Assembly (NCBI GenBank): GCA_028873525.1
Contig: JAGWIM010000001.1
Coordinates: forward strand, 2,068 to 66,067
Source of the DNA: Pseudomonadota bacterium
GTDB taxonomy: Bacteria > Pseudomonadota > Alphaproteobacteria > Rickettsiales > SXRF01
Length of the DNA stretch: 64,000 bases
Direction of reading: 5' to 3'
Part shown: positions 1 through 64,000 of the stretch, one piece after another
Layout: every line of letters begins with the position of its first letter
How positions within the stretch are numbered: the first letter of the stretch is position 1
Program-made: the position numbers and the translations under genes
Notes under the pieces: generated by a model
Databases searched by the model: none
What the model saw: the letters and a program-made list of their open reading frames with translations, nothing else
Told to the model about the DNA's origin: nothing

Positions 1-27
1 AGGACAAAGGCGATGCGGCGGAGCGTC

Positions 28-972
28 TCAATCATGGTATGCGCTGGTGCGCTTCACCCCCTCGATTTTGGCGAAAAAATCATTCATCAAGGCAAGCGCG
101 CCGTCATCCACCGGCGGCAACCGCCATTTCGAGCGTAGGTACTGCAAAAACGTCCGGCTGGCAAGCGCGCACACGCCTTGCCGGTGCCGTCGTTCTTTCC
201 ACGCCGCCGAAATGCAGCGGCCGTAGAGATTACGGCGCATATCTTCGTCGAGATCGCAAAAATCTTTCAGCATATGGTAACTCGCCAGGAAGCGATCGTG
301 ATTGAGCTGCGAAACGTTGGCTGACAACACGCCTTCCACCCTGGGAATAAGCAGCACCGGCGCTTTCAGCAGAATGATGCGCCGCGCCGTGCGCGCCAGC
401 CTCAGTCCCAGCGATTCGTCCTGGATGAACACGCGCTCGTCGCAGCCGCCGGACGCCAGGAACGTTTCGCGCCGCACCAGTTGCATCATGCGCCGCAGCC
501 GCTGCCGGAACACGAATTCGCGCGGCCTGTCGCTCACCACGTAAGGCGCATTGTCATCCACGCGCCGTCCGACCAGCTTTGCCGCTTCAATATCCGTGCG
601 CTCCCAGCCGCCATGTATGACATCGGCCTGATGCTTCACCAGCAGCGACAGCATGAGGCGCGTGGCATTGGCGGCCAGCACATCGTCGGAGTCAATGAAC
701 TGCAGGTATTTTCCGCGCGCCAGCCTGGCGCCCTGGTTGACGCGGATGCTGGGACCCTTATTCTCGCTGTTTCTTACGATGACCACATTCGGCACGCCGC
801 GCGCGCGCTCCTCGAGCACTTCCAGCGAACGATCGGTGGAAACATCGTCAACGAAAATATATTCCGACGGGATGCCTCCTTCCTGCGTCAGCAGCGAGTC
901 GGCGGTATGCCCGACATACGCCTCTTTATTGTAAACGGTGACGATGTAGCTGACGACAACGTCGCTCGTCAT
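28..972 (-). CDS. glycosyltransferase family 2 protein
   Basis: 314-aa ORF with a GT-A signature (VSYIVTVYNKEAYV, FVDDVSTDRS, IDSDD). Its start overlaps the pyrF stop by 4 nt. Confidence 0.75.
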   Translation of the reverse strand: MTSDVVVSYIVTVYNKEAYVGHTADSLLTQEGGIPSEYIFVDDVSTDRSLEVLEERARGVPNVVIVRNSENKGPSIRVNQGARLARGKYLQFIDSDDVLAANATRLMLSLLVKHQADVIHGGWERTDIEAAKLVGRRVDDNAPYVVSDRPREFVFRQRLRRMMQLVRRETFLASGGCDERVFIQDESLGLRLARTARRIILLKAPVLLIPRVEGVLSANVSQLNHDRFLASYHMLKDFCDLDEDMRRNLYGRCISAAWKERRHRQGVCALASRTFLQYLRSKWRLPPVDDGALALMNDFFAKIEGVKRTSAYHD

Positions 973-1706
973 TTGGTTTCCCCGAGCGACGCAAAAATAT
1001 CGGCCGCCGCCTTCTTCGGATCCTTCGCCGCCGTGATGGGGCGCCCAATCACGAGATAATCCGCGCCTTTTGCCATGGCCTCGGCGGGCGTCATGGTGCG
1101 TTTCTGGTCATCCTTGCCACTGCCTGCCGGGCGGATGCCGGGCACGACTAGGGTAAAATCCGCATCCATTTTTTTTAAACGAGTAACTTCATGCGGTGAA
1201 CAGACAGCTCCATCCAGTCCATAAATATGAGCCATCCTTCCAAGATTCGCCGCATAATCCTCAATGGTAAGTTTTACATCTGACAGGTCATCATTCCAGT
1301 TGCGGCGTAGCAGTTGCTTTATATCGTCTTCTTCAAGACTGGTTAGCACCGTGACGCCGATGACCTTTGGTCTCGAAGGTAATTTAGATGCTTCTTCCTT
1401 TGCCGCTTGAATCATCGCCTCGCCGCCGCTGACATGCACCGTAAGCATAAAAACGTTCAAGCCGTGAAGCGCCCGCACCGCGCCGGCCACCGTGTTGGGA
1501 ATATCATGGAACTTGAGATCGAGAAAAATGGGAAGGCCGGCTTTTTCCATCTCGCGGACGCCCGCCGCGCCTTGGGCGGTGAAGAATTCCAGCCCCAGCT
1601 TCAGCGCGCCGACATGGCCGGAAAGCTGCGCGGCAAGCGCCCGCGCCTGCTCAATATCCGTGGTATCCACGGCGCAGATGATGGGATTGGGACGCGATGT
1701 ATTCAT
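969..1706 (-). CDS. pyrF: orotidine 5'-phosphate decarboxylase
   Basis: 245-aa ORF with PyrF motifs: IFLDLKFHDIPNTV, the KLG block, and C-terminal ADYLVIGRPI. Confidence 0.9.
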   Translation of the reverse strand: MNTSRPNPIICAVDTTDIEQARALAAQLSGHVGALKLGLEFFTAQGAAGVREMEKAGLPIFLDLKFHDIPNTVAGAVRALHGLNVFMLTVHVSGGEAMIQAAKEEASKLPSRPKVIGVTVLTSLEEDDIKQLLRRNWNDDLSDVKLTIEDYAANLGRMAHIYGLDGAVCSPHEVTRLKKMDADFTLVVPGIRPAGSGKDDQKRTMTPAEAMAKGADYLVIGRPITAAKDPKKAAADIFASLGETK

Positions 1707-1915
1707 TGGTTGAATGTTATTGATGAATCAATGGTGCGGTCAAGTTTATTATCAATACCTGGATTTTTTATAAGTTTTCTTTATTTTTCAACAATATTAT
1801 TATTTATCGCCGGTATAATGGCTGCGCAGAAAAATCAACTATTGATTGTAATTGATATACATAAATACTATTATTAGTATATTCCAGCAGCGCCATTGAT
1901 AATGATTCGAGGAGC

Positions 1916-2536
1916 TTGACTTTTATGATGAGCACCGGACTAAAAAAAGCACCTGATCATCTGAAGAACATCCACGTCATGATCGTCGATAATGACCAGA
2001 AGATTATCGCCATCATCGTCAGGGTACTGCAATGTTTCGGATTCAGAAATATATTCGAAGCGCGGGATGGTTTTTCGGCTGTCGAAACGCTGCGTCAGCA
2101 CGACATAGATCTGATCATCACCGATTGGGAACTGCTGCCATTGAAACAACATGACATATACGACTTGCCGTCCAATCCGGTCGTTCGCTCCGATCAATGG
2201 TCGCCGGTTATGCCGAAAGACGGCGCGTGTTTCGTAAAATACATCCGGCTGTCGAAATATTCGCCTAATCCGTTTGTTCCCGTCATTATGGTGACCGGGC
2301 TTGGCTTGCGGGGGCATATCGAATACGCCCGCGATGCCGGCGTGAATGAAATCATCCTCAAGCCGCTCACCATAGAAAATCTCTGTGAGCGCATCAGCAT
2401 GGTCATCGACCGTCCCCGGTGCTTCGTCACCTCTGCGAGCTACAAGGGGCCGTGCCGCAGAAGGGAAAGGGCGGCGTTGAAAGGACAGGCGGAACGCAGG
2501 AAACACGATGTCAAGCTTTTCAAACATACCGCCTGA
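1916..2536 (+). CDS. response regulator receiver protein with an insertion after the phospho-acceptor Asp
   Basis: CheY-like signature: VDND, LIITDWEL (acceptor D), VIMVTG (T), ILKPL (K). About 35 extra residues lie between beta3 and alpha3. C-terminal YKGPCRRR tail. The first in-frame ATG is at 1925. Confidence 0.7.
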   Translation: MTFMMSTGLKKAPDHLKNIHVMIVDNDQKIIAIIVRVLQCFGFRNIFEARDGFSAVETLRQHDIDLIITDWELLPLKQHDIYDLPSNPVVRSDQWSPVMPKDGACFVKYIRLSKYSPNPFVPVIMVTGLGLRGHIEYARDAGVNEIILKPLTIENLCERISMVIDRPRCFVTSASYKGPCRRRERAALKGQAERRKHDVKLFKHTA

Positions 2537-3067
2537 GTGATGACGATGAGCCGGCCGCCACATTCCACCAGCCTTGCGGATAATGGCCGCCCGCACCTGA
2601 TGCCTCGTGACAACGCGCTGCGCCGGAAAATCGGCCGGCACGTTTCGCTAGGGCAGATTTTTACGTTGGAAAGAATGCAGGAATGCCAGCAGATGCTGAA
2701 TACTCTCCAGGCCGATTTTCTGAAGGAAATGGAGGATCATCTCGTCATAATCAGCGATTTATACAGGCAAGCCGAGAATGACTCGGCGTCGGCGACATCC
2801 ATGATCCATGCGGCGACCGACGTGGCTTTTATCATCAAAACAAGAATGGAGGCGCTCGGTTTTCCTTTCGGCTTTGCGGTGGCAAAATCATTGTATGAAT
2901 ACATGCAAGCCGCACCTGCTTATAGTTCCGATGCGCTGATGGTTGTCTGTAAGCATGTCGCCGTGCTCAATATCATCATCAAAGAAAAAATCACCGACGG
3001 CGGCGGCCAGATAGGCGAGGAAATGCTGGATAACCTGAAAAAGCTGGTAAGGAAAGTGGGGTCGTAG
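2537..3067 (+). CDS. hypothetical protein, helical, probably co-transcribed with the receiver gene
   Basis: 176-aa ORF abutting the stop of the receiver gene (TGA then GTG/ATG). I recognise no motif. Confidence 0.4.
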   Translation: MMTMSRPPHSTSLADNGRPHLMPRDNALRRKIGRHVSLGQIFTLERMQECQQMLNTLQADFLKEMEDHLVIISDLYRQAENDSASATSMIHAATDVAFIIKTRMEALGFPFGFAVAKSLYEYMQAAPAYSSDALMVVCKHVAVLNIIIKEKITDGGGQIGEEMLDNLKKLVRKVGS

Positions 3068-3074
3068 CGCCGCA

Positions 3075-4406
3075 TCAGCTTCCCAGCCGGTACACCGTCT
3101 CACCCCCCACCACCGTTCGTATCGCTCTGCCCCTGACCGGCCAGTCGTCGAAGGGCGAGTTAAGTGACTTACTTACAAATTGTTTGGGATCAATCGTCCA
3201 TTTTACATCGAGGTCGATCAGCGTCAGGTCGGCGCGCGCGCCTTTCTTCAAGCGCCCGGCGGGGACGTGGATGATGTCGGCGGGTTTATAGGTCATGGCG
3301 GCGATGACATCGCGCAGCGGCATGATTTTCTTGTGATAAAGGGTGAGCGACAGCGGCAACATGGTTTCGAGGCCCACGATGCCAAACGACGCCGAAGCCA
3401 TCGGCACGCGCTTGCTTTCCTGGTCGTGCGGCGCGTGGTCGGTGGCAATCGCATCAATCGTGCCATCCTTCAGTCCCTCAATAATCGCCAGCCGGTCGCG
3501 CTCGGAGCGCAGCGGCGGGTTCATTTTGGAGAAGGTGCGGTATTCGCCCACCGCTTCGTCGGTCAGCGTGAAATGGTGCGGCGCAGCTTCGGCGGTGACG
3601 CGCAGGCCTTTTTTCTTGGCGCGGCGCACGGCGTCGATGGCTTCGGCGGTGGAAATATGCAGCACATGATATTGCCCGCCGGTAAGCCCGGCGAGGATAA
3701 TATCGCGCTCAACCATCACCGCTTCGGCGGCGTTTGGAATGCCCGCCAGCCCCAGATGCGCTGAAATCTTCCCCTCGTTCATGCAGCCGCCGCAGGAGAG
3801 GTTCAGATCCTCCGCGTGCTGCGCCACCGGCAGGCCGAATTGTTTGGAATAGGCCAGCGCTTTTCGCATCACCCCCGCATTCATCACCGGCAAGCCATCG
3901 TCGGTAAAGCCCACGGCGCCCGCCTCGGCGAGCAGGCCCATCTCGGTCAACTCCTCGCCTTTTTGCCCCTCGGTGATGGCGGCATAGGCACGGACATTGA
4001 CATAGGCTGATTCCAGCGCGCGTTTTTGCATGAAGGACATGACTGCCACGTCGTCGATGACAGGACGCGTGTTAGGCATACAGGCGACCGTCGTCACTCC
4101 GCCCGCCGCCGCAGATTTGCTGCCGGTGGCGATGGTTTCCTTGTATTCCTGCCCCGGCTCGCGGAAATGCACCTGGATGTCGAGCAGCCCCGGCGTCAGC
4201 AGATGACCTTTGCAGTCGATGATCTCCGCGCCGCGCGGCAATTTATCTTTCGTCAGATGTGGCCCGAAATCAGCGATTTTATCGCCAATCGTCAGCAGCC
4301 CGCCCTTTTTATCCAGCCCCGATTCCGGGTCCATCAGCCGCGCATTGACATACGCCACCTTGCGGGTATTTTTGTGGGTGGGAAGGGTGAAGGTTTGTTT
4401 CAGCAT
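3075..4406 (-). CDS. pyrC: dihydroorotase
   Basis: 443-aa ORF. Amidohydrolase metal ligands are visible (DIQVHFREPG, HVLHIST, ATDHAPH). Length matches the PyrC class found next to pyrB. Confidence 0.9.
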   Translation of the reverse strand: MLKQTFTLPTHKNTRKVAYVNARLMDPESGLDKKGGLLTIGDKIADFGPHLTKDKLPRGAEIIDCKGHLLTPGLLDIQVHFREPGQEYKETIATGSKSAAAGGVTTVACMPNTRPVIDDVAVMSFMQKRALESAYVNVRAYAAITEGQKGEELTEMGLLAEAGAVGFTDDGLPVMNAGVMRKALAYSKQFGLPVAQHAEDLNLSCGGCMNEGKISAHLGLAGIPNAAEAVMVERDIILAGLTGGQYHVLHISTAEAIDAVRRAKKKGLRVTAEAAPHHFTLTDEAVGEYRTFSKMNPPLRSERDRLAIIEGLKDGTIDAIATDHAPHDQESKRVPMASASFGIVGLETMLPLSLTLYHKKIMPLRDVIAAMTYKPADIIHVPAGRLKKGARADLTLIDLDVKWTIDPKQFVSKSLNSPFDDWPVRGRAIRTVVGGETVYRLGS

Positions 4407-4532
4407 TTATATTCCTGAATTGAACTTTACCAGCTTTTTCCAATCAATCGCGCCTGATTGGAAATAAAATTTCTCGAGCGTTTCCTTAGTAAATCGATTG
4501 ATAAGATTAGAATATAATCGCGCTTCACTCAT
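4407..4532 (-). CDS. candidate 41-aa small ORF exactly filling the pyrB-pyrC gap
   Basis: Hand translation gives [41 protein letters not shown]. Its ATG overlaps the pyrB TGA (ATGA) and its TAA abuts the pyrC ATG (TAAATG). The segment is AT-rich. It is below the ORF-track length cut-off. Confidence 0.3.
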
Positions 4533-5488
4533 GTCCTTCCTCCCGCCAGCAACTCCAGCACCGCCTGCCGCACGGCGACGCCCATCTCCACCTGCTGCAG
4601 AATCAGGCTGCGGCCAAGGTCATCAGCCAGCCTGGAGTCAATTTCGACGCCACGGTTGATAGGCCCCGGATGCATGATCAGCGCATCCGGTTTGGCGTAA
4701 GAGAGTTTTTCCTCGTCCAGCCCCCAGAAGTGGAAATATTCGCGCATGGACGGCACGAAATTACGCTCCATGCGCTCCATCTGCAACCGCAGCATCATAA
4801 TAATATCGCAATCCTTAAGCCCCTTTCGCATGTCGTGAAACACTTTCGCGCCGAACGATTCGGCGTGCGGCGGCATCAGCGTCGTCGGCCCGATGACGCG
4901 CACTCTTGCGCCCAGCAGATTCAGCAGTTTCATGTTCGAGCGCGCGACGCGCGAGTGCAGAATATCGCCGCAAATGGCCACCGTCAGCCCCTCGATTTTT
5001 TTCTTGTGCTGCAAAATGGTCAGCGCATCGAGAAGCGCCTGCGTCGGATGCTCGTGGCAGCCGTCACCGCCGTTGATGACCGAACAGTTGACCTTCTGCG
5101 CCAGCAGATGCACCGCCCCTGATTCCGGGTGGCGCACCGAGATGAAATCCGGGTGCATGGCGTTGAGCGTCATCGCCGTGTCAATCAGCGTCTCGCCTTT
5201 TTTGGTCGAGGAATTCGACACCGACATGTTGATGACATCCGCGCCGAGGCGCTTGCCCGCCAGTTCGAAGCTGGTGCGCGTGCGTGTGGAATTCTCAAAA
5301 AACAGATTGATAAGCGTGCGCCCTTTGAGGATGGCGTGTTTTTTGTCGGGCTGGCGGTTTTTGGCGATATAGATTCCGGCGAGGTCGAGAACGGCATAGA
5401 CATCGCTGCGCGAAAGCCCGTCGATGCCCAGCAGGTGCCGGTGAGGGAAGGGCTTGGCGGCGGAAGCGGCTTTCATCAAGATAGACAT
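4529..5488 (-). CDS. pyrB: aspartate carbamoyltransferase catalytic subunit
   Basis: ATCase motifs are present ([25 protein letters not shown]). The tracked ORF extends to 5578, but the ATG at 5488 (MSILMKAAS) gives the usual length. Confidence 0.9.
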
Positions 5489-5983
5489 ATATACCGATAA
5501 TGTGCGTTCAGGCAATGCTTGTTGCAAAATGTATATCGTGCAACGTTCGCCATGTATCAAAGCTGGAAACCATCTCAAGCCATTAACAAGGCTATATCGA
5601 CGGAACTTACTTATTCATCACTGCCGGTAATATTGATAAGGTAGACTGTTATTATTCAATCATTATCCTGTACCGCCACTGAGGCCGGCGCAACAAAAAT
5701 GCCTCGAGTCCATACCCATGCCGTGAGCAATGATATAATCTTCCGTGGGGTTAAGAGAGAAAAACCGCTTGATTTCCTGTTATTTACGGGTAAAAATGCG
5801 CGCCTATTTCACTTATAGCACGGCATCCGGCAGCGCGGAGGCTGGAGAATTGCCGTTGTGGCGCAACTGTTTAACCCGAAACGCCGCTGACGTTTCATAA
5901 CGAGTAAGCGGCGGTCAGCGGCCAGCGGTCAGGTAATAAACTGGTCGCTGCCAACTGGCCGCCGGCGACTAAAGAAAGCATTT

Positions 5984-7714
5984 ATGGCTCAGGCAGCACA
6001 GGCAATGAATATGGAAGTGGAAGATTTTGGCGCGTTATTCGAGGAATCCGTCAAAACATCGGGCAAGAACGAAGGTTCGGTCATCACGGGCACGGTGATT
6101 TCCGTGGAAAAGGATACCGTCATCATTGATGTCGGCCTGAAATCGGAAGGCCGCGTTCCTCTGCGCGAATTCCAGGTCGGCAATACCACACCGGAACTGC
6201 GCGCCGGCGATGAAGTCGAAGTGTTCCTGGAGCGCATCGAAAACAAGCATGGCGAAGCGGTCTTAAGCCGCGAAAAAGCGCTGCGCGAGGAAGCCTGGAC
6301 AAAGCTGGAAAAAGCCTGCGCCGACGCCACCCGCGTCGAAGGCGTGATTTTTGGCCGCGTCAAGGGCGGCTTTACCGTGGATATTCAGGGCGCCGTGGCG
6401 TTCCTGCCCGGCTCACAGGTGGACATCCGCCCGATCCGCGATGTCGGCCCGCTGATGCACATCCCGCAGCCGTTCCAGATTCTGAAGATGGACCGGAAGC
6501 GCGGCAATATTGTCGTCTCGCGCCGCGCCGTGCTGGAAGAATCGCGCAGCGAACAGCGCGAGCAACTGCTGGGCAAGATAGCCGAGGGGCAGATACTGGA
6601 CGGCATGGTCAAGAATATCACCGATTACGGCGCGTTCATCGATATGGGCGGCATCGACGGGCTGCTGCACGTCACCGATATTTCCTGGCGGCGCATCGCC
6701 CATCCTTCCGAAGTGCTGCATGTCGGCCAGACCGTGCGCGTGATGGTCACCAAGTTCGACCCGGCCACCAAGCGCGTCAGCCTCGGCATCAAGCAGCTCG
6801 AGGAAAACCCGTGGCAGGGCGCCGATGTCAAATACCCGAATGGCGCCAGGCTGCGCGGCAAAATCACCAATATCACCGATTACGGCGCGTTCGTCGAACT
6901 GGAGCCTGGCATCGAAGGGCTGGTGCACGTATCGGAAATCTCGTGGGTCAAGAAGAGCGCACACCCGTCGAAGCTGGTGTCGGTCAGCCAGGAAGTCAAT
7001 GTCGTGGTACTCGACATTGATGCGTCCAAGCACCGCATTTCCCTGGGCATGAAACAGTGCGAGGACAACCCCTGGGCGGCATACGCCGGCAAAGTCCATG
7101 CCGGCGACACCATTGAAGGCGAAATCCGCAACATCACCGATTTCGGCCTGTTCATCGGGCTGGATGGGGATATTGACGGCCTCATCCACCATTCCGATTT
7201 GAGCTGGAACGAACCTGGCGACGTTGCCATCAAGAATTACAAGAAGGGCGACCGCGTCAAGGCGAAAATACTGGCCATTGACGTGGACAAAGAGCGCGTG
7301 TCTCTCGGCGTCAAGCAGTTGGAGAACGACCCGTTCGAGGCCGAATTCGGCGAAATCCAGAAGGGGGCGACCCTCACCTGCACCGTCACCGAAGTGCAGG
7401 GCGACGGTATCAGCGTTAAGGTCAGCGAGCATATTCAGAGCTTTATCAAGAAGTCCGACCTGGCGCGCGACCGGCAGGACCAGCGCCCCGACCGCTTCGC
7501 CGTCGGCGACCGCGTGGACGTGAAAGTCACCGCGGTGGACAAGACGACGCGCAAGGTCGGCGTTTCCATCAAGGCGCTGGAGGCCGACGAGCACAAGAAA
7601 GCCATCGCCGAATACGGCTCAACCGACAGCGGCGCTTCGCTTGGAGACATCCTGGGCGCGGCGCTGGATGAAGCAAAAACAGAAAAAACGACGAAGAAGA
7701 CGAAAAAGAGCTAG
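5984..7714 (+). CDS. rpsA: 30S ribosomal protein S1
   Basis: 576-aa ORF with six S1 repeats (recurrent ITDYGAFV/DGLLHVSEISW blocks). Ends in TAG at 7712-7714. Confidence 0.95.
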   Translation: MAQAAQAMNMEVEDFGALFEESVKTSGKNEGSVITGTVISVEKDTVIIDVGLKSEGRVPLREFQVGNTTPELRAGDEVEVFLERIENKHGEAVLSREKALREEAWTKLEKACADATRVEGVIFGRVKGGFTVDIQGAVAFLPGSQVDIRPIRDVGPLMHIPQPFQILKMDRKRGNIVVSRRAVLEESRSEQREQLLGKIAEGQILDGMVKNITDYGAFIDMGGIDGLLHVTDISWRRIAHPSEVLHVGQTVRVMVTKFDPATKRVSLGIKQLEENPWQGADVKYPNGARLRGKITNITDYGAFVELEPGIEGLVHVSEISWVKKSAHPSKLVSVSQEVNVVVLDIDASKHRISLGMKQCEDNPWAAYAGKVHAGDTIEGEIRNITDFGLFIGLDGDIDGLIHHSDLSWNEPGDVAIKNYKKGDRVKAKILAIDVDKERVSLGVKQLENDPFEAEFGEIQKGATLTCTVTEVQGDGISVKVSEHIQSFIKKSDLARDRQDQRPDRFAVGDRVDVKVTAVDKTTRKVGVSIKALEADEHKKAIAEYGSTDSGASLGDILGAALDEAKTEKTTKKTKKS

Positions 7715-7721
7715 AGTCGTA

Positions 7722-7964
7722 ATGGAAATAAAGATTGATGTGGATTCCATCCGTGCGTTCGGCTCGGTGGCGCGCGGCGACGCGGGACCGGACAGCGACG
7801 TGGATTTACTGGTGCGCACGCTGCCGGGTTGCGGATTATTCAGAATAGGCGGATTCTATGTGGGATTGGAAGATTTATTGCGCCATAAGGTAGACATCGT
7901 CACGGAAGACAGCATCAGCCCCTATCTGGAATCATCTATTCTTGCTTCCGCCACGCCACTATGA
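7722..7964 (+). CDS. MntA-type nucleotidyltransferase antitoxin
   Basis: 80 aa from the ATG at 7722. Minimal nucleotidyltransferase motif GSVARGDAGPDSDVDLLV (GSx10DxD). Sits directly upstream of a HepT-like ORF. Confidence 0.75.
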   Translation: MEIKIDVDSIRAFGSVARGDAGPDSDVDLLVRTLPGCGLFRIGGFYVGLEDLLRHKVDIVTEDSISPYLESSILASATPL

Positions 7965-8000
7965 AACCGCACCATTCCGACCGCGCAAGGCTCCTGACAT

Positions 8001-8303
8001 ATGCGCGATGCTACCAGACTGATTTTTTCCTATCTGGAAGAAGACCCCGGCCGAGGCTCCCGCACTCGTGACGCAATCATCCGGCAACTGGAGGTTATCG
8101 GCGAAGCATGCAATCATATCGCTCCCCAAATACAAAAGCGCTATCCTCAGATACCGTGGCGTGAAACCGTCGCCATGCGCCACCATTTATCGCATGGCTA
8201 TTTCCAGGTAAAAATAAAGGACGTATGGGAGACAATGGATAATGATCTTCAGCCATTGCAGGAAGCAGTTCTTTCCATGCTGAACGATCCATCAATATTG
8301 TAA
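8001..8303 (+). CDS. HepT-like (DUF86) RNase toxin
   Basis: 100-aa ORF. Rx4HxY motif present as RHHLSHGY. Paired with the upstream MNT gene. Short N-terminus for the family. Confidence 0.75.
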   Translation: MRDATRLIFSYLEEDPGRGSRTRDAIIRQLEVIGEACNHIAPQIQKRYPQIPWRETVAMRHHLSHGYFQVKIKDVWETMDNDLQPLQEAVLSMLNDPSIL

Positions 8304-8325
8304 TCTACACTGCTAAATCAACCCA

Positions 8326-8354
8326 TTGACTTCACATATCTGTTCTGTATTAAT
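8326..8354 (+). promoter_or_regulatory. putative sigma70-type promoter of sppA
   Basis: TTGACT (8326-8331), 16-nt spacer, TATTAA(T) (8348-8354), about 28 nt upstream of the sppA ATG. Pattern match only. Confidence 0.3.
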
Positions 8355-8381
8355 GCCGACGTTCCAATTGCCATTGAATCC

Positions 8382-9299
8382 ATGTCCCTCAACGCTGACA
8401 CCCTTCTCGACCGTCTCTATCTGAAAACCCAGATCACGCGCTGGCGGGTGCTGGCCGTGCTGTTCGCGGTGATTGCCGGGGTGGTCGCCGTGTACCGCTT
8501 TTCGCCCTATTCACCCATCGAAGCGCCTTATGTGGCGCGCCTGTCTTTCGACGGCATCATCGACGACGACCAGAAAACCTACGACCTTATTGACAGCCTG
8601 GGCGACAACGGCAAAGTCAAAGCCGTCATCGTCTGGCTGGACACGCCGGGCGGCAGCGCCGTCGGCGGCGAGGAAACCTTCCTGCGCCTGCGCCAACTTG
8701 CGGAAAAGAAGCCGGTGGTAGCGGTTGAGCGCTCGGTGGCGGCGTCGGCGGGCTACATGGTGGCGCTCGGCGCCGACCGGATTTACGCGCGGCCGGGCAC
8801 CATTACCGGATCCATCGGCGTTCTCATCGAGACGGCGGAGATAACAGACCTGGCCGAAAAACTCGGCATTAAGCCTATTATCATCAAATCCTCGCCGCTG
8901 AAGGCCATGCCATCGCCGTTCGAAAAGGATACGCCGGAGTCCGACACGGTCATCAAGACGGTCATCATGGATTTTTATAACCGCTTCGTCGATATCGTCG
9001 CCGAGCGGCGGCATCTTCCGCGCGACACCGTGCTGAAGCTGGCCGACGGTCGGGTTTACAGCGGCCAGGCGGCGGTGGAGGACAAGCTGGTCGACGCCAT
9101 CGGCGGAGAAAAGGAAGCCATGGACTGGCTGGTCGAAAAACGGCATATCCGCCAGGGACTCGACATCAGGGACGTCGATCCGGAGCAGGAAACCAGCCTG
9201 CTCGACCGGCTGACCCAGAGCATCGCCGGAAATTTTTTCAACAGAAGCAGTGTAACGCTTGACGGGCTGGTTGCGGTGTGGCATCCTCGCCTCCATTAA
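8382..9299 (+). CDS. sppA: signal peptide peptidase SppA (36K type)
   Basis: 305-aa ORF with an N-terminal TM helix and ClpP/crotonase-like blocks (VVWLDTPGGS, SAGYMVALGADRIYA, TGSIGV). Confidence 0.85.
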   Translation: MSLNADTLLDRLYLKTQITRWRVLAVLFAVIAGVVAVYRFSPYSPIEAPYVARLSFDGIIDDDQKTYDLIDSLGDNGKVKAVIVWLDTPGGSAVGGEETFLRLRQLAEKKPVVAVERSVAASAGYMVALGADRIYARPGTITGSIGVLIETAEITDLAEKLGIKPIIIKSSPLKAMPSPFEKDTPESDTVIKTVIMDFYNRFVDIVAERRHLPRDTVLKLADGRVYSGQAAVEDKLVDAIGGEKEAMDWLVEKRHIRQGLDIRDVDPEQETSLLDRLTQSIAGNFFNRSSVTLDGLVAVWHPRLH

Positions 9300-9324
9300 T
9301 CGCTTTAACATCAAGGGCATGTCT

Positions 9325-9621
9325 ATGACCAAATCTGAACTCGTTCTGCGCCTCTCGAAAAAGTATCCGCATCTCTATCAGCGCGACATCGAAGCGCTGG
9401 TCGCCACCATCTTCGACGACATCTCGGAAACGCTGGTCGACGGCGGCCGCGTTGAGCTTCGCGGCTTCGGCGCTTTCTCCATCAGAAAGCGGGAGGCGCG
9501 CAAGGCGCGCAACCCGAAGAACGGGCAGGAAGTGCATATCGGCGCGCGCTTCGCCATCTATTTCCGCACCGGCAAGGAATTGCGCGAACGCATCAACAAA
9601 GCGCCGGTGATGACAAGGTAA
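9325..9621 (+). CDS. ihfB: integration host factor subunit beta
   Basis: MTKSELVLRLSKK...RGFGAFS...NPKNGQEV...GKELRERIN is collinear with IhfB. AAGGG lies 7 nt upstream of the ATG at 9325. An alternative ATG is at 9319. Confidence 0.85.
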   Translation: MTKSELVLRLSKKYPHLYQRDIEALVATIFDDISETLVDGGRVELRGFGAFSIRKREARKARNPKNGQEVHIGARFAIYFRTGKELRERINKAPVMTR

Positions 9622-9715
9622 CTGTTAGTTATTGGTTGCCGGTTGTTAATCGCTGGTTGTTGGTAATTCCGAACTGACAGCTAACGGCTGACAACTAAAT
9701 AACTGGCAACGTGCT

Positions 9716-10033
9716 ATGCTCCGCTTCTTCAAATTTTTTGCCGCGCTCCTGATTGCCGTTGCCTTTGCCGGGTTCGCCGCTGCCAACCGCGGCATGGTTT
9801 CCCTGCGTTTTTTTCCCCTGCCCTACGCCGTGGATATGCCGCAGTTTCTGCTGGCGCTGCTGTGCTTTGCGCTGGGCGCGGCAGCAGGAAGGCTGGCGCT
9901 GGGACTCAGCCTGCACCGCGCCAGGCGGCTGATCAGGCTGGAGCGGCAGCGTGTGGAAGCGCTGGAGCATGAATTGGCGCTGTTGCGCCAGAAGAAACAG
10001 GCCGCCATGCCCGCGATACCGGCGCAATCATGA
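9716..10033 (+). CDS. LapA-domain (DUF1049-like) inner-membrane protein
   Basis: 105 aa, two TM helices and then a coiled basic tail (RLERQRVEALEHELALLRQ). It occupies the ihfB-lapA-trpF position seen in alphaproteobacteria. Confidence 0.6.
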   Translation: MLRFFKFFAALLIAVAFAGFAAANRGMVSLRFFPLPYAVDMPQFLLALLCFALGAAAGRLALGLSLHRARRLIRLERQRVEALEHELALLRQKKQAAMPAIPAQS

Positions 10034-10719
10034 ACGTGAAAGTAAAAATCTGCGGACTGAATGACGAAGCGGCGGTGCAGGCCGCTATCAAGGCCGGCGC
10101 CGACTTTGCCGGCTTTGTTTTTTATCCCGGTTCGCCGCGCCATATCGCTTTGAAGCGCGCGGCGGAATTGAACGCGCTTCTGCCGCCGCGCATCAAAAGC
10201 GCATCGGTGCTGGTCGATCCCGATGACGCGCTGCTGGCGGAAGTGCGGTCGATACTAAAGCCGGACTATGTGCAATTACATGGCAACGAAACGCCACGGC
10301 GCCTGCGGGAGATAAAAAAAACATTCCCCAACATAAAAATCATTAAGGCGATTTCCGTGCACGGCGGCGACGACGTGGCGCAGGCCGGAATGTTTTATGA
10401 TTGTGCGGATATGCTGATGTTTGATGCGGCTAGCTTTCCCGCAGAGCGCAGCGATGCGTTGGAAAGCTGCCGTCCCCGCGAAGGCGGGGACCCAGTTCTT
10501 CCCGGCGGCAACGGCCTTGCATTCGACTGGGTTCTCCTTGCCAGGCGCGAATTGCCGTTGCCATGGTTCCTTTCCGGCGGGTTGACTCCGGAAAATGTCG
10601 CCGATGCCATCCGCATCAGCGGCGCCGGAATGATTGATGTCTCCTCTGGCGTCGAGCGTGAGCGCGGTGTAAAAGATGCGAGCCTGATTGAAGCGTTTAT
10701 CAAAGCGGCAAAAACATGA
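10030..10719 (+). CDS. trpF: phosphoribosylanthranilate isomerase
   Basis: KICGL...[10 protein letters not shown]...QLHG...FDW...SGGLTPENV...DVSSGVE. Carries an extra segment of about 14 aa encoded by a palindromic element at 10472-10491. Confidence 0.85.
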
Positions 10720-11918
10720 AGATAAGCAACACGCAGCCTGATTCCCACGGCCATTTCGGCACTTACGGCGGCCGGTATGTCGCCGAAACGCTGATGCCGC
10801 TCGTCCTCGAAGTCGAGCGCGCATATAACGCGGCGAAAAACGATCCGGAATTCAAGCGCGGGCTGGATTATTATTTTGAGCATTACATCGGCCGCCCGTC
10901 GCCGCTGTATTTTGCCGAGCGGCTGACGAAACACTGCGGCGGCGCCAGGATTTATTTCAAGCGCGACGAGTTGAACCACACCGGCGCGCATAAAATTAAC
11001 AATTGCATCGGCCAGGGGTTGCTGGCCAGACGCCTCGGCAAAAAGCGCATCATCGCCGAAACCGGCGCCGGGCAGCACGGCGTCGCCACCGCCACGGTCT
11101 GCGCGCTGTTCGGGTTGGAATGCATTATTTATATGGGCGCGAAAGACATCGAACGGCAGGCGCCGAACGTGTTTCGCATGAAGCTGCTCGGCGCAAAGGT
11201 CGTGCCGGTCACGTCCGGCAGCAAGACGCTGAAAGACGCGATGAACGAGGCGTTGCGCGACTGGGTGAGCAACGTCGCCACCACCTATTACCTCATCGGC
11301 ACCGCCGCCGGGCCGCACCCCTATCCGGAAATGGTGCGTGATTTCCAGTCCGCCATTGGCAGGGAAACGCGCGAGCAATTGCATAAGGCCGAGGGCAGGC
11401 TGCCCGATACGCTGGTCGCCTGCATCGGCGGCGGCAGCAACGCCATCGGTCTGTTCCACCCGTTCCTGAGCGAGCCGGAGGTGAAGATGATCGGCGTCGA
11501 GGCGGCAGGGCGCGGGCTGGATTCCGGCCAACATGCGGCGTCAATCGCGCGCGGCCAGCCCGGCGTGCTGCATGGCGCGCGCAGCTATCTGTTGCAGACC
11601 GACGATGGCCAGGTGCAGGACGCGCATTCAATTTCCGCCGGGCTGGATTATCCCGGCATCGGCCCGGAACATTCCTGGCTGCATGACACCGGCCGCGTGG
11701 AGTATGTCTCCGCCACCGATGACGAAGCGCTGGCGGCGTTCCAGACCGTTTCAAAACTGGAGGGAATTATTCCGGCGCTGGAACCGGCGCACGCGCTGGC
11801 GCATGTCTTAAAATTCGCGCCGCCGCTTCCCAAAAATCATTTGCTGGTGGTAAACGTCTGCGGCCGCGGCGATAAGGATATTTTCACCGTGGCCAAAGCG
11901 CTGGGGGTGGAGTTGTGA
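10716..11918 (+). CDS. trpB: tryptophan synthase beta chain
   Basis: 400-aa ORF with the PLP-lysine block (HTGAHKINN) and GGGSNAIG. 4-nt overlap with trpF. Confidence 0.95.
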
Positions 11919-12298
11919 TAAAAGATTTTACAAAATGGCATAAAATAAAAACCCTGCTTGAGGGCAAGCAGAAACTTCCTATCTATCAAACCCGCGAAAT
12001 ATGGTGGTGCAGCCTAGGCGCAAATATCGGTCATGAACAGGATGGAAAAAGCGGATTCTATCTTCGGCCAGTGCTTGTCATACGCAAATTCAATCCGCAT
12101 ATCTTCTTTGGGGTGCCACTTACCACGCGGATAAAAGAAAATCCTTATTATCATCGCATTCACTTCAGAGGAAAAGAACAGTGCGTTATGCTCTCGCAAT
12201 TGCGATTGTGGGACAGCAAACGCCTTTCCCAGAAAATGGGAAAATTGCCGGAAGACCAATTTGAGGAAATAAGAAATGCTTTGAAAGGCTTAATGTAA
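11915..12298 (+). CDS. PemK/MazF-like toxin-fold protein, no obvious antitoxin
   Basis: 127 aa. [33 protein letters not shown] and [14 protein letters not shown] resemble the MazF/PemK SH3-like core. The GTG start overlaps the trpB TGA (GTGA). Clearly AT-richer than trpB and trpA. Confidence 0.6.
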
Positions 12299-12299
12299 T

Positions 12300-12319
12300 C
12301 AGCCCCCTTTCGGGGGCTG
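12300..12319 (+). terminator. GC-rich hairpin after the MazF-like ORF
   Basis: CAGCCCCC-TTTC-GGGGGCTG, a perfect 8-bp stem starting 2 nt after the stop. No U-tract follows, so terminator function is uncertain. Confidence 0.4.
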
Positions 12320-12399
12320 CATATGCCTAACGGCAATTTGTGGTTTCATTGTAAGGTAGTTTATGCTGAAAGTCAAATTATTCCAGAAGGAGTAAGTTT

Positions 12400-12567
12400 A
12401 TGAAATTACCACTGCTTACCTATATCCTCTATTTGCTTGGCTTAGGTGTTTTTATGTCGACTATGAAGGAAGGTAACTCGACTGTACAAATGTATGAGAT
12501 GTTGTTTGCTTTCGGCTGTTGGCATACTGGTCGTTTAATCAAAAGGCGTTCTAAAGCAATGAAATAG
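12400..12567 (+). CDS. candidate 55-aa small membrane protein
   Basis: AAGGAG lies 7 nt upstream of the ATG. Translation [21 protein letters not shown]...[17 protein letters not shown] has one hydrophobic helix and a basic tail. AT-rich. Ends 8 nt before the trpA ATG. Confidence 0.3.
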
Positions 12568-12574
12568 CTTAACC

Positions 12575-13375
12575 ATGACCTCCCGCATCGAAAAAACCTT
12601 CGCCAGACTTCGCGCTGAAAAACGCGCGGCGCTGATACCCTTCGTCATGGGTTACGACCCGGATGCGAAAACGTCGGCGGCGGTGCTGGACGCGCTGCCG
12701 GAAGCGGGCGCGGACATCGTTGAAATCGGGATGCCGTTTTCCGATCCCGTAGCCGACGGGCCGGTGATCCAGGCGGCGGGGCTGCGTGCGCTGAAAGCGG
12801 GAGCAACGGTTTCCGGTATCCTGGAACTCGTGCGCGAGTTTCGCAAGAAACATGCAAATACGCCGGTGATTCTGATGGGCTATTTCAATCCGGTCTATCG
12901 CTATGGCTGCGAAAGATTCTGCCAAGATGCAGTAGCGGCTGGGGCGGACGGCATCATTCTGGTGGATTTGCCGCCGGAAGAAGAACAGGAAATGCGGCCG
13001 CATCTTGAGGCGACGGGACTCAAGCTCATCCGCCTCGTCGCTCCAACCAGCGGCGACGACCGCTTGCCGCTGCTGGCCAAATCCGCCAGCGGATTTATCT
13101 ATTATATTTCCATCACCGGCATCACCGGCGCGCAAGCAGCCGATGCGCTGGAACTAAAAACGAAGGTTGACCATCTGCGGAAATTCACCGCGCTGCCGGT
13201 GGCCGTCGGCTTCGGTATCAAAACACCGCGGCAGGCGGCGCAGGCGGCCAGTTGCGCCGATGCGGTGGTGGTGGGCAGCGCGCTGGTGGATGCCGTCGCG
13301 CATCAGAAAGACCGCGCCCACGCCGTCAAGGCGGCCAGCGCTTTTGTCAGGGAACTGGCGGAAGCGCTTGGATAA
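12575..13375 (+). CDS. trpA: tryptophan synthase alpha chain
   Basis: 266-aa ORF with [21 protein letters not shown] and GFGI blocks. Confidence 0.9.
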
Positions 13376-13386
13376 TTCTCAGGCGA

Positions 13387-15940
<2,554 letters not shown>

Positions 15941-17144
15941 GGATCCATTCTCCACTCTCAAGAACTGCGCTTTGCCTTGCATTCCTTCGAATAAAAGCGG
16001 GTCGGTTCCGGTCATCCAGACTTGCGCTCCAATCTGGCAGATTTCCTCGAACAACTCAAGCCTTCTTGTGGCGTCCAAATGGGCGGCGACCTCATCGAGT
16101 AACAGTACCGGAACAACGCCGTGCCATTTCGCCCCCGACTGCGCCTGTGCCAGCACGATGGAGAGCAAAAGCGCCTTCTGTTCGCCGGTGGAACACCGCT
16201 CGGCCGGCATGGATTTTTCGATATGTGTGACGCAGAGGGAGCTTCGGTGCGCGCCGTCCAGCGCGCGACCGGCGGCGGCGTCCCGCCCCCTGTGTTCGCG
16301 GAGCTTTTTCTTGAACCATTCCTCAATCGTAACTGCGGTTTCTCCGCCGGCCAGCCCGTTTTCGATGGCGCCATGAATCTCCAGTTGCGCTTTGGGAAAT
16401 GAGAGCGTCGAGGCGGCAATCGTATGGTTGATATGGTCGCAGGCAAGCAGCCGCGCGCTGGCGATGGCCGCCCCGGTTTCGGCCATGGTGGCTTCCAGCG
16501 CTTCGAGCCAGGCGGCATCGGCCCGATTATCCGCCAGCAATTTATTGCGCTCGCGCATGGCGAAGTCATATTCATTGATGCGCGAGGCATGTTCGGCGTC
16601 GAAACTATAGACCAGCCGGTCGAAGAATCTCCGCCCGGCGGATGTTCCATCGTTGAATAACTGCTCCATCTGCGGCGTCAGCCATATCATCGCCAGATGC
16701 CGCGCCAGTTCAGCTTGCGACCGCGCCGTTTTGCCGTCCATCTTGACGATGCGCTTATCGGTTTCCGCTTCCGGGTCGCGGCCGGTGCCGATCTGTACGC
16801 TACCCTGCATTCCAGTGATATTGGCGGAGACAGCCCAAACGTCCTCAACCGGCGCATCCCCCTTTCCCACGGGGAGGAGGTCGGGGTGAGGGCGGTGATT
16901 CAATTCTGATACTCTCGCCCTTCTTAAGCCCCTCCCCGGCGTCAGCAGCGAAATCGCCTCCAAAATATTGGTTTTCCCGGCGCCGTTACGCCCTGTCAGC
17001 ACCACCGGCGCAGGCGAGATTTCGATATGGGCAGAGGCATAGTTGCGGAAGCAATGGAGAGAGAGGGAGGAGATGGATAACACGTCCCGTGGCGCGCTTT
17101 CCGCCTTCGCAAAAAGCGTCAGCACAGGATCCTGAGACTGCACG

Positions 17145-17179
17145 GGATCCTGCGTAGCCGCTTCGCGGCTCGCAGGATT
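17145..17179. repeat. 35-nt REP-like hairpin (GGATCCTGCG..GCTTCGC..CGCAGGATT family)
   Basis: ggatcctgcgtagccgcttcgcggctcgcaggatt. Lies inside the annotated 5' end of recF, next to the dnaN stop. Confidence 0.6.
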
Positions 17180-17184
17180 ATGGC

Positions 17185-18357
17185 TCATACCCTCATCGGC
17201 ATGATGACGTAGAGCGCGCCGACATCGGCGGTGTCGCGGACGATGGCGGGCGCGGCGCCGTCCGACAGCAGAAACTGCGCGGTGTCGCCCTCGATATTGG
17301 TCATCATATCGAGCAGGTAGCGCGAGTTGAAGCCGATCTCGATCAGCGTCGAGGCATAGGTGACGTCGATTTCCTCCGACGCCGTGCCCTGCTCGGCGCT
17401 GGAGGCCGACAGCGTCAGCTTGCCGTTTTCAATATGAAACTTGATGGCGCGCGATTTCTCCGATGAAATCACCGACACGCGGTCCACCGCTTCGGTGAAG
17501 GATTTGCGGTCGACTTCGAGAATCTTGTCGTTGCCGGAGGGGATGACGCGCTCGTAATCCGGGAAGTTGCCGTCGATGAGCTTCGACACCAGCACGGCAT
17601 TGCCGCAGACGAAGCGGATTTTCGCTTCCGACAGCGACACGCCGACATCGCCGCCGCTTTCCTCGAGCAGTTTTTTCAGCTCGTAAATCGCCTTGCGCGG
17701 CACGATGACGCCGGGCATCCCATCCGCCCCGGCGGGTGTCGCGGTTTCGATGCGCGCCAGCCGGTGGCCGTCGGTGGCGACGGCGCGCAGCGCCTTGGCT
17801 TTGCCGCTGCCGGAGAGGTGCAGGTAAATGCCATTCAGGTAATACCGCGTTTCCTCGGTCGAGATGGCGAAGCTCGGTTTTTCGATGAGCGATTTGCAGT
17901 CGGCGGCTTTCAGCGTGAAGTTAAAGGCCAGATCGCCGTCGGCCATCACCGGAAACTCATCCACCGGCAGGCAGGCCAGCGAGAAGCGCGAATGGCCGCT
18001 CTTGATGGTCACCTTGCTGTCGCCGGAGGAAAGCTCAATCTGCGCGCCTTCGGGGAGCTTGCGCACGATGTCATAAAACGTGTGCGCGGGAACGGTGGTG
18101 GCGCCGTTCTTGCTCACCGTCGCCGGAATTTTTTCGGCGATGGAAATGTCCATGTCGGTGGCGGTGAGGCTGACGCCGTCGCCCCTGGCCTCGATTTTCA
18201 CGTTGGAGAGCACGGCGATGGTGCCGCGCCGTTCGACGACGGATTGCACGTGCCCCAGCGCCTTCAGCAGATGCGCGCGCTCGATGGTGAATTTCATGGC
18301 GGAATCGCCGGCTGCGGCTTCCGGTGCTTTGCTGCGGGTGGCTGTGGCTGTGGTCAT
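17185..18357 (-). CDS. dnaN: DNA polymerase III subunit beta
   Basis: MKFTIERAHLLKAL...PMRV is typical of the sliding clamp. The conserved start is the ATG at 18297. The tracked ORF adds 20 N-terminal residues. Confidence 0.9.
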   Translation of the reverse strand: MTTATATRSKAPEAAAGDSAMKFTIERAHLLKALGHVQSVVERRGTIAVLSNVKIEARGDGVSLTATDMDISIAEKIPATVSKNGATTVPAHTFYDIVRKLPEGAQIELSSGDSKVTIKSGHSRFSLACLPVDEFPVMADGDLAFNFTLKAADCKSLIEKPSFAISTEETRYYLNGIYLHLSGSGKAKALRAVATDGHRLARIETATPAGADGMPGVIVPRKAIYELKKLLEESGGDVGVSLSEAKIRFVCGNAVLVSKLIDGNFPDYERVIPSGNDKILEVDRKSFTEAVDRVSVISSEKSRAIKFHIENGKLTLSASSAEQGTASEEIDVTYASTLIEIGFNSRYLLDMMTNIEGDTAQFLLSDGAAPAIVRDTADVGALYVIMPMRV

Positions 18358-18424
18358 AATTTTCTCCCTGTATTCTTTAATTAATCATTCCTTGGGAAAA
18401 AGGCAATGGATTTAAGAGATGGGA

Positions 18425-19027
18425 TTATATTTCCCTGGCGTGCGGCTTGTTGCCGCGATTATCTAAAATTGCATTTTCACTCATGGCGACTTCAATGGGC
18501 AAAAACATTGTGTCAAGCGCCTTGACCAAGGTAGCAATATTCCTCTTTCCTGACTCCCCTTCGGTGAGCGTATCAAGACGTAGCTGGCGTAACTCATCTG
18601 CCACAAATATGGCTGATATTCCGCTCACGAATAACATGGTGGGTGGCGCAACGTCTTTCAAGGCATCCATAATTCCCTCCGTTTTTGCTTTATTATCACG
18701 CATTCTGTTTCCCAGCCTCGCTGTTACGCCCCTAAAGCCAACGACGGTTGCTGCTAACGCAGCCGCGTTTATAAGCCAGTAGCGGCGATTAATCCTGGAT
18801 TTTCCGAAAACTTCAGCCAATGATTCTTTTTCGTTGTTATCCAGTCCTATGGTGGGGGAGCCATTCATAATGGCCCTGCGTATTTTATCCCAGAACTTCT
18901 CGAATGCATCAAAGCCATGTTTTTCAATGTGAATAGTGATAAAGCGCTTGCCAGAACTATCAGGCATGTTCCGCACATATTCGCAGAATATGTCCTGATT
19001 ACGCTTTTCTTCTTCGCCGGCGCTCAC
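18425..19027 (-). CDS. hypothetical membrane-associated protein inserted between dnaA and dnaN
   Basis: 200-aa ORF, AT-richer than its flanks. The GTG start overlaps the dnaA TGA (GTGA); an alternative ATG is at 18967. Two hydrophobic segments ([30 protein letters not shown]). No motif recognised. Confidence 0.5.
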
Positions 19028-20433
19028 CCCTGCAACATCCGGCTTAAAAGCTCAATATCCTTGGCGAACTCGTTGTCGGCGCCCATCAGCTCGTCGACGC
19101 GCTTCACCGCGTGCATGACGGTGGTGTGGTCCTTGCCGCCGAACCGCCGGCCGATTTCCGGCAGACTCTTGGAGGTGAATTTCTTGGACAGGTACATGGC
19201 GACCTGCCTTGGCCGCGCCACCACGCGCGAGCGCCGCGCCGAGTGCATGTCCGACACCTTGATGTTATAATGCTCGGCGGTGCGTTTCTGGATGTCCTCA
19301 ATGGTGAGTCTCCGGTCGTTTGCGCGCAATAAATCATGCAGCACTTCCTGCGTGGTTTCCAGCGTCACCGGGCGGCCGACCAGCGTTGCGTGCGCCACGA
19401 CGCGGTTCAGCGCGCCTTCCAGCTCGCGCACGTTGGAGGTGATGCGGTGCGCCAGGAATTCCGCCACCTTTTGTGGAATCGTCACGCCTTTCATCCGGTC
19501 AATCTTCGATTGCAAAATACCAAGGCGCAGCTCAAATGTCGTGGCGTGGATGTCGGCCACCAGCCCCCAGCCGAGCCGCGAGCGCACGCGCTCTTCCATG
19601 CCCTCCAAATCGGAGGGACTGCGGTCGCCGGAGAGGATCAACTGCTTGTTCTGGTCGACCAGCGCGTTAAAGGTGTGGAAAAATTCCTCCTGCGTGGCGT
19701 CCTTGCCGCTGATGAACTGCACGTCGTCAATCATCAGCACATCCACCGAGCGGAAATATTCCTTGAAGGCCAGCGCTTCCTTGAAGCGCAGCGCCTTGAT
19801 GAACTGATACATGAATTTTTCCGCCGAGAGATAGAGCACGCGGCGCTGCGGGTTGCTGCGGCGGATGTGCCAGGCGATGGCGTGCATCAGGTGGGTTTTG
19901 CCGAGGCCGACGCCGCCGTAAAGAAACAGCGGATTGCAGCCGGACACCACTTCCGTCGCCTCGGCGACGCGACGCGCCGCGGCATGCGCCAGTTCATTAG
20001 GCTTGCCGACGACGAAATTCTCGAACGTGTAACGCGGGTCAAGCGCCGCCCCTATCTGCACATCGGCCTCCGCAGTAATCGGCGTCTGCCAGTTTCCGGC
20101 GGTGATGACGTTCGACGCGGCAGCCGGCTCAGCGGGGGTAACGGCGGATAGTGCCGGCACGATAATATCAATCGTGTAGTCCGCCGCTTCCGGCTCCTGC
20201 TGCCAGAGGGCGCGAATGTCATCGCCATAATGCGAGGTGATCCATTCGCGCATGAAGCGCGTCGGCACGGAAAGCAGCACGCGACCGTCCTTGCTTCCGG
20301 CGTAACGCAGCGGCTTCAGCCAACTCTTGAACACGGCATCGCCGTACAGGGCGCCCAGTTTGCCGCTGACCCGCTCCCATACGAGCGCCAGCGTATCCTT
20401 GACTTTTTCCTGCCCTGCCGTTGCTAATGCCAT
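19024..20433 (-). CDS. dnaA: chromosomal replication initiator protein DnaA
   Basis: 469-aa ORF with AAA+ Walker A ([13 protein letters not shown]), Walker B (LMIDDVQF) and the domain IV block ([11 protein letters not shown]). Confidence 0.95.
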
Positions 20434-20509
20434 AATGTCGTCCTTTTGAAGTCAAAGAAAGAGCGTTCCGCCCTTTGGGGACGGCCGGGTTATTCCTGTA
20501 ATGGGGTGA

Positions 20510-20776
20510 TTAAGCGGCGAGCTTCTTGATGCGCGCCGACAACCGGCTCATCTTGCGCGACGCCGTGCCCAGCTTGACCACGCCTTTGCTGACGCCTTGC
20601 ATCAGTTCCGGCTGGGCTTCCCTGAGCGCCGCCTGCGCTGCCGTTTTATTTCCGGAGGCGATGGCGGTTTCGACTTTCTTAAGCGACGCTTTGATGACGC
20701 GCATACGCGATTGGTTGAGCGCCGTGCGCGTCGCCGTCTGGCGGATGCGTTTTTCTGCGGATTTATGGTTGGCCAT
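20510..20776 (-). CDS. rpsT: 30S ribosomal protein S20
   Basis: 88-aa ORF starting [13 protein letters not shown]. Confidence 0.9.
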
Positions 20777-21009
20777 AACAATTCCCGTTGACTAAAAAAA
20801 CTTGTTTCCCGAAAACACCGTTTGCATGTTGAGTTGAGTTTTTTCGTATGCCGCAAATCAGTGATAGGACTGCCGACACTAATGACGTTTTTTTGTTCGG
20901 TCAAGCGCTATTCTTGTAGCAGGAATATTTTTTATCGGCGCCCGGAGAACCCCAGATTTACTGGTATTTTTGCACATCGCCGGCAGCGGTACGGCGGCCT
21001 GCTTCATGC

Positions 21010-21849
21010 TTATTTCTGGCAGGTTTTGCAAAAGAAGGTTGAGCGCCCGCCCTGGCGGATAAGAAAAATTCTTTGATGGCAAACCGGGCAGGATTTTCCC
21101 TCGCGGCCATAAACACGAAACCGATGCTGAAAAAACCCCTCCTCGCCGGAGACGTGCCGGAAGTCGCGGAGGGACGATCCACCGGAGGCGATAGCCTCCT
21201 TCAGCACCTGCCGCACGGCGCCCGCTATTTTTGCCGCGTGATCCGCCGCCTTGTGCGAGGGCTTGCGTGGATCGACGCCGGCGAGAAATAACGCCTCGCT
21301 GGCGTAGATATTCCCCACGCCGGCCACCAGCGCCTGATCCATCAGCGCTGTTTTGACGGGGCCTTTGCGTTTTGCCAGCGCCGCTTTGAGATATTCCGGC
21401 GAAAACCCCTTCCGAAGCGGCTCCGGCCCGGTACCGGCAAACAGCTTGTGCGCCGCCAGTGCGCTCTTTTTCGCAACCGTCATCAGCCCGAACCGCCGCG
21501 GATCATTAAAGATAAGCGCCCGACCGTCTTTGAAGGTAAAAACCACATGGTCATGTTTACCCTCACTCCGCGCCGCCGCTTCGCAACCCACAGGATGACG
21601 GGCAATTAAAAACCGCCCGCTCATGCCCAGATGCGCGATGATCGCGTCATCGGAATCAAGGTTGAATACAAGATATTTGGCGCGCCGCTTGACCCGCAGG
21701 ATTTTCCGTCCGGCCAGCGCCCGCGCAAAACCATCTGGAAACGGCGCGCGCAAATCCTTGCGGCGCAGCATAACGCTTTCGATGACGGCATTTTCAAGCG
21801 CCGCATCCAGGCCGCGCCGCACGGTTTCGACTTCGGGTAATTCAGGCAT
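21010..21849 (-). CDS. mutM: formamidopyrimidine-DNA glycosylase
   Basis: [15 protein letters not shown]-terminus, H2TH region, and a C-terminal zinc finger (CPVCHQRI...FFCKTCQ). Confidence 0.9.
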
Positions 21850-21893
21850 GTTCCTGCTTTCGCACCGGCCACAATACTTGTATAAGCGTTTTC

Positions 21894-22634
21894 ATGTCCA
21901 GAAATACCACCTCTTTCGGTTTCAAAACCGTCGATGAAGATGAGAAACCGGCGCTGGTGCGCGGCGTGTTCGACGCGGTGGCTTCGCGCTACGACCTCAT
22001 GAACGACCTGATGAGCGGCGGATTGCATCGCTGGTGGAAGCGCGAGATGGTGGCGTGGCTGAATCCGCAGACAAACTGGCGCGTTCTCGACGTCGCCGGC
22101 GGCACAGGCGATATCGCCTTTCGCATATTAAGCCATGCGAAATGCCACGTCACTGTCTGCGACATCAACCAGCAGATGCTCAATGAAGGGCGCAACCGCG
22201 CCATCGACCGCAATATCCTGCATGACATCGAATGGCTGTGCGCCGACGCTGAATCGCTGCCGGTACCCGATAGCTCGTTTGATGCCTATAGCATCGCGTT
22301 TGGCATCCGCAACGTCACGCATATCGACCGCGCATTGCGCGAGGCCTACCGCGCGCTGAAACCCGGCGGCCGGTTTTTGTGCCTCGAATTTTCGCGTCCG
22401 GCGCACGACTGGATGCAGAAATGCTATGACGCTTATTCGTTTAACGTCATCCCGAAAATCGGCGAATGGGTCACCGGCAACGGCGATCCCTATAAATACC
22501 TCGTCGAAAGCATCCGCAAATTCCCGCCGCAGGAAGAATTCGCCACGCTCATGCGCGATGCCGGTTTCGGCAATGTGCAATACCGCAATCTCACACAAGG
22601 CGTCGTCGCCATGCATTCCGGGCGGAGGTTGTAA
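21894..22634 (+). CDS. ubiE: ubiquinone/menaquinone biosynthesis C-methyltransferase UbiE
   Basis: 246-aa ORF with [13 protein letters not shown], the SAM motif LDVAGGTGD, and FGIRNV. Confidence 0.9.
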
Positions 22635-22661
22635 TGCAGAATCCATCCGCAAATATTTATC

Positions 22662-22766
22662 CCCTCCCCCCTTGTGGGGGAGGGTTAGGGAGGGGGGGCG
22701 TCTTAGAAAAAGATTTTTCATTTAGATACCCCTTCCCCCTGCCCCCCTCCCACCAGGGGAGGGGGA
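22662..22766. repeat. pair of C/G-homopolymer hairpins (CCCTCCCCC..GGGGGAGGG type) flanking an AT-rich spacer
   Basis: ccctccccc-cttgt-gggggaggg at 22662-22684 and cccctccc-acca-ggggaggg near 22745-22766, directly upstream of the ubiB ATG. Related hairpins occur at 51082-51102 and about 51176-51199. Confidence 0.5.
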
Positions 22767-22767
22767 A

Positions 22768-24252
22768 ATGTTGAGGTCCGTCCGCAACAGCTTCCGCCTC
22801 ATTTCCATCGCGCTGATACTGGCGTCGGAGTTCGCCGTGCCGTCACGCCGCCGCAAGGGCGAGCGGCTGGCGCGCGCGCTGGAGCGGCTCGGCCCGGCGT
22901 TCATCAAACTCGGGCAGGCGCTCTCCACCCGCTCCGACCTCGTCGGCGAGCAGATGGCGGAAGACCTGGGCGGCCTGCGCGACCGGCTGCCCCCCTTCCC
23001 CGCTGCCGTCGCCGTCGCCACCGTCGAGGGCGATCTGAAAGCGCCGATTGATTCCCTGTACAGGCGCTTCGACGCCGTGCCGGTCGCCGCCGCCTCCATC
23101 GCGCAGGTGCACCGCGCCGTCACCGCAGACGGCCGCGATGTCGCCGTGAAAATTCTGCGCCCGCGCATCGAAGCGGCCTTCGCGCGCGACATGGACGTAT
23201 TTTTCTGGCTGGCGGAAATGATGAACCATCGTCCGCGCTGGCGCCGCCTCAAGCCGCTGGAGGTCGTGCGCACATTGCGGGAATCCGTGTTCTTCGAGCT
23301 TGATCTGCGGTTCGAGGCGGCCGCCGCTTCGGAGCTTGCCGACAACATCAAACATCACGAGCCGGGATTGCGCGTGCCCGCCGTAGACTGGAACCGCACC
23401 TCGCGGCGCGTGCTGACGATTGAATGGATTGACGGCATCCCGCTGGGCGATGTCGAAGCCATCCGGCGCAGCGGCTTCGACACGGACGCGGTGCTGGCCA
23501 AGGCGGCGCGCAGCCTGTTTTCGCAGGTATTCATCGACGGGTTTTTTCACGCCGATCTGCATCCGGGCAATCTGTTCGTCGATAAAAACGGCGACGTGGC
23601 GGCGGTGGATTTCGGCATCATGGGGCGGCTCGACCGCAACTCGCGCATGTACATGGCGGGCATCCTGCGCGGCTTCCTCACCGGCGATTACCGCCAGGTC
23701 GCCGAGATGCATTTCGCCGCCGGCTATGTGCCGCCGAATAAATCCGTCGAGGCCTTCGCGCAGGCCTGCATGGCGGTCGCGCGCCCGATCACCGGCAAGC
23801 CGCAGAACGAGATTTCGGTGGCGCGGCTGCTTGGCCAGATGTTTGCCATCGCCGCCGAATTTGAAATGGAAACGCAGCCGCAACTATTGCTCCTGCAGAA
23901 AACCATGATGGTCACCGAAGGCGTCGGGCGAATGCTGAATCCAACGCTTAACATCTGGGAGCTGGCGCGGCCATTGATTGAAGAATGGGCGGCAGAACAT
24001 TTCGGCCCGGCCGGAAAAATGAAAGATGCGGCGCGGCAGGGCTACGACACCGCCAGAAAATTCCCCGCCATGCTGCATTACATGGAAAACACCTTGAAAA
24101 ATTTTGGCGACGCGCAGGGCATCCGCCTGCATCCACTGTCCATCGCCGCGCTCGATGCCCACCGCCGCACCGCGCAGACAAGCTGGCTCATCCTCGGCTG
24201 GGCGGCGCTCATCGCCGCGGCGGTGTTAGGAGCGATGTGGGTGATGAAATGA
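22768..24252 (+). CDS. ubiB: ubiquinone biosynthesis regulatory protein kinase UbiB (ABC1 family)
   Basis: 494-aa ORF with FIKLGQALSTR, AAASIAQVH, HADLHPGN and a C-terminal TM helix. Confidence 0.85.
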   Translation: MLRSVRNSFRLISIALILASEFAVPSRRRKGERLARALERLGPAFIKLGQALSTRSDLVGEQMAEDLGGLRDRLPPFPAAVAVATVEGDLKAPIDSLYRRFDAVPVAAASIAQVHRAVTADGRDVAVKILRPRIEAAFARDMDVFFWLAEMMNHRPRWRRLKPLEVVRTLRESVFFELDLRFEAAAASELADNIKHHEPGLRVPAVDWNRTSRRVLTIEWIDGIPLGDVEAIRRSGFDTDAVLAKAARSLFSQVFIDGFFHADLHPGNLFVDKNGDVAAVDFGIMGRLDRNSRMYMAGILRGFLTGDYRQVAEMHFAAGYVPPNKSVEAFAQACMAVARPITGKPQNEISVARLLGQMFAIAAEFEMETQPQLLLLQKTMMVTEGVGRMLNPTLNIWELARPLIEEWAAEHFGPAGKMKDAARQGYDTARKFPAMLHYMENTLKNFGDAQGIRLHPLSIAALDAHRRTAQTSWLILGWAALIAAAVLGAMWVMK

Positions 24253-24452
24253 AAACCTTTGCCAGGAACGACAAATGGCCCATGATCCTTCTCAAAAAGA
24301 ATATTTTGCTATTCGTCTAGGCGTAATAAAATTTTGGAATACAGGTAGCTTTAGTCACCGTACCCGGCTATGACCCGGCCCCTGAATTATTAGCACATAG
24401 CGATTTTCGTTATCCTATTAGCTGGCCTACGCCATAATCAGCCGAGACTACG

Positions 24453-25472
24453 CTATTTCTTAAGAGCTATAAGCACCCCACCCCATTTCCTCGCTGTCGC
24501 CGCGAAGTCGTAGCGCTGCACGGTCTGCCAGCCGTTTTCGGCGAGTTGAGCCGCCAGCGCCGGTTGCGTCACCAGTGTTGCTAATGCTTCCGCCAGTGCA
24601 GGCGCATCATCACGCGGCACGATGATTCCGTCCACGCCATGCGTGAGCATCGCCGCCGGGCCGGGCGCGTTGGTAGCAACAATCGGCACGCCGTGCGCCA
24701 GCGCCTCCAGCACCACCATCGGGAAACTATCCTGCCGCGACGGGATGCACAGAATATCGATCCGGTTATAAAACCTGGTCTTGTCTTCAATCCATCCCGG
24801 CCACTCAACGTTCGCACCAATCCCAAGTTCCCCGGCCAGCGATTTCAGTTTTGCCGATTCTTCTCCGTCACCGGCGGCAACCGCCTTGAAGGCAATGCCG
24901 CGCTGCCGAATCTCGCCAAGCGCCTTGAGCAATACATCGAAGCCTTTTTCCGGCGACAGGCGGCCAATCGCGCCGATGACCGGCGGCCTCCGCCGTGGCC
25001 GCGCAACCGGTTTCTGCGGCAGGCGGATGAGGTTCGGAATCACTTCGATGCGCCCTTTGTAACCGGCAGCCAGAAAATGTTTTTTCATATGTTCCGAAAG
25101 TACAACCAGCACATCGGCGCGCATCGCACGCGCCGTTTTGTAGCTATGGCTGACGCCGACAACCGGAACGCCAAGTCCCTGCGCCGCAAAGGAAAGCAGC
25201 GTGATGGCGCGGGCATTATGCGCGACGATGATGTCCGGCTTGATCTGTTTCAGCAGCCGCCGCACGCGGAAAGCGGCGAAGACATCGTAAAATCCGAGCG
25301 GCGTCAGCGGCAGCGCGCGCGCGTGTTTCGCGGCGGCGGCGCGGTAGGGCGCATCGGCGCGCAGCAACTGCGTCACCTTATGCCCTTCCGAGACCAGCGC
25401 CTCCGTGGTATTGATGTAAGACTGCTCGAGGCCACCTAAGACAGGGGTAAACAGGGCGTGGAGGATGTGCAT
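24453..25472 (-). CDS. glycosyltransferase family 4 (GT-B, RfaG-like)
   Basis: 339-aa ORF with GRLSPEKG and the E-x7-E region (PSRQDSFPMVVLEALAHGVPIV). Confidence 0.75.
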   Translation of the reverse strand: MHILHALFTPVLGGLEQSYINTTEALVSEGHKVTQLLRADAPYRAAAAKHARALPLTPLGFYDVFAAFRVRRLLKQIKPDIIVAHNARAITLLSFAAQGLGVPVVGVSHSYKTARAMRADVLVVLSEHMKKHFLAAGYKGRIEVIPNLIRLPQKPVARPRRRPPVIGAIGRLSPEKGFDVLLKALGEIRQRGIAFKAVAAGDGEESAKLKSLAGELGIGANVEWPGWIEDKTRFYNRIDILCIPSRQDSFPMVVLEALAHGVPIVATNAPGPAAMLTHGVDGIIVPRDDAPALAEALATLVTQPALAAQLAENGWQTVQRYDFAATARKWGGVLIALKK

Positions 25473-25710
25473 CTGGCGACCGTGGATGGGGTTAAATCAG
25501 CCCGGAAAAATAGCAAATAAATGGGAAATAAACAGGGGGAAAATCAAAAATAATAGGAAAATAATGCAAAACAAATAGAAAAAAATGCCTTTTCATTCCT
25601 TGAATTTCCGCTGACCGAAAATGGCCGGCCATGCCCGTCGCAGGAGCGTGTAAAGCCTCCCCAAAAAAACTCCCTTAAAAAAAATCCTTCCTGAAATCTT
25701 AGAAATACCC

Positions 25711-25740
25711 CTTGAAACCGCGCCGCTTCGTCGCTATATC
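25711..25740 (+). promoter_or_regulatory. putative RpoH (sigma32)-type heat-shock promoter of groESL
   Basis: CTTGAAA (25711-25717), 16-nt spacer, CTATATC (25734-25740). This matches the alphaproteobacterial sigma32 consensus CTTG-N17-CYTATNT. It lies 91 nt upstream of the groES ATG. Confidence 0.45.
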
Positions 25741-25830
25741 AGCGTGCACTGCGGAGTCGGTGGGATTGCAAGCGCACCCCCGCCGTCGCCCGCAAAAATT
25801 TTAGCAAGCAACCCTGTAGGAGAATAAACT

Positions 25831-26145
25831 ATGAAAATCAGACCGTTAGGTGATCGCCTCGTCGTCGAGCGCATTGAACAGGATACCAAAACCGCCGGCG
25901 GCATCATCATCCCCGATACCGCCAAGGAAAAGCCCAAGTAGGGCAAGGTCATCGCTGTCGGATCAGGCAAAAAAGATAAGGACGGCAAGCGCTTACCGAT
26001 TGACGTCGAAGTCGGCGACATCGTGCTGTTCACGCAATGGGCCGGCAACGAAGTCAAGATTGAGGGCACGGAATACCTGATTTTACAGGAAGAAAACGTG
26101 CTCGGCATTGTCGAGAGCGGCCATTCCAAGAGGAAAGCTGCCTGA
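25831..26145 (+). pseudogene. groES: co-chaperonin GroES with an in-frame TAG at codon 37 (25939-25941)
   Basis: RBS TAGGAG, then [94 protein letters not shown]. GroES-like on both sides of the stop, all in one frame. Confidence 0.85.
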
Positions 26146-26260
26146 ATATCGATCCTGTGAGCCGCGCAGGCGGTTGCACAGTATCTGAAAATATATTTAT
26201 TAACCAAGACCCTGCGTAACCGCTACCGCGGTTCGCAGGATTAAAAAAGGAGTAAAAACC

Positions 26261-27922
26261 ATGTCAGCCAAAGAATTACGCTACGGTTCGGACGCGCGCG
26301 AGCAGATCATCATCGGCGCGGAAAAACTTGCCCGCGCCGTGAAAGCAACGCTGGGGCCGCGCGGCCGCAACGTCGTCATCGAGAAATCTTTCGGCGCGCC
26401 GCGCATAACCAAGGACGGTGTCTCGGTCGCCAAGGAAATCACGCTGGCCAACAAGTTCCAGAACATGGGCGCGCAGATGCTGCGCGAGGTCGCCAGTAAG
26501 TCGTCTGACTTAGCGGGTGACGGCACGACCACGGCCACGGTGCTGGCGCAAGCCATCTTCACCGAAGGCAGCAAGGCGGTAGCCGCCGGACTCAACCCGA
26601 TGGACCTGAAGCGCGGCATTGAAAAAGCCGTCGAAGCCGTCGTCGAGGAAATCAGGAAGAAAAGCAAGACTGTAAGCTCGAAGGCCGAATGGGCGCAGGT
26701 GGCGACCATTTCCGCCAACGGCGACAAGGAAGTCGGCCAGAAAATCGCCGAGGCGATGGAAAAAGTCGGCAAGGAAGGCGTCATCACGGTGGAAGAGGCC
26801 AAAGGCCTTGAGTTCGAGCTGGATACCGTCGAAGGAATGCAGTTCGATCGCGGTTATCTTTCCCCCTATTTCGTCACCAACGCCGAAAAAATGGTGGTCG
26901 AGCTGGAGAATCCCTATATCCTGATTTTTGAGAAGAAATTGTCGGGATTACAGCCGATGCTGCCGCTGCTTGAAGCGGTGGTGCAGCAACAGCGCCCGCT
27001 GCTCATCATCGCGGAGGACGTTGAAGGCGAAGCGCTGGCCACTCTCGTCGTCAACAAGCTGCGCGGCGGGCTGAAAGTGGCCGCCGTGAAAGCGCCGGGC
27101 TTCGGCGACCGCCGCAAGGCCATGCTCGATGACATCGCCATCTTAACCGCCGGCGAAGTCATCAGCGAAGACCTCGGCATCAAGCTGGAAAGCGTCACGG
27201 TCAAGAGCCTTGGCCGCGCCAAGAAGATCGTCATCGACAAGGACAACACCACCATCGTTGACGGCGCCGGAAAGAAAGACGACATCGGCGCGCGCTGCAA
27301 GCAGCTTCGCGCGCAGATTGAGGAAACCACCTCGGACTATGACCGTGAGAAGCTGCAGGAACGCCTGGCCAAGCTGGCCGGCGGCGTTGCCGTGCTGAAG
27401 GTCGGCGGATCGTCGGAAATCGAGGTGAAGGAGCGCAAGGATCGTGTTGACGACGCCCTGCATGCCACCCGCGCTGCGGTTGAAGAAGGCATCGTGCCGG
27501 GCGGCGGCTCTACGCTGCTTTACTGCTCGCGCCTTCTCGAGAAAATCCGCTGTGAGAACGACGACCAGAAAGCCGGCGTCGCCATTGTCAAGCGCGCGCT
27601 GCAGGCGCCGCTGCGGCAGATTGTCGAGAATGCGGGCTTAGACGGCGCGGTGGTCGCCGGCAAGCTGCTGGAATCCGCCGATACCAGCTTCGGTTTCGAC
27701 GCGCAGAAACTCGAATACTGCGACCTGATCAAGGCCGGCATCATCGACCCGACAAAGGTTGTGCGCACGGCGTTGCAGGGCGCGGCTTCGGTCGCCTCTC
27801 TCCTCATCACCACGGAAGCCATCATCGCCGATGTTCCGGACGATAAAAAGTCCGGCGGCGGCAGCGGCGGCGGCATGGGTGGAATGGGCGGCATGGGCGG
27901 CATGGGGGACATGGATTTCTAG
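26261..27922 (+). CDS. groEL: chaperonin GroEL
   Basis: 553-aa ORF with [12 protein letters not shown] and a C-terminal [14 protein letters not shown] tail. Ends in TAG. Confidence 0.97.
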
Positions 27923-27982
27923 CCTGATCCCGCGCAGGCCGGCGCAAGCCGGCACGTTGCGGGATTCTGTTAACCTTCTAAA

Positions 27983-28012
27983 GAGGCAGGAGAAATCCTG
28001 CCTCTTTTTTTT
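27983..28012 (+). terminator. rho-independent terminator of groESL
   Basis: GAGGCAGG-AGAAAT-CCTGCCTC followed by eight T residues. Confidence 0.75.
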
Positions 28013-28147
28013 GTTATTCAGCATACGGCCACCGCAGCGGGTGCCGGGCTATTTCTTCACGGAAACTTCACAATCCGCGCATTAAAAATATGGTAAAGTA
28101 AAGACAATCGGAAGGTGTGTCTTCACCCGTGCCTGTTCGCTGCGGCC

Positions 28148-28169
28148 TGAATTCCATATGAATTCCAAG
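28148..28169 (+). promoter_or_regulatory. 11-bp-phased direct repeat TGAATTCCATA / TGAATTCCAAG
   Basis: Two tandem 11-nt units about 100 nt upstream of the 28265 ORF. Related to TGACAATTCCA/TGACAATTCCG at 60961-60982. Confidence 0.3.
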
Positions 28170-28264
28170 GTCATCCGGGAGAACGCAAGGCTCGGTCGCT
28201 CCAGGATTTTCTGCGAAAATCCGGGTGATGACGACATCTTCAATCTTGATGGCAGACGTGGTTT

Positions 28265-29254
28265 ATGAGAGATTTAGATACTGAAAAACAAAAAGAACTA
28301 CAAAAACAACCGGCGCCGGGCGCTTCGGATGCGCCTGAAAAGCCGTTTATTTCCGCCGGGTGGCGTGTGCATAATGAACTCACCTACCGTGTCGTGGACT
28401 GGCTTGCCAATTCGGCCATCGGCGTCAGCTTCGCCTACTGGTCGGCGCGCACGAAAAGCGGCGCGACATATTTCGGCAAACCGGTCGGCAATTTTTTTCA
28501 GCGCATTCTCAGACCTCTGCTCAAAAACGAAAAGGCAGTCGAGGAAGGCGCGAAATGGGGCAGCATGTTCGCCAGCATCATGGCAGGCGGCACGGCCATC
28601 ATCCCGCCGCTGATGGCGCTGGAAAACAAGAAGGTCAAAAAATCCGTCATCCGCCGTCTCGATGAAAAAATCTACGGCAAGGAGACGGTGGAGAATGACC
28701 CGAAATTCGAGGAATCCTATTGCCGCATCGACGAGGAGCCGAAAAAAGGCTTCGTCACCGGCATGGCGGCGCGCATGATCGCCATTGCGCCGCTGATTAC
28801 CGTGGCCTCCCTGCCGGCGACCAACAAGCCGCTGATCAAATACATGTACGATCCGATCGGCAGGGGCAGTAAATGGCTGGTGGGCAAGATCGGCATCAAG
28901 CCGGGCAAAATGCTGGCCGAAGGAGCCATGGAGCGCATCGAGGGCGACCCCGGCATCCCTAAAAAATTTCAATCCAACTGGGACTTTTTACACCGCACTA
29001 TCGGGTTTGATTTCGGCCTGACGATTTTCTACTCCATCTTCCATGAAATCGCTTACAAAGCGCTGGCGGCGCTGGGAGTGGAGAAGGAAGAATTGCACAT
29101 CGAATCGGCCATCGCCGGGCCAAGCGCGCCTGCGCCGCCCTGCCCGCCGCCGTTTGCGCCGCACCAGAAACTTGCGCCGCCGCCCGCCTCCTATACCGAA
29201 AAACTCGCTGCCGAGGAGCGCGGCGCGCCAATACAGCCGGGAGTGTCCGCATGA
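28265..29254 (+). CDS. hypothetical polytopic membrane protein, paralogue 1 of 3
   Basis: 329 aa. Shares collinear blocks with the next two ORFs, for example MAGGTAIIPPLMALENKKVKKSVIRRLDEKIYG. Pro/Ala-rich C-terminal tail. Confidence 0.55.
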   Translation: MRDLDTEKQKELQKQPAPGASDAPEKPFISAGWRVHNELTYRVVDWLANSAIGVSFAYWSARTKSGATYFGKPVGNFFQRILRPLLKNEKAVEEGAKWGSMFASIMAGGTAIIPPLMALENKKVKKSVIRRLDEKIYGKETVENDPKFEESYCRIDEEPKKGFVTGMAARMIAIAPLITVASLPATNKPLIKYMYDPIGRGSKWLVGKIGIKPGKMLAEGAMERIEGDPGIPKKFQSNWDFLHRTIGFDFGLTIFYSIFHEIAYKALAALGVEKEELHIESAIAGPSAPAPPCPPPFAPHQKLAPPPASYTEKLAAEERGAPIQPGVSA

Positions 29255-29511
29255 CCGCCGTTTCCGGCATACCTCTGAAATAAAGCCGGCGGCGGGCTGC
29301 CGCACGTCGCAGCGTGAAAAAATAAGGACGGACAGGATGTTCGTTGGCAGGGAGGTGGGCGTGGCAAGGTAATGGCGTTCTTATTTTCTCATTGTACATC
29401 AAAGTATTGTTATTTCGTCATCAAACTTTCACACTACTGTTCCCTTTTTCATGCTAGAAATAAGGATGGGATACCGGGTTTTGCAGCCATCACCGGGATA
29501 TGAGATATTAA

Positions 29512-30546
29512 ATGATTGATATAAAAGAACAAAATGATGAAATACCCCCGGCACAGGCGGCTGCGGGGATGCCGGTCGCCGTGGATTGCGATGATCCCAA
29601 CCGGCCCAAGCCACAGATGAGCCTGGGCGAAAAACGCTACAACAACTTAGTGTACCGGGGGATGAACTACTGGTTAAATCTCGGTATTTCGCTGGCCGTT
29701 ACCGATTTCTTCGTGCACGGGCGCGGGAAAGGGTTCTTCGATAGCAACGTTAAACGCATCAGCAAGGGCTTGACCGCAACCGGGCTGAGAGCACGGGTAG
29801 CCAAACGCACTGCCGAAATCATGCTGGGAACCTTTACGCTCAACAGCGGCGGGAACATCCTTCTTATCCCGACGAAATTGCTTGAAGACCGCAAGCGCCC
29901 GTTTGTGCATTGGCTCAATAAAAAAATGGGCGTCAGCCAGATCGCGCCTGACGGTCACGAGGAAACGTCCGATGAAATCTACATCGAACAGGAGCAACCC
30001 CGGCAAAGCTGGGGGCGCATGGTGTGGCGGCGCACATTGGGGTGGGCGGCGACGACTATCGCCGGGCTTGGCATCGACACTGCGCTGGCGCAGAAATTGC
30101 CGGTGCCGCAGGGGATAAACGGCGACACGATTACTCACGTAAACGGACAGAAAATCTTCACTGACGCCATGGTCAAGGGCGGCAGCGCCGTGCTTAATTC
30201 CGGGTTCATTCCGGGCGGAAAAGCCGTCGCCGCCAGCCCGGCCGCGCAACGCTACATGGGCTATGCCGCGCTGGACTGGATATATACCATCATCACCTCG
30301 AAAATCCTGCATATGACCAACGGCGCGCACAAGGAAAGAGAACCCGGGGAAATCAACGATGAATGCTCGCCGCCCGCACCTGTGGACAAGCAGCCGCCGG
30401 CCTACGATCTGCAACCCCAGGCGGCGCCGGAGAGCGGGCCGGCGCAACCCGCCGGGTTCCAGAATCGCCTGGGAGCAAAGCCGCGGAAAAGCCATGCGGC
30501 GCAGGTGGCCGCGCCGCCGGAGGATGGCGTGACGCTGGGGGCTTAA
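29512..30546 (+). CDS. hypothetical polytopic membrane protein, paralogue 2 of 3
   Basis: 344 aa. LNSGGNILLIPTKLLEDRKRPFVHWLNKKMG and EQPRQSWGRMVWRRTLGWA blocks. Pro/Gln/Ala-rich tail. Confidence 0.55.
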   Translation: MIDIKEQNDEIPPAQAAAGMPVAVDCDDPNRPKPQMSLGEKRYNNLVYRGMNYWLNLGISLAVTDFFVHGRGKGFFDSNVKRISKGLTATGLRARVAKRTAEIMLGTFTLNSGGNILLIPTKLLEDRKRPFVHWLNKKMGVSQIAPDGHEETSDEIYIEQEQPRQSWGRMVWRRTLGWAATTIAGLGIDTALAQKLPVPQGINGDTITHVNGQKIFTDAMVKGGSAVLNSGFIPGGKAVAASPAAQRYMGYAALDWIYTIITSKILHMTNGAHKEREPGEINDECSPPAPVDKQPPAYDLQPQAAPESGPAQPAGFQNRLGAKPRKSHAAQVAAPPEDGVTLGA

Positions 30547-31520
30547 TGAGCAACACACCGATAATCGCCGCATTGCCGAAAGAACCGCCTCCCACGGAAA
30601 CTTCCGGCGTCGCTGATTTACCCAAAACCACCGGAGAAAAATTTTACGATGGCCTGCAGTTCACCGTAGGCAAGGCCATGATCGTGGTGATCACGGCGGC
30701 GCTGGCCAATGTCGCAAAATATGGCAGGGATAGTTATGGCCCCGTGCCGAATTACCTGAAAAAATTCCAGGGATGGTTTCACCGCACATTGCTCACCAAC
30801 TCCACCCTGCCTTTGGGCGGCAAGGGAGAATTCGCCGAACGCGCCGCCAACGCCGCCACCAATACCATGGTCGTGTGCCATGGCGGCAATGCCTTCGCGC
30901 CGGTTATGAAATGGATGGAAAACAACCGTGAGGACATCGCCAATTTTATCAACCGGCGCTGGGGCAAGCCGGGCGAAACGGAGATTGCCCACGAACGGTT
31001 GAAGAACAATCCGCACCAGACCTGGGGAGATATTTTCAAGGGACGCATGGCCGCGTGGGGACTTGTTTTTGGCGGTTTCATGAGCATAGACGCGATCATC
31101 GGCAAGGATAAAAAAACCGGGCTGTATCATTTCGATAAATACGAAGAATGGTTCGGACGAAAGCTGGCCGGTTTCAGCAAGACCGGCAAGGACATCGCTC
31201 AAATTTCCGTCGGCACGGCGCTAAGCCGGGCGCAGGAAGCGAACAAGTTCTACCGCTTTGGCAAGGTGACGGCGCTGGATCTCTATGCCACGAGCGCCGC
31301 CATCGTCATCTGGAATTTCGTCAGCCGCCTTTCCGCAAAAAAACGCCATGAACAAAACAGGCGCATATCGGCGGAGGGCGCGCCGGCGGAAAAAGACGAC
31401 GCCGGAACCATGCCCGCATCCGCCGACGCCAGGCGTTTCAGCGATTTCCCGTCCCGCGCCGGCAGTTTTTCCAACGCCGTCCGCAGTGACCAGCCCGCCG
31501 CGCTATCGCCTTCCCTTTAA
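30546..31520 (+). CDS. hypothetical polytopic membrane protein, paralogue 3 of 3
   Basis: 324 aa from the ATG at 30546, which overlaps the stop of paralogue 2 (TAATG). VCHGGNAFAPVMKWMENNREDIANFINRRWG and NNPHQTWGDIFKGRMAAWG blocks. The tracked ORF start at 30363 lies inside paralogue 2. Confidence 0.55.
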   Translation: MSNTPIIAALPKEPPPTETSGVADLPKTTGEKFYDGLQFTVGKAMIVVITAALANVAKYGRDSYGPVPNYLKKFQGWFHRTLLTNSTLPLGGKGEFAERAANAATNTMVVCHGGNAFAPVMKWMENNREDIANFINRRWGKPGETEIAHERLKNNPHQTWGDIFKGRMAAWGLVFGGFMSIDAIIGKDKKTGLYHFDKYEEWFGRKLAGFSKTGKDIAQISVGTALSRAQEANKFYRFGKVTALDLYATSAAIVIWNFVSRLSAKKRHEQNRRISAEGAPAEKDDAGTMPASADARRFSDFPSRAGSFSNAVRSDQPAALSPSL

Positions 31521-31598
31521 TAAAAACACTGGCTATAATGGCACATTGCAATTAATGGGTAGTTTGAAATAGCCGATTAACCAGCAACTACCGGCCGC

Positions 31599-33476
31599 AT
31601 GAGACATTCCTGGACACAGCCGTCGCTCTCGCGTGATTTCGCCCTGCTGGCGACAGCGGTGTTGTTTCTTCTCTGCCTGGTGTCGGCCTGGGTAACTTAT
31701 GCCACCTATGCCCAGTATGGCGCGCGCATCGCCAGCGATCTCGATAAGCAATCCATCCGTATCGAATACGCGCTGGGCGATGAGATGGAAAATGCCAGTT
31801 ACCTGCTGACGGCGCTGGGCAGGGACATCGTTCTCGACCCGGACCGCAACCTGACCGCTCTCGCGCAGATACTTAAATCCTTCGATAGCCGCGAATCGAC
31901 TTACACCCTGTTTTCCTGGGTGACGCCCAAGCATTACCTCGTCATCAGCAGCAGCAAGGGCGTGCTCGATTCTCCCATTGATGTGTCCGACCGTGATTAT
32001 ATTAAAAAAATGACCGAGCCATGGAAAATGGTCATAGGCCAACCGGTCCGGGGGCGCGCCTCGGAGCACTGGGTAATCCCGCTGGCGATGGGACTGACCG
32101 ACAATACCGGCAAATTTATCGGCACGCTTCTGATCAGCATTGATATTCGCGCGCTGGTCGATCACATAGGCGCGCTGGTGCGGCACGACGGGATCAGCTT
32201 TTCCATCGTTAACCGGAGCGCCGCGCTGGAGCCTCTGCTGGCCGGCGACAGCGCCTTCATCAGCCATTATTTTCCGGCGAACATATTGCCGGGAGTCAAC
32301 CTGGCGCAGCACCCCAGCGGTCTCATCGCGCAAGGCAGCCTGTTCCTCGGCACCGGCAATTACGCCTGCTGGCGCGCCCTGCAAAAATACCCTTATGTCG
32401 TGCTGCTGGGCTACGATACGCGCTTCAGCGATAAAATGGTGCGTGGCATGTTGTGGTCGCGCCTGGAGGAATTGCTGTTGATTTCAGGATTCCTGGTGCT
32501 GGTGCTGTGGGTGATCCGCGCGCGGCTGATTAAACCGGTGCAGGATATGACGATGGCGGCGGCGGCAGTGGCGCGCGGCGAAGCCTGCGCGTCGCCGTCC
32601 GGCGGCGGGCCGGTGGAAATCGAAGCGCTGGCGACGCAGATTTACCGCATCAGCGAATATATCAACGAGAGCAAGCGCGTTCACGACGAACTGCACAACA
32701 AAATTTTTACGCTGGGGAAAGCCCGCGCACGCGCCGAGTTGGACAAACGCGGCAAATCGGAATTCGTGGTCTGGATATGCCAGGAATTGCAGACGCCGCT
32801 GACGCATCTTGTCGGCTTCGCGCAGGTGATGAAAGACCAGCTTTACGGCCCCATCGAAAACCGCAAATACCGCCAATATGCCTCCGACATCCACGGCACC
32901 GGAGCCGCAATGCTGGAAACGCTGCACGAGTTGATGACGCTGGCCAAGGCCGAAACCGATACCCTCCGCCTGGTGGAAAAACCGGTGGAACTCGCGGGTG
33001 TCATCAATAAGGCGCTGCGCTTTACCGCCGATAAGCTTGAAGCTGGCAAACTCAACGTCAAGGTAAAATTCCCCGACCCGGCGCCAAGGCTGGTTGCCGA
33101 CGAGTTCCGCCTTCAGCAGATCATCGTCAACCTGCTGCTCTACGCGCTGGGGCAGGCGCGCCCTGAGAGCACGCTGCTGCTGGAGGCGCGCGTCGTCAAT
33201 GAAAACCGTGACAAAACATTTTTCGCGGTGATCATCACTCCAGGCGATGCCCCGCTATCGCCGGAAGAGATGACGGCCATCGCCGAGCGGGCGATGTTCT
33301 CGCCGCATCCGTCGCCGCGTCACGCCGACGAGACGGAGGCAGATTTAAGTCTGGAACTGGCGAAGGCGCTGACTGCGCTGCATCGCGGCGTTATCGATAT
33401 CGTGCGTCTGGCCGATGGCCAGCTTGCCATCGCCGTCCTCTTCGCCGGAAACCGCATTCGTTTCGTGGACGGATGA
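31599..33476 (+). CDS. Cache-domain sensor histidine-kinase homologue with degenerate catalytic motifs (pseudokinase candidate)
   Basis: 625 aa: TM, a periplasmic Cache-like region, TM, then DHp and CA. The H-box reads CQELQTPL (Gln codon at 32781-32783 where His is expected). The N-box reads NLLLYALGQA. No recognisable G1/G2 boxes. Confidence 0.7.
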   Translation: MRHSWTQPSLSRDFALLATAVLFLLCLVSAWVTYATYAQYGARIASDLDKQSIRIEYALGDEMENASYLLTALGRDIVLDPDRNLTALAQILKSFDSRESTYTLFSWVTPKHYLVISSSKGVLDSPIDVSDRDYIKKMTEPWKMVIGQPVRGRASEHWVIPLAMGLTDNTGKFIGTLLISIDIRALVDHIGALVRHDGISFSIVNRSAALEPLLAGDSAFISHYFPANILPGVNLAQHPSGLIAQGSLFLGTGNYACWRALQKYPYVVLLGYDTRFSDKMVRGMLWSRLEELLLISGFLVLVLWVIRARLIKPVQDMTMAAAAVARGEACASPSGGGPVEIEALATQIYRISEYINESKRVHDELHNKIFTLGKARARAELDKRGKSEFVVWICQELQTPLTHLVGFAQVMKDQLYGPIENRKYRQYASDIHGTGAAMLETLHELMTLAKAETDTLRLVEKPVELAGVINKALRFTADKLEAGKLNVKVKFPDPAPRLVADEFRLQQIIVNLLLYALGQARPESTLLLEARVVNENRDKTFFAVIITPGDAPLSPEEMTAIAERAMFSPHPSPRHADETEADLSLELAKALTALHRGVIDIVRLADGQLAIAVLFAGNRIRFVDG

Positions 33477-33583
33477 AATGGCGCGCGGCATCGACCCTTG
33501 CCAGAGCACCGGAAATAATGTGCCTTTTATCGGAAACGCTATTATTTTTTCACGCTCAACGCGGCAGGACATGGACATTCTTG

Positions 33584-34402
33584 TTACCCATGCTCCGCCA
33601 CCGCTGCCGGTGCGGTGACCATATGCAGGCCTATCTCCTGCAGCGCAAATTGCCCGCGTTCGCTTAAGTCAGCGATGAACTTGAACTGCTCGCGCGCTTC
33701 CATGGGGTAGGCTTTGAGCTTGTAATAAAGCCCGAACGGCAAGTGCTTCATGACGACGACGATGGGGCGGTCGAGATGGAGATAGACACTCGTCATCGCC
33801 ACATCGAACAAGGCCTGGCGGGCAAGTGTATTATCGTGATCGGGGTGGACATAAAAGATGGCAAAGCAGAGTAAATCATGCGCGCCGCTGGTGGCGTTGG
33901 AGAGCTGGCCGTGCCAGAGCGTGCTGTGCGGAACGGTGATGTCGTTGGCATCGATGGTGCGGATCAGCACCGTGCGCATACCCAGATGCACGACCTCGCC
34001 ATATGTTTCGCCGATCTGTATCCAGTCACCGACGCGGTAAGGCCGCTCGAACATGAAGATGATTCCGGCGATCAGGCAACTGATGTAATCCTTGATGGCG
34101 AAACCAATGGCCAGTGCCGAAGCGCCGACCAGCGCCAGCACGTTTTCGCGCGTCGGCGTGATGACGATGGGCACAATCATCGATAGCGCTATGAGAATAA
34201 TGACAAGCCGCAGAAACGGAATCCACGGCAGCGCGTAAAACCGCTCATCGGGGCGGAACAGGCCGGTGATGAACGGCACCAGGCGGCGGATAATCTCGTA
34301 GGCGATCCATGCGCCGGCGATAATCGACAGAATATGGATCGGCTCGTAGCCTTCCCATTCGCGCAACATGTCTATCCAATGTTCGGTCATGATGTCCTCC
34401 AT
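33584..34402 (-). CDS. mechanosensitive ion channel (MscS family) protein
   Basis: 272 aa, three N-terminal TM helices, then FERPYRVGDWIQIGETYGEVVHLGMRTVLIRT, typical of the MscS beta-domain. Confidence 0.8.
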   Translation of the reverse strand: MEDIMTEHWIDMLREWEGYEPIHILSIIAGAWIAYEIIRRLVPFITGLFRPDERFYALPWIPFLRLVIILIALSMIVPIVITPTRENVLALVGASALAIGFAIKDYISCLIAGIIFMFERPYRVGDWIQIGETYGEVVHLGMRTVLIRTIDANDITVPHSTLWHGQLSNATSGAHDLLCFAIFYVHPDHDNTLARQALFDVAMTSVYLHLDRPIVVVMKHLPFGLYYKLKAYPMEAREQFKFIADLSERGQFALQEIGLHMVTAPAAVAEHG

Positions 34403-34432
34403 AAATCCTGTAATTACCGAAGATGCTGCACG

Positions 34433-34467
34433 GGATCCTGCGCTGGCGCTTCGCGTCCCGCAGGATT
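34433..34467. repeat. 35-nt REP-like hairpin (same family as 17145-17179)
   Basis: ggatcctgcgctggcgcttcgcgtcccgcaggatt, intergenic between the 260-aa ORF and the MscS gene. Confidence 0.6.
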
Positions 34468-34472
34468 AATGC

Positions 34473-35255
34473 TCAGGCAACCCAAAATTCAACTTTCTCC
34501 AATTGCCTGCGGATACCGGCATAATGCTTCGGGCTAACGCGCCATGCGCCGTCTTCCTCGAAGGCCAGTTGCCGCCCGCGCAGATCGGAGAGCGTCTTGA
34601 ATATCTGCGTGGCGCGGAACGGCAGAAGCTGCGGCAATACGGAAACCACCATACCGTCATGCACCAGCAACGTGTGCAGAACGTACGCCTGCAGGCGTGA
34701 ATCCCTGGCGCGCGGAGTAATGTCGGGAGTGCCGGCGGATTCGGCGCAATGCGCCATCAGCGGCGCGGCGGTGACGGCATCGGGGCAGAGCGAATCCATC
34801 TGTACCGCTTGCCGCAGATATTTCCATGCCCAGGCATCGCAGCCGATGACCAGCCTGCACGGCTTCGCCCACACGGTTTCCACCAAAGCGCGCGCCAATC
34901 GGATTCCCCGGAAATGGCGCAGAAAACAGCGCTCCAAAGAGGGAATAACAAAAATAACATCGCCGGGATTTTGTAATTCTGGCCAAAGCTCGGCGGTTCC
35001 ATTGAGCAAAGTCTCAACAGGCGGCGGCTCGAGCACCCGTGCGCCGCGCTCTTTCGCCCAGCCATGCAGCAACTGCCCGGCGTTGCCGAACAATCCGGCC
35101 ACCGCCTGCGGGAATCCGGCATATGGCGCTTCACCACCCAGGCCGCACATATAGCCATCGAACGCCCGCACCGCCAGCTTCCAGTCGACAGGCGATAACC
35201 GTTCGGACGGCGGATATTGCGCCAGCGGTTTGAACGTCCATGATGATTCGATCAT
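34473..35255 (-). CDS. hypothetical protein
   Basis: 260-aa ORF with host-like composition, preceded by an AT-rich segment (35256-35375). No motif recognised. Confidence 0.45.
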   Translation of the reverse strand: MIESSWTFKPLAQYPPSERLSPVDWKLAVRAFDGYMCGLGGEAPYAGFPQAVAGLFGNAGQLLHGWAKERGARVLEPPPVETLLNGTAELWPELQNPGDVIFVIPSLERCFLRHFRGIRLARALVETVWAKPCRLVIGCDAWAWKYLRQAVQMDSLCPDAVTAAPLMAHCAESAGTPDITPRARDSRLQAYVLHTLLVHDGMVVSVLPQLLPFRATQIFKTLSDLRGRQLAFEEDGAWRVSPKHYAGIRRQLEKVEFWVA

Positions 35256-35598
35256 ATTTTTCTATGCTTCCGAATAGCAACCTATAGTAGAAAAATAAAA
35301 AATCAACTACAAATAAAAGTTGTATATGAACAAGATGTACATATTGTCGGTTGTCTTTATCGGGGAGTGCCAATCCATGAAACCTGCCTTAACCGCCAGT
35401 GCCGTCGCGACGTTGTGCTTTAGCGCGGCGGAAGCCAAACGCCGCGCACGCCCGGCGCTCGGAAACGCGCCAACGCCGATGTGATGACCAGAGCGGCATC
35501 GGGCTTGGCGTTAAACCACTTGATGAAACCAGCCGTCTCTTTTTCCAGGCGGTCATAGGTAGGCGCTTCGTAATGCGCCTTCTCGCGGCCTGTAAGTG

Positions 35599-35675
35599 TG
35601 GCGCACCCGGAGCGACTCGAACGCCCGACCCTCAGATTCGTAGTCTGATGCTCTATCCAACTGAGCTACGGGTGC
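35599..35675 (-). tRNA. tRNA-Arg (anticodon ACG)
   Basis: The reverse complement folds as a cloverleaf: acceptor GCACCCG/CGGGTGC, anticodon stem TCAGA/TCTGA with loop CTACGAA, T-arm GTTCGAGTC, encoded CCA. 77 nt. Confidence 0.9.
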
Positions 35676-35855
35676 AATATACGATTGCCGAATATACCGG
35701 CAAAGGCTTGACGAAGGGTGGAAAGCTAGCCAACGCGCGGCGAAAAGACAAGAGATTTGTTAAAGCGGCGCGCCGGCTTCCCATATCCGCATTGACGGCG
35801 GCGCTCCCATCATTTACCCTTTGGGCATTCGGTTTCAATCATCAGGAGAGTCGTT

Positions 35856-36311
35856 ATGGCATTCCGCACCCGCAGCATTATTATCCCGTTGTTCCTGGCT
35901 TTATGCGCGTTGCCGCCGGCAGCCCGTGCCGACATCGGCTCCGTTGGCGGCCTCGGTCCGACAGATGCCCCTCAGGATGGCGGAAGACATGGCGTCCGCA
36001 CGCCACCCGTCAGCGAAACGCCGCTGCTCGTCATCCGCTTCAACCACTTCGTCTATTTTGAGCGCGCGCTTAAGGAAGCGGTCGACAGCACGCAGCAAGT
36101 CAAGCCCGGCGCGTCGTATCGCCTGGTGAATTCCATTCCCGCCGGCAACAATCCGTCGCAGACCCAGCGCCTCAGCCAGCAGGCACCGGCTAATCTCCAG
36201 GCGGTGACGGACCAGATGAAGGCAGACGGTGTGCCGGAATCGAAGATTCGCGTCGAAACGGTAAGCGGCGACCCGGGCGGCGTTCAGGAAATTGATATTT
36301 TCGTTGAGTAA
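35856..36311 (+). CDS. hypothetical secreted protein
   Basis: 151 aa with a signal-peptide-like N-terminus (MAFRTRSIIIPLFLALCALPPAARA). Confidence 0.45.
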   Translation: MAFRTRSIIIPLFLALCALPPAARADIGSVGGLGPTDAPQDGGRHGVRTPPVSETPLLVIRFNHFVYFERALKEAVDSTQQVKPGASYRLVNSIPAGNNPSQTQRLSQQAPANLQAVTDQMKADGVPESKIRVETVSGDPGGVQEIDIFVE

Positions 36312-36315
36312 GAGA

Positions 36316-36441
36316 TCAACCCTGCCGCGCCTTGAAGCGCGGGTTTTTCTTATTGATGACGTAGACGCGGCCTTTACGGCGCACGACGCGGCAGTTTTTA
36401 TCGCGCTTTTTGGCGCATTTGAGCGAGCTGAGCACTTTCAT
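36316..36441 (-). CDS. rpmJ: 50S ribosomal protein L36
   Basis: Hand translation gives [41 protein letters not shown] (41 aa). Below the ORF-track cut-off. Confidence 0.85.
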
Positions 36442-36471
36442 GGCGGTTTTCCTTACGAATGAGGCGCTTTT

Positions 36472-38385
36472 CTAGCCCGAAACGCGGGCTTCTGTCAACG
36501 GAATTCCTCCTGAACTTTTCTTGAGCCGCAGCAAATCGTCCTCGACGGCGGCGCTGCGGGCGCCGCAGAACAACTCGCCATGCACGGTTTTCTCCCAGAA
36601 ATGCGGTTTTACAATCAGTTGCCATAAGGCCTTGTAGCTGGCCAGGGAATGCAGCAGCAGGTAGAGCGGGTAAAGCAGGGCGGCGGCGGCCATCCGCCGG
36701 CGCGATCTCCGGTAAAACAGGGCGCAAAACAGCGCGGAGTACCATTGGGTGAACAGGCTGAGCAGCAGGTTGGCCGAGGTCAGCCAGCCCAGCCACTGCG
36801 GGAATACCGGGCTATGCCGCATTAATCCGCCCAGCCACAGCAGTGGCAGCGCCCACAGAATCGGCGCGGTCAGGAAGGCAAAGCCCGGCAGGCCGACGAA
36901 ACACTGGAAGCCGAGAAACCCTTTCCAGCCGAGATTGCGCCATAGCTTCCCTGGATGCCGCATATGCACCAGCCAGGTCTGCATGTAACCTTTTATCCAG
37001 CGCGACCGCTGGTTAAGCCATGCCCCCGGCGCACGCGGCGCTTCCTCCATGGTGAAGGAGTCGAGCATGACGGTCTTGAAGCCCTGCGCCGCCAGCCGCG
37101 TGCCGAGGTCGGCGTCTTCGGTGACGTTGAACGGATCCCATTCGCCCAAATCCTTCAGGCGGGCGAGCGATATGTGGTTGCTGGTGCCGCCGAGCGGGAT
37201 GGGAATGCCCAGGCGTTCCAGCCCGTACAGCAGGAAATGAAACAGCACGGTATATTCCAGCGAAAAAAAGCGCGTCAGCCAGTTGTCATCGGCGTTATAG
37301 TAATTCAGCCGCGCCTGCAGGCAAGCGACGTCAGGCGGCAGCGCACGGAACGCCAGCACGGCTTTCTTGAGCTGGAAACGTTCGGGGCGGTCATCGGCAT
37401 CGAACACGGTGACGAACTCGCCGCGCGCGAAACGCAGGGCGTAGTTACAGGCTTTGGGTTTGGTGCGGAGCGCCGACGGCGGCACACGGACGATGTCGAA
37501 ATGATAATGCGGCTTCAGCGCCATCGCGGCGTTGAGCGTTTCCGTATCGTCGGCTTCGATCGCCAGCTTGATGTCGAGCTTGGACGCCGGGTAATCGAGG
37601 CGTTGCATGGCCTCCAGCAGTTTGGGCAGTGACGCCGCCTCGCGGTACATCGGCACCAGCACGGTATAAACCGGCAGCCTGTGCTCGTCGAGCGCCGCCA
37701 ACTGCGGCTGCCAGTCTTTAGCGGGCGGCACGCACATGCCGGTGATAAAAATGCCGCCCTTGAACAACATGGTTGTGCCGTAAACGAGGTGACAAAGCGC
37801 AATCAGCGCCAGTATCACCGCCAGCGGGTGGAAGACGATGCCCGCCGCCGCCAGCGGCAGCAAGGCATAGAGCAGGTGTTTCTGGCGCGGCCACAGCGTC
37901 AAACGCGCCGAGGCCTGCGGCAGGTTTTCCCAGAGCGACAGGCGGCTTACCGTCTCCAGCGCCTGTCCGAACTGCGCCTCCACCGTGCGCCTGATGTCAA
38001 ACGGCGAGGTAATGCCTATGCGCGTGCCGTAGCCGAAGCGGCGCTTTGCCCATGCCGCCACTTCCTCCGATGGTTCACAGGCGGCGATGGTAACGCAGCC
38101 GTTCTGACGCCGCCAGGGGATGGCGCGCAGCCGTAAATAGGTATCGGCCTCGGCCTGATGCAGCAGCGACGGGTCGGGCACATCTTTCAGCAAATCAAGG
38201 AAGGGCAGGCCGTGATGGTCGGCGACGGCGCGGTAGAGCGCCAGGTAACCGGCAGCGCCCTGGCCGATAAGAATATCGCCCAGCCGCCCGCCGCTTTTCT
38301 GCTGGAGCGAGAGCATATGCGCCAACTGCACCTCGGTGATGACGTAGCTTCGCAACAGGATTTCACCCAGCGGCAACGGGCGCAT
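36472..38385 (-). CDS. processive family-2 glycosyltransferase (polysaccharide synthase-like) with an MshEN/GspE-N-like N-terminal domain
   Basis: D,D,D and Q(R/Q)xRW signature (VFDADD, TEDADLG, QRSRW), multiple TM helices, and N-terminal LGEILLRSYVITEVQLAHMLSLQQ...RLGDILIGQG. The ATG at 38385 overlaps the upstream stop (TGATG). The tracked GTG start is at 38400. Confidence 0.7.
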   Translation of the reverse strand: MRPLPLGEILLRSYVITEVQLAHMLSLQQKSGGRLGDILIGQGAAGYLALYRAVADHHGLPFLDLLKDVPDPSLLHQAEADTYLRLRAIPWRRQNGCVTIAACEPSEEVAAWAKRRFGYGTRIGITSPFDIRRTVEAQFGQALETVSRLSLWENLPQASARLTLWPRQKHLLYALLPLAAAGIVFHPLAVILALIALCHLVYGTTMLFKGGIFITGMCVPPAKDWQPQLAALDEHRLPVYTVLVPMYREAASLPKLLEAMQRLDYPASKLDIKLAIEADDTETLNAAMALKPHYHFDIVRVPPSALRTKPKACNYALRFARGEFVTVFDADDRPERFQLKKAVLAFRALPPDVACLQARLNYYNADDNWLTRFFSLEYTVLFHFLLYGLERLGIPIPLGGTSNHISLARLKDLGEWDPFNVTEDADLGTRLAAQGFKTVMLDSFTMEEAPRAPGAWLNQRSRWIKGYMQTWLVHMRHPGKLWRNLGWKGFLGFQCFVGLPGFAFLTAPILWALPLLWLGGLMRHSPVFPQWLGWLTSANLLLSLFTQWYSALFCALFYRRSRRRMAAAALLYPLYLLLHSLASYKALWQLIVKPHFWEKTVHGELFCGARSAAVEDDLLRLKKSSGGIPLTEARVSG

Positions 38386-39200
38386 CAGAACGATCTCCAC
38401 AGCGCGAATAACACGCCGCTGCCGGTGCCGGTGTTTTTTCCCGCCACGTCATCGAAGCCGCCGAACTGGAACGACAGGTCGTTTTGCCAGCGGTACACCG
38501 CCGAGAGCTGGAGCCGCACAAGATCGTAATCGTTGGCCGGCGAATTGGTGAAATCGGCCACATGGGACGCCACCGTGCGCCAGGTCATGAAGGCTTGCGG
38601 CATGACCATCCATCTCGGAGCGACGCCGATGCCGAGCGTACCATTCAGCCTCGCCTGGTCGTGCGGCGCGCCGAAGCGGTGACGGTACTGCGTATCGAGG
38701 TTGGCGAAATGGCTGAGTCCCCAGGCCGAAAAACCATACCCCGCCGACAAGCCAAGCCCGGCATCTGGCGACGACCCGCCCAGCGGCGGCTGCGCGTCCG
38801 AGGGTTCGGGGCTGGGCAGCTTGATCATCGGTTCGGCGGAGACGACAAAGCCGTTTTGCTGCCACAGGCGCGTACGCAGGAAAAATTCGCTGTCGCCAAG
38901 ATTCCAGTTGGTGTGTGACGGGCCGCCCGCCGCGCCATCCTGATGCGCACGGTCGAAGAGCAGGTTGGCGCCGAGGGTAAGGCTGTCGCTAAGTCCATAC
39001 TCCAAATAAGGATTGAGTTCGTATTTGCCGTAATCCGGCTGCGATTGCTTACGGCCCGCGTTATCGAAGTAGCCACCGGCGTTATAAGTGCTGGCGGTGA
39101 TGATGAATAACCCGTTGCCCGCGGCTTGTGTCCACGCGCCGGCCATGGCATCGCAGCTACCCAGGGCAAGAATACATGCGATAGGCGTTACGAAGCGCAT
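38385..39200 (-). CDS. putative outer-membrane beta-barrel protein
   Basis: 271 aa with a signal peptide (MRFVTPIACILALGSCDAMA), alternating amphipathic strands rich in aromatic and Gly residues, and a C-terminal ...LFALWRSF ending in Phe. Confidence 0.55.
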   Translation of the reverse strand: MRFVTPIACILALGSCDAMAGAWTQAAGNGLFIITASTYNAGGYFDNAGRKQSQPDYGKYELNPYLEYGLSDSLTLGANLLFDRAHQDGAAGGPSHTNWNLGDSEFFLRTRLWQQNGFVVSAEPMIKLPSPEPSDAQPPLGGSSPDAGLGLSAGYGFSAWGLSHFANLDTQYRHRFGAPHDQARLNGTLGIGVAPRWMVMPQAFMTWRTVASHVADFTNSPANDYDLVRLQLSAVYRWQNDLSFQFGGFDDVAGKNTGTGSGVLFALWRSF

Positions 39201-39274
39201 ATTTTCCCTCTACGCGGGAGACTGTAGCGAACCGGGGTGGTTGTTTCAAGCGGGGGTGGGTAAAACAGCAAGCC

Positions 39275-40069
39275 TTATTCCAGCCCTTTTAGTTCCAGCA
39301 TCACCTGGTCATCCGTCAAATCCAGCGTGAGCGGCGTGACGGTGACGTAGCCTTCCTGCAGCAAATCGATGTCGGTTCCCGGCGCGTCGGCGCAATCTTC
39401 GCGCTCGCCGCCGATCCAGAAATAGGGGCGCCCCTTGGGGTCGATGCGCCCGGTCAGCCGCACGCTGACCAGCCGCTTGCCCTGGCGGCAGACGCGCACG
39501 CCCTTCACCTCCTCCGGCGGACATTCAGGGAAATTGACGTTGATAACCACGTCCCCCGGCCAGCCGGTCTTTATCAGCTTTTTAATCAGCGGCGGCGCAT
39601 GGCGCTGCGCTGTCCGCCAGTGCATCTTGCCGTTATCGGCGCCGAGCAGGCTGAGGGCGATGGATGGCACGCCGAGTATCGCCCCTTCCATCGCCGCCGC
39701 CACCGTACCCGAATAGGTCACGTCGTCGCCGACATTCGACCCGCGGTTGACGCCGGAGAGGATTAAATGGACGTGGTTCGCGGTTCGAGTCGAGAGTCGC
39801 GTAAGGTTGGTCGCGCGACTCGTACTTGGTATAATCTCCTTCAACCCCAGCAGCACGCAATCGGTCGGCGTGCCGGAGACGGCGAAGCGCCGCGGCGCGA
39901 TTTTCCGCGCGCGCACCGGCAGGTGCAGCGTCAGCGAATGGCTGGCGCCGCTTTGCTCAACCTCCGGCGCCACCACCCACACGTCTTTGGAAAGCGCGCG
40001 GGCGATGTTCTCCAGCACCTTGAGGCCCGGCGCGTGGATGCCGTCGTCGTTGGTAACGAGGATTCTCAT
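39275..40069 (-). CDS. surE: 5'/3'-nucleotidase SurE
   Basis: MRILVTNDDGIHAPG...SGVNRGSNVGDDVTYSGTVAAAMEG. The tracked ORF adds 10 residues (MDPRLRGDDN) read from a palindromic repeat. About 16 extra aa lie before the SGVNRG block. Confidence 0.85.
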   Translation of the reverse strand: MRILVTNDDGIHAPGLKVLENIARALSKDVWVVAPEVEQSGASHSLTLHLPVRARKIAPRRFAVSGTPTDCVLLGLKEIIPSTSRATNLTRLSTRTANHVHLILSGVNRGSNVGDDVTYSGTVAAAMEGAILGVPSIALSLLGADNGKMHWRTAQRHAPPLIKKLIKTGWPGDVVINVNFPECPPEEVKGVRVCRQGKRLVSVRLTGRIDPKGRPYFWIGGEREDCADAPGTDIDLLQEGYVTVTPLTLDLTDDQVMLELKGLE

Positions 40070-40072
40070 GTT

Positions 40073-40097
40073 GTCATCCCCGCGAAGGCGGGGATCC
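40073..40097. repeat. half-element of the GTCATCCCCGCGAAGGCGGGGATCC palindromic family
   Basis: gtcatccccgcgaaggcggggatcc between serS and surE. Confidence 0.6.
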
Positions 40098-40115
40098 ATG
40101 TCCCAGCAAACACAA

Positions 40116-41399
40116 TCATCCGATACTCTTCAATCCGCCCATATAGGGAACTAAAGCATCGGGTATCGCTATCGTACCATTTTCTTGCTGATAATTCTCC
40201 AGTATCGCCACCATCGTGCGGCCAATCGGCAGGCCGGAGCCGTTCAGCGTATGCACGAATTCGTTGCCCCCTTTATTATTTTTCTGGCCGCCCTTGGGCT
40301 TGAACCGCGCCTTCATGCGCCGCGCCTGGAACGCGCCGCAGTTGGAGCAGCTCGAAATCTCGCGGTACGCCCCCTGCCCCGGCAGCCAGACTTCGATGTC
40401 GCAGGTTTTTTCCGCCGAAAATCCCATATCGCCGGTGCATAGCAGCATGACGCGGTAATGCAGCCCGAGTTTTTTAAGAATCGCCTCGGCGCAGGCTGTC
40501 ATCCGTTCATGCTCTTCCTTCGATTTATCGGGGTGGGTGATGGACACCATCTCGACCTTGGAAAACTGGTGCTGGCGAATCATGCCGCGCGTATCCTTGC
40601 CCGCCGCGCCTGCCTCCGAGCGGAAACACGGCGTATAGGCGGTAAACCGCAGCGGCAGTTTTTCCTCATCGAGGATTGAATCGGCGACGAGGTTGGTAAG
40701 AGGAACTTCAGCGGTGGGGATGAGCCAATATCCATCGGTGGTTTTGAATAAATCCTCGCCGAATTTAGGCAATTGCCCCGTGCCATAGACGGCATTGTCG
40801 CGCACCAGAAACGGTGGCACAATTTCAGTATAACCGGCTTGCGTATTCATATCCAAAAAGAAACTCGCCAGCGCCCGTTCCATCCGCGCCAACGCACCTT
40901 TCAAGACAACAAATCGCGAGCCGGAGATTTTCGCCGCCGACTCAAAATCCATCAACCCCAGCGCTTCGCCGAGATCAAAATGTTCCTTGGGTTTGAAAGA
41001 AAGTTCCGGCTTTTTGCCCCACTCGCGTATTTGCTTATTATCCTTCTCACTCTCACCTTCGGGCACATCCTCGGCGGGGATGTTGGGGAGCTTTTCCAAC
41101 AACTCTTCTGCTCCACCTACACCCTCAAAAGCCGCATTTTGTGCAAATTCATCAAGTTCTTTTTTGATATAAGCAGCTTCTTGCAAAGTCGACGTGATAT
41201 CCTCACCTTTGGCTTTAGCCATACCAATTCGCTTTGCAATGGCATTATGCTTGGCTTGCAATTCCTGAAAAGACGTTTGCAAGTGCCGGTCTTCCGCATC
41301 TAGTTCCAAAATTTCTTTTGATTGCGGCTCCAGCCCGCGCTTTTCCATCGCGGCATCGAACGCCTCCGGGTTGGCGCGGATAAATTTTATATCGTGCAT
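40116..41399 (-). CDS. serS: serine--tRNA ligase
   Basis: 427-aa ORF with an N-terminal coiled-coil arm and class II motifs ([15 protein letters not shown]). Confidence 0.95.
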
Positions 41400-41402
41400 A
41401 AT

Positions 41403-41849
41403 TTACTCGCCGCGTGAAACAATATCGGGTCCGCCGGATTCAAGCGCCGCAATGAACGCGCCCCGAACGCGGTAGAAAAAACGTTTCGGCAATCGCCCAT
41501 AGACAATAGTTTCCGCATCGCCTCCTGCCGCCATGCGCAAATCCGGCCCCGGCCAGGTAAAGCGATTGGCTTCCGTCAGCATAACCCATGAGCGCATATC
41601 ATCAAGACCAAGCCGGCGTTTCATATCGGCGGGAATTTCCATCGCCGATTCAGCCTGCGAAAGCGAAGGCGGCGTATGCGTAATCGGCAGTACGGTGACA
41701 ATGTCTTTTCCTTCTTCATTTTTGACCAACAGTACAATGGCGCACGGGCGATCCTTCACGCCCTCTTCCTGCCCGCGCTCATGCTCGGCATTCCACAAGT
41801 AGAAATAGCGGATGACGTACGCTTCTTGCGGTTGCGGGAACAAAATCAC
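41403..41849 (-). CDS. putative toxin partner of the Phd/YefM antitoxin (MazF/PemK-fold-like)
   Basis: 148 aa. 4-nt overlap with the upstream antitoxin ORF. YFYLWNAEHERGQEEGVKDRPCAIVLLV resembles the MazF-type ...RPAVVL strand. Family assignment is uncertain. Confidence 0.5.
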   Translation of the reverse strand: MILFPQPQEAYVIRYFYLWNAEHERGQEEGVKDRPCAIVLLVKNEEGKDIVTVLPITHTPPSLSQAESAMEIPADMKRRLGLDDMRSWVMLTEANRFTWPGPDLRMAAGGDAETIVYGRLPKRFFYRVRGAFIAALESGGPDIVSRGE

Positions 41850-42103
41850 TCACCCCATTCATGGTCGAGACCTTCCGCCTCGAGAGCCGCTTGCGCTTTC
41901 TTCAAATCCTCAATATCCTTCTCGGTGAAATCGGCCGGCGTCATCACCTGCCGGTCGCGGCGCTTAAGGCGCTGGTATTCTTCCGTTGACATAAACACAA
42001 TGCGCCCGCGGCCGTTTTTGGTCATCGTCACCGGCTCGACCAGCGCCTTATCCGTATAAAGACCAAAATTACGCTGAAATTCTACTGAAGATACGGTTTC
42101 CAT
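41846..42103 (-). CDS. Phd/YefM-family antitoxin
   Basis: 85 aa. The N-terminus METVSSVEFQRNFGLYTDKALVEPVTMTKNGRGRIVFMSTEEYQRL matches the Phd/YefM pattern. RBS GGAGG. Confidence 0.7.
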   Translation of the reverse strand: METVSSVEFQRNFGLYTDKALVEPVTMTKNGRGRIVFMSTEEYQRLKRRDRQVMTPADFTEKDIEDLKKAQAALEAEGLDHEWGE

Positions 42104-42117
42104 AATTCCTCCATAAG

Positions 42118-42149
42118 CTATGTATTATACATAGTATACGTATACTATG
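42118..42149. promoter_or_regulatory. overlapping palindromes: candidate operator/promoter of the Phd-toxin operon
   Basis: Perfect 20-bp palindrome CATAGTATACGTATACTATG (42130-42149) overlapping the 17-bp palindrome CTATGTATTATACATAG (42118-42134). They lie 15-46 nt upstream of the antitoxin ATG and overlap the tatC stop. Confidence 0.5.
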
Positions 42150-42906
42150 TAGGTATGTCAACAGGCTTTCCCATATTCCTGCACACGAAAATCGATATTT
42201 CATACAACAGGTACAGCGGAACCGAAAGCGCAATCTGGCTGAAAATGTCCGGCGGGGTAATGAAAGCGGCTATGGTAACGATAATCACCACCGCATAGCG
42301 CCGCCCGCGCTTCAGCGTCTCCAGCGACAGAATACCCGCCCGCACCAGCAGCACCAGCACCACCGGCAATTGGAACGACAGGCCGAAAGCGATAATCAGG
42401 TGCATGGCGATGTTGAGGTAATCGCCGACGCGCGCCTCCAGTTGAATGGGCAGCGCGCCGAGGATGGCCGGACTTTCAAAACTCAGGAAAAACCGCCACG
42501 CCGCCGGAAAAATCACGTAATAAGCAAACGCCGCGCCGCCGATAAACAACAGCGGCGAAGCAACAAGATAGGGGATGAACGCCCGCCGCTCGCGCTGGTA
42601 AAGCCCAGGCGCAAGGAATCGGTAAAGCTGCATTGCGATCACCGGAAACGACAGCATAAATCCGCCAAACACCGCCAGTTTCAGGTAAGCGAGAAAAGGC
42701 TCGGTCAGGCTGGTATAAATCAGCCGCCGGTGCTCAGGATTAGGGAACGCTTCGGCCAGCGGCCGCACGAGAATGGCGTAAATATCGCCCGCCACCAGGT
42801 AACATAAAACCGTCGCTGCGAGAAACGCCAGCAGGCAGACAACCAGGCGGCGGCGCAGCTCAATCAGGTGGTCGATGATGGGTTGCCGGGGGAGGTCGAT
42901 GGTCAT
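42145..42906 (-). CDS. tatC: twin-arginine translocase subunit TatC
   Basis: 253 aa with six TM helices. HLIELRRRL N-terminus and a TPPD block. Confidence 0.9.
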   Translation of the reverse strand: MTIDLPRQPIIDHLIELRRRLVVCLLAFLAATVLCYLVAGDIYAILVRPLAEAFPNPEHRRLIYTSLTEPFLAYLKLAVFGGFMLSFPVIAMQLYRFLAPGLYQRERRAFIPYLVASPLLFIGGAAFAYYVIFPAAWRFFLSFESPAILGALPIQLEARVGDYLNIAMHLIIAFGLSFQLPVVLVLLVRAGILSLETLKRGRRYAVVIIVTIAAFITPPDIFSQIALSVPLYLLYEISIFVCRNMGKPVDIPT

Positions 42907-42944
42907 GGGGCAAAGATAACATACTGATTAAATTATCAAACGGC

Positions 42945-42964
42945 AATTGTCATTAAATTGTCAT
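42945..42964. promoter_or_regulatory. tandem direct repeat AATTGTCAT-TA-AATTGTCAT (11-bp phase)
   Basis: Lies in the divergent region between the tatC start (42906) and the 43044 ORF. The reverse complement, TGACAATT x2, matches the core of 60961-60982. Confidence 0.35.
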
Positions 42965-43043
42965 ACGCGAATCTCTAATATTCGTGCTATCGTATAAGAC
43001 AGTGTTATTATTTAATTTCTAGCCCAAATAAGGGGTGCTTGTC

Positions 43044-43511
43044 ATGCCATTCAGAAACGGCAAAATTGCAGGTGTGCTCAATAACAGTGATTCAAGCACC
43101 AATGAGATGAGTTATGTCGATATGCACGACCTGCATCCTGATAACGTGCAGGCTGCGCAGGTGCATGGCGCAGTAGATGGTGCTATGTCAGGCGCAACGT
43201 TAGCAGCCATACCAGCAGCACTGATGTCGTTTGGAACCGAAACTGTAATTGAGGAAGGAGCCGAGCATCTTCACTTCAACCTCAAAAATGGGAAGATTGG
43301 TGCTGCAATTATTGCATTAGGTGCTGTTGTAATGGGCGCAGTTCGTTCGTTTACTGCCAAGAAAGAAGCTGAAACCCATAACGCATGGTCTGAGCGTGTC
43401 TTATCGCGCATGGAACAGCGGGAAGCAGTTGAGGCTGAGGCTAAACATGCCGCCGCTGTTATAACTCAGCGTGAACAAGCTGCACAGGGTACGCAGCAAG
43501 CAGGTAAATAA
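43044..43511 (+). CDS. hypothetical Gly/Ala-zipper membrane protein
   Basis: 155 aa from the ATG at 43044 (AAGGGG 8 nt upstream); the tracked GTG is at 43035. AT-richer than its flanks. Has GAVDGAMSGATLAAIPAALMSFG and IGAAIIALGAVVMGAV segments and an Ala/Glu/Gln-rich tail. Confidence 0.4.
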   Translation: MPFRNGKIAGVLNNSDSSTNEMSYVDMHDLHPDNVQAAQVHGAVDGAMSGATLAAIPAALMSFGTETVIEEGAEHLHFNLKNGKIGAAIIALGAVVMGAVRSFTAKKEAETHNAWSERVLSRMEQREAVEAEAKHAAAVITQREQAAQGTQQAGK

Positions 43512-43535
43512 CCAACAAGAGATGCAAACATTTAA

Positions 43536-44268
43536 GGGTCAAGACTACTTGAGCGGGTTATTACGGAGTAATGATAACAGTATTTTATAGATGTTGTCAT
43601 TACGATGATTATAGCGGAACTCGGTTTCTTTAAGATGCAGGTAGAAGGTTGATTTCGCCATACCCCTGAACTTTGCAAGTCGTACTTTTGCGATACCCCA
43701 GAAGCCTTCAATGCCATTGACATGAGTGTGCCCTCTGGCGAATTCATCCTTGCCGTGATCGACCCGGAAGTGGCCGTAGCCAATGTCTACCAAGCCGTTA
43801 TATCCTCTCCAGCCGTCCGAGTTGACAACGGACTCCGCCGCCACCTTTCCTCGGATAATGGCTTGCAGCGTTGATTTGGAGCAATCCGGCACGATCTCGG
43901 TGTACACATGGCCGTTGCGTTCGTAGATGCCAAACACCGTGGTTTTGCCGTAAGCGCCTCGGCCACGCTTGCCCTTCACCCGGCGAGCACCGAACCATGA
44001 TTCGTCCACTTCCACCGTGCCGCTGAATGGAAATTGTTCCTCGCAATAGGCGGCAATGTGCTCACGAATGCCTTGCAGATACCGATTCACCGTGTTGCGA
44101 TTCAGCCCCGTCAGATAGGCAATTTGCGTTGCCATCAGGTCAGCCGAAAACAGCTTAACCAACATCCGAAATTGCTTCTCTGAAATGCGGGAACGAAATT
44201 TATACTTGCTCTTCTGCGCCATCACTAGCTTGTAGCATACTTCCTATATGCTCAAGTAGTCTTGACCC
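43536..44268 (-). mobile_element. IS1595-family insertion sequence (733 bp), apparently intact
   Basis: Perfect 19-bp terminal inverted repeats GGGTCAAGACTACTTGAGC (43536-43554 and 44250-44268). 8-bp direct target duplication ACATTTAA (43528-43535 and 44269-44276). Single transposase ORF. Confidence 0.85.
43545..44225 (-). CDS. IS1595-family (ISXO2-like) DDE transposase
   Basis: 226 aa. VEVDESWFGARRVKGKRGRGAYGKTTVFGIYERNGHVYTEIVPDCS...DGWRGYNGL...HVNGIEGFWGIAKVRLAKFRG is characteristic. An ATG is at 44222. Confidence 0.85.
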   Translation of the reverse strand: MMAQKSKYKFRSRISEKQFRMLVKLFSADLMATQIAYLTGLNRNTVNRYLQGIREHIAAYCEEQFPFSGTVEVDESWFGARRVKGKRGRGAYGKTTVFGIYERNGHVYTEIVPDCSKSTLQAIIRGKVAAESVVNSDGWRGYNGLVDIGYGHFRVDHGKDEFARGHTHVNGIEGFWGIAKVRLAKFRGMAKSTFYLHLKETEFRYNHRNDNIYKILLSLLRNNPLK

Positions 44269-44276
44269 ACATTTAA

Positions 44277-44558
44277 TTATGCCTCTTCTTTCTTCTTCGG
44301 CATTTCATATATCTCGTACATTTTACCATCATCGCCACGGATCATTTTAACGTCGTGTTTGAATTCCTCAGCGGACTCATTGAGTCCCGCTTCGCGGCCC
44401 AGCTCATCAAAAGACTGCCGCACTTCATTGCCCAGTTGCCGCACGCCGCGCATCGCTTTGGCAACGCCGCGCAGCACCGCCGGCAATTCCTTCGGCCCGA
44501 TGAACACGACGGCGACGATGACAATCAGCGCCAGCTCAGCGAATGAGAAATCGAACAT
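44277..44558 (-). CDS. tatB: twin-arginine translocase subunit TatB
   Basis: 93 aa. MFDFSFAELALIVIVAVVFIGPKELP N-terminus followed by an amphipathic helix. Confidence 0.75.
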   Translation of the reverse strand: MFDFSFAELALIVIVAVVFIGPKELPAVLRGVAKAMRGVRQLGNEVRQSFDELGREAGLNESAEEFKHDVKMIRGDDGKMYEIYEMPKKKEEA

Positions 44559-44569
44559 AGCACTCCCTT

Positions 44570-44705
44570 GTCATCCCCGCGCAGGCGGGGATCCAGTAGC
44601 GCCGCGCGTGTCCGCCGAAGCCTTGGCGAAGGCGGATCTGCGGCGCGGAAGAATCTATACCACGCCTACGGCGCTTTGCTGGATTCCCGCCTTCGCGGGA
44701 ATGAC
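44570..44705. repeat. 136-bp MITE-like element with hairpin termini
   Basis: gtcatccccgcgcaggcggggatccag ... ctggattcccgccttcgcgggaatgac. Fills the tatA-tatB spacer. Same ends as 50685-50789. Confidence 0.65.
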
Positions 44706-44709
44706 AATA

Positions 44710-44880
44710 TTATGGTTTATCCTTCGGCTCGGCGTTGCCTTCTTCCTCCCCCTTAAGCCCCTCGCGCAGGTTACGGATGCCCTTGCCGACGTCGCCCATC
44801 ACCTTGGGCAGCCTTCCGGCGCCGAAAATAACCAGCACGACGATTAAAATAAGCAGCAGATGCAAGAAACTCAGTCCCAT
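44710..44880 (-). CDS. tatA: twin-arginine translocase subunit TatA
   Basis: Hand translation gives MGLSFLHLLLILIVVLVIFGAGRLPKVMGDVGKGIRNLREGLKGEEEGNAEPKDKP (56 aa). Below the ORF-track cut-off. Confidence 0.8.
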   Translation of the reverse strand: MGLSFLHLLLILIVVLVIFGAGRLPKVMGDVGKGIRNLREGLKGEEEGNAEPKDKP

Positions 44881-44904
44881 TGTTTTTTCCTTTCCACAAA
44901 AATC

Positions 44905-44997
44905 GGATGACCGGATAACCGGATTTGATGATACAGTAATATCATAATAAAAAATAAAAAATCATTTTTATCCGGTCGTCCGGTTATCCGGTCATCC
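44905..44997 (-). terminator. 19-bp perfect inverted repeat with a 55-nt AT-rich loop: candidate terminator of the M50 protease gene, upstream of tatA
   Basis: GGATGACCGGATAACCGGA (44905-44923) pairs with TCCGGTTATCCGGTCATCC (44979-44997). On the minus-strand transcript the second arm is followed by GATTTTTG. The right arm overlaps the protease stop codon. Confidence 0.45.
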
Positions 44998-45666
44998 TCT
45001 TACCGCCCCGTTCCCCGTCAGCCATAATATCTTCTCGATGAGTCCAAACACCGGCGCCGCCAGCGCGCTTTGCAGCAGGTTAACGCCAAAAAGCGGCGGT
45101 ACCATCAGCACAAGCAGCACGATGGCGATGCCCCGGCGCTCCAGCCGGTCGAACAGCCGCCTCGCCCCGCCGGTCAGCAGCGATGCCAGCACCCGCCCGC
45201 CGTCCAGCGGCAGAATCGGGATCATATTGAACACCGCCAGCGCGCAGTTAGCCATCACCGAAATGTCGAGGCTCTTAAACAGGAGGGGCGCCCGCTCCGG
45301 CACCACCAGCATGTCCAGGTGCATGAGCAGCCCGCTGACGAGCGCAAGGCAGATATTCGTTCCCGGCCCGGCCGCCGCCGTCATCAACATGCCAAGGCGC
45401 GGCGGGCGCAGGCGGTAAAAATTGACCGGCACCGGCTTGGCATAGCCGAAAATAAACGGCGCGTGCGTGAAAAACAGCAGACCGGGAAGAATCACCGTGC
45501 CGAACCTGTCGATATGCCTGAGCGGATTGAACGTCACGCGCCCCAGCAGCCGCGCCGTATTATCGCCGTAGCGCTCGGCCATCCAGCCGTGCGCCGCCTC
45601 ATGCAGCGTCACCGCCAGCACCACCGGCACCACCCACGCCAGTGCATCGGAAAACCAGTTCATCAC
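44992..45666 (-). CDS. site-2 protease family (peptidase M50) zinc metalloprotease
   Basis: 224 aa, polytopic, with HEAAHG (HExxH) in the first TM region and PILPLDGG. Confidence 0.75.
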   Translation of the reverse strand: MMNWFSDALAWVVPVVLAVTLHEAAHGWMAERYGDNTARLLGRVTFNPLRHIDRFGTVILPGLLFFTHAPFIFGYAKPVPVNFYRLRPPRLGMLMTAAAGPGTNICLALVSGLLMHLDMLVVPERAPLLFKSLDISVMANCALAVFNMIPILPLDGGRVLASLLTGGARRLFDRLERRGIAIVLLVLMVPPLFGVNLLQSALAAPVFGLIEKILWLTGNGAVRG

Positions 45667-46688
45667 GCTTTCTCAGACAGCAATCGGCCGACCGTTTCAC
45701 GCGCCTCCGCCGCATCGAACGGCGCGGGCAGGCCGACTGACCGCATCGCCGCCTCGGCGCGCGCGCGCGATCCATCCGCCAACGGCGTTACGCCCTCGGC
45801 GACAGCAATCATTTCCTTCATTTCGCCGTTGCAGTGCAGTACAATGTCGCAGCCGGCGGCCAGCGCCTCGCGCGTGCAGCGGGCAACGCCGCCGTGCAGC
45901 GCCTTCATCGAAATGTCGTCCGACATCAAAAGCCCCTGAAAGCCGATGTCCTCGCGAATGAGATCAATCACTTTCGGCGATAAGGTCGCCATACGATCAC
46001 CGTCGATGGCGGCATAAACGACATGCGCCGTCATGCCCATCGGCAAATTGGCCAGCGCCGCGAACGGGGCGAAGTCGGTGGCACGCAACGTATCCGGCGG
46101 CGTCTGCACCACCGGCAATTCTTTGTGACTGTCGGCCTGCGCCCGCCCGTGACCGGGAATGTGCTTGAGCACCGGCACGATGCCGCCGTCCATCAATCCG
46201 GTGGCTTGCGCCCGCGCCAGGCAAATGACCTGTTCGGGATCATGCCCGAAGGCGCGGTCGCCGATGACATCGTGCGCGCCCCTCACCGGCACATCGGCCA
46301 CCGGCGCGCAATTGACGGTGATGCCCAGCGCATATAAATCCTGCGCAATGAGCCGGGCATTAAGATAAACGGCGCGGCGGGCAGCTTCGCGGTCACGCCC
46401 GTAAAGCGCCGCAAACGCCCCGGCGGAAGGATATTCCGGCCAGTGCGGCGGTTTGAGGCGGGCTACGCGCCCACCTTCCTGGTCGATAAGAATCGGCAGC
46501 CGCTCGCGACCACTGACCTCGCGCAGGTCGCGTACCAGTTTTTTGACCTGCTGCGGCGATTCGCAGTTGCGGGCGAACAGGATGTAGCCATATGGGTTGA
46601 CCTCGGAAAAAAGCCGCTGTTCGCCGGAAGTCAGGCGATGGCCGCTCATGCCGTAAATGACGGCGGCAGGGGCATGGGGCATAATCAA
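45663..46688 (-). CDS. nagZ: beta-N-acetylhexosaminidase
   Basis: 341 aa, GH3 N-terminal domain blocks (IDQEGGRV, KHIPGHG, MSDDISM). Confidence 0.85.
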   Translation of the reverse strand: MIMPHAPAAVIYGMSGHRLTSGEQRLFSEVNPYGYILFARNCESPQQVKKLVRDLREVSGRERLPILIDQEGGRVARLKPPHWPEYPSAGAFAALYGRDREAARRAVYLNARLIAQDLYALGITVNCAPVADVPVRGAHDVIGDRAFGHDPEQVICLARAQATGLMDGGIVPVLKHIPGHGRAQADSHKELPVVQTPPDTLRATDFAPFAALANLPMGMTAHVVYAAIDGDRMATLSPKVIDLIREDIGFQGLLMSDDISMKALHGGVARCTREALAAGCDIVLHCNGEMKEMIAVAEGVTPLADGSRARAEAAMRSVGLPAPFDAAEARETVGRLLSEKA

Positions 46689-47500
46689 TGCACCGGAACG
46701 ATGCAGGCCTGATGGCTTGCCGCCAGTTTTTTGCAGAACGATCCGGCTTCAGCGTTAGTGGAAAACCCGCCGAGGCGCAGGCGGTAATAAACGCCGCGCT
46801 TGCCGAGATTGGCCTTGATGAAAACCGCGTCCTTGCTGGAGAGCCAGGCGTGCTTCTTCTGCATCGCCCGCCAGGCGTCACTGGCTTCCCGTTCCGAGCG
46901 ATAGGCGCCAAGCTGCACCTGGACACCGGCGGCGACCGGCGCTTTTTTCACCGGATGAGAAATCTCGGCAGGCTTCTTTTCCGGTACGGCACGGGGTTTG
47001 GCCGACACCGGCATGGGGGTGATAATCTGCGGCCCGGGAGCAGCGGACGGCGCTTCCTTCCCCTCAGCCGCGGCAGCTACTTTTGTTTCCACGGCGGCGG
47101 ACGGGACGGATGGTTCGGATGCGTCCGGCAACTTGTTATTAATCCAGGCGGCAGTGCCTTTATCCGCAGGCGCCGGTTCTTCCGGCGGCGGCAACACGCG
47201 TTCGACCTTGGGCGGCACCGGCGCGCCATTGAAAGTCTCGAAAATCGTTTTGTCCTGATCGGGGAATTGCATCCCGCCCGGATCGCTCGGCTTTTCCTTG
47301 ATTGGCGTTTTATCGGCCTCGACCACCAGCAGGTCGTCGTTCTTCAGCGACTGCATTCCGGCATGATAGGCATACCAGGCCAGCGCCACGAACCCCGACA
47401 CCACGGCGAACACCACCGCCGCCGGCAGCCAGCGCGCCGTCGGGCTGGAGTTATCGTCATCGACGATAATCAGATCTTTGACATTGTCCTCTTCCTGCAT
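46685..47500 (-). CDS. SPOR domain-containing protein
   Basis: The ATG at 47500 shares one nt with the argS stop (TGATG). One TM helix, a Pro/Ala-rich linker, and a C-terminal SPOR-like block (VQVQLGAYRSEREASDAW...YYRLRLGGFSTNAEAGSFC). Confidence 0.7.
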   Translation of the reverse strand: MQEEDNVKDLIIVDDDNSSPTARWLPAAVVFAVVSGFVALAWYAYHAGMQSLKNDDLLVVEADKTPIKEKPSDPGGMQFPDQDKTIFETFNGAPVPPKVERVLPPPEEPAPADKGTAAWINNKLPDASEPSVPSAAVETKVAAAAEGKEAPSAAPGPQIITPMPVSAKPRAVPEKKPAEISHPVKKAPVAAGVQVQLGAYRSEREASDAWRAMQKKHAWLSSKDAVFIKANLGKRGVYYRLRLGGFSTNAEAGSFCKKLAASHQACIVPVH

Positions 47501-49254
47501 CAGCGCATTTCCTCCACCGGCTCTACGCCCAATACCATTAAACCGGATGCAATGACAAGCGAAACGGCACAAGCCAGTACAATCCGCGCTGCCGTCAGCC
47601 CGATATTGTCCTCCACCAGAAAGCGCCGGGCCGGGTCGTCGTTACCGGCGGTCCACAGCCCGTGGAAGGCCGCCGCCAGCTCCTGGAGATAAAAGGCGAC
47701 GCGGTGCGGCTCCAGGCTCAGCGCCGCCTGTTCGACCAGCCGCGGCCAATTGCACATCAGGCGCATCAGCGCCAGTTCCTCCGGCCCGGAAAGATTCGCC
47801 AGCAATCCGGGCGCCGGCGCGGAAGCCATCGTCATGGCGTCCGGCATATCGGCTTTCGCGCGGCGGATGACCGAGCGGGCGCGGGCATGGGCGTACTGCA
47901 CGTAATAGACCGGGTTGTCGCGCGACTGCTCCATGACCCTGGTGAAATCGAAGTCGAGCGGCGCATCGTTCTTGCGCGTCAGCATGATGAAGCGGAACAC
48001 GTCCCTGCCAACCTCATCCACCACTTCGCGCACGGTAACGAACGTCCCGGCGCGCTTGGACATTTTCAGCGGCTCGCCGCCCCGCATGAACTTGACGAGT
48101 TGGCACAGCTTCACTTCAAGCGTCACCTTACCATCCGACAATGCCTGCACCGCCGCTTTGATACGCTTGGCATACCCGCCGTGGTCGGCGCCCAGCACGT
48201 CGATCAGCAAATCGAAGCCGCGCTTGCATTTATCGAAATGGTAGGCGATGTCGGGCGCGAAATAGGTCCAGCTGCCGTCGGATTTTTTCACCGGCCTATC
48301 GCAATCGTCGCCAAATCGCGTCGAGCGGAATAAGGTCTGTTCACGCGGCTCCCAGTCTTCCGGCGTTTTGCCCTTGGGCGGCTCCAGCACGCCTTTGTAG
48401 ATCAGCCCCTTGCCCTCTAACATAGCAATGGCCTTATCCACCTCCCCCACTTCCGTGATGGCTCGCTCCGAGGAAAACACGTTATGTTTGATGCCAAGTG
48501 CAGCTAAATCGTCTTTGATTAAATCCATCATGGCACCGATGGTAAAACTCCGTATTTCTGGCAACCATTTTTCCATTGGTTCATCAGCAAACGTTGCTCC
48601 ATATTTTTCCCTCAATGCCTTTCCCACAGGAATAAGATACTCACCCGGATAAAGGCCGTCGGTCATTGCTCCTGCGGGTTTGCCTAATGCTTCTTCGTAA
48701 CGGACATACGCCGACTCGGCGAGCTTATCCACCTGCGCGCCGGCATCGTTGATGTAATATTCCTTGGTAACTTCGTAGCCGGCTTTTTCCAGCAGCGTCG
48801 TCAGCGCATCGCCATAGACCGCGCCGCGCCCATGTCCGACATGCAATGGCCCGGTGGGATTGGCCGAGACATACTCGACATTGACGCGCCGCCCCTGCCC
48901 CATGTCCGAATTGCCATAATCGACGCCGGTTTCGATGATGCCGAACAGCGTTTCCTGCCAGATGGAAGGCGCCAGCGTCAGGTTGATAAACCCCGGCCCG
49001 GCAATTTCGGCCTTGGTGACACACGGCAGCGCTTTGATGCGCTCCAGCAACAGTGCGGCAATCTCTTTCGGGTTGCCCTTCACCTGCGCCGCGATGATCA
49101 AGGCGGCGTTGGTGGCGATTTCGCCATGCGCCTCCTCTTTCGACGGCATCGCCTCGACGGCTTTCGCATCGGCCCCGGCGGACAGCCTGCCCTCCGCCTT
49201 CAACGCTTCAATAACTATATGAAGTTCACGTTCTATCTTTTTGTAGATATTCAT
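47500..49254 (-). CDS. argS: arginine--tRNA ligase
   Basis: 584-aa ORF with a class I HIGH-type motif ([12 protein letters not shown]) and an MSKRAG (KMSKS-like) motif. Confidence 0.95.
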
Positions 49255-49256
49255 TT

Positions 49257-49283
49257 ATCCCCGCACCTGTTGCGGGGTCTGGT
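49257..49283. repeat. 27-nt hairpin element ATCCCCGCACCTGTTGCGGGGTCTGGT
   Basis: Lies immediately 5' of the argS start codon. A 26/27-identical copy is at 63906-63932, inside acs. Confidence 0.6.
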
Positions 49284-49354
49284 CTTCAGAAACCGCTCAT
49301 CCCGCCAATATATCATGTAATCCTTAAAACCGGCCCCCGCAATGAATGCGGGGC

Positions 49355-50593
49355 TTACCCTCCCCAGCTCCGCGCCTGCACGTCAAACACGCGGCGGTAT
49401 TCGTCGAGGGCAAAGCGGTCGGTCATGCCGGCGAGGTAATCAGCGACGATGGTGGCGGTGGTGGCGCTCTTCGGGCCGCCGCCGGCCAGCCTGCGCCAGG
49501 CGGTCGGCAGGCATTGCGGCTCGTTTAAGAAAAACTGGAACAATTCGCGCACCACGCGCCGCGCTTTGCTCGCCATGCGGTTGACCTTGTAATGGCGGTA
49601 CATATGTTCCATGAGGAATTCCTTGAGCTTGAGATTGGCTTCCTGCATTTCGGCGGAAAACGCCACCAGCGGCTTGCCCAGCGTGCGGATGTCGTCGGGT
49701 TTTTCGATATGCTCGGCGTCGATGTTTCGTCGCGTTTCATCGATGAGGTCGGTAACCATGCGGTTAATGAGGCGGCGGATAACCTCGTGCGTCAGGCGCG
49801 GCTGCTCGATGCCAGGATAGTGGCTGCGCACCTCGCGGAAAATCACTCCGACGCTTTCGACTTCCTGGATGTCCTCCAGCGAGAACAATCCGGCGCGCAG
49901 GCCGTCGTCGATGTCATGATTATTATAAGCGATGTCGTCGGACAGCGAGGCCACCTGCGCCTCGCCGCCGGCAAAACTCTCGAGGTCGAGATCGTGCCGC
50001 GCATTATATTCGGCGATGGCGCGCGGCAGCGTCGGCGGCACCGGCTTGCCCAGCAATTTGCCGAACAGCGAGGCGCTGGTGCGTTTGATTAAGGGGCCGT
50101 TATGCTTGGCGATGCCCTCGAGCGTTTCCCAGGTCAGGTTCAACCCGTCGAACTCGGCGTAGCGCTGCTCCAGGCTGGTCACGATGCGCAGGCAATGGGC
50201 GTTGTGGTCGAACCCGCCGAACGGCTCCATCATCTCGGCGAGCGATTCCTCCCCCGCATGGCCGAACGGCGTGTGGCCGATGTCGTGCGCCAGCGCCAGC
50301 GTCTCGGCGAGGTCTTCGTTGAGGCCGAGCGACCGGCTGATGCCGCGCGCCATCTGCGAAACCTCCAGGCTATGCGTCAGCCGCGTGCGGTAATGGTCGC
50401 CCTCGTGGTTGACGAAGACCTGCGTCTTGTATTCGAGGCGGCGGAAGGCGGTGGAATGGATGATGCGGTCGCGGTCGCGCTGGAAGCAGGAGCGCGTGTT
50501 GCTCTCCTCCTCCGGGTGCAGCCGCCCGCGTCCGGCCTCGGGATGGCAGGCGTATTGCGCCAGCCCGTCTTTAGATGGGACAGATTCGTTCAT
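49355..50593 (-). CDS. dgt: deoxyguanosinetriphosphate triphosphohydrolase-like protein
   Basis: 412 aa, HD-domain blocks (FQRDRDRIIHS, RTRLTHSLEV, AHDIGHTPFGH). Confidence 0.85.
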   Translation of the reverse strand: MNESVPSKDGLAQYACHPEAGRGRLHPEEESNTRSCFQRDRDRIIHSTAFRRLEYKTQVFVNHEGDHYRTRLTHSLEVSQMARGISRSLGLNEDLAETLALAHDIGHTPFGHAGEESLAEMMEPFGGFDHNAHCLRIVTSLEQRYAEFDGLNLTWETLEGIAKHNGPLIKRTSASLFGKLLGKPVPPTLPRAIAEYNARHDLDLESFAGGEAQVASLSDDIAYNNHDIDDGLRAGLFSLEDIQEVESVGVIFREVRSHYPGIEQPRLTHEVIRRLINRMVTDLIDETRRNIDAEHIEKPDDIRTLGKPLVAFSAEMQEANLKLKEFLMEHMYRHYKVNRMASKARRVVRELFQFFLNEPQCLPTAWRRLAGGGPKSATTATIVADYLAGMTDRFALDEYRRVFDVQARSWGG

Positions 50594-50684
50594 AAGGCGT
50601 TAAGGCTTAGCGAAAGACAGGCGCGGTGGCAAGGATATTTCCCCGCCGTCCGCCTCCACTCTTTGTCATCCCCGTCTTTAATCC

Positions 50685-50789
50685 GTCATTCCCGCGCAGG
50701 CGGGAATCCAGCAAAGCGCCATGGGCGCGGTATAAACCCTTCTGCGCCGCAGACGCGGCGCACTGGATTCCCGCTTTCGCGGGGATGAC
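50685..50789. repeat. 105-bp MITE-like element (same family as 44570-44705)
   Basis: gtcattcccgcgcaggcgggaatccag ... cactggattcccgctttcgcggggatgac. Partial copies flank it at 50664-50684 and 50800-50808. Confidence 0.65.
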
Positions 50790-51245
50790 AAAATAAATGG
50801 GAATGACAAAATTCCCCCTTCCCGACCACATTTTCCTATGAGACTCTTGGCCTACACCCGGGTTACTGCGCGGCGGAATTTACGGGGCGTTGCCCCGCAA
50901 AATCACCACTATGATTTTGCGCCAATGCCATGAGAAGGTGTGCCAAGGCCCTCGCTCACCGTATCGTCCGCGTTTTTATTCCAAAACGCTTGGCCGCAAG
51001 GGGCGCTGAAGATCCCCCGACCCTCACCCCCGTCGCAAATCCAGGGGTTTCTGCCGTGAGCCGGCTCACACTACGTAATTTCCCTCTCCCATCGGGAGAG
51101 GGTGTCCACCGAAGCCCGAAAGGCGAAGGCGGGCGGGCGAGGGCATCGCCGGTGGCGCACCCCCCCTCGCCCTTACCCCTCTCCCGGCGGGAGAGAGGAA
51201 CAAACCCGCTTGTTTTTCCGGCGGTTTTAACCCATATTATAAGAC

Positions 51246-51620
51246 ATGCAGCCGCATGAACATCTGGTCGCGCCCGCGCCGCCGCCCGCTTTCACGCTGA
51301 CGGACAGCGCGAGTGCGCGCATCAACGCGCTTAAAGCATCGGAACGCAAGCCGAATCTTCGTTTCCGCATTACGGTCAAAGGTGGCGGCTGTTCCGGCTT
51401 CCAGTATGATTTCGCGCTCGATGACGGCGCGCCCGCGGCCGAAGACATGATTTTCGCGCATAATGGCGCCGAAGTCATCGTGGATAATGTTTCGCTCGGC
51501 ATCATCGGCGGCAGCGTGCTGGATTATACGGAAGATTTATCCAGCGCCGGCTTCTCCATCAAAAATCCCCACGCCACCGCCAAATGCGGCTGCGGCAATA
51601 GCTTCGCGGTGACGCTTTGA
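51246..51620 (+). CDS. erpA: iron-sulfur cluster insertion protein ErpA (HesB/IscA family)
   Basis: 124 aa with GGGCSGFQY and a C-terminal CGCGNSF. Confidence 0.8.
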   Translation: MQPHEHLVAPAPPPAFTLTDSASARINALKASERKPNLRFRITVKGGGCSGFQYDFALDDGAPAAEDMIFAHNGAEVIVDNVSLGIIGGSVLDYTEDLSSAGFSIKNPHATAKCGCGNSFAVTL

Positions 51621-54505
51621 TGCGCTTCCTCTTGCTAAAGAATCTGGCAATAAAGCAATATTATTTTCTGACCACAGGGCTGTTTATCCTTGCGATTACA
51701 CTGAAAGCTGCTCTGATCAATCTTCGATCATCGGATTTCCAGCATTTTCTAATATATTGGGTGCATTTTCCCCAGACTCACGGCCTGTTACATGCCTACG
51801 CACAGGGATTTTCCAATTATGCCCCGCTCTATACTTATATGCTCGGCATTGCCGGTTGGCTTTTTCCCTCTCTACGAACACTCTATCTGGTGAAAGGCGT
51901 GACGTTCGCCGGCGAAGCCTTCGCCGGCCTGTATCTCTACCGGCTTATGGACTGGTACCGGCAACGTGAAGGATACACGCCGGTTACGCCACTTATCGGC
52001 GCCATATTGCTCCTGCTGTCTCCTTCCGTATTGGTCAACGGCGCGGACGTGGGGCAATGCGATATATGGTGGGTAGCGTTCCTGCTGGCAGCATTGTATT
52101 ACATTATAAACGATCGACCCCTGCCCACTCTGATATATTGTGGGTTAGCGCTCGCCTTCAAGCCGCAATCGCTGTTTCTCTCGCCGCTGTTTCTGGTGCT
52201 GGTCATCAAAGGCCGCGTTCCATGGAAACTGGCATGGGTGCCGCTGGCCGTCTATGTCGCCACCTGTATTCCCGCATGGCTGGAAGGCAGGTCGCTATAT
52301 GATCTATTAATGATTTATCCCAGTCAGGCTATGGAAGGCGATCTCAACAGCAACGCCCCAAATATCTATCTGCTATCGCTCCAAATGTCCTCGGTATTAA
52401 AAGCACAACTTGGCATATTGGTGGGCCTGGCGCTGGCACTAGCTTTCATATTTGTCACCTGCCTGCGGTGGAAGCTCCCGTTCACGCTGACGCAATACAC
52501 GCTGCTGGCTACTCTGAGCGCCGCCATGCTGCCCTTCGTGCTGCCGCACATGCATGACCGTTATTTCTTCGCCGCCGATATCCTGTCACTGCTGCTGGCC
52601 TGCCTTAATCCACGCTGGTGCATACTTACCCTACTGTTCCAAAGCGCATCCATATTGGCGCCACCCGATTATCAAACGCATCTTTCAATTTTTCATAACC
52701 ATAATACTGCCTTACGGCTCGGCCTGGGTATGAACGCGGCAGCGCTTGCCATATTGTTTTATCTATGCATAAAACACGTGTGGACAAATCAACACCGTTG
52801 TCGTTCTGACATATGGATTCGCGTGCCGCTCGCCTCTTCCATAACCCTTACGCTTGCCAGCTGGATATGCGTGCTGCTGCTGTGGTCTTTTACGCCCGTT
52901 ACGCTTGCCAACATTACCACCACGCATGCGGGGAGCGGCGGCATCGCCAGCGTTTCATTTTCTTATTTCCCCGGTCAGTCGGGCGTTCTCCGCATCGTGC
53001 CTTCGGCTGATGTCCGCCCCAGCCAGTGGCCGGGCGTGCCGGATATCCGCAAGACCGCCTGCCTCAAGGAAATCACCATCAACGGCAATCCTGTCAGCCA
53101 TGGCTTTTCAGGCTGCTACGGCGACGCGGTGACCATGGATTTCTCTCCCTACCTGCATTACGGCGCCAATCAGCTGCAGGTGACATTCAGCGCCACGGGA
53201 AGCAACCCTGATGTCGCCGTCTATAGCATGCGCTCAACGCCGGAGATGCTGGCCATTCTCTATTATCTCTGCTTCGGCCTGCTGATGCACCGGATATTGC
53301 GTGCTGACCGGAAGGCGTTGCGGAACAGCGTCCATCCCATCCAGATAACCCTGCTGGCTGTCGGTCTGGCCGTCGCGTGGTGGGCGCGATCTCCCTTGAT
53401 GGACGTCACCTCCAACGACTACCGCGCCTTCATCGATCGCTGGTTATTCGTCATACGCTATTATCCCGGCATCCATTACGCAGCCAGCGGCTCGAATTAC
53501 ACCCCCTTTTACATTTATATGATGGGGGTATTCGACCGCCTGTTTCCTACCCTCGCTATGCTCCACGCCGTCAAATGGCTGAGCTTCCTCGGCGATGTGT
53601 TTGCGGGATTCTGGCTGTGGCGCATTATCGCACTCTGCAACCATCATCCACTCCTGCCGCCCGCCGCCGTGACGCTGCTGTGGCTGGCGCCATCGGTGGT
53701 GCTGAACAGCACCGCCATGGCACAGTGCGACAGCTGGTGGGTGGGCATGCTGCTGGCCGCCATGTATTATGTGGGTAAACAACGGCCTTCCATGGCATTA
53801 TTTTGGGGCGGCATGGCCTTTGCCTTCAAGCTGCAGGCCGTCTTCCTTGCGCCGCTGCTGCTGATACTGGTGCTGGAAGGCATCGTGCCATGGAAAAAGC
53901 TATGGATACTACCCGCCGCCTATCTCTTAATCTGCCTGCCCGCGTGGATGGAGGGTGTGCCGATGTCTAAATTACTTCTGGTGTACTGGCGACAGTTTCA
54001 TACTTACGGTAATATCACCGAAACAGGCAATATCTATGTCTGGCTGCCGCTGCATTATTCCTATGAAACCATGCGCGATGCGGGACTCATTTTTTCCGCT
54101 GCTGCCGCCGCCGGGCTGGTGACCTGGACGCACCGGCGCTGGCCACGGCAGCCGACGCCCATCCATTATCTGCTGCTGGCGGCGCTTTTTTCCACACTGA
54201 TGCCGTTCATCCTGCCGAAGATGATCAACCGCTATTTCCTCGCCGGCGACGTGTTGACGCTGGTCATCGCCACCTTAAGGCCGTGCTGGTTTCTGCCGGC
54301 GCTGCTCATGCAATGCGCTTCTATCCTCACCTTCCAGAGCTGGCAGCTTGATGTAGCCCAGCGCCTGACCGGCCTTGATGACTGGAGCCGTTTCCGCATC
54401 GCCGCCGTGCTGTATGCAGCGGCGATTGCATTATTGCTATGGCTGTGCCAGCGTTATGTGTGGAAACTCGAACCCACCGGCGGAAATGGCACATGCCGAG
54501 AATAA
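51620..54505 (+). CDS. tandem-duplicated GT-C-fold membrane glycosyltransferase (two modules joined by a soluble linker domain)
   Basis: About 960 aa. Module 1 and module 2 share SNY(A/T)P(L/F)Y, QCD(I/S)WWV, FK(P/L)Q..FL.PL and PAW(L/M)EG blocks. A non-membrane, beta-rich segment is encoded around 52908-53240. The ATG at 51620 overlaps the erpA TGA. Confidence 0.6.
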   Translation: MRFLLLKNLAIKQYYFLTTGLFILAITLKAALINLRSSDFQHFLIYWVHFPQTHGLLHAYAQGFSNYAPLYTYMLGIAGWLFPSLRTLYLVKGVTFAGEAFAGLYLYRLMDWYRQREGYTPVTPLIGAILLLLSPSVLVNGADVGQCDIWWVAFLLAALYYIINDRPLPTLIYCGLALAFKPQSLFLSPLFLVLVIKGRVPWKLAWVPLAVYVATCIPAWLEGRSLYDLLMIYPSQAMEGDLNSNAPNIYLLSLQMSSVLKAQLGILVGLALALAFIFVTCLRWKLPFTLTQYTLLATLSAAMLPFVLPHMHDRYFFAADILSLLLACLNPRWCILTLLFQSASILAPPDYQTHLSIFHNHNTALRLGLGMNAAALAILFYLCIKHVWTNQHRCRSDIWIRVPLASSITLTLASWICVLLLWSFTPVTLANITTTHAGSGGIASVSFSYFPGQSGVLRIVPSADVRPSQWPGVPDIRKTACLKEITINGNPVSHGFSGCYGDAVTMDFSPYLHYGANQLQVTFSATGSNPDVAVYSMRSTPEMLAILYYLCFGLLMHRILRADRKALRNSVHPIQITLLAVGLAVAWWARSPLMDVTSNDYRAFIDRWLFVIRYYPGIHYAASGSNYTPFYIYMMGVFDRLFPTLAMLHAVKWLSFLGDVFAGFWLWRIIALCNHHPLLPPAAVTLLWLAPSVVLNSTAMAQCDSWWVGMLLAAMYYVGKQRPSMALFWGGMAFAFKLQAVFLAPLLLILVLEGIVPWKKLWILPAAYLLICLPAWMEGVPMSKLLLVYWRQFHTYGNITETGNIYVWLPLHYSYETMRDAGLIFSAAAAAGLVTWTHRRWPRQPTPIHYLLLAALFSTLMPFILPKMINRYFLAGDVLTLVIATLRPCWFLPALLMQCASILTFQSWQLDVAQRLTGLDDWSRFRIAAVLYAAAIALLLWLCQRYVWKLEPTGGNGTCRE

Positions 54506-55719
54506 AAACATTTTCCCCGTCTTTTTTCATCATTCTGGCGCTATATCTGCTGGCGGTCTGCCTAAAAATATACCTCATCGATTACAGGTCGGACGATTAC
54601 AATGGATATGTAATTTACTGGATGTCCTATATCCGCGAGCATGGCATGGCGCATGCCTATGGCACGCGTTTTTCCAATTATGCCCCTCTTTATACTTACC
54701 TGCTGGGCATCTTCAGTCTGCTCTCGCCTTATTTAAGCACGCTTTACATCGTAAAAACCGTCACGTTTGCCGGGGAAGCGGTCGCCGTTTATTACGTCTA
54801 TGAAATGGTCGCGCTGCACCAACGCCAGACGCAGGGCAGCACAGACATATCCCTGCCGCCGGGCATCGCTGCTGTATCGGTGATACTATTGCCAACCGTG
54901 CTGGCCAACGGCGCATGGTTCGGGCAGTGCGATATCTGGTACACCGTATGCCTGCTGGCGTTCGTATTTTACCTGTCATGCGGGGGAAAATACAAAGCGC
55001 TGATCGCTTACGGACTGTCTTTCTCGTTCAAACCCCAGGCGATATTCCTGACGCCGCTTTTGCTGTTCTGCCTGCTGGAGCGCAAAATCCGCTGGTGGGA
55101 GATAGCGATTATTCCCGGCGTGTACATCCTGACCTGCGTTCCCGCTTGGCTGGAAGGCCGCCCGTTCATGGAACTGCTCTTTAATTACTGGCCTCAGCTG
55201 TTCAACTGGAATATGCATCAGCAGGCGTGGACGGCCTCGTTCATGGCGGCCAATATTTTCATTTACCTGCCCGACATCAGCCGGGGCTGGGTTGCCTACG
55301 GCGGGTTGTTTCTTGCCGCTTGTGCAGGAGGGAGCATTGCCTGGGTCAGCCACCGCCGCCGGCACGATGAAAATTCCCTGCTGGCGATGATATTGCTGGC
55401 CACGCTTTTCGCCGCGCTCATGCCCTATCTGCTTCCCCGCCAGCTCGGCCGTTATTTTTTTGCCGCGGATATTTTTTCCTTCCTGCTGGCAGCCTTGAGG
55501 CCGCGCTGGTTTTTCATCGCCGCGATGTTCCAGTATGCCTCTCTGGCCGCCACGCTCTATAACGTTTCGCTTCCATGGATATGGCCGCATTATTCAGGGA
55601 TAGCCCGCCTGAAAACCGCCATGTGGATAAACGCCGCCGCGATTGCCATGCTCTCTTGGCTCTGTTACCAACATATCTGGAAGCGCAATCCATTACCGCT
55701 GGCGAACACAAGCGAATGA
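54493..55719 (+). CDS. GT-C-fold membrane glycosyltransferase (third paralogous module)
   Basis: 408 aa from the ATG at 54493, overlapping the previous ORF by 13 nt. Same motif series (SDDYNGY, FSNYAPLYTY, GQCDIWY, FSFKPQAIFLTPL, PAWLEG). Confidence 0.6.
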   Translation: MPRIKTFSPSFFIILALYLLAVCLKIYLIDYRSDDYNGYVIYWMSYIREHGMAHAYGTRFSNYAPLYTYLLGIFSLLSPYLSTLYIVKTVTFAGEAVAVYYVYEMVALHQRQTQGSTDISLPPGIAAVSVILLPTVLANGAWFGQCDIWYTVCLLAFVFYLSCGGKYKALIAYGLSFSFKPQAIFLTPLLLFCLLERKIRWWEIAIIPGVYILTCVPAWLEGRPFMELLFNYWPQLFNWNMHQQAWTASFMAANIFIYLPDISRGWVAYGGLFLAACAGGSIAWVSHRRRHDENSLLAMILLATLFAALMPYLLPRQLGRYFFAADIFSFLLAALRPRWFFIAAMFQYASLAATLYNVSLPWIWPHYSGIARLKTAMWINAAAIAMLSWLCYQHIWKRNPLPLANTSE

Positions 55720-55723
55720 CATC

Positions 55724-56656
55724 ATGACCACCCCCCTCCTCTCCATCGTCGTTCCCTGCTATAACGAGGAAGGAAGTATCGCCGCGCTTGCAGCACGGCT
55801 GGATGCAGTCCTGGGTGATTACAAAACGCAAGGTACGGAAATCCTCCTGGTCGATGACGGCTCGGCTGACGGCACATGGCCGGCCATTGAAAAGCTCTGT
55901 GCGAAAGATGCCGGCGTTATCGGCGTCCGGCTGTCGCGCAATTTCGGGCACCAGATGGCGCTGGCCTGCGGGCTGGATCATGCGCGCGGGCGGCGCGTGC
56001 TGGTCATCGACGCCGATCTGCAGGACCCGCCGGAACTGCTCCCCGCCATGATCAAAAAAATGGACGAAGGATTTGATGTCGTTTATGGCAAGCGCCGGTC
56101 GCGGCAAGGCGAAGGCGGTTTTAAGAAAGCCTCGGCCTGGGTCTATTACCGGCTGCTGGGGCGCCTGAGCGAGGTGCCGATTCCGCCGGAGGCCGGCGAT
56201 TTCCGGCTGATGAGCCGCCGCGCGGTGGATGCGCTCATCGCGCTGCCGGAGCGCATCCGCTTCACGCGCGGGCTGGTGGCGTGGCTCGGCTTCCGTCAGG
56301 CCGCCGTCGAATATACGCGGGAAGCGCGCCATGCCGGAGAGACGCATTACCCGCTGCGCGCCATGCTGCGTTTCGCGAATGAGGGCATCACCAGTTTCTC
56401 AACGCGCCCGCTGCAACTGGCGACATGGCTGGGGCTGCTCATGATGATGGTCAGCATCGGCCTGCTGGGTTATGTTTTCCTGTCGTGGCTGCTGTTCGAT
56501 ACGGTGCGCGGCTGGACCAGCCTGGCCGCCATTTTCCTGCTGTCGCAGGCGGCGCAATGGCTGATGCTGGGCATCATCGGCAATTACCTCGCCGTCATGT
56601 TCCGTGAAGTAAAAGCGCGGCCGCTGTACCTGATAGACCGGACGCTCAACCGATGA
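55724..56656 (+). CDS. polyprenyl-phosphate glycosyltransferase (GtrB/ArnC-like GT2)
   Basis: 310 aa from the ATG at 55724. LSIVVPCYNEEGSI, LVDDGSADGT, RNFGHQ, IDADLQDPPE, plus two C-terminal TM helices. Confidence 0.8.
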   Translation: MTTPLLSIVVPCYNEEGSIAALAARLDAVLGDYKTQGTEILLVDDGSADGTWPAIEKLCAKDAGVIGVRLSRNFGHQMALACGLDHARGRRVLVIDADLQDPPELLPAMIKKMDEGFDVVYGKRRSRQGEGGFKKASAWVYYRLLGRLSEVPIPPEAGDFRLMSRRAVDALIALPERIRFTRGLVAWLGFRQAAVEYTREARHAGETHYPLRAMLRFANEGITSFSTRPLQLATWLGLLMMMVSIGLLGYVFLSWLLFDTVRGWTSLAAIFLLSQAAQWLMLGIIGNYLAVMFREVKARPLYLIDRTLNR

Positions 56657-57555
56657 CTATTTCCATCGCCGCCTGGAATGTGAATTCGGTCAAGGCGCGG
56701 ATTGTGCATATGCTGGACTGGCTGAAACAGGACGCGCCGGACATCGCGCTGCTGCAGGAAACCAAATGCGTTGATGACGCTTTTCCGAAAATGGAAATCG
56801 AAGACCTGGGTTACAACCTCGCGCTGTTCGGCGAAAAAACCTATAACGGCGTCGCCATCCTCTCCAAATTTCCGCTGGAGGATATAAGGCGCGGCCTGCC
56901 GGGAGATAGCGGCGATGCCCAGGCACGGTATATTGAAGCAGTCGTCAGCCTGCCACGGGTAACGGGCGCCGGGTGCCGGGTGTCAGATAAAAAAGGCATT
57001 CCTTCCGTCACCCCGCAGGCACTCCGCGTCGCCTCCGTCTATGTGCCCAACGGGCAGGATGCGGCGTCGGAAAAATTTCAGTACAAGCTGCGCTTTTTAG
57101 ACCGCCTGCGCGCGCATATGCAAACGCTGCTCGCCTATGACGAAATGCTGGTCATCGGCGGCGACTATAATATCGCCCCCGAAAATGCCGACGTGCACGA
57201 CCCGAAAGCCTGGGAAGGCAGCGTGCTGACGCATGAGGAAGTGCGGCGCAGGTTTCGCGGGATTTTGCATCTGGGGATGTACGATGCCGGCGTGGTGCCG
57301 GGCGCCGGGTGCCGGGTGTCAGATAAAAAAGCGGTTTCCAGTCCGGCACCTCTCTACACCTGGTGGGACTACCGCAATAATGCGTTCGCGCGCGATGATG
57401 GCCTGCGCATCGACCACCTGCTGCTGTCGTCGCAGGCGGCAGACGCGCTCAGCGGCTGGCGCGTTGAAAAAAAACTCCGCGGGCTGGACAAGGCGTCGGA
57501 TCACGCGCCGGTGGTTATAATCCTGCGCGAGCGAAGCGAGGCACAGGATCTTTAG
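56653..57555 (+). CDS. xth: exodeoxyribonuclease III
   Basis: AWNVNS...LQETK...YNGVAILS...GGDYNI...YTWWDYR...RIDHLL...SDHAPV. About 40 aa longer than usual because of two in-frame repeat insertions. Confidence 0.85.
   Translation: MTISIAAWNVNSVKARIVHMLDWLKQDAPDIALLQETKCVDDAFPKMEIEDLGYNLALFGEKTYNGVAILSKFPLEDIRRGLPGDSGDAQARYIEAVVSLPRVTGAGCRVSDKKGIPSVTPQALRVASVYVPNGQDAASEKFQYKLRFLDRLRAHMQTLLAYDEMLVIGGDYNIAPENADVHDPKAWEGSVLTHEEVRRRFRGILHLGMYDAGVVPGAGCRVSDKKAVSSPAPLYTWWDYRNNAFARDDGLRIDHLLLSSQAADALSGWRVEKKLRGLDKASDHAPVVIILRERSEAQDL
56965..56995 (+). repeat. 31-nt repeat copy 1 inside xth
   Basis: ggcgccgggtgccgggtgtcagataaaaaag, in frame, encoding GAGCRVSDKK. Confidence 0.9.
57301..57331 (+). repeat. 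31-nt repeat copy 2 inside xth
   Basis: Identical 31-mer, 336 nt downstream of copy 1 and in the same codon phase. Confidence 0.9.
57519..57550. repeat. REP-like hairpin (inverted orientation) forming the xth 3' end
   Basis: aatcctgcgcgagcgaagcgaggcacaggatc encodes ...ILRERSEAQDL directly before the stop. Confidence 0.55.
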
Positions 57556-57666
57556 CCGTGGAGAGAAATCCTGCGCTGACGCCCCTGGCTGCGCCGTTGG
57601 CTTCCGGGCAATCGGCATTTTTGGAGCAAGGCTTCGCCAAGGCGGGGGCGTCCCGCAGGATAGTCA

Positions 57667-59058
57667 CTACCATCCCTTCGGCACCGCGCCTGGCGCTACC
57701 TTCACCTGATTGCGGCCGTTGTGCTTGGCCGCGTAGAGCGCTTCGTCGGCGCGCTTGAGCAGGCCTTCTCCGGAATCTCCGTCCGGATGCAGGCTGGCGA
57801 TGCCGATGGAAACGGTTTTCTTGATGGTTTCGCCGCCTGCATTGATTTTGAACACGGCGCTCTCGACGATGTCGCGCATGCGGTTGCCGGCGCCCACCGC
57901 CGCCTGCGGGTCGGTCTCCGGCATCAGCATGACAAACTCCTCGCCGCCGAAACGCGCCGCCAGGTCGGTCGAACGCGAGGCGTGGATGATAAGATCCGCG
58001 AGTTGCTTGAGCACCAGGTCGCCGGCATCATGGCCATAGGCATCGTTGACGTCCTTGAAATGATCCATGTCCATGATCATCAGCGCCAGATGCTTGCCGT
58101 TTTTTAACGCCTGCTTGACCATGTTGCCAAGGTGGGTGCCCAGGTAATGGCGGTTGTAGAGACCGGTGAGGCCATCGGTAATCGCCATGGAAATGCTTTT
58201 CTGGTAATTTGACTTCAGCGCTTCCTGGTATTTTTTGCGGCGTATCTGCGTGCGCACGCGCGCCGTCAGTTCGTTCTTGTCCACCGGCACCGGCAGATAA
58301 TCGTTGATCCCCATCTCCAGCGCCTTGAGCATGAGGCGCTGGTCATCCTCGTCGACGAAGACGAGAATCGGCACGGCGCGCGTCTGCTCGTGGCTTTTTA
58401 TCTGCGAGGCGAGGCGAAGGCCGTCGACGTCGGTCAACAGCGTGCTGATGAGGATAGCGTCGAAGTTGGCTTCGGCCGCCCTGGCCGGCGCCTGCTCCGG
58501 ATCCTGTATCCATTCCACCGCGTAGGTTTTGCTCAGGCGTTCGACGATCTGCTTGCCCTGCACGTTGTCGTCCTCGACCAGCAGGATGCACGCGCCCGAC
58601 ACATCGGACACGAAGAGGTTGTTCTCGCCGGTCTGGATGCCCATCTCGGTGCTGGTTTTATCGCGCAGGCGCAGCTCGTCGAGCAGCGTCTTGATGCGCA
58701 CCAGCGAGCGCACGCGCGCGAACAGCGCCATGTCGTTGATCGGCTTGCTGAGAAAATCGTCGGCGCCGGATTCCAGCCCCTTGAGCCGGTCGGATTTTTC
58801 CGACAGCGCCGTCACCATCACCACCGGGATGTGCGACAACTCGGCGTCTTCCTTGATTTTCCTGCAGGTCTCGAAGCCGTCCATGCCCGGCATCATGATG
58901 TCGAGCAGGATAAGATCGGGCTTGTGCGCCTTGGCCTCCTTGATCGCTTCAAAACCGTCCCTGGCTGGAATAACGTCGTAATATTCGCTGGCGAGCTTGG
59001 CCTCCAGCAACTTGATATTGGCCGGTACATCGTCAACGACGAGAATCTGGGCGGTCAT
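57667..59058 (-). CDS. pleD: PleD-type response regulator / diguanylate cyclase
   Basis: MTAQILVVDDVPANIKLLEAKL...: two receiver domains plus GGDEF (RFGGEEF) with an RxxD I-site (RSTD). The ATG at 59058 is preferred; the tracked ORF start at 59091 is read from repeat sequence. Confidence 0.85.
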   Translation of the reverse strand: MTAQILVVDDVPANIKLLEAKLASEYYDVIPARDGFEAIKEAKAHKPDLILLDIMMPGMDGFETCRKIKEDAELSHIPVVMVTALSEKSDRLKGLESGADDFLSKPINDMALFARVRSLVRIKTLLDELRLRDKTSTEMGIQTGENNLFVSDVSGACILLVEDDNVQGKQIVERLSKTYAVEWIQDPEQAPARAAEANFDAILISTLLTDVDGLRLASQIKSHEQTRAVPILVFVDEDDQRLMLKALEMGINDYLPVPVDKNELTARVRTQIRRKKYQEALKSNYQKSISMAITDGLTGLYNRHYLGTHLGNMVKQALKNGKHLALMIMDMDHFKDVNDAYGHDAGDLVLKQLADLIIHASRSTDLAARFGGEEFVMLMPETDPQAAVGAGNRMRDIVESAVFKINAGGETIKKTVSIGIASLHPDGDSGEGLLKRADEALYAAKHNGRNQVKVAPGAVPKGW

Positions 59059-59111
59059 GCTTTCATCCTGTGCGCCACGAAGCGGCCGCACGGGACACCC
59101 CTCCGTTGCAC

Positions 59112-59145
59112 GGGATTCTCAGCCTCGCTTCGCTCACGCAGGATT
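59112..59145. repeat. REP-like hairpin in the divK-pleD spacer
   Basis: gggattctcagcctcgcttcgctcacgcaggatt. An oppositely oriented relative lies at 59065-59096. Confidence 0.5.
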
Positions 59146-59149
59146 ACAA

Positions 59150-59530
59150 TCATGCCACTTCCTCTTCGCCTAGAAACTTTCGCACCGTGTTGAGGAACGG
59201 CACGATGGAGATCGGCTTGGAGATGTAGGCCTCGCAGCCGGCGGAGAGAATTTTTTCCTCGTCATCCTTCATGGCGAACGCGGTGACGGCGATGATGGGG
59301 ATGTTGCGGATGGCGTCATCGGATTTAAGGCGGCGCATCACGTCCAGCCCGGAAATTTCGGGAAGCTGGATGTCCATCAGGATGAGGTCGGGACGCTCGC
59401 TTTTGGTGAGCGAAACGGCCTCGATACCTTCCTTGGTTTCGATGGTCTCGTATCCATGCGCCGTCAGCAGATCGCGAAACAGCTTGAGATTGAGGTCGTT
59501 ATCCTCGACGATGAGTATTCGTTTCTTCAT
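59150..59530 (-). CDS. divK: DivK-type single-domain response regulator
   Basis: 126 aa. [22 protein letters not shown]...[13 protein letters not shown]...[10 protein letters not shown]...YISKPI. Directly upstream of pleD, as in Caulobacter. Confidence 0.8.
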
Positions 59531-59634
59531 GACTCGCGGGTAGCGTTGCGGTAGTTTTTTAAGGTATGATTCCGAGAACTAACGTCATTGTAAGCGCCCA
59601 ATCATTAAAATTATGTTTATTCGGCCAGGTTTTT

Positions 59635-60159
59635 ATGCCCATCACGCTTGACGGCCAGAATCTTCATCCGGCTACGGAACTGATGCTGGAGGCGCTGGAA
59701 TGGCTGCACGAACGCCATGACGCGGCAACCGCGCTCGACCTGGGCTGCGGCGGCGGCATCCTGTCGGCGCTGGCGGCCAGCGTCTGGGGGGCCAGGGTGC
59801 TGGCGGCGGACATCGCCGCAAAAGCCGTGGAGGATACCCGGAAAAACATGGCGGCGCACGGCCTGGAGCGCCTGGTGACGGCGGTTCGCAGCGACGGGTT
59901 CTCCGCGCCGGAAATACGGGCGAACGCGCCCTACGACCTCATTTTCATTAACCTGCTGGCCGAGCCGATTGTGCGCTGGGCCGGCGATGTCAAGTCGCAT
60001 CTGGCTGAAAACGGGGTGGCGGCGCTGGGTGGCATCCTCGCCTGGCAGGCCGAGGGCGCGGCATTGGCCTATACAGGCTTAGGTTTTGAAATTATTAATG
60101 AATTTGCCAGACCGCCGTGGTACGCCTGCCTGCTGCGCGCGCCGGCGGCGCGGCATTAA
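59635..60159 (+). CDS. class I SAM-dependent methyltransferase, PrmA C-terminal-domain-like (short form)
   Basis: 174 aa from the ATG at 59635. LDLGCGGGILSALAA...VLAADI motif I/II. Lacks the N-terminal PrmA domain. Confidence 0.55.
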   Translation: MPITLDGQNLHPATELMLEALEWLHERHDAATALDLGCGGGILSALAASVWGARVLAADIAAKAVEDTRKNMAAHGLERLVTAVRSDGFSAPEIRANAPYDLIFINLLAEPIVRWAGDVKSHLAENGVAALGGILAWQAEGAALAYTGLGFEIINEFARPPWYACLLRAPAARH

Positions 60160-60162
60160 CCA

Positions 60163-60188
60163 CATTGTCACAAAAACTTAACTTGAGA
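60163..60188 (+). promoter_or_regulatory. conserved upstream block ACATTGTCACAAAAACTTAACTTGAG
   Basis: Matches 61006-61031 (CCATTGTCACAAAAGCTTCATTTGAG). Within the 24-nt core that starts at ATTGTCAC, 21/24 positions are identical. TTGAGA-N17-TATACT follows at 60183-60211. Confidence 0.4.
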
Positions 60189-60243
60189 CCGCTGTCCTGT
60201 AACCTTATACTTCAGGGAGCGTTAAAAAGCTGGAGTGGTTTTT

Positions 60244-60945
60244 ATGGGCTACCGCGAATCATATGGCGCATCGGGTTTCGGCCCTTTGGGGTGGGTTGGT
60301 TCGTTTTTTACGAACTTCTTTCCGTCCTATAGGGAAACCCCAAGGGGCCAACAAGCAACAGACCTGAACAAACGGCTTGGTGATATTGCAAACGAACCAA
60401 AGATTCTTGATGCTCAACTGAGAGCCGAACGTGCCAAACAACGTATAAGAGATAACGATGCACGCGCACGATACGCGTACCAACGACAACAGCATGGTGA
60501 TGCGGATGGCGGCGCATCATTTTCAGGGCAAGGCGAACAGTCCGGCATGGGGGTGCTCGGCACGGGAACGGTAGTCGCCGCCGCGCTGGCCGGCTTCGGC
60601 CTCGTATATAAACTGGCTTCCAGCCTGTTTGAAGGCGTCCCGCTGCTGGTCGCCTCGGCCTTCGCCGCCGTCGGTTTCGGCATACTTGGCAAAAAAACCT
60701 ATGATGCGGTTGCCGGCACGTTTCAGAACAAGGCGCCCGCGCTCGCATCGGGGGAAAATACGGAACCGGCACCATCCGTACCCGGACATGAAAAATCAGC
60801 GACGCACGGTGTCACCGCCGCTGCGATGGCAGATGTAAACCTTGCACAAAGCGGAAAATTAGCATCTCCCGCCACGCCGCCGCCCAAGAATCCTATTACC
60901 TCCTCCGTACCCCAAAAAAGCACCTCTGGCTTCCAACTTGGCTGA
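60244..60945 (+). CDS. hypothetical Gly-zipper membrane protein with a Pro-rich tail
   Basis: 233 aa from the ATG at 60244 (GGAG 8 nt upstream). Central GTGTVVAAALAGFGLVY / LLVASAFAAVGFGILG helices and a C-terminal P/S/T-rich tail. Confidence 0.45.
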   Translation: MGYRESYGASGFGPLGWVGSFFTNFFPSYRETPRGQQATDLNKRLGDIANEPKILDAQLRAERAKQRIRDNDARARYAYQRQQHGDADGGASFSGQGEQSGMGVLGTGTVVAAALAGFGLVYKLASSLFEGVPLLVASAFAAVGFGILGKKTYDAVAGTFQNKAPALASGENTEPAPSVPGHEKSATHGVTAAAMADVNLAQSGKLASPATPPPKNPITSSVPQKSTSGFQLG

Positions 60946-60960
60946 ATTTTTACGGAACTG

Positions 60961-60982
60961 TGACAATTCCATGACAATTCCG
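60961..60982 (+). promoter_or_regulatory. 11-bp-phased direct repeat TGACAATTCCA / TGACAATTCCG
   Basis: Two tandem units 115 nt upstream of the 61097 ORF. The inverted core ATTGTCAC follows at 61008-61015. Confidence 0.4.
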
Positions 60983-61005
60983 GGGTAAAATGGCGCCGTG
61001 GCCGC

Positions 61006-61031
61006 CCATTGTCACAAAAGCTTCATTTGAG
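61006..61031 (+). promoter_or_regulatory. conserved upstream block CCATTGTCACAAAAGCTTCATTTGAG
   Basis: Second copy of the block at 60163-60188, 66 nt upstream of the 61097 ATG. Confidence 0.4.
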
Positions 61032-61096
61032 GGAAACGGTTAAGTATGGGAGAATGAAGACAGGTTAAATAACACGGTGAATGAAAGAGTACCATT

Positions 61097-62836
61097 ATGC
61101 CCGCTGAAAAAAAATCCGCGCCTGCCGCCATCACTCCCGCTGATGACAATGACCAGGACGGCAAAAGCAATCCCGTCAGTAATAATATGGTCTCCGGAAT
61201 GCTGGCGCTGGCGGCGGGCGCGATTGCGTTCTTCGCCGGCGGCGAGGTCATCGGCCTGATCGGCGCGCTGATCATCGCCGCGATTGCATTCTTCATCGGC
61301 AGCGCGTTGGGGCTGGACAAGGGCGGCTTCTTCGCCAGCAAACCTGTCGCGCCCGCCGCGCCGCCCACACCCGATACACCAGCCGCTGCTCCTGCTGCTG
61401 CTACTGAGGCTACGACTGCCGCTGCCGATAAAGCCGCTGCCGATAAAGCCGCTGCCGACAAGGCCGCTGCCGCTAAGGCCGCTGCCGACAAGGCCGCTGC
61501 CGACAAGGCCGCTGCCGACAAGGCCGCTGCCGACAAGGCCGCTGCCGATAAAGCCGCTGCCGCTAAGGCCGCTGCCGCTAAGGCCGCTGCCGACAAGGCC
61601 GCTGCCGACAAGGCCGCTGCCGATAAAGCCGCTGCCGCTAAGGCCGCTGCCGATAAAGCCGCTGCCGACAAGGCCGCTGCCGATTATGATGATGCCAGGA
61701 ATATTAAGCTGACCAATCCTGAGGGCAGCGTGCGGCGGCTGGTGACGTTTAATGTGCCGGATAACAATGGTAACGTTATCGCAACCATAACCGGACAGGT
61801 ATCAGGTGTGTCCGGCGGTCTTCAGTTCACACCCCAAACAGTACAGACTCCACTAACTGCGAGTACTGACAAGCCCGTCGTGGAAGCAATCGGGTATAAA
61901 CATGCGATAAAGATAGGGGAAGATAATATTCTGCATATTGAAAATGCGAATATCAAAGAACAGTTTGCAGGTATGATCAGGGTAATAAACAATACTGCTG
62001 TCAAGCAACGTGAGCATGAACAGAAAGTCTCTAATGATGAACGTGAAGCTCAAGAACGCCAGGATCGTGCTGACTATATCGCCATTCTAAAACAACAACC
62101 AGAGTGGACAAATATTGTAACTACACCCATACCGAAAACCACCAGTACCACCGTAGATTTTGATGTCAAATTCGTCTTCAAGGATACGATAAAAGAATAT
62201 CACGTCAGTGCTACGCACGAAGGAAAAAGCCATCAATTAAAAATCAATAACGTTTCACACCACGAACGTAACATTATTACGGATCCCCTTTACATCAATT
62301 GTCCCAACGGACTATCAGATGTAAACCCACAGAATACCAAGCTTACCAATATGTTCCAGAAATTGGCAGCGCAGGAAGAAGAAAATGCGAAAACTGCCGC
62401 TGCTGCGAAAACTGCTGCTCCTGCTGCTGCCGCTAAGGCCGCCGCCGCCGCTGCCCCGGCTAAGCCACCTGAAACCGCAGTGAACGATGGTGACAAGCAA
62501 CTTTCTGATGAATTCTTGAATAGTTTCAAAACTAGGCTATACAAACCTCGTTTTGCTTCAGAAAATACTGCCCCGGCTACGGGATCTACCGAGAAAAAGA
62601 ATAACGGCGCTTCGACACCGAGTCCTGACTTGAATATGATAATGACGGCTCTCAGTAGGCCCGTCACTATCATGCCTCTCCCGCAGTTAATACAGGGAGT
62701 TGGTGCTGGAGTGACAAGCGCAGTTCAACTGGCCTGGGAGCAAGTCAGCGCGGGCAGCAGTCAAACCCCGGCAGGAAGCCCAACAGTTAAAAACCCTCCG
62801 GGCAATAAGAAATCCCCTCCGCCACATACACCTTGA
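61097..62836 (+). CDS. hypothetical membrane-anchored repeat protein ((A)3-4(D/A)K repeats)
   Basis: 579 aa: N-terminal Gly-zipper TM region, about 17 AAADK/AAAAK pentapeptides, an AT-rich central region with no recognisable motif, a second Ala-rich stretch and a Pro-rich C-terminus. Confidence 0.55.
   Translation: MPAEKKSAPAAITPADDNDQDGKSNPVSNNMVSGMLALAAGAIAFFAGGEVIGLIGALIIAAIAFFIGSALGLDKGGFFASKPVAPAAPPTPDTPAAAPAAATEATTAAADKAAADKAAADKAAAAKAAADKAAADKAAADKAAADKAAADKAAAAKAAAAKAAADKAAADKAAADKAAAAKAAADKAAADKAAADYDDARNIKLTNPEGSVRRLVTFNVPDNNGNVIATITGQVSGVSGGLQFTPQTVQTPLTASTDKPVVEAIGYKHAIKIGEDNILHIENANIKEQFAGMIRVINNTAVKQREHEQKVSNDEREAQERQDRADYIAILKQQPEWTNIVTTPIPKTTSTTVDFDVKFVFKDTIKEYHVSATHEGKSHQLKINNVSHHERNIITDPLYINCPNGLSDVNPQNTKLTNMFQKLAAQEEENAKTAAAAKTAAPAAAAKAAAAAAPAKPPETAVNDGDKQLSDEFLNSFKTRLYKPRFASENTAPATGSTEKKNNGASTPSPDLNMIMTALSRPVTIMPLPQLIQGVGAGVTSAVQLAWEQVSAGSSQTPAGSPTVKNPPGNKKSPPPHTP
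61418..61684 (+). repeat. 15-bp tandem repeat GCCGCTGCCGA(Y)AA(R), about 17.8 copies, coding
   Basis: Direct reading. Units differ only at GAT/GAC/GCT and AAA/AAG positions. The mirror ORF on the minus strand (61012-61671) is an artefact of the repeat. Confidence 0.9.
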
Positions 62837-62847
62837 GCGCAGCGCGA

Positions 62848-64000
62848 TTATCCTTTCCTCCCCTTCACCAGTTCCTCCACAATCTCCGGGTTGGTGAGGG
62901 TGGAGGTGTCGCCCAGCTTGTCGAATTCGCCCTCGGCGATTTTACGCAGAATGCGGCGCATGATTTTGCCTGATCGTGTCTTGGGCAGCGCCGGCGTGAA
63001 ATGAATGTGGTCGGGCGTGGCGATCGGGCTGATGGTTTTTCGCACATGCTGCACCAGTTCGCCACGCAGCGCGTCGCTGTGCTCAATGCCGGCATTCAGC
63101 GTGACATAGGCGTAAATCCCCTGCCCCTTGAGGTCGTGCGGGAAGCCGACCACCGCCGCCTCCGCCACCTGCGGATGCGCCGCCAGCGCGCTTTCGATTT
63201 CCGCCGTGCCGAGCCGGTGGCCGGACACGTTGATGACATCGTCCACCCGGCCGGTAATCCAGTAGTAGCCGTCCTTGTCGCGCCGCGCGCCGTCGCCGGT
63301 GAAATAGAGGCCACTGAATTGCGAGAAATAAGTCTGCTCGAAACGCGCGTGGTCGCCGTAAATCGTGCGCGCCTGCCCCGGCCAGGAATCGGAGATGGCA
63401 AGCATCCCCTCGCACGCGCCTTTCAGCATTTTTCCCGACGGATCGACGACGGCGGGTTTCACGCCGAAAAACGGCAGCGTCGCCGAGCCGGGTTTCAGCG
63501 CCGTCGCACCCGGCAGCGGCGTTATCATATGGCCGCCGGTTTCGGTCTGCCACCAGGTGTCGATCACCGGGCAGCGCCCGTCGCCGACGACGCGCCAGTA
63601 CCACAGCCACGCTTCGGGGTTAATCGGCTCGCCGACGCTGGCCAGCACACGCAGGGACGCGCGCGAATGTTGCTTCACCGGCGCATCGCCCTCGCGCATC
63701 AGCGCGCGGATGGCGGTGGGCGCGGTATAGAAAATCGTCACCTTGTGCCGGTCGACAATCTGCCAGAACCGACCCCAGTCGGGATAGTTCGGCACGCCCT
63801 CGTACATCACGCTGGTCGCGCCGTTTAAGAGCGGCCCGTAAACGATATAGGTATGCCCGGTCACCCAGCCGACATCGGCGGTGCACCAGAAAATATCCCC
63901 TTCCAATCCCCGCACTTGTTGCGGGGTCTGGTGCGCTTCGGGAACCGTACCACGCAATGCGCCCGCTTGCACGGGCTTATGCGGAGATGGTGGCGCATGG
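62848..64000 (-). CDS. acs: acetyl-CoA synthetase (C-terminal part; the ORF runs off the window)
   Basis: [49 protein letters not shown]. The frame stays open to position 64000. Confidence 0.9.
63906..63932. repeat. 27-nt hairpin element inside the acs coding sequence
   Basis: atccccgcacttgttgcggggtctggt, 26/27 identical to 49257-49283. Read in frame as HQTPQQVRG. Confidence 0.6.

Follow-up and report, generated by a model that had tools for sequence, protein, structure and literature searches.

The window analyzed here, 64 kb of one metagenome-assembled genome of an uncultured alphaproteobacterium, carries additional genes at the junctions pyrB|pyrC, rpsA|sppA, trpB|trpA, dnaA|dnaN, tatB|tatC, and tatC|serS. 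All six inserts of the original prediction are present at the positions given for them, and the flanking core genes and annotated inserts were identified in Pfam as described. A seventh wedge of the same kind, at pyrC|pyrF, had been overlooked. The count of seven wedges applies to these 64 kb and is not a genome-wide rate; three of the seven (rpsA|sppA, trpB|trpA, and tatC|serS) are toxin–antitoxin-related, as had been claimed for several inserts. The core genes (n = 38) have G+C content of 0.602 ± 0.026, GC3 of 0.741 ± 0.055, and CAI of 0.69, while the ten insert ORFs have values of 0.34–0.55, 0.36–0.61, and 0.34–0.62, respectively (Mann–Whitney p ~1e-6 for each measure, with 8e-7 for GC3). 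The insert ORFs are compositionally foreign, and the expectation that they differ from the core genes in both G+C content and codon adaptation was borne out. Overlaps of 4 nt are frequent among the native gene pairs of the window.

The pyrB|pyrC insert, orf41 (4407–4532, reverse strand), has 41 codons with G+C content of 0.34 and fills the entire 122-nt spacer. Its start overlaps the pyrB stop as ATGA, and its TAA abuts the pyrC ATG. The spacer, also with G+C content of 0.34, is inside the range of ordinary intergenic spacers of this genome (0.27–0.43), and here the claim that the inserts are AT-richer than their flanks does not extend beyond normal spacer composition. Family searches gave no match for orf41 and no homologs were found; it may be untranslated. 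The pyrC|pyrF insert (1707–3074, forward strand) consists of two ORFs on the opposite strand and a very AT-rich leader with minimum G+C content of 0.27. The ORF at 1916–2536 encodes a partial receiver domain, and the ORF at 2537–3067 belongs to no family. The relatives have pyrC and pyrF separated by 1 nt (locus L164) or overlapping (L168). The pyrB|pyrC spacer is 13 nt in L168, and inserts with cargo different from that of the window are found there in L164, L165, and L167. Of five lineage members, four have this junction filled. The wedge ORF of L164 has 4-nt overlaps with both neighbours.

A remnant of mntA (7722–7964, forward strand; 80 aa; Pfam NTP_transf_2, 4e-13) and hepT (7961–8303, forward strand; Pfam HepT-like, 3e-20) lie at rpsA|sppA. 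The mntA gene starts with an ATG at 7722, the 8th nt past the rpsA stop, as predicted. MntA keeps the nucleotidyltransferase motif GSx10DxD and has lost about 18–22 N-terminal residues: its alignment with PDB 1WOT begins at chain residue 27, alignments with PADLOC profiles begin at positions 19–24, and the MntA homolog of L090 has 99 aa. The ancestral hepT ATG at 7961 overlaps the mntA TGA, but the 100-aa ORF (8001–8303) is in another frame; a three-frame comparison with HepT of L090 places the frameshift near 7997. The motif RHHLSHGY (Rx4HxY) is still carried. Judged from these reading frames, the pair is decaying, with an N-terminally truncated MntA and a frameshifted hepT. In relatives, rpsA and sppA are uncoupled and separated by 80–170 nt containing a long hairpin; the view that the junctions hold coupled genes does not apply to this one.

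At trpB|trpA, a gene for a MazF/PemK-like toxin (11915–12298, forward strand; 127 aa; Pfam PemK, 3e-15) starts with a GTG at 11915 that overlaps the trpB TGA. No antitoxin gene is adjacent. Full-length homologs (residues 2–127, 39% identity) are encoded on Campylobacterota plasmids. A ribbon-helix-helix (RHH) gene is located downstream of the plasmid copy; the window copy is without that RHH antitoxin. A perfect 8-bp GC-rich hairpin, CAGCCCCC-TTTC-GGGGGCTG (12301–12320, forward strand), follows directly past the toxin stop; it has no T-tail and was not called by terminator prediction. The 55-codon membrane ORF of the original prediction, orf55 (12400–12567, forward strand), is hydrophobic. A strong AGGAG ribosome-binding site precedes it, and 7 nt separate its end from the trpA ATG; trpA has no ribosome-binding site of its own. 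No match in family searches and no homologs were found for orf55, which may be untranslated. The two trp genes overlap by 4 nt as ATGA in L001, and the gap is at most 85 nt in 64 of 74 alphaproteobacterial loci. Inserts of differing cargo are present in 10 of the 74, and L025 and L070 have wedge ORFs overlapping or abutting both neighbours.

The dnaA|dnaN insert, orf200 (18425–19027, reverse strand), is a 200-aa ORFan, the GTG of which at 19027 overlaps the dnaA TGA. The 67 nt on its 3' side resemble the ancestral dnaN leader with ribosome-binding site, and the insert is, almost exactly, a bare ORF set at the dnaA stop. It has no family match, and the sole match among 5.8 billion proteins is orf200 itself. 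The AF2 pLDDT is 51, and the G+C content of the codon positions is flat (0.50/0.40/0.50). In L082 and L084, the dnaA|dnaN spacers are 77 nt and about 40 nt, respectively, and comparison with them revealed the DnaA C-terminus (...QG*) conserved to the stop. Inserts with different cargo occupy dnaN|recF and recF|gyrB in L085, L086, L089, and L090, and the wedge ORFs of L085 and L086 overlap the gyrB start.

The predicted IS1595-family element and 155-aa ORF are both present at tatB|tatC. The element with its duplication spans 43528–44276 (reverse strand). The IS proper is 733 bp long (43536–44268), has perfect 18-bp inverted repeats GGGTCAAGACTACTTGAG, and encodes an intact transposase of 226 aa. 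The 8-bp target duplication is TTAAATGT, and the site is directly 3' of the tatB stop. The second gene, orf158 (43044–43511, forward strand), has its true start at MPFRNGK and encodes a putative membrane protein of 155 aa from a small family, a homolog of which adjoins a YafQ/ParE toxin; it runs antisense to the tat genes and in this respect departs from the predicted pattern. The tatB and tatC genes overlap by 11 nt in L161, L162, and L163; in L161, the overlap of tatC and serS is 8 nt and that of serS and surE is 4 nt. In L160, tatC and serS are 6 nt apart, and tatB was not called.

The tatC|serS junction carries a Phd/YefM antitoxin gene (41846–42103, reverse strand; 85 aa; Pfam 2e-9) with a GGAGG ribosome-binding site, and a gene for a PemK-like toxin (41403–41849, reverse strand; 148 aa) that scores under the Pfam cut-off. 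The antitoxin is above the cut-off of TIGR01552. The toxin gene begins with a GTG in overlap with the phd TGA and stops 3 nt before the serS ATG, not 4 nt as predicted. Toxin homologs were found in about 500 alphaproteobacterial plasmid records, with up to about 54% identity, and in the one plasmid context read, the homolog is paired with Phd. A sigma-70-like promoter, TTGACA-17-TATACT (11/12 matches), is predicted upstream at 42104–42161 (reverse strand) and reads toward serS; it is overlapped by the palindrome TACATAGTATAC/GTATACTATGTA (12 + 12), a putative operator. The pair looks like an intact plasmid-type module with its own predicted promoter and operator. The −35 box is within new last codons of tatC: the last ~8 TatC residues have been replaced (GKPVDIPT versus KKEEANA), and the tail of TatB has changed as well. 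In the 5' half of serS, beside the toxin–antitoxin pair, GC3 is 0.28–0.62 versus 0.72–0.84 in the 3' part, and in relatives the profile is flat. This shift fits an imported recombination tract.

It is very improbable that the wedges are artefacts, either chimeric joins or spurious ORFs in plain AT-rich spacers. The source is indeed a metagenome-assembled genome, its groES has an in-frame TAG, and both orf41 and orf55 are short ORFs that lack homologs and resemble normal spacers in composition. However, a second assembly is 100% identical across 6.2 kb covering both tatC junctions, and at stop and start codons the reading frames meet exactly. Plasmid homologs, Pfam domains, and the IS target duplication are real features, and the chance of a 200-codon ORF in DNA with 47% G+C is about 2.5e-5 per frame by our estimate from base composition.

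In the nearest relatives, all six predicted junctions are free of the inserts of the window, and the inserts are therefore derived, as the original prediction implied. Ancestral ORFs lost from the sampled relatives, with AT-richness due to relaxed selection, are hardly likely. The occupation of pyrB|pyrC in most lineage members would fit such an origin, as would two wedge ORFs common to pairs of relatives (L089/L090 at dnaN|recF and L085/L086 upstream of gyrB). Nevertheless, no wedge ORF of the window was found at the matching junction in any relative compared, and where junctions are shared, their cargo is not related. Moreover, the closest known relatives of the toxin–antitoxin genes are carried by plasmids from other orders or phyla, orf200 has no homolog, and the IS target duplication is intact. 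In relatives, the wedge ORFs frequently overlap both neighbouring genes or abut them, and different cargo at the same junctions agrees with a permissive or retention niche.

The preferred integration that had also been proposed found no backing: no shared repeats, att-like or attC-like sites were found among the inserts, and inverted repeats and a target duplication are confined to the IS. No recombinase other than its transposase was found at the wedges. Co-directional junctions are 40 of 52 in the window, and insertion there is not beyond chance (p = 0.16). One tRNA gene is too few to support the contrast drawn with islands at tRNA genes. A dedicated mechanism that recognizes NTGA overlaps or boundaries and inserts promoterless ORF cassettes is considered unlikely for lack of shared sites and a recombinase, and also with regard to the heterogeneous cargo on both strands, with and without own promoter, the rewritten rather than cleanly split TatC and TatB tails, and 4-nt overlaps being where compaction ordinarily ends in this genome. 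Such a mechanism would account for insertion where genes of relatives overlap or nearly abut, with essentially no free non-coding DNA (at least three, probably five, of seven sites), for the three wedge ORFs starting in an NTGA overlap (pyrB|pyrC, trpB|trpA, and dnaA|dnaN), for repeated strikes at the same junctions in relatives, and for the almost bare orf200. A MazF-like copy on an H. suis plasmid, with a 4-nt overlap with the stop of the upstream relaxase gene, also points in this direction.

More probably, the wedges are independent, horizontally acquired small cassettes that entered gene boundaries without a dedicated site-specific mechanism, and of which a surviving subset is seen. The cargo comprises the plasmid-type Phd/PemK-like pair, decaying MntA/HepT, the orphan MazF-like toxin, ORFans and small-family ORFs, and IS1595. 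Cassettes would have entered between the genes of a very compact genome with translational coupling, by illegitimate recombination or by homologous recombination import via flanking core genes. Survivors may be those insertions that did not starve the downstream housekeeping gene, with coupling and polarity acting as a selective filter. Same-strand ORFs from the upstream stop to at or near the downstream start (pyrB|pyrC, trpB|trpA, and dnaA|dnaN) would keep ribosomes on the mRNA and preserve coupling, a cassette promoter may read into the downstream gene (tatC|serS), or a promoter-bearing spacer may be left ahead of it (rpsA|sppA, tatB|tatC, and pyrC|pyrF). Since the neighbours are essential, inserts would be shielded from large deletions, and small deletions and frameshifts would erode them where they are. 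Less easily accommodated is the native start of the MazF-like gene, placed exactly at the trpB stop; one random event would hardly produce this, and compaction at a later stage or some more specific process is needed.

Borrowed transcription, suggested for the inserts in general, is plausible at four of seven junctions but not at the other three, and borrowed coupling is not general either, as the Phd/PemK-like pair has its own predicted promoter, orf158 and both pyrC|pyrF ORFs are antisense, and the IS is autonomous. No terminators were found at the wedges, and a recognizable cassette promoter was found at tatC|serS only. Of the three loci that the notion of addictive modules would cover, only the Phd/PemK-like pair looks intact; MntA/HepT is decaying, and the MazF-like toxin is without the RHH antitoxin of its plasmid relative. 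Recruitment of the inserts as regulators or servants of host operons (orf200 for replication genes, toxin–antitoxin promoters tuning serS, orf41 and orf55 as translational relays) is improbable. The exact bridging of pyrB and pyrC by orf41 (p ~0.0035, post hoc), the position of orf55, with its strong ribosome-binding site, ahead of a trpA without one, and the promoter reading into serS speak for it, but the ORFs are not conserved, relatives function without them, two of three toxin–antitoxin loci are degenerate, and inserted toxin–antitoxin pairs of E. coli are functionally unlinked to their host operons (PMC7167474).

Foreign AT-rich genes at boundaries of tightly packed housekeeping genes are real and moderately interesting as new, unusually dense instances of a phenomenon known from E. 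coli; they represent no new kind of system, and the idea itself was already in the literature (PMC7167474, PMC1480536). In E. coli, toxin–antitoxin pairs occupy intercistronic regions in relA-mazEF-mazG, dinB-yafNO-yafP, and folA-ccdO157-apaH (PMC7167474). Like the three toxin–antitoxin-related wedges, they are small cassettes between core genes, with the operon undisturbed in strains without them; host operon transcription is used, the loci are plastic and open to other elements, and copies on the chromosome decay (PMC7167474). The window differs in its much higher density, in several wedges separating genes with overlapping counterparts in relatives, a split that called for new C-terminal tails, and in non-toxin cargo (ORFans, IS) acting alike. 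Acquired genes and ORFans appended downstream of a native gene and using its promoter were described by Price, Arkin & Alm 2006 (PMC1480536), and dnaA-orf200 and trpB-MazF-like resemble these; insertions inside existing operons are, however, much rarer there than end additions, whereas the events in the window are mostly internal. Phage morons and small hotspots likewise have AT-rich extra genes between genes adjacent in relatives, with interval cargo varying by genome (PMC5635113). Morons typically have their own promoter and terminator, unlike most cassettes here. Some hotspots have no mobile-element genes and are tied to homologous recombination in flanking core genes (PMC5635113), to which the atypical 5' half of serS may be compared. 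Among known systems, the Phd/PemK-like pair comes close to alphaproteobacterial plasmid stability modules of the Phd/YefM-PemK-like type, for example the one of Methylocystis iwaonis plasmid pSS37A-Re-6, with 46% (Phd/YefM) and about 50% (toxin) identity. In both modules, the antitoxin gene comes first, the two genes overlap by 4 nt, and a palindrome surrounds a TATAAT-like −10 box, whereas the window copy is located on the chromosome, in the tatC|serS junction, and its toxin is under the PemK cut-off of Pfam.

The window has a G+C content of 57.8% and comes from a 66.6-kb contig of a metagenome-assembled genome. The 6.2 kb from tatA to surE recur with 100% identity in another public assembly; a literature search found no paper that names these assemblies. 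The nearest species representative is a genome named 'Rickettsiales bacterium', with TrpB identity of 83%. Gene order is (pyrF)-insert-pyrC-insert-pyrB, rpsA-insert-sppA-ihfB-lapA-trpF-trpB-insert-trpA, gyrB-recF-dnaN-insert-dnaA-rpsT, and surE-serS-insert-tatC-insert-tatB-tatA. Six of these junctions, with the codon overlaps at them, were read from the sequence as originally predicted; the insert between pyrC and pyrF (1707-3074), two opposite-strand ORFs with GC of 0.51-0.52, had been overlooked. Codon statistics were trained on 38 core genes, which have GC of 0.602 ± 0.026, GC3 of 0.741 ± 0.055, and CAI of 0.69 ± 0.06. The corresponding ranges in ten insert ORFs are 0.34-0.55, 0.36-0.61, and 0.34-0.62, with all GC z-scores at or below -1.9, and the lower values estimated earlier by eye are confirmed (Mann-Whitney p ~1e-6 for each of GC, GC3, and CAI). 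The GC3 of flanking core genes is normal up to the junction edges except in serS (5' half) and pyrF (3' half). The latter segment (969-1340, minus strand) has GC3 of 0.42-0.44 vs. 0.68-0.76 in the 5' half, and pyrF is the second core gene with an atypical segment. Ordinary intergenic spacers of the genome are likewise AT-rich (GC 0.27-0.43), and therefore the 122-nt spacer between pyrB and pyrC is not compositionally special.

Comparison with relatives indicates that the inserts are derived at all six junctions. In the nearest relative, trpB and trpA overlap by 4 nt (CTATGACC), and the gap between them does not exceed 85 nt in 64 of 74 alphaproteobacterial loci. Relatives with TatC identity of 79-82% have overlaps of 11 nt at tatB/tatC, 8 nt at tatC/serS, and 4 nt at serS/surE. 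With trpB/trpA included, at least three inserts thus split formerly overlapping genes. In the relatives compared, the 80-170 nt between rpsA and sppA include a long hairpin and are free of toxin-antitoxin genes. In one related locus (L168), the pyrB/pyrC spacer is 13 nt and pyrC overlaps pyrF. The dnaA/dnaN spacers are about 40 nt and 77 nt in relatives with 74-79% DnaA identity. The DnaA C-terminus, ending in QG before the stop, is common to the window and a related locus (L082), and therefore the insert starts at the dnaA stop codon; the 67 nt 5' of dnaN still resemble the ancestral leader with its ribosome-binding site. At tatC/serS, the final ~8 tatC codons have given way to others (GKPVDIPT vs. 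KKEEANA), and the -35 box of the inserted cassette lies within the new tatC tail. The TatB tail is altered too. Even overlapping junctions of essential genes (tatB/tatC/serS, trpB/trpA) are splittable if gene ends are rebuilt.

The insert between tatC and serS codes for a Phd/YefM antitoxin domain (Pfam PF02604, 37.4 bits vs. cut-off of 29.8; TIGR01552, 21.6 vs. 20.8) and a 148-aa putative toxin, which scored 19.8 bits against Pfam PemK, under the cut-off of 23.1. One plasmid homolog of this toxin carries a PemK-like annotation. A PDB sequence search with it gave nothing useful, and its AF2 single-sequence model is of low confidence (pLDDT 51), with meaningless Foldseek matches. The genes are bicistronic and overlap at GTGA, and a ribosome-binding site, GGAGG, is present. 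The pair has its own predicted promoter, TTGACA-17-TATACT, with 11 of 12 positions matched, and a 12+12 palindrome, the putative operator, overlaps it. Homologs of the toxin occur in about 500 alphaproteobacterial plasmid records, mostly typed as conjugative. On a Methylocystis plasmid, a Phd/toxin pair with the identical 4-nt overlap adjoins parA, and its Phd is 46% identical to that of the window. From its sequence features, the insert is a complete module of plasmid type, predicted to be a toxin-antitoxin operon under its own promoter. In the neighboring serS (40116-41399, minus strand), the 5' ~250 codons beside the insert have GC3 of 0.28-0.62 vs. 0.72-0.84 in the 3' part; the profile is flat in relatives. 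This suggests that the 5' half of serS may be a recombination tract imported along with the toxin-antitoxin pair.

The tatB/tatC junction carries a 155-aa ORF (orf158), which encodes a putative membrane protein of a small family and is antisense to the tat genes, and an IS1595 element. The element is intact, 733 bp long, with perfect 18-bp inverted repeats, and lies directly after the tatB stop; an 8-bp target duplication, TTAAATGT, was identified. Its transposase was recognized by Pfam DDE_Tnp_IS1595 (102 bits) and NCBIfam NF033547 (163.5 vs. cut-off of 75). The junction was assembled in two steps, with the 155-aa ORF first and IS1595 second. Two 21-nt direct repeats (42927-42972), ATTAAATTATCAAACGGCAAT and ATTAAATTGTCATACGCGAAT, lie 25 nt apart in the AT-rich DNA that separates orf158 from tatC and may be a regulatory site of divergent promoters.

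The insert between rpsA and sppA is probably a decaying MntA/HepT (type VII) pair. MntA has kept the GSx10DxD motif, is not full-length, as about 18-22 N-terminal residues are absent, and scored 39.7 against the NCBIfam equivalog, under the cut-off of 60. HepT has kept RHHLSHGY, the Rx4HxY RNase motif, and was recognized by Pfam (72.6 bits); its NCBIfam score is 27.7, also under the cut-off of 60. The other 100 codons of hepT are not in frame with its start ATG at 7961, which overlaps the mntA stop. A PADLOC scan matched the MntA remnant alone, to PDC-S09, a candidate system, and a PDB sequence search with HepT gave nothing useful.

At trpB/trpA, the insert encodes a toxin with a PemK/MazF domain (Pfam, 56.8 bits vs. 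cut-off of 23.1). Among annotated proteins, the relatives closest to it are encoded by Campylobacterota plasmids, with 39% identity and residues 2-127 aligned, which is the full length; on the Nitratiruptor plasmid, the gene for a ribbon-helix-helix (RHH) antitoxin lies downstream of the toxin gene. No adjacent cognate antitoxin gene is present at the junction, where the toxin gene is accompanied only by a hairpin without tail and the hydrophobic 55-codon orf55, which matched no family in profile searches. No viral relatives of the MazF-like gene were found. No antitoxin is annotated for a homolog of the MazF-like toxin on Helicobacter suis plasmid pSNTW101c_2 (L159, 1501-1896) either. A relaxase gene lies upstream of this homolog, and its stop shares 4 nt with the homolog's start, the same hitch-hiking arrangement as at trpB in the window.

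Two other inserts hold ORFs without homologs. The 41-codon orf41 between pyrB and pyrC has no homologs; its origin as a deletion remnant of a 488-aa ORF found at this junction in a related locus (L164) was considered, and the similarity is not significant. The 200-codon orf200 between dnaA and dnaN is an ORFan, as its sole match among 5.8 billion proteins is itself. No viral relatives of it were found, and its AF2 model (pLDDT 51) is unusable.

The same junctions are occupied by other genes in relatives. Across five genomes, the pyrB/pyrC interval is a spacer of 13 nt (L168, without insert) or 122 nt, or is filled by one ORF (488 aa in L164, 543 aa in L165) or by four small ORFs (L167). The 488-aa ORF encodes a PMT_2-like membrane protein and has a 4-nt overlap with each neighbor, and the 543-aa ORF is unrelated to it. 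In the dnaA-dnaN-recF-gyrB cluster of relatives, the inserts are a 184-aa ORF, a pair of ParD/ParE-like genes, and small membrane ORFs that run into the gyrB start, and unrelated ORFs are present between trpB and trpA in 10 of 74 alphaproteobacterial loci. In every case measured in relatives, the inserts are AT-richer than their locus. One core-gene interval thus harbors differing accessory genes across relatives at pyrB/pyrC, in the dnaA-gyrB intervals, and at trpB/trpA, as is expected of a hotspot, and junction reuse across the lineage is evident. This recurrence supports permissive junctions with turnover of their content. Some ORFs are common to pairs of loci. L085 (9660-10004) and L086 (1903-2199) have a homologous ORF of about 100-114 aa with a hydrophobic stretch, the start MELTKxE, and a stop overlapping the gyrB start, and L089 and L090 have in common an ORF of about 145-150 aa beginning at or just past the dnaN stop; both are lineage-conserved ORFs inserted within the replication gene cluster. 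Between trpB and trpA, two Sphingomonadaceae loci (L042, 11219-11461; L048, 11508-11744) have a common ORF of about 78-80 aa starting with MNAYNPLSS, and two Neomegalonema loci (L067 and L077) a common Gly-rich ORF of about 120-133 aa.

No terminal repeats, att or attC-like sites common to the seven inserts were found, where matches were chance-level 11-14-mers only. There is no integrase among the scanned ORFs of the window and no recombinase common to the inserts, contrary to what defines an integron or site-specific cassettes. The cargo is mixed in origin, strand, and promoter content. Therefore, independent and non-site-specific insertions or imports of separate cassettes are favored. Import could proceed by homologous recombination in flanking core genes, as hinted by the unusual composition of serS in its 5' half, and selection against polar effects would then filter the insertions. 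Surviving ORFs on the operon strand start on the upstream stop (ATGA or GTGA) and end 0-7 nt from the next start, or the ancestral leader is left intact. The stop-to-start arrangement is also seen in several inserted ORFs of relatives, and 4-nt overlaps are the usual state among native gene pairs of the window. No terminators were called on the operon strand within the junctions. Co-transcription and translational coupling with the core genes are inferences, and the inserts would be protected from large deletions by their essential neighbors, which fits the in-place decay of the mntA/hepT pair and the antitoxin-less toxin at trpB/trpA.

The original prediction of toxin-antitoxin-like ORFs hitch-hiking in a preferred niche of core operons, and not in islands at tRNA genes, stands in part: the observation holds, and a preference is not evident from strand context. 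The single tRNA gene of the window, tRNA-Arg (35599-35675), has no adjacent island or integrase block, and no Rfam family was found in the junctions, tRNA being the only match. Co-directional junctions make up 40 of the 52 in the window and hold all seven inserts, an enrichment that is not significant (p=0.16), and therefore strand context alone is no evidence of preference. Within the 64-kb window, a stronger argument beyond strand context is that several inserts are at junctions with zero free nucleotides. Operon-internal insertions are rare in E. coli and B. subtilis. We regard it as a speculative and rather improbable idea that this lineage ('Rickettsiales' or 'Pseudomonadota bacterium') is unusually permissive to them, even at overlaps, and that the inserts obey a relay rule, by which a chain of same-strand ORFs from upstream stop to downstream start would hand on translational coupling and protection from polarity, with orf41 and orf55 serving mainly as relays.

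Core operons with toxin-antitoxin pairs between their cistrons are known, namely relA-mazEF-mazG, dinB-yafNO-yafP, and folA-ccd-apaH; the insertion loci of such pairs are plastic and copies decay, and the integration of chromosomal toxin-antitoxin modules and ORFans into genomes is still called unelucidated (PMC7167474). ORFans downstream of native genes are expressed via native promoters, and genes are reported to be added at the ends of operons far more often than they are inserted within them (PMC1480536). Hotspots of horizontal transfer lie between core genes, some without mobile-element genes and tied to flanking homologous recombination (PMC5635113). As the core of the pattern is already in these works, the phenomenon is known and the window adds a new, dense example of it, notable for how many events lie inside operons and for the splitting of genes that overlapped. 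The locus is a compact natural series for how toxin-antitoxin modules and ORFans integrate, with ancestral gene boundaries reconstructable to the nucleotide from relatives. Fresh stages are the IS with intact target duplication and the toxin-antitoxin pair of plasmid type, which is intact and has a promoter of its own; decaying ones are truncated mntA, frameshifted hepT, and the orphan toxin, and the 122-nt orf41 spacer may be near-erased. If such density is genome-wide, it would qualify the textbook view of operon interiors as refractory to gene gain.

Other features of the window were recorded. In groES (25831-26145, plus strand), upstream of groEL (26261-27922), an in-frame TAG at about 25939-25941 replaces a usually conserved Gln (EKPK*GKVIAVG, CAG to TAG); an assembly consensus error, a pseudogene, and read-through are possible explanations. 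Two large ORFs of 962 and 426 aa (51617-55719, plus strand), flanked by an iscA/erpA-like gene and a gene for a GT2 glycosyltransferase, have hydrophobic N-terminal stretches, a rather low GC of 0.54-0.55, and no Pfam match, and are reminiscent of the PMT_2-like pyrB/pyrC ORF of L164. At 61012-62836, a 579-aa ORF that has GC3 of 0.51 and weakly matches HC2, a histone H1-like family, is overlapped by an opposite-strand Ala/Ser-repeat ORF, in a region with a low-GC stretch at 61851-62400.

Follow-up and report, generated by a model that had tools for sequence, protein, structure and literature searches.

The trpF gene of an uncultured alphaproteobacterium carries an in-frame insertion that we read, with a probability of about 0.8, as the product of a short palindromic repeat of the CGTC-1 class, which would have entered the gene segment coding for the β6-α6 loop of the enzyme, survived in frame and become a passenger of the protein. 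The same loop has been filled repeatedly, and by different palindromes, in related TrpF proteins. This recurrence is the new point of the present analysis, the repeat family and the existence of in-frame copies having been described before, and the in-frame versions bearing nucleases that are found in relatives are of further added value. The window referred to throughout is the whole 64-kb stretch of DNA analysed, whose features are collected in Table 1.

An in-frame insertion in the TrpF loop

The trpF gene of the window is intact and lies in the order rpsA-sppA-ihf-lapA-trpF-trpB-(pemK)-trpA, a synteny shared by the metagenome relatives L001-L007. A search for homologues gave 6665 TrpF sequences, and the closest 120 were used for the comparison of the loop. 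The closest homologues share 64-78% identity across the aligned core, at a length of 211-217 aa versus 229 aa in the window, and the three nearest of them read MLMFDA-KPPANM-LPGGN at the loop (loop sequence FDAKPPANMLPGG), with a difference at the DNA level between the window and these nearest relatives of exactly 51 nt. The extra residues, estimated at about 14 in the initial annotation, are indeed an insertion, but one of 17 residues, which sits between the catalytic Asp132 and the P158-G159-G160 of the PGGNG motif. Divergence of the flanks leaves its boundaries approximate, and with the nearest empty site only 78% identical at the protein level, neither a target-site duplication nor a clean junction is readable in the window trpF.

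Loop length, scored from the catalytic Asp to the GG motif, could be obtained for 118 of the 120 best homologues out of 6665, and amounts to 7-11 aa in 111 of them and to 17-162 residues in the other seven, the window protein included. In the GTDB-representative alphaproteobacterial trpF loci the loop spans 8-12 aa in 79 of 80, the last one being unscorable, and none of these 79 scorable species genomes shows a loop insert; no relative above 60% identity was among the loci returned by this genome scan. An ancestral conserved loop was rejected, since the extra residues are missing from both the closest homologues and the GTDB alphaproteobacterial loci, and the earlier view of a derived insertion holds.

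All 30 invariant columns of an alignment of 119 sequences are kept in the window TrpF. An AlphaFold2 model with these 119 aligned sequences as input has a mean pLDDT of 91.4 and a confident barrel, residues ~131-170, which include the insert, being the only stretch at low pLDDT (51-77). The best PDB match of the model is the TrpF of T. maritima 1NSJ, with a TM of 0.91 (normalised to the target) and an rmsd of 2.0 Å. In the alignment to T. maritima TrpF 1LBM/1NSJ, C8 corresponds to Cys7 and G159 to Gly133, which makes D132 the equivalent of Asp126; Cys7 and Asp126 are the catalytic base and acid of that enzyme. Because D132 corresponds to Asp126, the insert is placed by alignment in the β6-α6 loop, on the catalytic face of the barrel. 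As far as the model goes, trpF appears functional and the insert resembles a floppy, disordered loop in a preserved frame and an intact barrel, as had been presumed when an extra surface loop tolerated by the enzyme was proposed. Since the modelled core of the enzyme is untouched, the protein most likely tolerates the insert as a passenger, which would then not act as a functional module.

Table 1. Features of the window and trpF inserts of related metagenome loci (positions are those of the window)
Feature	Position	Strand	Description
trpF (phosphoribosylanthranilate isomerase)	10030..10719	+	229 aa, intact; Pfam PRAI E = 4e-38
Net in-frame insertion in trpF	10444..10494	+	51 nt / 17 aa (E139-P155); from protein and DNA alignments with insert-free relatives
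Second, upstream hairpin in trpF	10428..10471	+	arms AGCTTTCCCGCA (10432-10443) and TGCG-TT-GGAAAGCT (10455-10468), extended by GGC/GCC
Solo CGTC-1/NTS-type REP unit in trpF	10468..10495	+	degenerate head TGCC, stem GTCCCCGC/GCGGGGAC, loop GAAG, tail CCAG
Degenerate second copy near recF 3' end	~15855-15900		
recF	15908-17188	-	repeat-derived C-terminal tail
Copy at the end of recF	15914..15940	-	GTCGTTCCCGCGCAGGCGGGAATCCGG; last codons of recF (VPAQAGIR, then Y and stop)
Solo copy	40073..40099	+	GTCATCCCCGCGAAGGCGGGGATCCAT; extragenic, between serS and surE, directly upstream of the start of surE (40070, minus strand)
Inverted dimer	44570..44705	.	GTCAT..ATCCAG ... CTGGAT..ATGAC, ~135 bp; flanked by tatA and tatB
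Second inverted dimer of the trpF-hairpin repeat family	50685..50789	.	downstream of a dGTPase-like gene
xth	56653-57555	+	identical 33-mer at 56963-56995 and 57299-57331; peptide GAGCRVSDKK
acs	62848 to window end	-	hairpin CCCCGCAACAAGTGCGGGG at 63908-63926, read as TPQQVRG
L004 trpF insert			nested CCCTCTCCC/GGGTGAGGGCC element
L005 trpF insert			GTCATCCTTCG..CGAAGGATGAC
L006 trpF insert			CCTCCCCCC..GGGGGGAGG; ~87 nt more than the 82%-identical empty relative L211
L007 trpF insert			CCCTCTCCC..GGGAGAGGG; 21-nt net gain versus the 87%-identical empty relative L210
L008 trpF insert			L004-type ends around a complete DUF559/Vsr-like endonuclease domain (PF04480, E = 2e-40), in frame with TrpF
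L009 trpF insert			ATCCTGTG..CACAGGAT

Hairpins of the insert and their family in the window

The hairpin GTCCCCGC-GAAG-GCGGGGAC, whose 8-bp stem is perfect and whose loop measures 4 nt, occupies positions 10472-10491 just as first reported, in a context that reads ...gaaagctgccGTCCCCGCGAAGGCGGGGACccagtt..., and the codons at 10471-10491 encode, in frame, the residues R-P-R-E-G-G-D (R148 to D154). Read directly from the sequence, this G+C-rich palindrome is free of stop codons in all six frames and is therefore simply translated. A reading of the hairpin as a terminator was rejected, as a terminator scan gives no site at 10472-10500.

The left arm of the second, upstream hairpin overlaps the codons for ASFPA, which align with the native AKPPA of the relatives, and the first 25 nt of the net insertion make up its loop and right arm. 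The 70 nt at 10428-10497 fold as two adjacent hairpins (z = -5.4 and -5.5 under DNA and RNA parameters, respectively); a fold as good was reached in 0 of 200 shuffles. No second copy of the upstream hairpin was found by blastn-short in the window or in ~210 fetched loci, where only chance 11-12-mers appeared, so half of the insert stays without assignment to a repeat family. The inserted DNA may have brought along sequence complementary to the flank of its target, this flank may have been remodelled after the insertion, or a 69-nt unit of two hairpins may have replaced 18 native nt. This last option fits loosely, because REPs within genes often come as dimers or groups that code for 20-30 aa (PMC3733652).

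The 16-mer CCCCGCGAAGGCGGGG of the trpF hairpin has an exact second copy at 40078-40093 and, flanks included, the trpF copy matches the solo unit GTCATCCCCGCGAAGGCGGGGATCCAG at 24 of 27 positions, among them the non-palindromic CCAG tail, which bears out the kinship with the element at 40073 suggested in the initial annotation. With up to two mismatches, the 16-nt core has five hits in 64 kb versus 0.15 expected, and five were reached in 0 of 100 shuffles. Under a looser pattern the window family shows asymmetric flanks and takes the form (T)GTCAT-YCCCGC-N4-GCGGGR-ATCCAG, its inverted dimers (~105-135 bp) folding into long hairpins. The other copies of the window are of an AT-type (ATYCCCGC), and the trpF copy is the sole GT-type.

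A widespread sub-variant linked to a nuclease gene

A metagenome scan for GTCCCCGC-N4-GCGGGGACCCAG gave at least 120 stretches, and 122 copies were analysed. In these GT-type copies the tail is the same CCAG as in trpF and in the other window copies (122/122), the loop is GAAA, GAAG, GCAA or GCAG, the head has the consensus CCG[CT]TC, with TC directly before the stem in 108 of the 122, and an inverted partner CTGGATTCCCGC..GCGGGAATGAGCGG is usually present. The GT...AC stem marks a distinct, widespread sub-variant. The idea that it arose by a compensatory A:T to G:C change from the AT-type copies of the window was dropped, GT...AC being a widespread sub-variant in its own right.

On the metagenome contig L128, two inverted copies of the exact trpF variant bracket a 108-aa GIY-YIG ORF (PF01541, E = 1e-15), an arrangement that corresponds to the published repeat-ssn-repeat architecture. 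Within the 64-kb window, a crude regular expression applied to the six-frame ORFs, together with an inspection of the ORFs around the dimers, found no GIY-YIG or ssn gene, and Pfam scans of ~40 window ORFs gave no GIY-YIG domain. The SsnA of Neisseria cuts the NTS hairpin as ssDNA, the C after the palindrome being crucial for binding and three upstream bases for cleavage (PMC11893778). In the trpF copy the stem, the loop class, the tail and the C that follows the stem are all retained; the head reads TGCC, and the two bases before the stem are CC, with a C where 108 of the 122 copies analysed have T. Because this C replaces T two bases before the stem, within the three bases that govern cleavage, the trpF copy may be an immobilised relic, possibly still bound by Ssn yet probably a poor cleavage substrate.

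Recurrent inserts at the same position

In all seven insert-bearing TrpF proteins among the best 120 of 6665, that of the window included, the insert lies between (K)PP and LPGG, and the seven DNA inserts are all strong palindromes, which belong to different families. The loop inserts are independent events, since every protein with an insert has its nearest neighbours among insert-free sequences, and not among the other proteins with inserts. No insertion of at least 5 aa occurs at other internal positions of TrpF among 119 aligned sequences. When empty, the trpF site forms a weak inverted repeat (GCCGCC...GGCGGC) and folds weakly.

The L007/L210 junction is consistent with a clean insertion of a 21-nt hairpin, and no target duplication was seen in the two filled/empty pairs, L007/L210 (87%) and L006/L211 (82%). 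In L004, L005 and L007 the palindrome family of the trpF insert recurs in nearby intergenic DNA. The DUF559 domain in the L008 loop has a counterpart in L006, where a second such domain lies in frame inside the cytidylate kinase gene (cmk), flanked by the same hairpin family that fills the trpF loop of L006 without an ORF. A literature search on DUF559 together with palindromic repeats gave nothing relevant.

Comparison with known repeat systems

The 'CGTC' REPs described by Di Nocera et al. 2013 have a stem of 8-9 bp and a loop of 4-5 nt, with an unpaired head, CGTC or often TGTC or CCTC, and a tail of CCA; they are found mostly in Alphaproteobacteria, mostly as inverted dimers, and with no associated RAYT or other transposase genes (PMC3733652). 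The CGTC-1 repeats of Neisseria are the element dRS3, and CGTC-1 and CGTC-4 of R. conorii are RPE-6 and RPE-4 (PMC3733652). Chenal et al. 2025 extended dRS3 to the 28-nt NTS CGTCATTCCCGCGMAVGCGGGAATCYRG, and hairpins of the NTS type, which flank small GIY-YIG genes (ssn) across bacteria, were called 'Ssn-related motifs' (PMC11893778).

On its sequence features, the trpF hairpin, CCAG tail included, belongs as one unit to this CGTC-1 REP family (dRS3/NTS, Ssn-related motif). It has a G+C-rich stem of 8 bp and a 4-nt loop whose GAAG fits GMAV, and the unpaired CCA of the tail is part of the CCAG at 10492-10495. As in CGTC-1 REPs, the orientation of the unit is set by non-palindromic flanks, and its family in the 64 kb seen is multi-copy, mostly intergenic and often arranged in inverted dimers, the intergenic copies fitting the CGTC REP/NTS description closely. 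The trpF copy departs from it in the head, which is TGCC (10468-10471) and not CGTC, TGTC or CCTC, in the first two stem positions, where GT...AC stands in place of A-T pairs, and in the second hairpin that accompanies it. In the strict sense of the Neisseria NTS (CGTCATTCCCGCGMAVGCGGGAATCYRG, with at most one mismatch) the trpF copy TGCCGTCCCCGCGAAGGCGGGGACCCAG falls outside, with 6 mismatches and 22 of 28 positions matching. The Ssn cassette, with hairpins flanking a GIY-YIG gene, is represented for the exact trpF variant by L128; no GIY-YIG ORF was found in the 64-kb window, the part of the genome covered.

The likeness to Rickettsia RPEs noted in the initial annotation turned out to be more than an analogy, the trpF unit being assigned to the CGTC-1 class and the CGTC-1 of R. 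conorii being RPE-6, an equation on which the RPE-6 link of the trpF copy rests (PMC3733652). As with RPEs, the trpF insert is a palindromic repeat in frame within a conserved gene and absent from orthologues, which is translated and so placed that the fold, as modelled, survives. Classical elements of the RPE-1 type, as portrayed in PMC10969869 and PMC3733652 after Ogata et al. 2000, are ~100-150 bp long and code for their own conserved peptide, a size that differs from that of the 28-nt unit within the 51-nt insertion of trpF. The host is also different, an uncultured alphaproteobacterium of 58% G+C with intact biosynthesis versus the reduced genome of Rickettsia. Moreover, REPs lying wholly inside ORFs have been recorded and in-frame copies listed, ~10% of REPs being at ORF ends and many seemingly N-terminal cases being really extragenic (PMC3733652).

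The GTAG REPs and REPINs with RAYT resemble the window family as short, extragenic and multi-copy palindromes, often in inverted dimers and occasionally intragenic, but there is no GTAG at either end of the trpF unit and no IS200/IS605-like tyrosine transposase among the Pfam-scanned window ORFs. No transposase gene adjoins the repeats; the only one in the window is of the IS1595 type and has no relation to them. In the hot-spot aspect only, homing endonuclease elements and inteins are comparable: they share the recurrent use of one site beside conserved active-site codons and the presence of a nuclease ORF, DUF559 being in frame in the trpF of the relative L008 and in the cmk of L006. The trpF case differs from them in that no Hint or splicing domain and no intron was seen, the insert staying in the protein, and in that the window insert holds no ORF.

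Possible mechanism and alternative readings

The most plausible pathway implies that a non-autonomous hairpin repeat of the CGTC-1/SRM type entered the loop-coding segment of trpF. Its mobilisation would probably proceed through single-stranded hairpin intermediates and a nuclease of the Ssn type; such a spread seems most likely because the units form the inverted ends of small GIY-YIG (Ssn) cassettes and of ORF-less dimers of ~105-135 bp, and because Ssn recognises ssDNA hairpins. The insertion would have survived thanks to a length that is a multiple of three, a palindrome free of stops and a loop tolerant of length. The 17 extra and probably disordered residues following the catalytic Asp132 would now be carried as a passenger. 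Features that sit less easily with a mobile repeat are the TGCC head, the position of the trpF copy as sole GT-type in the window, the lack of an ssn gene in the 64 kb and the unmatched upstream hairpin.

A more tentative reading, somewhat unlikely in our judgement, is that hairpin elements integrate preferentially into the β6-α6 coding segment of trpF, to which nuclease-bearing elements and their ORF-less derivatives would home. The independent inserts number at least seven, come from five or more palindrome families and all fall within one segment of 5 residues, with the rest of the protein, as aligned in the 119 sequences, free of internal insertions of that size. The L008 loop holds a full DUF559 and L004 shows the same terminal architecture without an ORF, in a TrpF only 62% identical. 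The weak GCCGCC/GGCGGC fold of the empty sites lies beside the highly conserved PGGNG codons, and REPs are known to insert inside small palindromes such as CCGSSCC(n)GGSSCGG and to occupy recB at about the same position in two species of Xanthomonas (PMC3733652). However, a selective filter, by which this is the only TrpF loop that tolerates added length, would give the same pattern, and the inverted repeat follows almost automatically from the Pro-Pro and Gly-Gly codons; the junctions of L007/L210 and L006/L211 carry no target duplication, and the window insert is of another family than those linked to DUF559. A bolder form of the same idea, which we consider doubtful, would make the Asp-to-PGGNG segment of trpF a homing site for palindromic elements in an uncultured alphaproteobacterial clade. 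The nuclease of the autonomous forms may be DUF559/Vsr-like, as in L008 and L006, or GIY-YIG/Ssn in the case of the window family, with ORF-less derivatives that enter in frame beside conserved active-site codons and are translated through. Such 'splicing-free' homing elements may choose loops where the added peptide is harmless, and the window insert may be one of their decayed relics.

The hairpins might instead have been retained for a role in nucleic acids, either as a stabiliser or processing site of the trpF-trpB-trpA mRNA, or as a site of Ssn cleavage or recombination that modulates uptake or repair. Both hairpins are perfect or nearly so and, by the z values given above, very stable; REPs are found mostly in transcribed places (PMC3733652), and NTS repeats modulate transformation in Neisseria (PMC11893778). 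Such a role is nevertheless very unlikely, given close relatives that lack the insert, hairpins that are not terminator-like, and inserts in relatives that are unrelated in sequence, which argues against a specific conserved function. Scarcely credible is an origin other than from a mobile repeat, be it a palindrome generated locally (template switching, quasi-palindrome correction) or an adaptive loop specific to the lineage. The upstream hairpin, with a left arm made of native-loop codons and a right arm that has no other copy, could be the product of fold-back copying of the flank, but the 3' hairpin, together with its loop class and 4-nt tail, agrees with a family that is represented both in the window and in at least 120 stretches of metagenome DNA, a match which chance or a local origin cannot yield, and the residues of the insert are absent from all relatives compared.

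The insert shows that the in-frame colonisation of housekeeping genes by CGTC/NTS-type hairpin repeats is not confined to Rickettsia, but extends to G+C-rich alphaproteobacteria of free-living type known from metagenomes only. In terms of annotation, loop 'insertions' rich in P, R, G, E and D in metagenome proteins can be derived from repeats, and should be taken neither as adaptive features nor as phylogenetic characters. The TrpF loop, together with the nuclease ORFs in the trpF of a relative and in cmk, offers a testable system for how CGTC-type repeats, which lack a known transposase, move and choose their sites. Moreover, the β6-α6 loop of the TrpF barrel appears naturally permissive to inserts of up to ~160 residues, which may be of interest to enzyme engineers.

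Other in-frame repeats in the window

In-frame colonisation by palindromic repeats had been claimed for trpF, recF, xth, surE and acs. It is real and multiple in the window, but only trpF and recF carry the named element within their coding sequences. The recF protein ends in a repeat-derived tail, ...VVPAQAGIRY followed by the stop, which comes from the copy at 15914-15940. The surE copy has to be withdrawn from the list: it lies 5' of the true start, MRILVTNDDG (40070), shares a frame with nothing but a spurious ATG further upstream and is consequently extragenic, the SurE Pfam match beginning at residue 13 of the extended ORF. In xth there are in-frame repeats, as stated, although of an unrelated family, each of the two copies of the 33-mer being an insertion relative to the exonuclease III of the PDB. 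The acs gene likewise contains an in-frame palindrome, which belongs to a different family, CCCCGCA-N5-TGCGGGG. The 25 residues before this hairpin are not Acs-like, and palindromes of the same family also occur at 49259 and 49335.

Endonuclease domains within the inserted elements

The loop between the catalytic Asp (Asp132 in the window's protein) and the PGGNG motif of TrpF holds, in the relative L008 (JGI contig Ga0683290_0209657, trpF at 811-1911), an entire DUF559/Vsr-like endonuclease domain (PF04480, E = 2e-40), translated in frame and bordered by CCCTCTCCC..GGGAGAGGG and GGGTGAGGGCC / GGCCCTCACCC hairpins. In the trpF of another relative, L004 (7060-7197), the insert has ends built in this same way but contains no ORF; the two TrpFs share only 62% identity. 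The cytidylate kinase of the relative L006 (1-753) also contains an in-frame DUF559 domain, which shares 66% identity with that of L008; it lies immediately ahead of the VLDGRDIGT motif and is bordered by CCTCCCCCC..GGGGGGAGG hairpins. On this same contig, the trpF loop (5773-5898) is occupied by an ORF-less version of this hairpin family. The two L006 elements look like an autonomous/non-autonomous pair.

Palindromic and other repeats elsewhere in the window

Intergenic regions of the window contain CCCTCYCCC..GGGRGAGGG pairs, and it is this family that occupies the loop of trpF in the relatives L004, L007 and L008. The ATCCTGCG..CGCAGGAT hairpins map to the recF-dnaN spacer, to the DNA upstream of groEL, and to the gap that separates a mechanosensitive-channel gene (33584-34402) from an unannotated ORF (34473-35255).

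Repeats also lie inside coding regions. The xth gene carries identical segments (GGGCGCCGGGTGCCGGGTGTCAGATAAAAAAG, peptide GAGCRVSDKK) at two distinct sites (56963-56995 and 57299-57331), both missing in the PDB homologues of exonuclease III, and no further copies of this segment were detected either in the window or in the fetched loci. The palindrome in acs sits in a stretch of ~30 residues that is not Acs-like and is cut by the end of the window.

Repeats and apparently inserted genes in the window and in relatives (window positions unless a locus is named)
Feature	Position	Strand	Remarks
xth (exonuclease III)	56653-57555	+	two in-frame 33-nt inserts
CCCCGCA-N5-TGCGGGG in acs	63908-63926	-	read as TPQQVRG
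CCCCGCA-N5-TGCGGGG, two more copies	49259-49277, 49335-49353		between argS and dGTPase-like gene
CCCTCYCCC..GGGRGAGGG pairs	22662-22765, 51082-51197		intergenic
ATCCTGCG..CGCAGGAT hairpins	17146-17181, 26206-26241, 34432-34467		intergenic
PemK/MazF-type toxin gene	11915-12298	+	PF02452, E = 3e-15
Antisense ORFs, trpF-trpB gap	L005 10710-11237, L006 6107-6631, L008 1904-2218	-	three relatives
IS1595-family transposase gene	43545-44225	-	PF12762, E = 4e-29; between tatB and tatC

Apparent gene insertions in the trp and tat operons

Small inserted genes seem to build up in this clade's trp operon. In the window, the PemK/MazF-type gene lies squeezed between trpB and trpA and overlaps the trpB stop, and a copy with 64% identity occupies the equal operon position in the relative L005 (12551-12934). 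The antisense ORFs of 175 aa (L005), 174 aa (L006) and 104 aa (L008, cut by the contig end) are weakly related to each other (about 30% identity), and none of the three has a Pfam match.

The dnaA-dnaN-recF-gyrB cluster (13387-20433, minus strand) indicates that the window probably adjoins the chromosomal replication origin. Finally, tatA and tatB are kept apart by a dimer of CGTC-type hairpin repeats (44570-44705), which, together with the transposase gene, means that the tat operon is interrupted twice.

Follow-up and report, generated by a model that had tools for sequence, protein, structure and literature searches.

A MazF-family toxin gene at the trpB/trpA junction is accompanied by a conserved convergent small RNA gene, its candidate antitoxin

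MazF toxins are textbook type II toxins, defined by their protein antidote. In the window considered here (the whole stretch of DNA analysed, 64 kb in length), a gene for a MazF/PemK-like protein lies between trpB and trpA, and an earlier note made from the sequence described it as a solitary toxin followed by a GC hairpin and a small membrane ORF. The locus raises the question of what accompanies this toxin, if anything does, and how it relates to the operon that houses it. The separation of trpB and trpA by about 650 nt of AT-rich DNA was borne out, the spacer measuring 656 nt with a GC content of 0.40-0.45 against about 0.60 in the flanks; GC3 in the insert was 0.45, against 0.70-0.78 on either side. 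The features at the junction are as follows.

10716..11918, plus strand: trpB (tryptophan synthase beta), from the ORF list, Pfam PALP and 79-88% identity to TrpB in related loci
11915..11918, plus strand: GTGA stop/start overlap (trpB TGA and toxin GTG), from a junction comparison of 16 loci
11915..12298, plus strand: toxin, predicted MazF/PemK-family endoribonuclease of 127 aa, from PF02452, PDB sequence matches and AF2/Foldseek
12377..12574, no strand: extra low-GC spacer of this genome only, outside the conserved module and without similarity elsewhere
12400..12567, plus strand: orphan ORF of 55 codons with an AAGGAG ribosome-binding site at 12388-12393, not in the conserved module
12575..13375, plus strand: trpA (tryptophan synthase alpha), from Pfam Trp_syntA (E=5e-94) and the junction comparison

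The 127-aa ORF does begin with a GTG overlapping the trpB stop, as had been described, and it ends with the stop codon at 12296-12298. In toxin-free relatives the same GTGA tetranucleotide holds the overlap of the trpB stop with the start of trpA (junction comparison, 16 loci); here, trpA restarts at a new ATGACC start without obvious Shine-Dalgarno sequence. The 55-codon ORF was likewise found as reported, with AAGGAG 6 nt upstream of its ATG and a stop 7 nt upstream of the trpA ATG, and the TM helix and basic tail ascribed to its product are consistent with the sequence, as judged by eye.

The MazF/PemK fold had been assigned by eye, and a comparison with known structures had been proposed as its check. 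The toxin matched Pfam family PF02452 over residues 27-124 (E=3e-15, 56.8 bits for a cut-off of 23.1), and PDB sequence matches included the MazF proteins of S. aureus and B. subtilis. An AlphaFold2 model (pLDDT 84.6) retrieved only MazF, EndoA or MoxT structures among the top 50 Foldseek matches in the PDB, all with a probability of 1.00 and with TM scores up to 0.80, and the predicted structure shows the SH3-like beta-barrel of the MazF/Kid/CcdB fold. R51 (in RPVLV) and T70 (in PLTT) correspond in the alignment to the S. aureus MazF motifs RPVV and AITG. Throughout the family alignments R51 was invariant and T70/T71 nearly so (at least 90% conserved). The catalytic Arg and Thr/Ser of MazF are R25/T48 in the B. 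subtilis protein, following the published structures, and by alignment with the B. subtilis and S. aureus proteins this Arg and Thr are kept in the toxin. All 120 homologs listed carried PF02452. The subfamily is further set apart by a conserved helical extension of its own at the N-terminus, about 25 aa long (KDFxxWxxLK). Judging from sequence and model, the protein is a genuine MazF/PemK-fold toxin with predicted endoribonuclease activity. Five independent single-nonsense knock-outs were observed in otherwise conserved toxin ORFs, which suggests that the toxin is costly and gives an indirect hint of endoribonuclease activity and growth inhibition.

A type II organization similar to MazEF was rejected, as no protein antitoxin gene (MazE/PemI/AbrB, RHH or similar) adjoins the toxin in a common transcription unit. 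Only trpB precedes the toxin here, so that the earlier remark on a missing MazE-like gene holds, and no MazE/PemI-type gene was found upstream of or adjacent to the toxin in about 90 loci. An antitoxin hidden in another frame, which the note had itself named as a possible oversight, was ruled out as well: clustering of small ORFs within 450 nt of 80 homologs returned only alternate-frame shadows of flanking genes, without any conserved small ORF, and antisense and neighbouring ORFs at the toxin had no Pfam match.

The 55-aa membrane protein had been put forward as a possible unconventional partner. Its strong AAGGAG ribosome-binding site and its location inside the same low-GC insert as the toxin speak for such a role, but tblastn found its ORF in no other toxin locus, the eight further trp-embedded loci among them, and the self-match alone was returned when 1.84 billion (1.84e9) representative proteins were searched exhaustively. 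It matched no family in Pfam, NCBIfam or PADLOC, and it lies beyond the boundary of the conserved module, which is set by the -35 hexamer of the small RNA gene listed below. The spacer at 12377..12574 resembles neither the remainder of the 64-kb window nor any of the loci retrieved. As a partner at the level of the family, this ORF is already refuted by sequence comparison, and that it acts as an antitoxin of this particular toxin is extremely improbable. A role confined to this lineage is conceivable, for instance in bringing ribosomes to trpA, which begins 7 nt further on.

Instead of a protein gene, a conserved module was seen 3' of the toxin in nearly all loci. The perfect 8-bp GC stem at 12300-12319, which reads CAGCCCCC-TTTC-GGGGGCTG on the plus strand, is present as reported; the part of the earlier description that fell is its treatment as a separate item, for the hairpin belongs to a conserved convergent small RNA gene with its own promoter. 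The elements of this gene in the window are the following.

12292..12341, minus strand: predicted small RNA of about 50 nt, beginning with ACAAAU (5' end at 12341), then H2 and H1, from covariance model, covariation and strand test
12300..12319, minus strand: hairpin H1, 8 bp, with a GAAA tetraloop on this strand, from sequence and covariation
12324..12335, minus strand: hairpin H2, UGCC-GUUA-GGCA, from covariation
12348..12376, minus strand: sigma-70-type promoter of the small RNA, with -35 TTGACT at 12376-12371, a 17-nt spacer and -10 TACAAT at 12353-12348

The covariance model (R1) had its best match at 12292-12341 (60.6 bits, E=6e-7), which was also its single match in the 64-kb window, and the promoter scored 10 of 12 hexamer matches. 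The tail of the RNA overlaps the toxin stop codon; its 3' end is uncertain because the sequence following H1 (AUUACAUU) is a poor U-tract in the alphaproteobacterial copies, including this one. In Patescibacteria, copies displayed a U-run 3' of H1 on the minus strand. The small RNA, its ends and its abundance are predictions from sequence. As the GC hairpin is part of a conserved minus-strand RNA gene, the reading of the toxin as solitary was incomplete: such a gene accompanies the toxin subfamily nearly everywhere.

Conservation of the RNA was evident at the levels of structure and sequence. RNAalifold predicted two hairpins with compensatory changes in all 11 pairs. Among 75 sequences, 7/7 modelled pairs of H1 and 4/4 pairs of H2 covaried, the latter with 100% of cells paired. 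Overall, the proportion of paired cells was 96.2%, as compared with 73% for shuffled and 45-59% for slid controls; these percentages are inflated since the alignment was fitted to the model. Double changes affected 187 cells, and none of 500 shuffles reached the score. The strand test returned 48 G-U against 11 A-C cells, with GNRA or UUCG loops on the minus-strand reading. As a side observation, a YUNR motif fits fewer than half of the H2 loops, about which we make no claim. The unpaired 5' ACAAAU was invariant, and together with its flanking bases it was nearly invariant across phyla. The promoter is held in a fixed register, with the -10 element at -12 to -7, TTGACA at -35 to -30, a Y at -1 and an A at +1, and 67 of 74 loci matched at 9 or more of the 12 positions, as compared with about 3 of 74 after shuffling.

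Linkage to the toxin was equally marked. Of 82 loci, drawn from Alphaproteobacteria, Patescibacteria and other phyla, about 70 had a model match at the convergent, toxin-abutting position, and 6/6 independent toxin loci were matched as well; no match occurred in toxin-free trpBA loci, nor in viral DNA (1.08 Mb) that had been chosen beforehand for the 5' motif. In most loci the RNA overlaps the toxin ORF by a few nucleotides only, and in 51 of 70 its body lies in the non-coding 3' UTR, so that its conservation is no coding artefact. No Rfam 15 family matched 12292-12376 on either strand, even at E<=10, which rules out a known RNA family, and nothing resembling the small RNA was encountered in Rfam or in the open-access literature searched. 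On the sequences compared, this predicted small RNA gene is previously undescribed and accompanies the toxin subfamily across hundreds of bacteria.

Other candidates were discarded. For a long antisense RNA ending at the terminator-like minus-strand hairpin 11973-11942, a comparable structure was present in no more than 9 of 86 loci. The 5' motif recurs inside the toxin ORF (12242-12250, repeat I9), but this second copy is not conserved and behaves like the codon-shuffled control. Phage-borne mimics of the RNA were also dismissed: the 125 viral-contig matches to a 15-nt motif are about what chance provides, and none passes the covariance model.

The same element could be read as a mere terminator or insulator with an antisense promoter, its RNA product being without function and damping read-through or the toxin by transcriptional interference, while the toxin would be truly solitary or neutralised by a distant protein, as MazF-mx is by MrpC. 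A solitary MazF whose protein antitoxin acts in trans has a precedent (PMC4803016), collision alone can suffice for the action of convergent promoters, and the short overlap between RNA and ORF fits this explanation, as does the lack of pairing to the translation start. Yet interference alone accounts neither for the invariant unpaired ACAAAU at the 5' end of the transcript nor for the covarying H2 and the GNRA/UUCG loops, and all of these indicate selection on the RNA itself. Moreover, the element was kept, with a fixed promoter-to-RNA register, in CPR genomes as well as in Alphaproteobacteria. We regard this explanation as rather unlikely.

The module turned out to be a recurrent occupant of the trpB/trpA junction. 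Close relatives with an uninterrupted trpBA, which the earlier note had suggested looking for, do exist, and their two genes overlap (loci L084-L086, L088-L090 and L092). Eight further loci carry the module at this site, seven as trpB-toxin-trpA (L007-L009, L094, L170, L171 and L173) and one as toxin-trpA (L091), and in every trp-embedded locus it is low in GC relative to the host. The distance from the small RNA promoter to trpA is 4 to about 90 nt in the other trp-embedded loci. Toxin identity was uncorrelated with TrpA/TrpB identity (Spearman 0.07), and insert-bearing and insert-free genomes were interleaved on the host tree, although the trees, built by neighbour joining (NJ) on short proteins, are of low resolution; both observations argue against a single ancestral insertion followed by co-divergence. 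As for co-transfer with the flanks by homologous recombination, the identity of the adjacent trpB and trpA segments was not raised, in pairs that are all too diverged for a decisive comparison. On this comparison of sequences, the junction appears to have been occupied repeatedly.

No vehicle for this spread was apparent. Insert boundaries displayed no terminal inverted or direct repeats and no target-site duplication beyond the RTGA common to old and new starts, and no integrase or transposase was found near the module. In a further explanation, the hairpins are DNA-level signals for cassette insertion, for example a transposon end or, as in the attC sites of integrons, a recombination site formed by a folded single strand, and the promoter is incidental. 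Without a mobility gene, the same junction was nevertheless entered in genomes whose toxins do not co-diverge with their hosts, and the strand-asymmetric tolerance of G-T pairs would also suit a folded single DNA strand. A DNA signal does not, however, call for -35 and -10 boxes whose register is fixed such that transcription would begin at the first conserved base, as observed in 67/74 loci, nor for the U-run after H1 on the same strand in CPR copies; the hairpins, besides, are internal to the module rather than terminal, and the missing boundary repeats and recombinase genes tell against it too. This explanation is improbable.

Beyond trp, the genes located 5' of the toxin are diverse housekeeping genes, and in 26 of 45 loci the gap measures -4 to 40 nt. 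The proposal that trp expression sets the toxin dose stands in part: the toxin start is coupled to the trpB stop by the GTGA overlap and a link to dose is plausible, but it is not a peculiarity of trp. Housekeeping genes of many kinds are found immediately upstream of the module, so that coupling to trp is one case of a general habit. The toxin gene itself has tandem Trp codons. At least 583 genomes carry the toxin, several copies per genome occur, and carriers include reduced genomes such as those of Rickettsiales-like organisms and Patescibacteria; environments that supplied the MAGs concerned include Hainich groundwater and Lake Mendota. The toxin was rare in viral contigs (6 loci), and neither it nor the 55-aa ORF matched PADLOC-DB 2.0, a collection of anti-phage defence systems, at E<=0.01.

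These traits could also be those of a domesticated ribonucleoprotein or enzyme-substrate pair without addiction or defence function, in which a MazF-like RNase processes the small RNA, or is guided or regulated by it, so as to cleave RNA in a housekeeping or regulatory capacity. Near-obligate linkage and a conserved RNA sequence are compatible with such a role, and so are the reduced genomes, the position behind housekeeping genes, the rarity in viral contigs and the lack of PADLOC matches. Against it stand the patchy distribution among close relatives, the low GC of every trp-embedded copy, the multiple copies per genome, a toxin divergence uncoupled from that of the host and the recurrent nonsense alleles, which together depict a mobile, dispensable and costly element. 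Domestication in this sense is accordingly an unlikely account.

The reading that we prefer, and hold to be probable on sequence grounds, is a compact module of a toxin and an antitoxin RNA that relies on host genes to have the toxin expressed. It would span about 470 bp and comprise two genes, one for a MazF/PemK-fold toxin and one, on the opposite strand, for a small RNA converging on the toxin 3' end. Usually without room for a promoter of its own, the toxin gene would owe its expression to a co-oriented housekeeping gene immediately upstream, through read-through or translational coupling; in the present case, a GTG start within the trpB stop would have replaced the former trpB/trpA stop-start overlap. 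The small RNA, of about 50-60 nt, would be transcribed from its strong sigma-70 promoter as a single-stranded ACAAAU followed by two hairpins, and would take the place of MazE as antitoxin. Two modes are conceivable. In a type I-like one, the RNA would base-pair with the toxin transcript at its complementary 3' end and cause the transcript to be degraded, which is how RatA acts on txpA; in a type III-like one, it would contact the toxin protein itself and serve as its decoy or substrate, in the manner of ToxI with ToxN. Pairing with the toxin ribosome-binding region, the commonest type I mode, was ruled out as no conserved complementarity was found (mean z -0.2), and a protein contact is favoured by the fact that unpaired positions of the RNA hardly vary from phylum to phylum. 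We infer that the small RNA neutralises the toxin as an antitoxin by one of these two modes.

More tentatively, and just short of what we would call probable, these loci may represent a new class of toxin-antitoxin system, in which a genuine MazF-family RNase is paired with a single-copy, convergent, structured small RNA antitoxin, type I-like with possibly type III-like sequestration. The class would extend from Alphaproteobacteria to Patescibacteria and would have spread without a mobility gene via 3' ends and stop-start junctions of essential operons, with trpB/trpA as a recurrent landing site. Silencing of the toxin would then cost the host the expression of its own gene.

If a broad MazF subfamily does carry a dedicated small RNA, the boundary between types I, II and III blurs, and many toxins annotated as 'orphans' would be none, especially in Patescibacteria and Rickettsiales-like genomes, about whose RNA biology little is known. 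A new and easily testable RNA family of 50 nt with two hairpins and an invariant 5' hexamer would be added as well. The module further illustrates how an element of about 470 bp, whether selfish or defensive, can turn translational coupling within an essential biosynthetic operon to its own use. Here the trpB/trpA stop-start overlap is taken over, and expression of trpA has to start anew beyond a convergent promoter, so that the effect of the insert on TrpA:TrpB stoichiometry is directly testable.

Among known systems, the type II pairs MazEF, PemIK and Kid-Kis share with the present module the toxin fold, family PF02452 and the conserved catalytic Arg/Thr, and the toxin described here is presumably a sequence-specific single-strand endoribonuclease as well. 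It differs by the lack of an adjacent MazE/PemI-type gene in about 90 loci, with a convergent small RNA gene in the place of the antitoxin, by the conserved N-terminal helix of about 25 aa and by being usually promoterless behind a host gene. MazF-mx of Myxococcus xanthus is likewise a MazF homolog without adjacent mazE and was reported to be neutralised by the distant transcription factor MrpC (PMC4803016, PMC2701414). It is, however, a single-lineage case for which no linked RNA gene was described, in contrast to the widespread mobile module presented here.

The type I systems txpA/RatA, bsrG/SR4 and par RNAI/RNAII (PMC4147584) also have a convergent cis-encoded small RNA overlapping the 3' end of the toxin transcript; par shares a GC hairpin common to both transcripts, and txpA/RatA the lack of complementarity to the translation start. 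As in type I, the small RNA is predicted from sequence to be complementary to the toxin mRNA, its gene converging over the toxin 3' end or 3' UTR. The toxin, though, is not the small hydrophobic peptide typical of that type (exceptions being SymE and RalR): those of the three systems are membrane peptides of less than 60 aa, whereas the present one is a predicted soluble MazF-fold RNase of 127 aa. In addition, the overlap is short here, and the conservation of unpaired RNA sequence across phyla goes beyond what a purely cis-acting antisense RNA would need. SymE/SymR and RalR/RalA (PMC4147584, PMC4041452) similarly place an enzyme toxin (RNase or DNase) under small RNA control. Yet SymR overlaps the symE 5' end and ribosome-binding site and RalA acts in trans via Hfq, the SymE fold is MazE/AbrB-like and not that of MazF, and both systems are narrowly distributed.

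Type III systems ToxIN, CptIN and AbiQ (PMC5086642) also rely on an endoribonuclease with a MazF/Kid-related fold, which in their case is neutralised by a structured RNA. Their antitoxin RNAs are tandem repeats located upstream on the same strand, with a terminator before the toxin, while here the RNA is single-copy, free of tandem repeats, downstream and convergent, with its own promoter. In contrast to ToxN and AbiQ, the toxin of the present module is a true member of PF02452. By analogy, a protein-RNA contact of the type III kind is suggested, and it would explain why unpaired nucleotides of the small RNA are conserved.

The 127-aa toxin ORF that splits trpB from trpA in the window had been described as solitary in an earlier note made from the sequence alone. 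Across genomes, a conserved RNA gene convergent on its 3' end adjoined the toxin almost everywhere. The features that the note had read from the sequence (the overlap with trpB, a perfect GC hairpin, the spacer and a 55-codon ORF with AAGGAG) were all found in the window, which is laid out as follows:

10030-10719, plus strand: trpF (ORF list and Pfam)
10716-11918, plus strand: trpB (ORF list and Pfam)
11915-12298, plus strand: toxin ORF, 127 aa, its GTG start overlapping the trpB stop as GTGA
12300-12319: hairpin H1, perfect, CAGCCCCC-TTTC-GGGGGCTG, one base beyond the toxin TAA
start 12341, hairpins H2 at 12335-12324 and H1 at 12319-12300, minus strand: predicted small RNA (sRNA), its tail crossing the toxin stop codon
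12376 to 12348, minus strand: sRNA promoter TTGACT-17-TACAAT, 10/12 matches, from an independent promoter scan
12400-12567, plus strand: 55-codon ORF, preceded by AAGGAG at 12388-12393
12575-13375, plus strand: trpA (ORF list and Pfam)

The trpB-trpA spacer measured 656 nt and displayed a GC content of 0.40-0.45 against about 0.60 in its flanks, with a GC3 of 0.45 in the toxin ORF, 0.78 in trpB and 0.70 in trpA. Beyond the spacer, trpA stops at 13375, only 11 nt from the stop of the convergent gyrB (13387-15840, minus strand), which leaves near-zero space for terminators between two convergent essential genes.

Assignment of the ORF to the MazF/PemK fold was upheld by Pfam (PemK_toxin, PF02452, E=3e-15, well over the curated cut-off), by PDB sequence matches (S. 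aureus and B. subtilis MazF) and by structure prediction; the match to NCBIfam MazF was weak. An AlphaFold2 model built from 96 homologs (pLDDT 84.6, pTM 0.74) comprised the MazF beta-barrel with a helix at either terminus, the N-terminal one spanning residues 5-17; when it was compared with the PDB by Foldseek, the top 50 matches were without exception MazF/EndoA/MoxT chains with probability 1.00. Residues R51 (RPVLV), invariant, and T70/T71 (PLTT), nearly so across the family, coincide in the alignment with the Arg/Thr motifs of MazF from S. aureus; judged by the structures of MazF from B. subtilis and E. coli, they are the catalytic residues. Members of the subfamily stand out by being uniformly about 127 aa long and by an extension conserved at the N-terminus, KDFxxWxxLK. 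The annotation itself is not new, since the identical protein is present in NCBI as 'PemK/MazF family toxin' from a Pseudomonadota MAG.

Relatives of the toxin, sought in one genome per species, numbered 583. The best 80 of these, taken as loci, came from Rickettsiales-labelled and other alphaproteobacterial MAGs, Patescibacteria/Saccharibacteria, Verrucomicrobiota, Saprospiraceae and Trueperaceae, often with two toxin copies per MAG. When all ORFs of 30-130 aa lying at most 450 nt from the toxin were clustered across these 80 loci, no conserved small partner emerged, only alternate-frame shadows of conserved flanking genes such as trpB and trpA, and Pfam matched none of the ORFs that run antisense to the window's toxin; both results bear out the reported lack of an adjacent MazE. 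The 55-aa ORF, which had been put forward as an unconventional partner, is instead an orphan: none of the comparison loci contained a counterpart, and when 1.84 billion representative proteins were searched exhaustively with HMMER, only itself and two spurious matches inside long proteins came back, which rules it out as a family-level partner. In another genome (L171:2824-2997), a 57-aa ORF whose C-terminal part includes a hydrophobic segment lies between trpB and the toxin, overlapping the trpB stop by 4 nt and ending 3 nt ahead of the toxin start; it displayed neither a significant Pfam match nor similarity to the 55-aa ORF.

Alignment of the DNA downstream of all homologs uncovered a conserved element 3' of the toxin stop in nearly all loci. 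On the plus strand it is composed of H1 (GC-rich, variable in sequence), H2, AATTTGT, a TA...T box and, about 17 nt on, GTCAA; H2 is a 4-bp hairpin whose stem alternates between GCC/GGC, GGC/GCC, GGG/CCC and GAC/GTC. The minus strand reads TTGAC(A/T), 16 to 18 nt, TAnnnT, 6 nt, ACAAAU, H2 and H1. The GC hairpin singled out in the earlier note is real, but it is part of a conserved RNA gene rather than an item of its own.

RNAalifold, applied to the 32-sequence seed from which the covariance model was built, predicted two hairpins with compensatory double changes in 11/11 pairs. In the 75 aligned model matches, an alignment itself fitted to the model, standard pairs filled 96.2% of cells (73% in column shuffles, 45-59% with slid partners), 187 cells were double changes and the covariation score was reached by 0/500 shuffles. 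The excess of G-U over A-C cells (48 versus 11, minus-strand reading), the GNRA or UUCG tetraloops on that strand and, in Patescibacteria copies, a U-run straight after H1 forming a standard intrinsic terminator all designate the minus strand as the functional one. Anchoring 74 loci on the RNA placed a -10 hexamer at -12 to -7 (T59 A55. A49. T62), TTGACA at -35 to -30, a pyrimidine at -1 and the first A of ACAAAU at +1; at least 9/12 promoter consensus matches occurred in 67/74 loci versus about 3/74 in shuffled controls. The unpaired 5' ACAAAU was near-invariant (69-74/75 per position). Since the toxin stop codon precedes H1 in 51/70 loci, the RNA lies mostly in non-coding DNA and its conservation is no by-product of protein coding.

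In some Patescibacteria loci (e.g. L043, L056, L064, L066 and L067, toxin at about 4001-4432), a C-terminal toxin extension runs through H1 and H2, with a stop even within the H2 loop or past the RNA start, so that the sRNA is there fully antisense to coding sequence; these copies often display a UUCG loop in H2 and a clear U-run after H1. The window also contains a terminator-like hairpin with T-run (TTCTGCTTGCCCTCAAGCAGGG TTTTTATTTT; 11942-11973, minus strand), antisense inside the toxin 5' coding region, which could terminate a long antisense transcript in this genome; anything similar occurred in only 9/86 loci. A 9-nt perfect complementarity between the toxin ORF (AAATTGCCG, 12242-12250) and the mRNA 3' UTR (12331-12339) amounts to a copy of the sRNA 5' motif within the ORF; it was not conserved in other loci and did not differ from codon-shuffled controls.

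A tight linkage was observed between this RNA gene and the toxin. Throughout 665 kb (the 64-kb window plus 82 loci), the covariance model gave 75 matches: exactly one in the window (12292-12341, minus strand), with the top score of 60.6 bits, and others that were nearly all convergent on and abutting a toxin gene, a few extra ones adjoining second or partial toxin copies. In several loci without a match, a Patescibacteria variant form of H2, GGC-UUCG-GCC, is visible together with the same promoter. All six toxin loci outside model building scored 50-61 bits at the expected place, while no match occurred in toxin-free trpBA loci or in 1.08 Mb of viral DNA pre-selected for the exact 15 specified bases of the sRNA 5' end. 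Extra copies of the sRNA gene (L005:4456-4505; L017:3911-3961; L052:3566-3615 and 3652-3703; L067:8148-8197) follow the first one in tandem, precede the toxin gene or adjoin a second, partial toxin copy on the opposite strand, and suggest duplication or decay of entire modules (toxin plus sRNA gene).

Five loci (L023, L031, L038, L042 and L054, genes at about 4001-4384) had just one in-frame stop in a toxin ORF that was otherwise well conserved. These alleles are independent, 4/5 retain an intact, high-scoring sRNA gene, and they fit a toxin gene that would be costly when unchecked. The L042 stop, a TGA, occupies the place of the invariant Trp-8 and could reflect UGA=Trp recoding in this MAG instead of an inactivated toxin.

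As anticipated, trpBA is uninterrupted in the closest relatives found by a metagenome scan with TrpA (L084-L086, L088-L090 and L092; TrpA 68-73% and TrpB 81-88% identical to those of the window), where stop and start are fused as ...GAGTT-GTGA-GC.... Where the insert is present, that GTGA (or ATGA) fuses the trpB stop to the toxin start, which bears out the proposed coupling, and trpA restarts at a new ATGACC. The order trpB-toxin-sRNA-trpA recurred in seven further loci (L007, L008, L009, L094, L170, L171 and L173), of which L170 and L171 share the wider sppA-HU-trpF-trpB synteny with the window; L091 displayed toxin-sRNA-trpA after a different upstream sequence. In the shortest case, L173, only 4 nt separate the sRNA -35 box from the trpA ATG, from which a module size of about 470 bp follows.

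One ancient insertion followed by simple vertical descent is argued against by several observations. Insert-bearing and insert-free genomes were interleaved in an NJ tree of TrpB+TrpA, toxin identity was uncoupled from TrpA or TrpB identity (Spearman 0.07; toxin 78% and TrpA 54% for L094 versus L171, TrpA 78% and toxin 48% for L009 versus L091), trp-embedded copies were scattered in the toxin tree among copies from other contexts, and toxin GC was 14-20 points under that of the trp neighbours in the four loci measured. Within the resolution that short proteins, NJ trees and old pairs allow, these data favour repeated gain, replacement or loss of the module at this junction. Neither terminal repeats nor a recombinase were found with the module. 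In a close relative (L087:1076-2310) this junction is occupied by something else, an insert about 1.2 kb long that consists of a single ORF encoding about 390 aa, whose N-terminus looks J-domain-like by eye. The trpA start of L087, ATGACCACACG, is like that of L009 and L091, which have the toxin. Insertions may favour this junction in general; alternatively, the other insert may have taken the place of the toxin module in L087.

Coupling to trpB is one instance of a general reliance on host genes. Among 45 loci with a co-oriented ORF at most 120 nt upstream of the toxin, this ORF was a varied housekeeping gene: mnmA in four loci, uvrB in two, and single cases of glyA, rpoB, alaS, pheS, clpP, uppP, coaX, purE, rluA, hom and others. 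The gap was -4 to 40 nt in 26/45 loci, too short for a separate promoter, so the toxin would generally depend on its host gene to be transcribed and in some cases to be translated, the RNA having its own strong promoter. The mnmA context (L010, L011, L013 and L014, about 2743-4486, Rickettsiales-like MAGs), with the toxin 29-34 nt downstream and an unusually long H1 (stem about 13 bp, loop about 28 nt), is a second example of a module persisting or recurring at one host junction.

As the window's plus strand displayed no T-run 3' of H1, transcription read-through from the toxin into trpA is plausible, although it has to get past a convergent promoter. There, trpA has no obvious Shine-Dalgarno sequence; the 55-aa ORF, with its strong RBS and a stop 7 nt ahead of the trpA ATG, might conceivably just deliver ribosomes to trpA, a low-confidence reading. 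The toxin's tandem Trp codons TGG TGG (W30 W31, 12002-12007) and W8 (11936-11938) are invariant family-wide and thus no adaptation to the trp operon. In the trp context they form leader-peptide-like tandem Trp codons within a gene translated from the operon transcript, and toxin synthesis from it might drop under tryptophan scarcity.

From these sequence comparisons we infer that the sRNA acts as antitoxin of the MazF-fold toxin, the conserved RNA gene most likely replacing a protein antitoxin. Rfam 15 contained no match to it at E<=10, and searches of full-text literature yielded type I/II/III reviews but no convergent small RNA accompanying a MazF/PemK toxin. What appears undescribed is the family to which the RNA belongs, the obligate association of this family with one subfamily of MazF, and the repeated takeover of the trpB/trpA stop-start overlap by the module, which is directly testable. 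It is nonetheless kin to toxin-antitoxin modules with RNA antitoxins. In a type I-like mode, the sRNA would pair through its perfect complementarity to the 3' end of any transcript reading through the toxin gene; as none to the toxin translation start was found, duplex-triggered decay would be the route. The convergent sRNA resembles in this respect the txpA/RatA system, whose antitoxin RNA likewise lacks complementarity to the translation start (PMC4147584). In a type III-like mode, it would sequester the toxin protein through RNA-protein contact. Such contact would account for the conservation of unpaired positions (ACAAAU, the C that follows H2 and the G that follows H1) all the way from Alphaproteobacteria to Patescibacteria, whereas the toxins are only 40-68% identical. 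ToxN-type toxins, which share the MazF/Kid fold, are sequestered by structured RNAs (PMC5086642), and the module described here likewise associates a toxin of this fold with a structured RNA, in this case predicted from sequence.

Follow-up and report, generated by a model that had tools for sequence, protein, structure and literature searches.

The dnaA and dnaN genes of this bacterium are separated by a real gene, conserved as a protein, that belongs to a very rare, fast-evolving family limited to one group of uncultivated alphaproteobacteria. Comparisons of gene order and sequence indicate that it is chromosomal and vertically inherited, being neither a recent insertion nor a selfish element. 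Its product, referred to here as X, is probably a small inner-membrane protein. The full interpretation that we favour adds to this rare, vertically inherited chromosomal gene both an internal Tat-type signal-anchor in its small product and probable coupling to dnaA, and in this complete form it has roughly an even chance of being correct. Within the window, the whole 64-kb stretch of DNA analysed here, the locus is organised as follows:

17185..18357, minus strand: dnaN (beta clamp), the 3' neighbour of gene X, in which Pfam recognises each of the three DNA_pol3_beta domains (E 1e-35 to 1e-41)
18358..18424, minus strand: AT-rich spacer of 67 nt between gene X and dnaN, read from the sequence
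18425..19027, minus strand: gene X, an open reading frame of 200 aa between dnaA and dnaN, defined from the ORF listing, the sequence and its homologues
19024..20433, minus strand: dnaA, the 5' neighbour of gene X, identified by Pfam Bac_DnaA (4.4e-68), Bac_DnaA_C and DnaA_N

A sequence-only reading had described an AT-rich frame at 18425-19027 between dnaA and dnaN, with a GTG start overlapping the dnaA stop and an alternative ATG at 18967, and this description holds. The GTG (19027-19025) and the TGA that ends dnaA (19026-19024) overlap to form GTGA, the ATG lies at 18967-18965 (Met21), the peptide segments quoted from the frame match its translation, and Pfam domains identify both flanking genes. 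The GC content of gene X is about 47% against about 61% in its flanks (0.468 and 0.61-0.62, respectively), with GC3 of 0.50 in gene X and 0.80-0.83 in dnaA and dnaN.

Gene X is a real gene, rather than a chance ORF, because 13 homologues of similar length share 14 invariant alignment columns with the window protein, and because its N-terminal domain, modelled alone, folds with high confidence (pLDDT 91.9, pTM 0.76). Searched exhaustively, 1.84 billion cluster representatives, covering about 15 billion proteins, yielded 12 relatives and no more, all of them full-length (187-224 aa) and aligning end to end at 30-38% identity (E 1.4e-25 to 7.1e-9), with one further member (P0014) raising the number to 13. 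The 14 sequences are pairwise 21-48% identical, bar one pair at 86%. A word-indexed protein search returned only the window protein itself when given the single sequence, three members when given profile A1 and four when given profile A3; scans of JGI metagenome contigs with two sub-alignments found none. Within the window there is neither a paralogue of gene X nor any relationship between it and an orphan ORF beside tatC.

The protein had initially been said to match nothing recognisable, and profile and structure searches likewise find no described family or fold. Neither the window protein nor any other member significantly matches a Pfam, NCBIfam, PHROG or PADLOC family, with matches to DUF4411 (E 0.2-0.25) being set aside as noise. 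The sole result of a PDB sequence profile search was a de novo designed helical bundle, taken here as a chance likeness of amphipathic helices. Foldseek comparisons of the full-length model to PDB and BFVD, and of the N-domain to PDB, gave no match with E below 0.5, the best for the N-domain being at E 2.5.

Protein architecture and the twin-arginine motif

Alignment, hydropathy and modelling divide X into four parts:

18797..19027, minus strand: residues 1-77, four-helix N-domain (helices 3-19, 25-37, 39-55 and 64-77), from the model and invariant residues
18719..18793, minus strand: residues 79-103, twin-arginine motif and first hydrophobic segment, from the alignment and hydropathy
18599..18643, minus strand: residues 129-143, second hydrophobic segment, rich in Gly, Ala and Ser and following a variable loop, from hydropathy
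18476..18559, minus strand: residues 157-184, conserved C-terminal amphipathic helix, from the alignment and model

The N-domain contains the invariant residues F14, Y17, G26, F29, G38, F45, L62, E66, L70 and A71; hydropathy analysis found no hydrophobic segment within residues 1-77, and the domain is predicted to be cytoplasmic. The two hydrophobic segments noted in the initial reading are evident in the hydropathy profiles, the second as a peak in all members (19-residue maxima of 1.3-1.9). The C-terminal helix has the pattern G..GE.N...LV.ALD..F.P.E.A..E, in which L171 and E184 are invariant and L167 nearly so. In the full-length AlphaFold2 model (pLDDT 73.9, pTM 0.61) this helix is confident (pLDDT 88-93), and the loop between residues 112 and 136 is not (pLDDT below 50).

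Five observations point to a Tat-type signal-anchor. Firstly, R81 and R82 are invariant in 14/14 sequences, and never replaced by K, within a family consensus of S-R-R-x-F-L-[KR]: the -1 position is mostly S, +3 mostly F, W or L, +4 mostly L, and at +5 about five members have K or R. Secondly, the motif immediately precedes the first hydrophobic segment, in an n/h/c arrangement like that of a Tat signal, albeit internal; in the window protein, I-N-R-R-Y-W-L-I is followed by the hydrophobic segment and then by R-GVTA-R. This segment is an uncharged run of 11-24 residues (median about 15-16; 16 in the window protein) with a 19-residue Kyte-Doolittle maximum mostly below 1.6, usually ending in G or TG, and the first charged residue to follow is K or R in 10/14 members. 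The RR pair in S-R-R-x-F-L-K, the short and weakly hydrophobic h-region and the basic residue after it are features by which PMC7317946 defines a Tat signal. The c-region of such signals combines a basic residue, for Sec avoidance, with an AxA cleavage site; in the X family, AxA-like triplets (V-A-A, S-G-A, V-T-A, I-G-A) are present in some members and are not conserved. Thirdly, several Tat-signal HMMs match family members, each below threshold: PF10518 (best E 0.01, 2/13), PF10399 (E 0.031, 2/13) and TIGR01409 (E 0.022, 3/13). Fourthly, functional internal twin-arginine motifs occur in Sco2149 and its relatives (PMC3471239, PMC5449189). Fifthly, all three components of the translocase are encoded in the window:

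42145..42906, minus strand: tatC (Pfam TatC, 1.4e-70)
44277..44558, minus strand: tatB (Pfam TatA_B_E, 2.4e-5, above the gathering score)
44710..44880, minus strand: tatA (Pfam TatA_B_E, 1.4e-13, above the gathering score)

Therefore the organism has a Tat translocase that would recognise the twin-arginine motif. The tat genes also have mobile or toxin-like company, with an IS1595 transposase gene between tatB and tatC and a Phd/PemK-like pair adjoining tatC; elsewhere in the window, a PemK/MazF toxin gene lies between trpB and trpA, and a HepT toxin is also present.

On the Tat interpretation, the four-helix N-domain would stay in the cytoplasm, while the RR motif, the Gly/Ala-rich segment and the succeeding basic residue would together form an internal, uncleaved signal-anchor. 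Recognition of this element by TatBC would leave the succeeding loop and second hydrophobic segment either in the membrane or across it, and the C-terminal amphipathic helix would be a likely surface for binding either a partner or the N-domain. We regard X as an accessory protein of the envelope or membrane that is specific to its lineage, and not as a selfish element.

Several features of the family sit uneasily with this interpretation. Tat signals normally fall within about the first 35 residues, whereas in the X family the RR pair lies at residues 75-88, some 80 residues from the N-terminus and behind a conserved folded domain, a layout with no match among characterised Tat substrates. 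The C-terminal 100 residues of X contain neither conserved Cys or His residues nor a Pfam domain; with no recognisable cofactor domain after the motif, there is no obvious need for X to be exported in a folded state. All the HMM matches fall short of significance, and the Pfam and NCBIfam Tat-signal models find nothing in the window protein itself, the motif of which (N-R-R-Y-W-L-I) is degenerate; P0007 and P0008 are among the members with a canonical motif. The full-length model, through its pTM and its confident C-terminal helix, also hints that the N-domain and this helix may pack together on one side of the membrane.

Such packing would fit equally well with X being an ordinary helical hairpin inserted by Sec/YidC, with both termini in the cytoplasm and the RR pair serving as a positive-inside topology signal or a structural or binding pair, its resemblance to the Tat consensus being irrelevant to targeting. 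The spacing of the two hydrophobic segments, about 30-35 residues apart, suits a hairpin, as do the distance of the motif from the N-terminus, the missing cofactor domain and the sub-threshold HMM matches. However, K and R are normally interchangeable as positive-inside residues, and here RR is invariant across sequences that, but for the one closely related pair, are no more than 48% identical. Agreement with the Tat consensus extends to the neighbouring S, F, L and K/R positions, and the first segment is weakly hydrophobic, short, with an uncharged run that often has about 15 residues, and succeeded by a basic residue of the Sec-avoidance type. A hairpin is an unlikely explanation, though one that deserves to be taken seriously.

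Anchoring in the membrane is itself a matter of probability, as both hydrophobic segments are borderline as transmembrane helices. X could alternatively be a soluble or peripheral protein of coiled-coil type, in which the Gly/Ala-rich segments are buried helix-helix interfaces. The 19-residue hydropathy maxima are mostly 1.1-1.75, near or under the usual threshold of 1.6, AlphaFold2 draws long continuous helices (residues 81-111, 118-155 and 157-184), and the top non-significant Foldseek matches are elongated helical proteins, namely F-BAR domains, spectrin and the soluble form of AhlC. Yet every Foldseek match to PDB has E above 1, the model has low pLDDT (44-65) around the hydrophobic segments, and the uncharged runs hold their position across the family despite their poorly conserved sequence. 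Uncharged runs that are fixed in position but variable in sequence are typical of membrane segments, and we consider a soluble X improbable.

Probable coupling to dnaA and a possible link to replication

Gene X most likely begins at the GTG. The sequence alignment and the model support this codon, and not the ATG, because Met21 comes after two invariant residues, F14 and Y17, and after helix 1, which is modelled with confidence at residues 3-19. As this start overlaps the dnaA stop, translation of gene X by coupling from the dnaA message is the most likely arrangement. In eight loci, the gene preceding X on the same strand has its stop -8 to +9 nt from the start of X. The sequence-only reading had expected co-expression with dnaA from the position of the gene, an expectation consistent with both the GTGA overlap and the result of a consensus scan, which found no sigma-70-like promoter or terminator between dnaA and dnaN, including in the spacer following gene X. 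A terminator-like hairpin within the ORF (18526-18512) is within shuffle expectation. A Shine-Dalgarno sequence (AGGGAG, 18369-18364) is present in the spacer, as are two elements that weakly resemble a promoter, TTGCCT (18406-18401) and TTAATT (18384-18379), separated by 16 nt; the equivalent spacers in two related genomes (L084 and L090) have TTGCC-N16-TATAGTGACC in common, with a tentative likeness to that in the window.

The gene neighbourhood weakly suggests a role in replication. X might be a membrane-anchored regulator or adaptor of replication or repair, for instance one that tethers or titrates DnaA or the beta clamp. The gene is probably coupled to dnaA in translation, is directly upstream of dnaN in three genomes, and in other subclades adjoins dinB (L081) or xseB (L087), or lies 2-5 kb from gyrA (L093, L098). 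By a rough count made post hoc, about 4/12 of the immediately adjacent gene slots are occupied by DNA-metabolism genes. Nevertheless, other members are found beside queF, asnC, pntB or an ABC-F gene, common descent reduces the three dnaN-linked cases to a single event, and such fast evolution would be unusual for a core replication factor. Nor does X resemble known regulators of DnaA or the clamp in sequence or fold, with no similarity to Hda, DiaA, HobA, YabA, SirA or proteins of their kind found in Pfam, NCBIfam, PDB profile or Foldseek searches (all PDB matches of the last having E above 1). The L-D-x-[LM]-F of the C-terminal helix is only loosely like a clamp-binding motif, and was set aside, since the Gln is missing, the spacing is wrong and the stretch is confidently helical.

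The site itself is also informative. The dnaA-dnaN spacer of alphaproteobacteria is otherwise short, at about 50-300 nt, but other same-strand genes occupy it in an Asaia MAG (a pyroglutamyl peptidase) and a Stellaceae MAG (DUF1272). These share their location with X, yet are unrelated to it in sequence and family. Genes unconnected with replication can thus reside at this site. Overall, a regulatory role of this kind is doubtful, if marginally less so than a soluble X. Still less probable is the combined proposal that X is a dedicated replication partner, kept in proportion to DnaA by translational coupling, and anchored in the membrane through Tat, with its cytoplasmic four-helix domain and C-terminal helix tethering or titrating DnaA or the beta clamp there. 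Were it correct, it would represent a new kind of initiation control, and X would be the first example of a Tat-anchored protein in which a folded cytoplasmic domain precedes the signal. In one lineage X keeps its place between dnaA and dnaN, which makes it an inexpensive candidate for a link between the membrane and replication.

Evidence for vertical descent of the locus

The description of gene X as inserted, and perhaps a selfish element, does not survive comparison with related genomes. Checking its presence and absence in these, as had been proposed, finds gene X directly upstream of dnaN in two of them, the housekeeping proteins of which are 65-82% identical to those of the window; because of this shared position, gene X is unlikely to be a recent insertion. 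One has the order rpsT-rhodanese-dnaA-X-dnaN (L084), with DnaA 78% and X 37% identical to their counterparts in the window; the other has the order methyltransferase-X-dnaN-...-recF-...-gyrB (L090), with DnaN 76%, GyrB 82% and X 30% identical. The same disparity recurred in all six pairs of loci compared, X being 35-48% identical where the syntenic neighbours were 62-89% identical. The sequence clusters of gene X coincide with the clusters of its genomic contexts.

That a selfish or addiction-type gene, whether toxin or mobile cargo, landed in the replication operon might be supposed from the low GC of gene X relative to its flanks, and from the other low-GC ORFs of the window, where real examples of such genes wedged into operons are the toxin genes and the IS1595 transposase gene described above. 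However, low GC3 is also present in the homologues, and is therefore a trait of the family rather than a scar of transfer. No relatives were found on plasmids or phages by tblastn, in scans of IMG/VR viral contigs, or among PADLOC and PHROG families. There is no conserved partner gene across subclades, no integrase or transposase directly beside gene X, and nothing flanking it beyond short repeats at chance level. With positional orthology and the agreement of sequence and context clusters also opposed to it, selfish origin is very improbable.

The least credible alternative, that the AT-rich region merely contains a chance ORF or is a replication origin, as the dnaA-dnaN spacer is in many non-alphaproteobacterial phyla (e.g. 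M. tuberculosis), is effectively refuted by the protein-level conservation of 13 homologues and the confident fold, besides which there is no DnaA box (TTATCCACA, allowing up to one mismatch) in 18358-19027, no GC-skew switch, no repeats above chance level, and no Rfam match in the ORF, a sub-threshold match to AsdA being inside dnaA only.

Should neither the Tat nor the replication proposal hold, X would be another lineage-specific, fast-evolving small membrane protein, and the main value of this analysis would be in having shown that it is real and vertically inherited, rather than a selfish insertion or an origin.

Comparison with known systems

If the internal RR motif is functional, X would represent a topology class so far undescribed for the Tat pathway, in which a folded cytoplasmic domain is followed by a Tat signal-anchor and a small membrane or periplasmic part without a cofactor domain. 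Such proteins would be overlooked by standard predictors, which expect N-terminal signals, and the family would serve as a compact natural test case of the way in which TatBC deals with signals located away from the N-terminus.

In its general layout, X is similar to single-pass anti-sigma factors and comparable small signalling proteins of the membrane, which also have a helical cytoplasmic N-domain of about 80 aa and a hydrophobic segment at about residues 80-100. It differs from them in having no zf-HC2 or RskA-type Pfam match, and an N-domain without a fold match. The identity was rejected, as no ECF sigma gene is adjacent to gene X in any of about 10 contexts.

X can also be compared with Tat signal peptides and uncleaved anchors, such as the Rieske N-terminus (TAT_signal PF10518, UCR_Fe-S_N PF10399, TIGR01409). 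X shares with them the RR consensus, and a short, Gly-rich h-region of low hydrophobicity that has a Gly close to its end and is followed by a basic residue. Unlike these signals, the motif of X begins at about residue 75-88, behind an autonomously folding domain of 75 aa, and no cofactor-binding passenger follows; the HMM matches are sub-threshold, and the export of X is a prediction.

Precedents for an internal signal are the dual Sec-Tat proteins, in which an internal RR motif is found in the Streptomyces Rieske protein Sco2149, in Sco3746 and in polyferredoxins (PMC3471239, PMC5449189; Keller 2012, Tooke 2017). There is no sequence similarity between these proteins and X, and they differ on both sides of the motif. 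The dual Sec-Tat proteins have two to four Sec-inserted transmembrane helices before it, whereas the corresponding part of X is modelled as a soluble helical domain. Averaged over 15 residues, hydropathy stays below 1.0 throughout residues 1-80 in 13/14 members, and in the exception (P0008, mean 1.05) the averaged stretch already overlaps the RR motif. After the motif, the dual Sec-Tat proteins have a globular metallo-cofactor domain; in X, about 100 residues form a loop, which is followed by a hydrophobic segment and then an amphipathic helix. What X and the dual Sec-Tat proteins have in common is an internal RR pair directly before a weakly hydrophobic helix with positive charge on its C-terminal side.

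A rare, fast-evolving family at the dnaA-dnaN junction

The minus-strand gene order of the window, rpsT-dnaA-[X]-dnaN-recF-gyrB, is the alphaproteobacterial arrangement, with the identities of dnaA and dnaN on either side of X confirmed by Pfam. The coordinates and peptides quoted for X by the sequence-only reading were all correct against the sequence:

18425-19027, minus strand: ORF X, 200 aa
19027-19025, minus strand: GTG start of X, overlapping the dnaA stop TGA (19026-19024)

None of four profile libraries recognised the protein, and searches of the PDB and BFVD with Foldseek gave no match to its confident N-terminal fold, upholding the claim that it matches nothing recognised. A word-indexed search of 5.8 billion clusters returned X alone, as a hypothetical protein of a 'Pseudomonadota bacterium' MAG; HMMER, run exhaustively over 1.84 billion cluster representatives, identified 12 relatives of 187-224 aa (E 1.4e-25 to 7.1e-9; 30-38% identity), aligned end to end. 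A later profile search added P0014, and scans of JGI metagenome contigs found no members. X is a real gene, and its family is new, very small and extremely rare, at about 14 clusters in roughly 15 billion proteins. Its alignment has 14 invariant columns (F14, Y17, G26, F29, G38, F45, L62, E66, L70, A71, R81, R82, L171 and E184). In frame, the next ATG comes at 18967; as Met21 lies downstream of F14, Y17 and helix 1, which is modelled with confidence, the GTG overlapping the dnaA stop is the start of X.

Loci (L-handles) of X homologues (P-handles) in other genomes, with GC3 of X against that of its neighbour
L084 (P0002): rpsT-rhodanese-dnaA-X, then dnaN start at contig end; 0.66 vs 0.84
L090 (P0006): methyltransferase-X-dnaN-mauE-recF-orf-gyrB; 0.39 vs 0.67
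L087 (P0004): pntB-X-xseB; 0.46 vs 0.71
L088 (P0005): ABC-F-X; 0.67 vs 0.82
L081 (P0009): ABC-F, then dinB divergent from X
L092, L096 (P0007, P0010): queF divergent from X
L093, L097, L098 (P0008, P0011, P0014): queF/lysE/asnC-X ... coaD, gyrA

The genomes of L084 and L090 belong to relatives of the window organism (DnaA 78%, DnaN 76%, GyrB 82% and RecF 65% identical), whereas X itself is merely 37% and 30% identical, respectively. Similarly, in six further locus comparisons, syntenic neighbours were 62-89% identical and X 36-48%. Sequence clusters of X also match those of genomic context; the gene has therefore been inherited vertically, in place, and evolves fast. X has a GC content of 0.468 and GC3 of 0.50, against 0.61-0.62 and 0.80-0.83 for dnaA and dnaN, and its GC3 lies below that of housekeeping neighbours in most genomes. 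Low GC is therefore a family trait, in keeping with weak codon selection where a gene evolves fast, and is no mark of recent transfer.

The suggestion that X was inserted, possibly as a selfish element, was worth testing because the window's other low-GC islands are real selfish genes: toxins of the PemK/MazF and HepT types, an IS1595 transposase and a Phd/PemK-like pair. However, it is contradicted by inheritance in place and by low GC as a family trait, with no repeats flanking X, no conserved partner gene across loci, and no relatives found on plasmids, phages or IMG/VR contigs.

Other low-GC or toxin features of the window
8001-8303, plus: HepT-like ribonuclease toxin (Pfam 2.9e-20), within a low-GC island
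11915-12298, plus: PemK/MazF-like toxin (Pfam 3e-15; GC 0.42), wedged between trpB (10716-11918) and trpA (12575-13375), with a GTG start overlapping the stop of trpB in the same coupling geometry as that of X behind dnaA
41403-41849 and 41846-42103, minus: weak PemK-like toxin and Phd/YefM antitoxin, inserted between tatC and serS
61097-62836, plus: ORF of 579 aa within a low-GC island, its product probably Lys/Ala-rich and of low complexity; weak, sub-threshold histone H1-like HC2 match (E 1.5e-7; 32 bits vs cutoff 40)

Expression and a possible link to replication

At eight loci, X starts -8 to +9 nt from the stop of whichever gene precedes it on the same strand. Together with the start/stop overlap, and the absence of a terminator-like site between dnaA and dnaN in the window, this argues for co-transcription and translation by termination-reinitiation, supporting the proposal that X is expressed in step with dnaA. 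The 67-nt spacer 5' of dnaN is AT-rich, with a good Shine-Dalgarno sequence. The sequence-only reading had asked whether dnaN has its own promoter, and a consensus scan found none; the X-dnaN spacers of L084 (2720-2760) and L090 (3820-3860) share TTGCC-N16-TATAGTGACC, likely a dnaN promoter there; the weaker TTGCCT-N16-TTAATT of the window spacer (18406-18379) makes a tentative candidate.

A replication origin at X was rejected, with no DnaA box in 18358-19027 and no GC-skew switch. A sub-threshold match to Rfam AsdA, a dnaA mRNA antisense RNA (19865-19920, plus, antisense within dnaA; 28.9 bits vs gathering 52), probably reflects dnaA sequence conservation, not an RNA gene.

The three dnaN-linked cases of X go back by descent to a single event. 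Other members adjoin dinB or xseB, or sit near gyrA, a suggestive pattern of DNA-metabolism neighbours noticed post hoc, after the data were seen; further members adjoin queF, asnC, pntB or an ABC-F gene. Most alphaproteobacteria have 50-300 nt between dnaA and dnaN, and larger gaps house unrelated genes, so the site tolerates cargo unrelated to replication:

L003 7429-8073, Asaia MAG: pyroglutamyl peptidase (Pfam 2.2e-41)
L007 7604-7852, Stellaceae MAG: DUF1272 protein (1.3e-29)

In Magnetospirillum aberrantis, the gap (L004 7421-10029) holds an orphan ORF of 273 aa alongside a second, 596-aa dnaA-like ORF, apparently a local duplication of dnaA. Between dnaN and recF, L090 has a small inserted MauE-like ORF (5073-5564), and between recF and gyrB a low-GC (0.40) 246-aa orphan (6800-7540); this lineage's dnaN-recF-gyrB cluster seems to gather small genes. 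A role for X in replication, such as the regulator of initiation suggested by the sequence-only reading, is improbable; X is of moderate interest as a low-cost candidate for linking membrane and replication. The original observation stood and its interpretation was borne out in part: an unrecognised protein, probably co-expressed with dnaA, was supported, whereas selfish insertion was not.

A proposed internal Tat-like signal-anchor

The AlphaFold2 model of X (13-sequence alignment; pLDDT 73.9, pTM 0.61) has helices at 3-19, 25-37, 39-55 and 64-77 (pLDDT about 90-96), two long low-confidence helices for the hydrophobic segments, and a confident helix at 157-184 (pLDDT 88-93). Modelled by themselves, residues 1-80 reached pLDDT 91.9 and pTM 0.76, so this N-terminal part forms a four-helix domain of its own. 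The hydrophobic segments reported for X recur as two along the family. At the junction of N-domain and first segment is a consensus that the sequence-only reading overlooked, S-R-R-x-F-L-[KR], whose RR is invariant. The 11-24 residues that follow (median about 15-16) form an uncharged run rich in Gly/Ala/Ser/Thr, with 19-residue hydropathy mostly below the transmembrane threshold of 1.6; Gly usually closes it, with K or R directly after in 10 of 14 members. The window's own motif is degenerate (I-N-R-R-Y-W-L-I, 12 residues, then R). Beyond lie a variable loop bearing indels, a second hydrophobic segment (hydropathy maximum 1.3-1.9) and a conserved C-terminal helix, G..GE.N..LV.ALD..F.P.E.A..E.

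The junction motif and weak segment resemble twin-arginine (Tat) signals as defined in PMC7317946: RR is nearly invariant within SRRxFLK, the h-region, of 12 or more residues, is Gly-rich and less hydrophobic, a helix breaker lies close to its end, and a basic residue serves Sec avoidance. The curated models PF10518, PF10399 and TIGR01409 match some members below significance (E about 0.01-0.03), and the window encodes tatA, tatB and tatC in a split cluster:

42145-44880, minus: tatA (44710-44880) and tatB (44277-44558), apart from tatC (42145-42906)
43545-44225, minus: IS1595-family transposase, between tatB and tatC
43035-43511, plus: low-GC 158-aa orphan ORF, also between them, with two Gly/Ala-rich hydrophobic segments; unrelated to X by hhalign

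The chief alternative to a Tat-type anchor is a simple hairpin inserted by Sec/YidC, with both ends cytoplasmic, at which the model hints through its moderately high pTM and confident N-domain and C-terminal helix. With a Tat-type signal, the N-domain would remain cytoplasmic, and an internal signal-anchor would be formed by the RR motif and weak segment. We infer that X carries this unusual, internally placed, predicted Tat-like element, making it moderately interesting as a possible new topology among Tat substrates. The nearest precedents are dual Sec-Tat proteins with internal RR motifs, among them Sco2149, a Rieske protein of Streptomyces (PMC3471239, PMC5449189). These have transmembrane helices before the RR motif, and a C-terminal cofactor domain, whereas X has neither; hence X falls outside this group, although it may work like its members.
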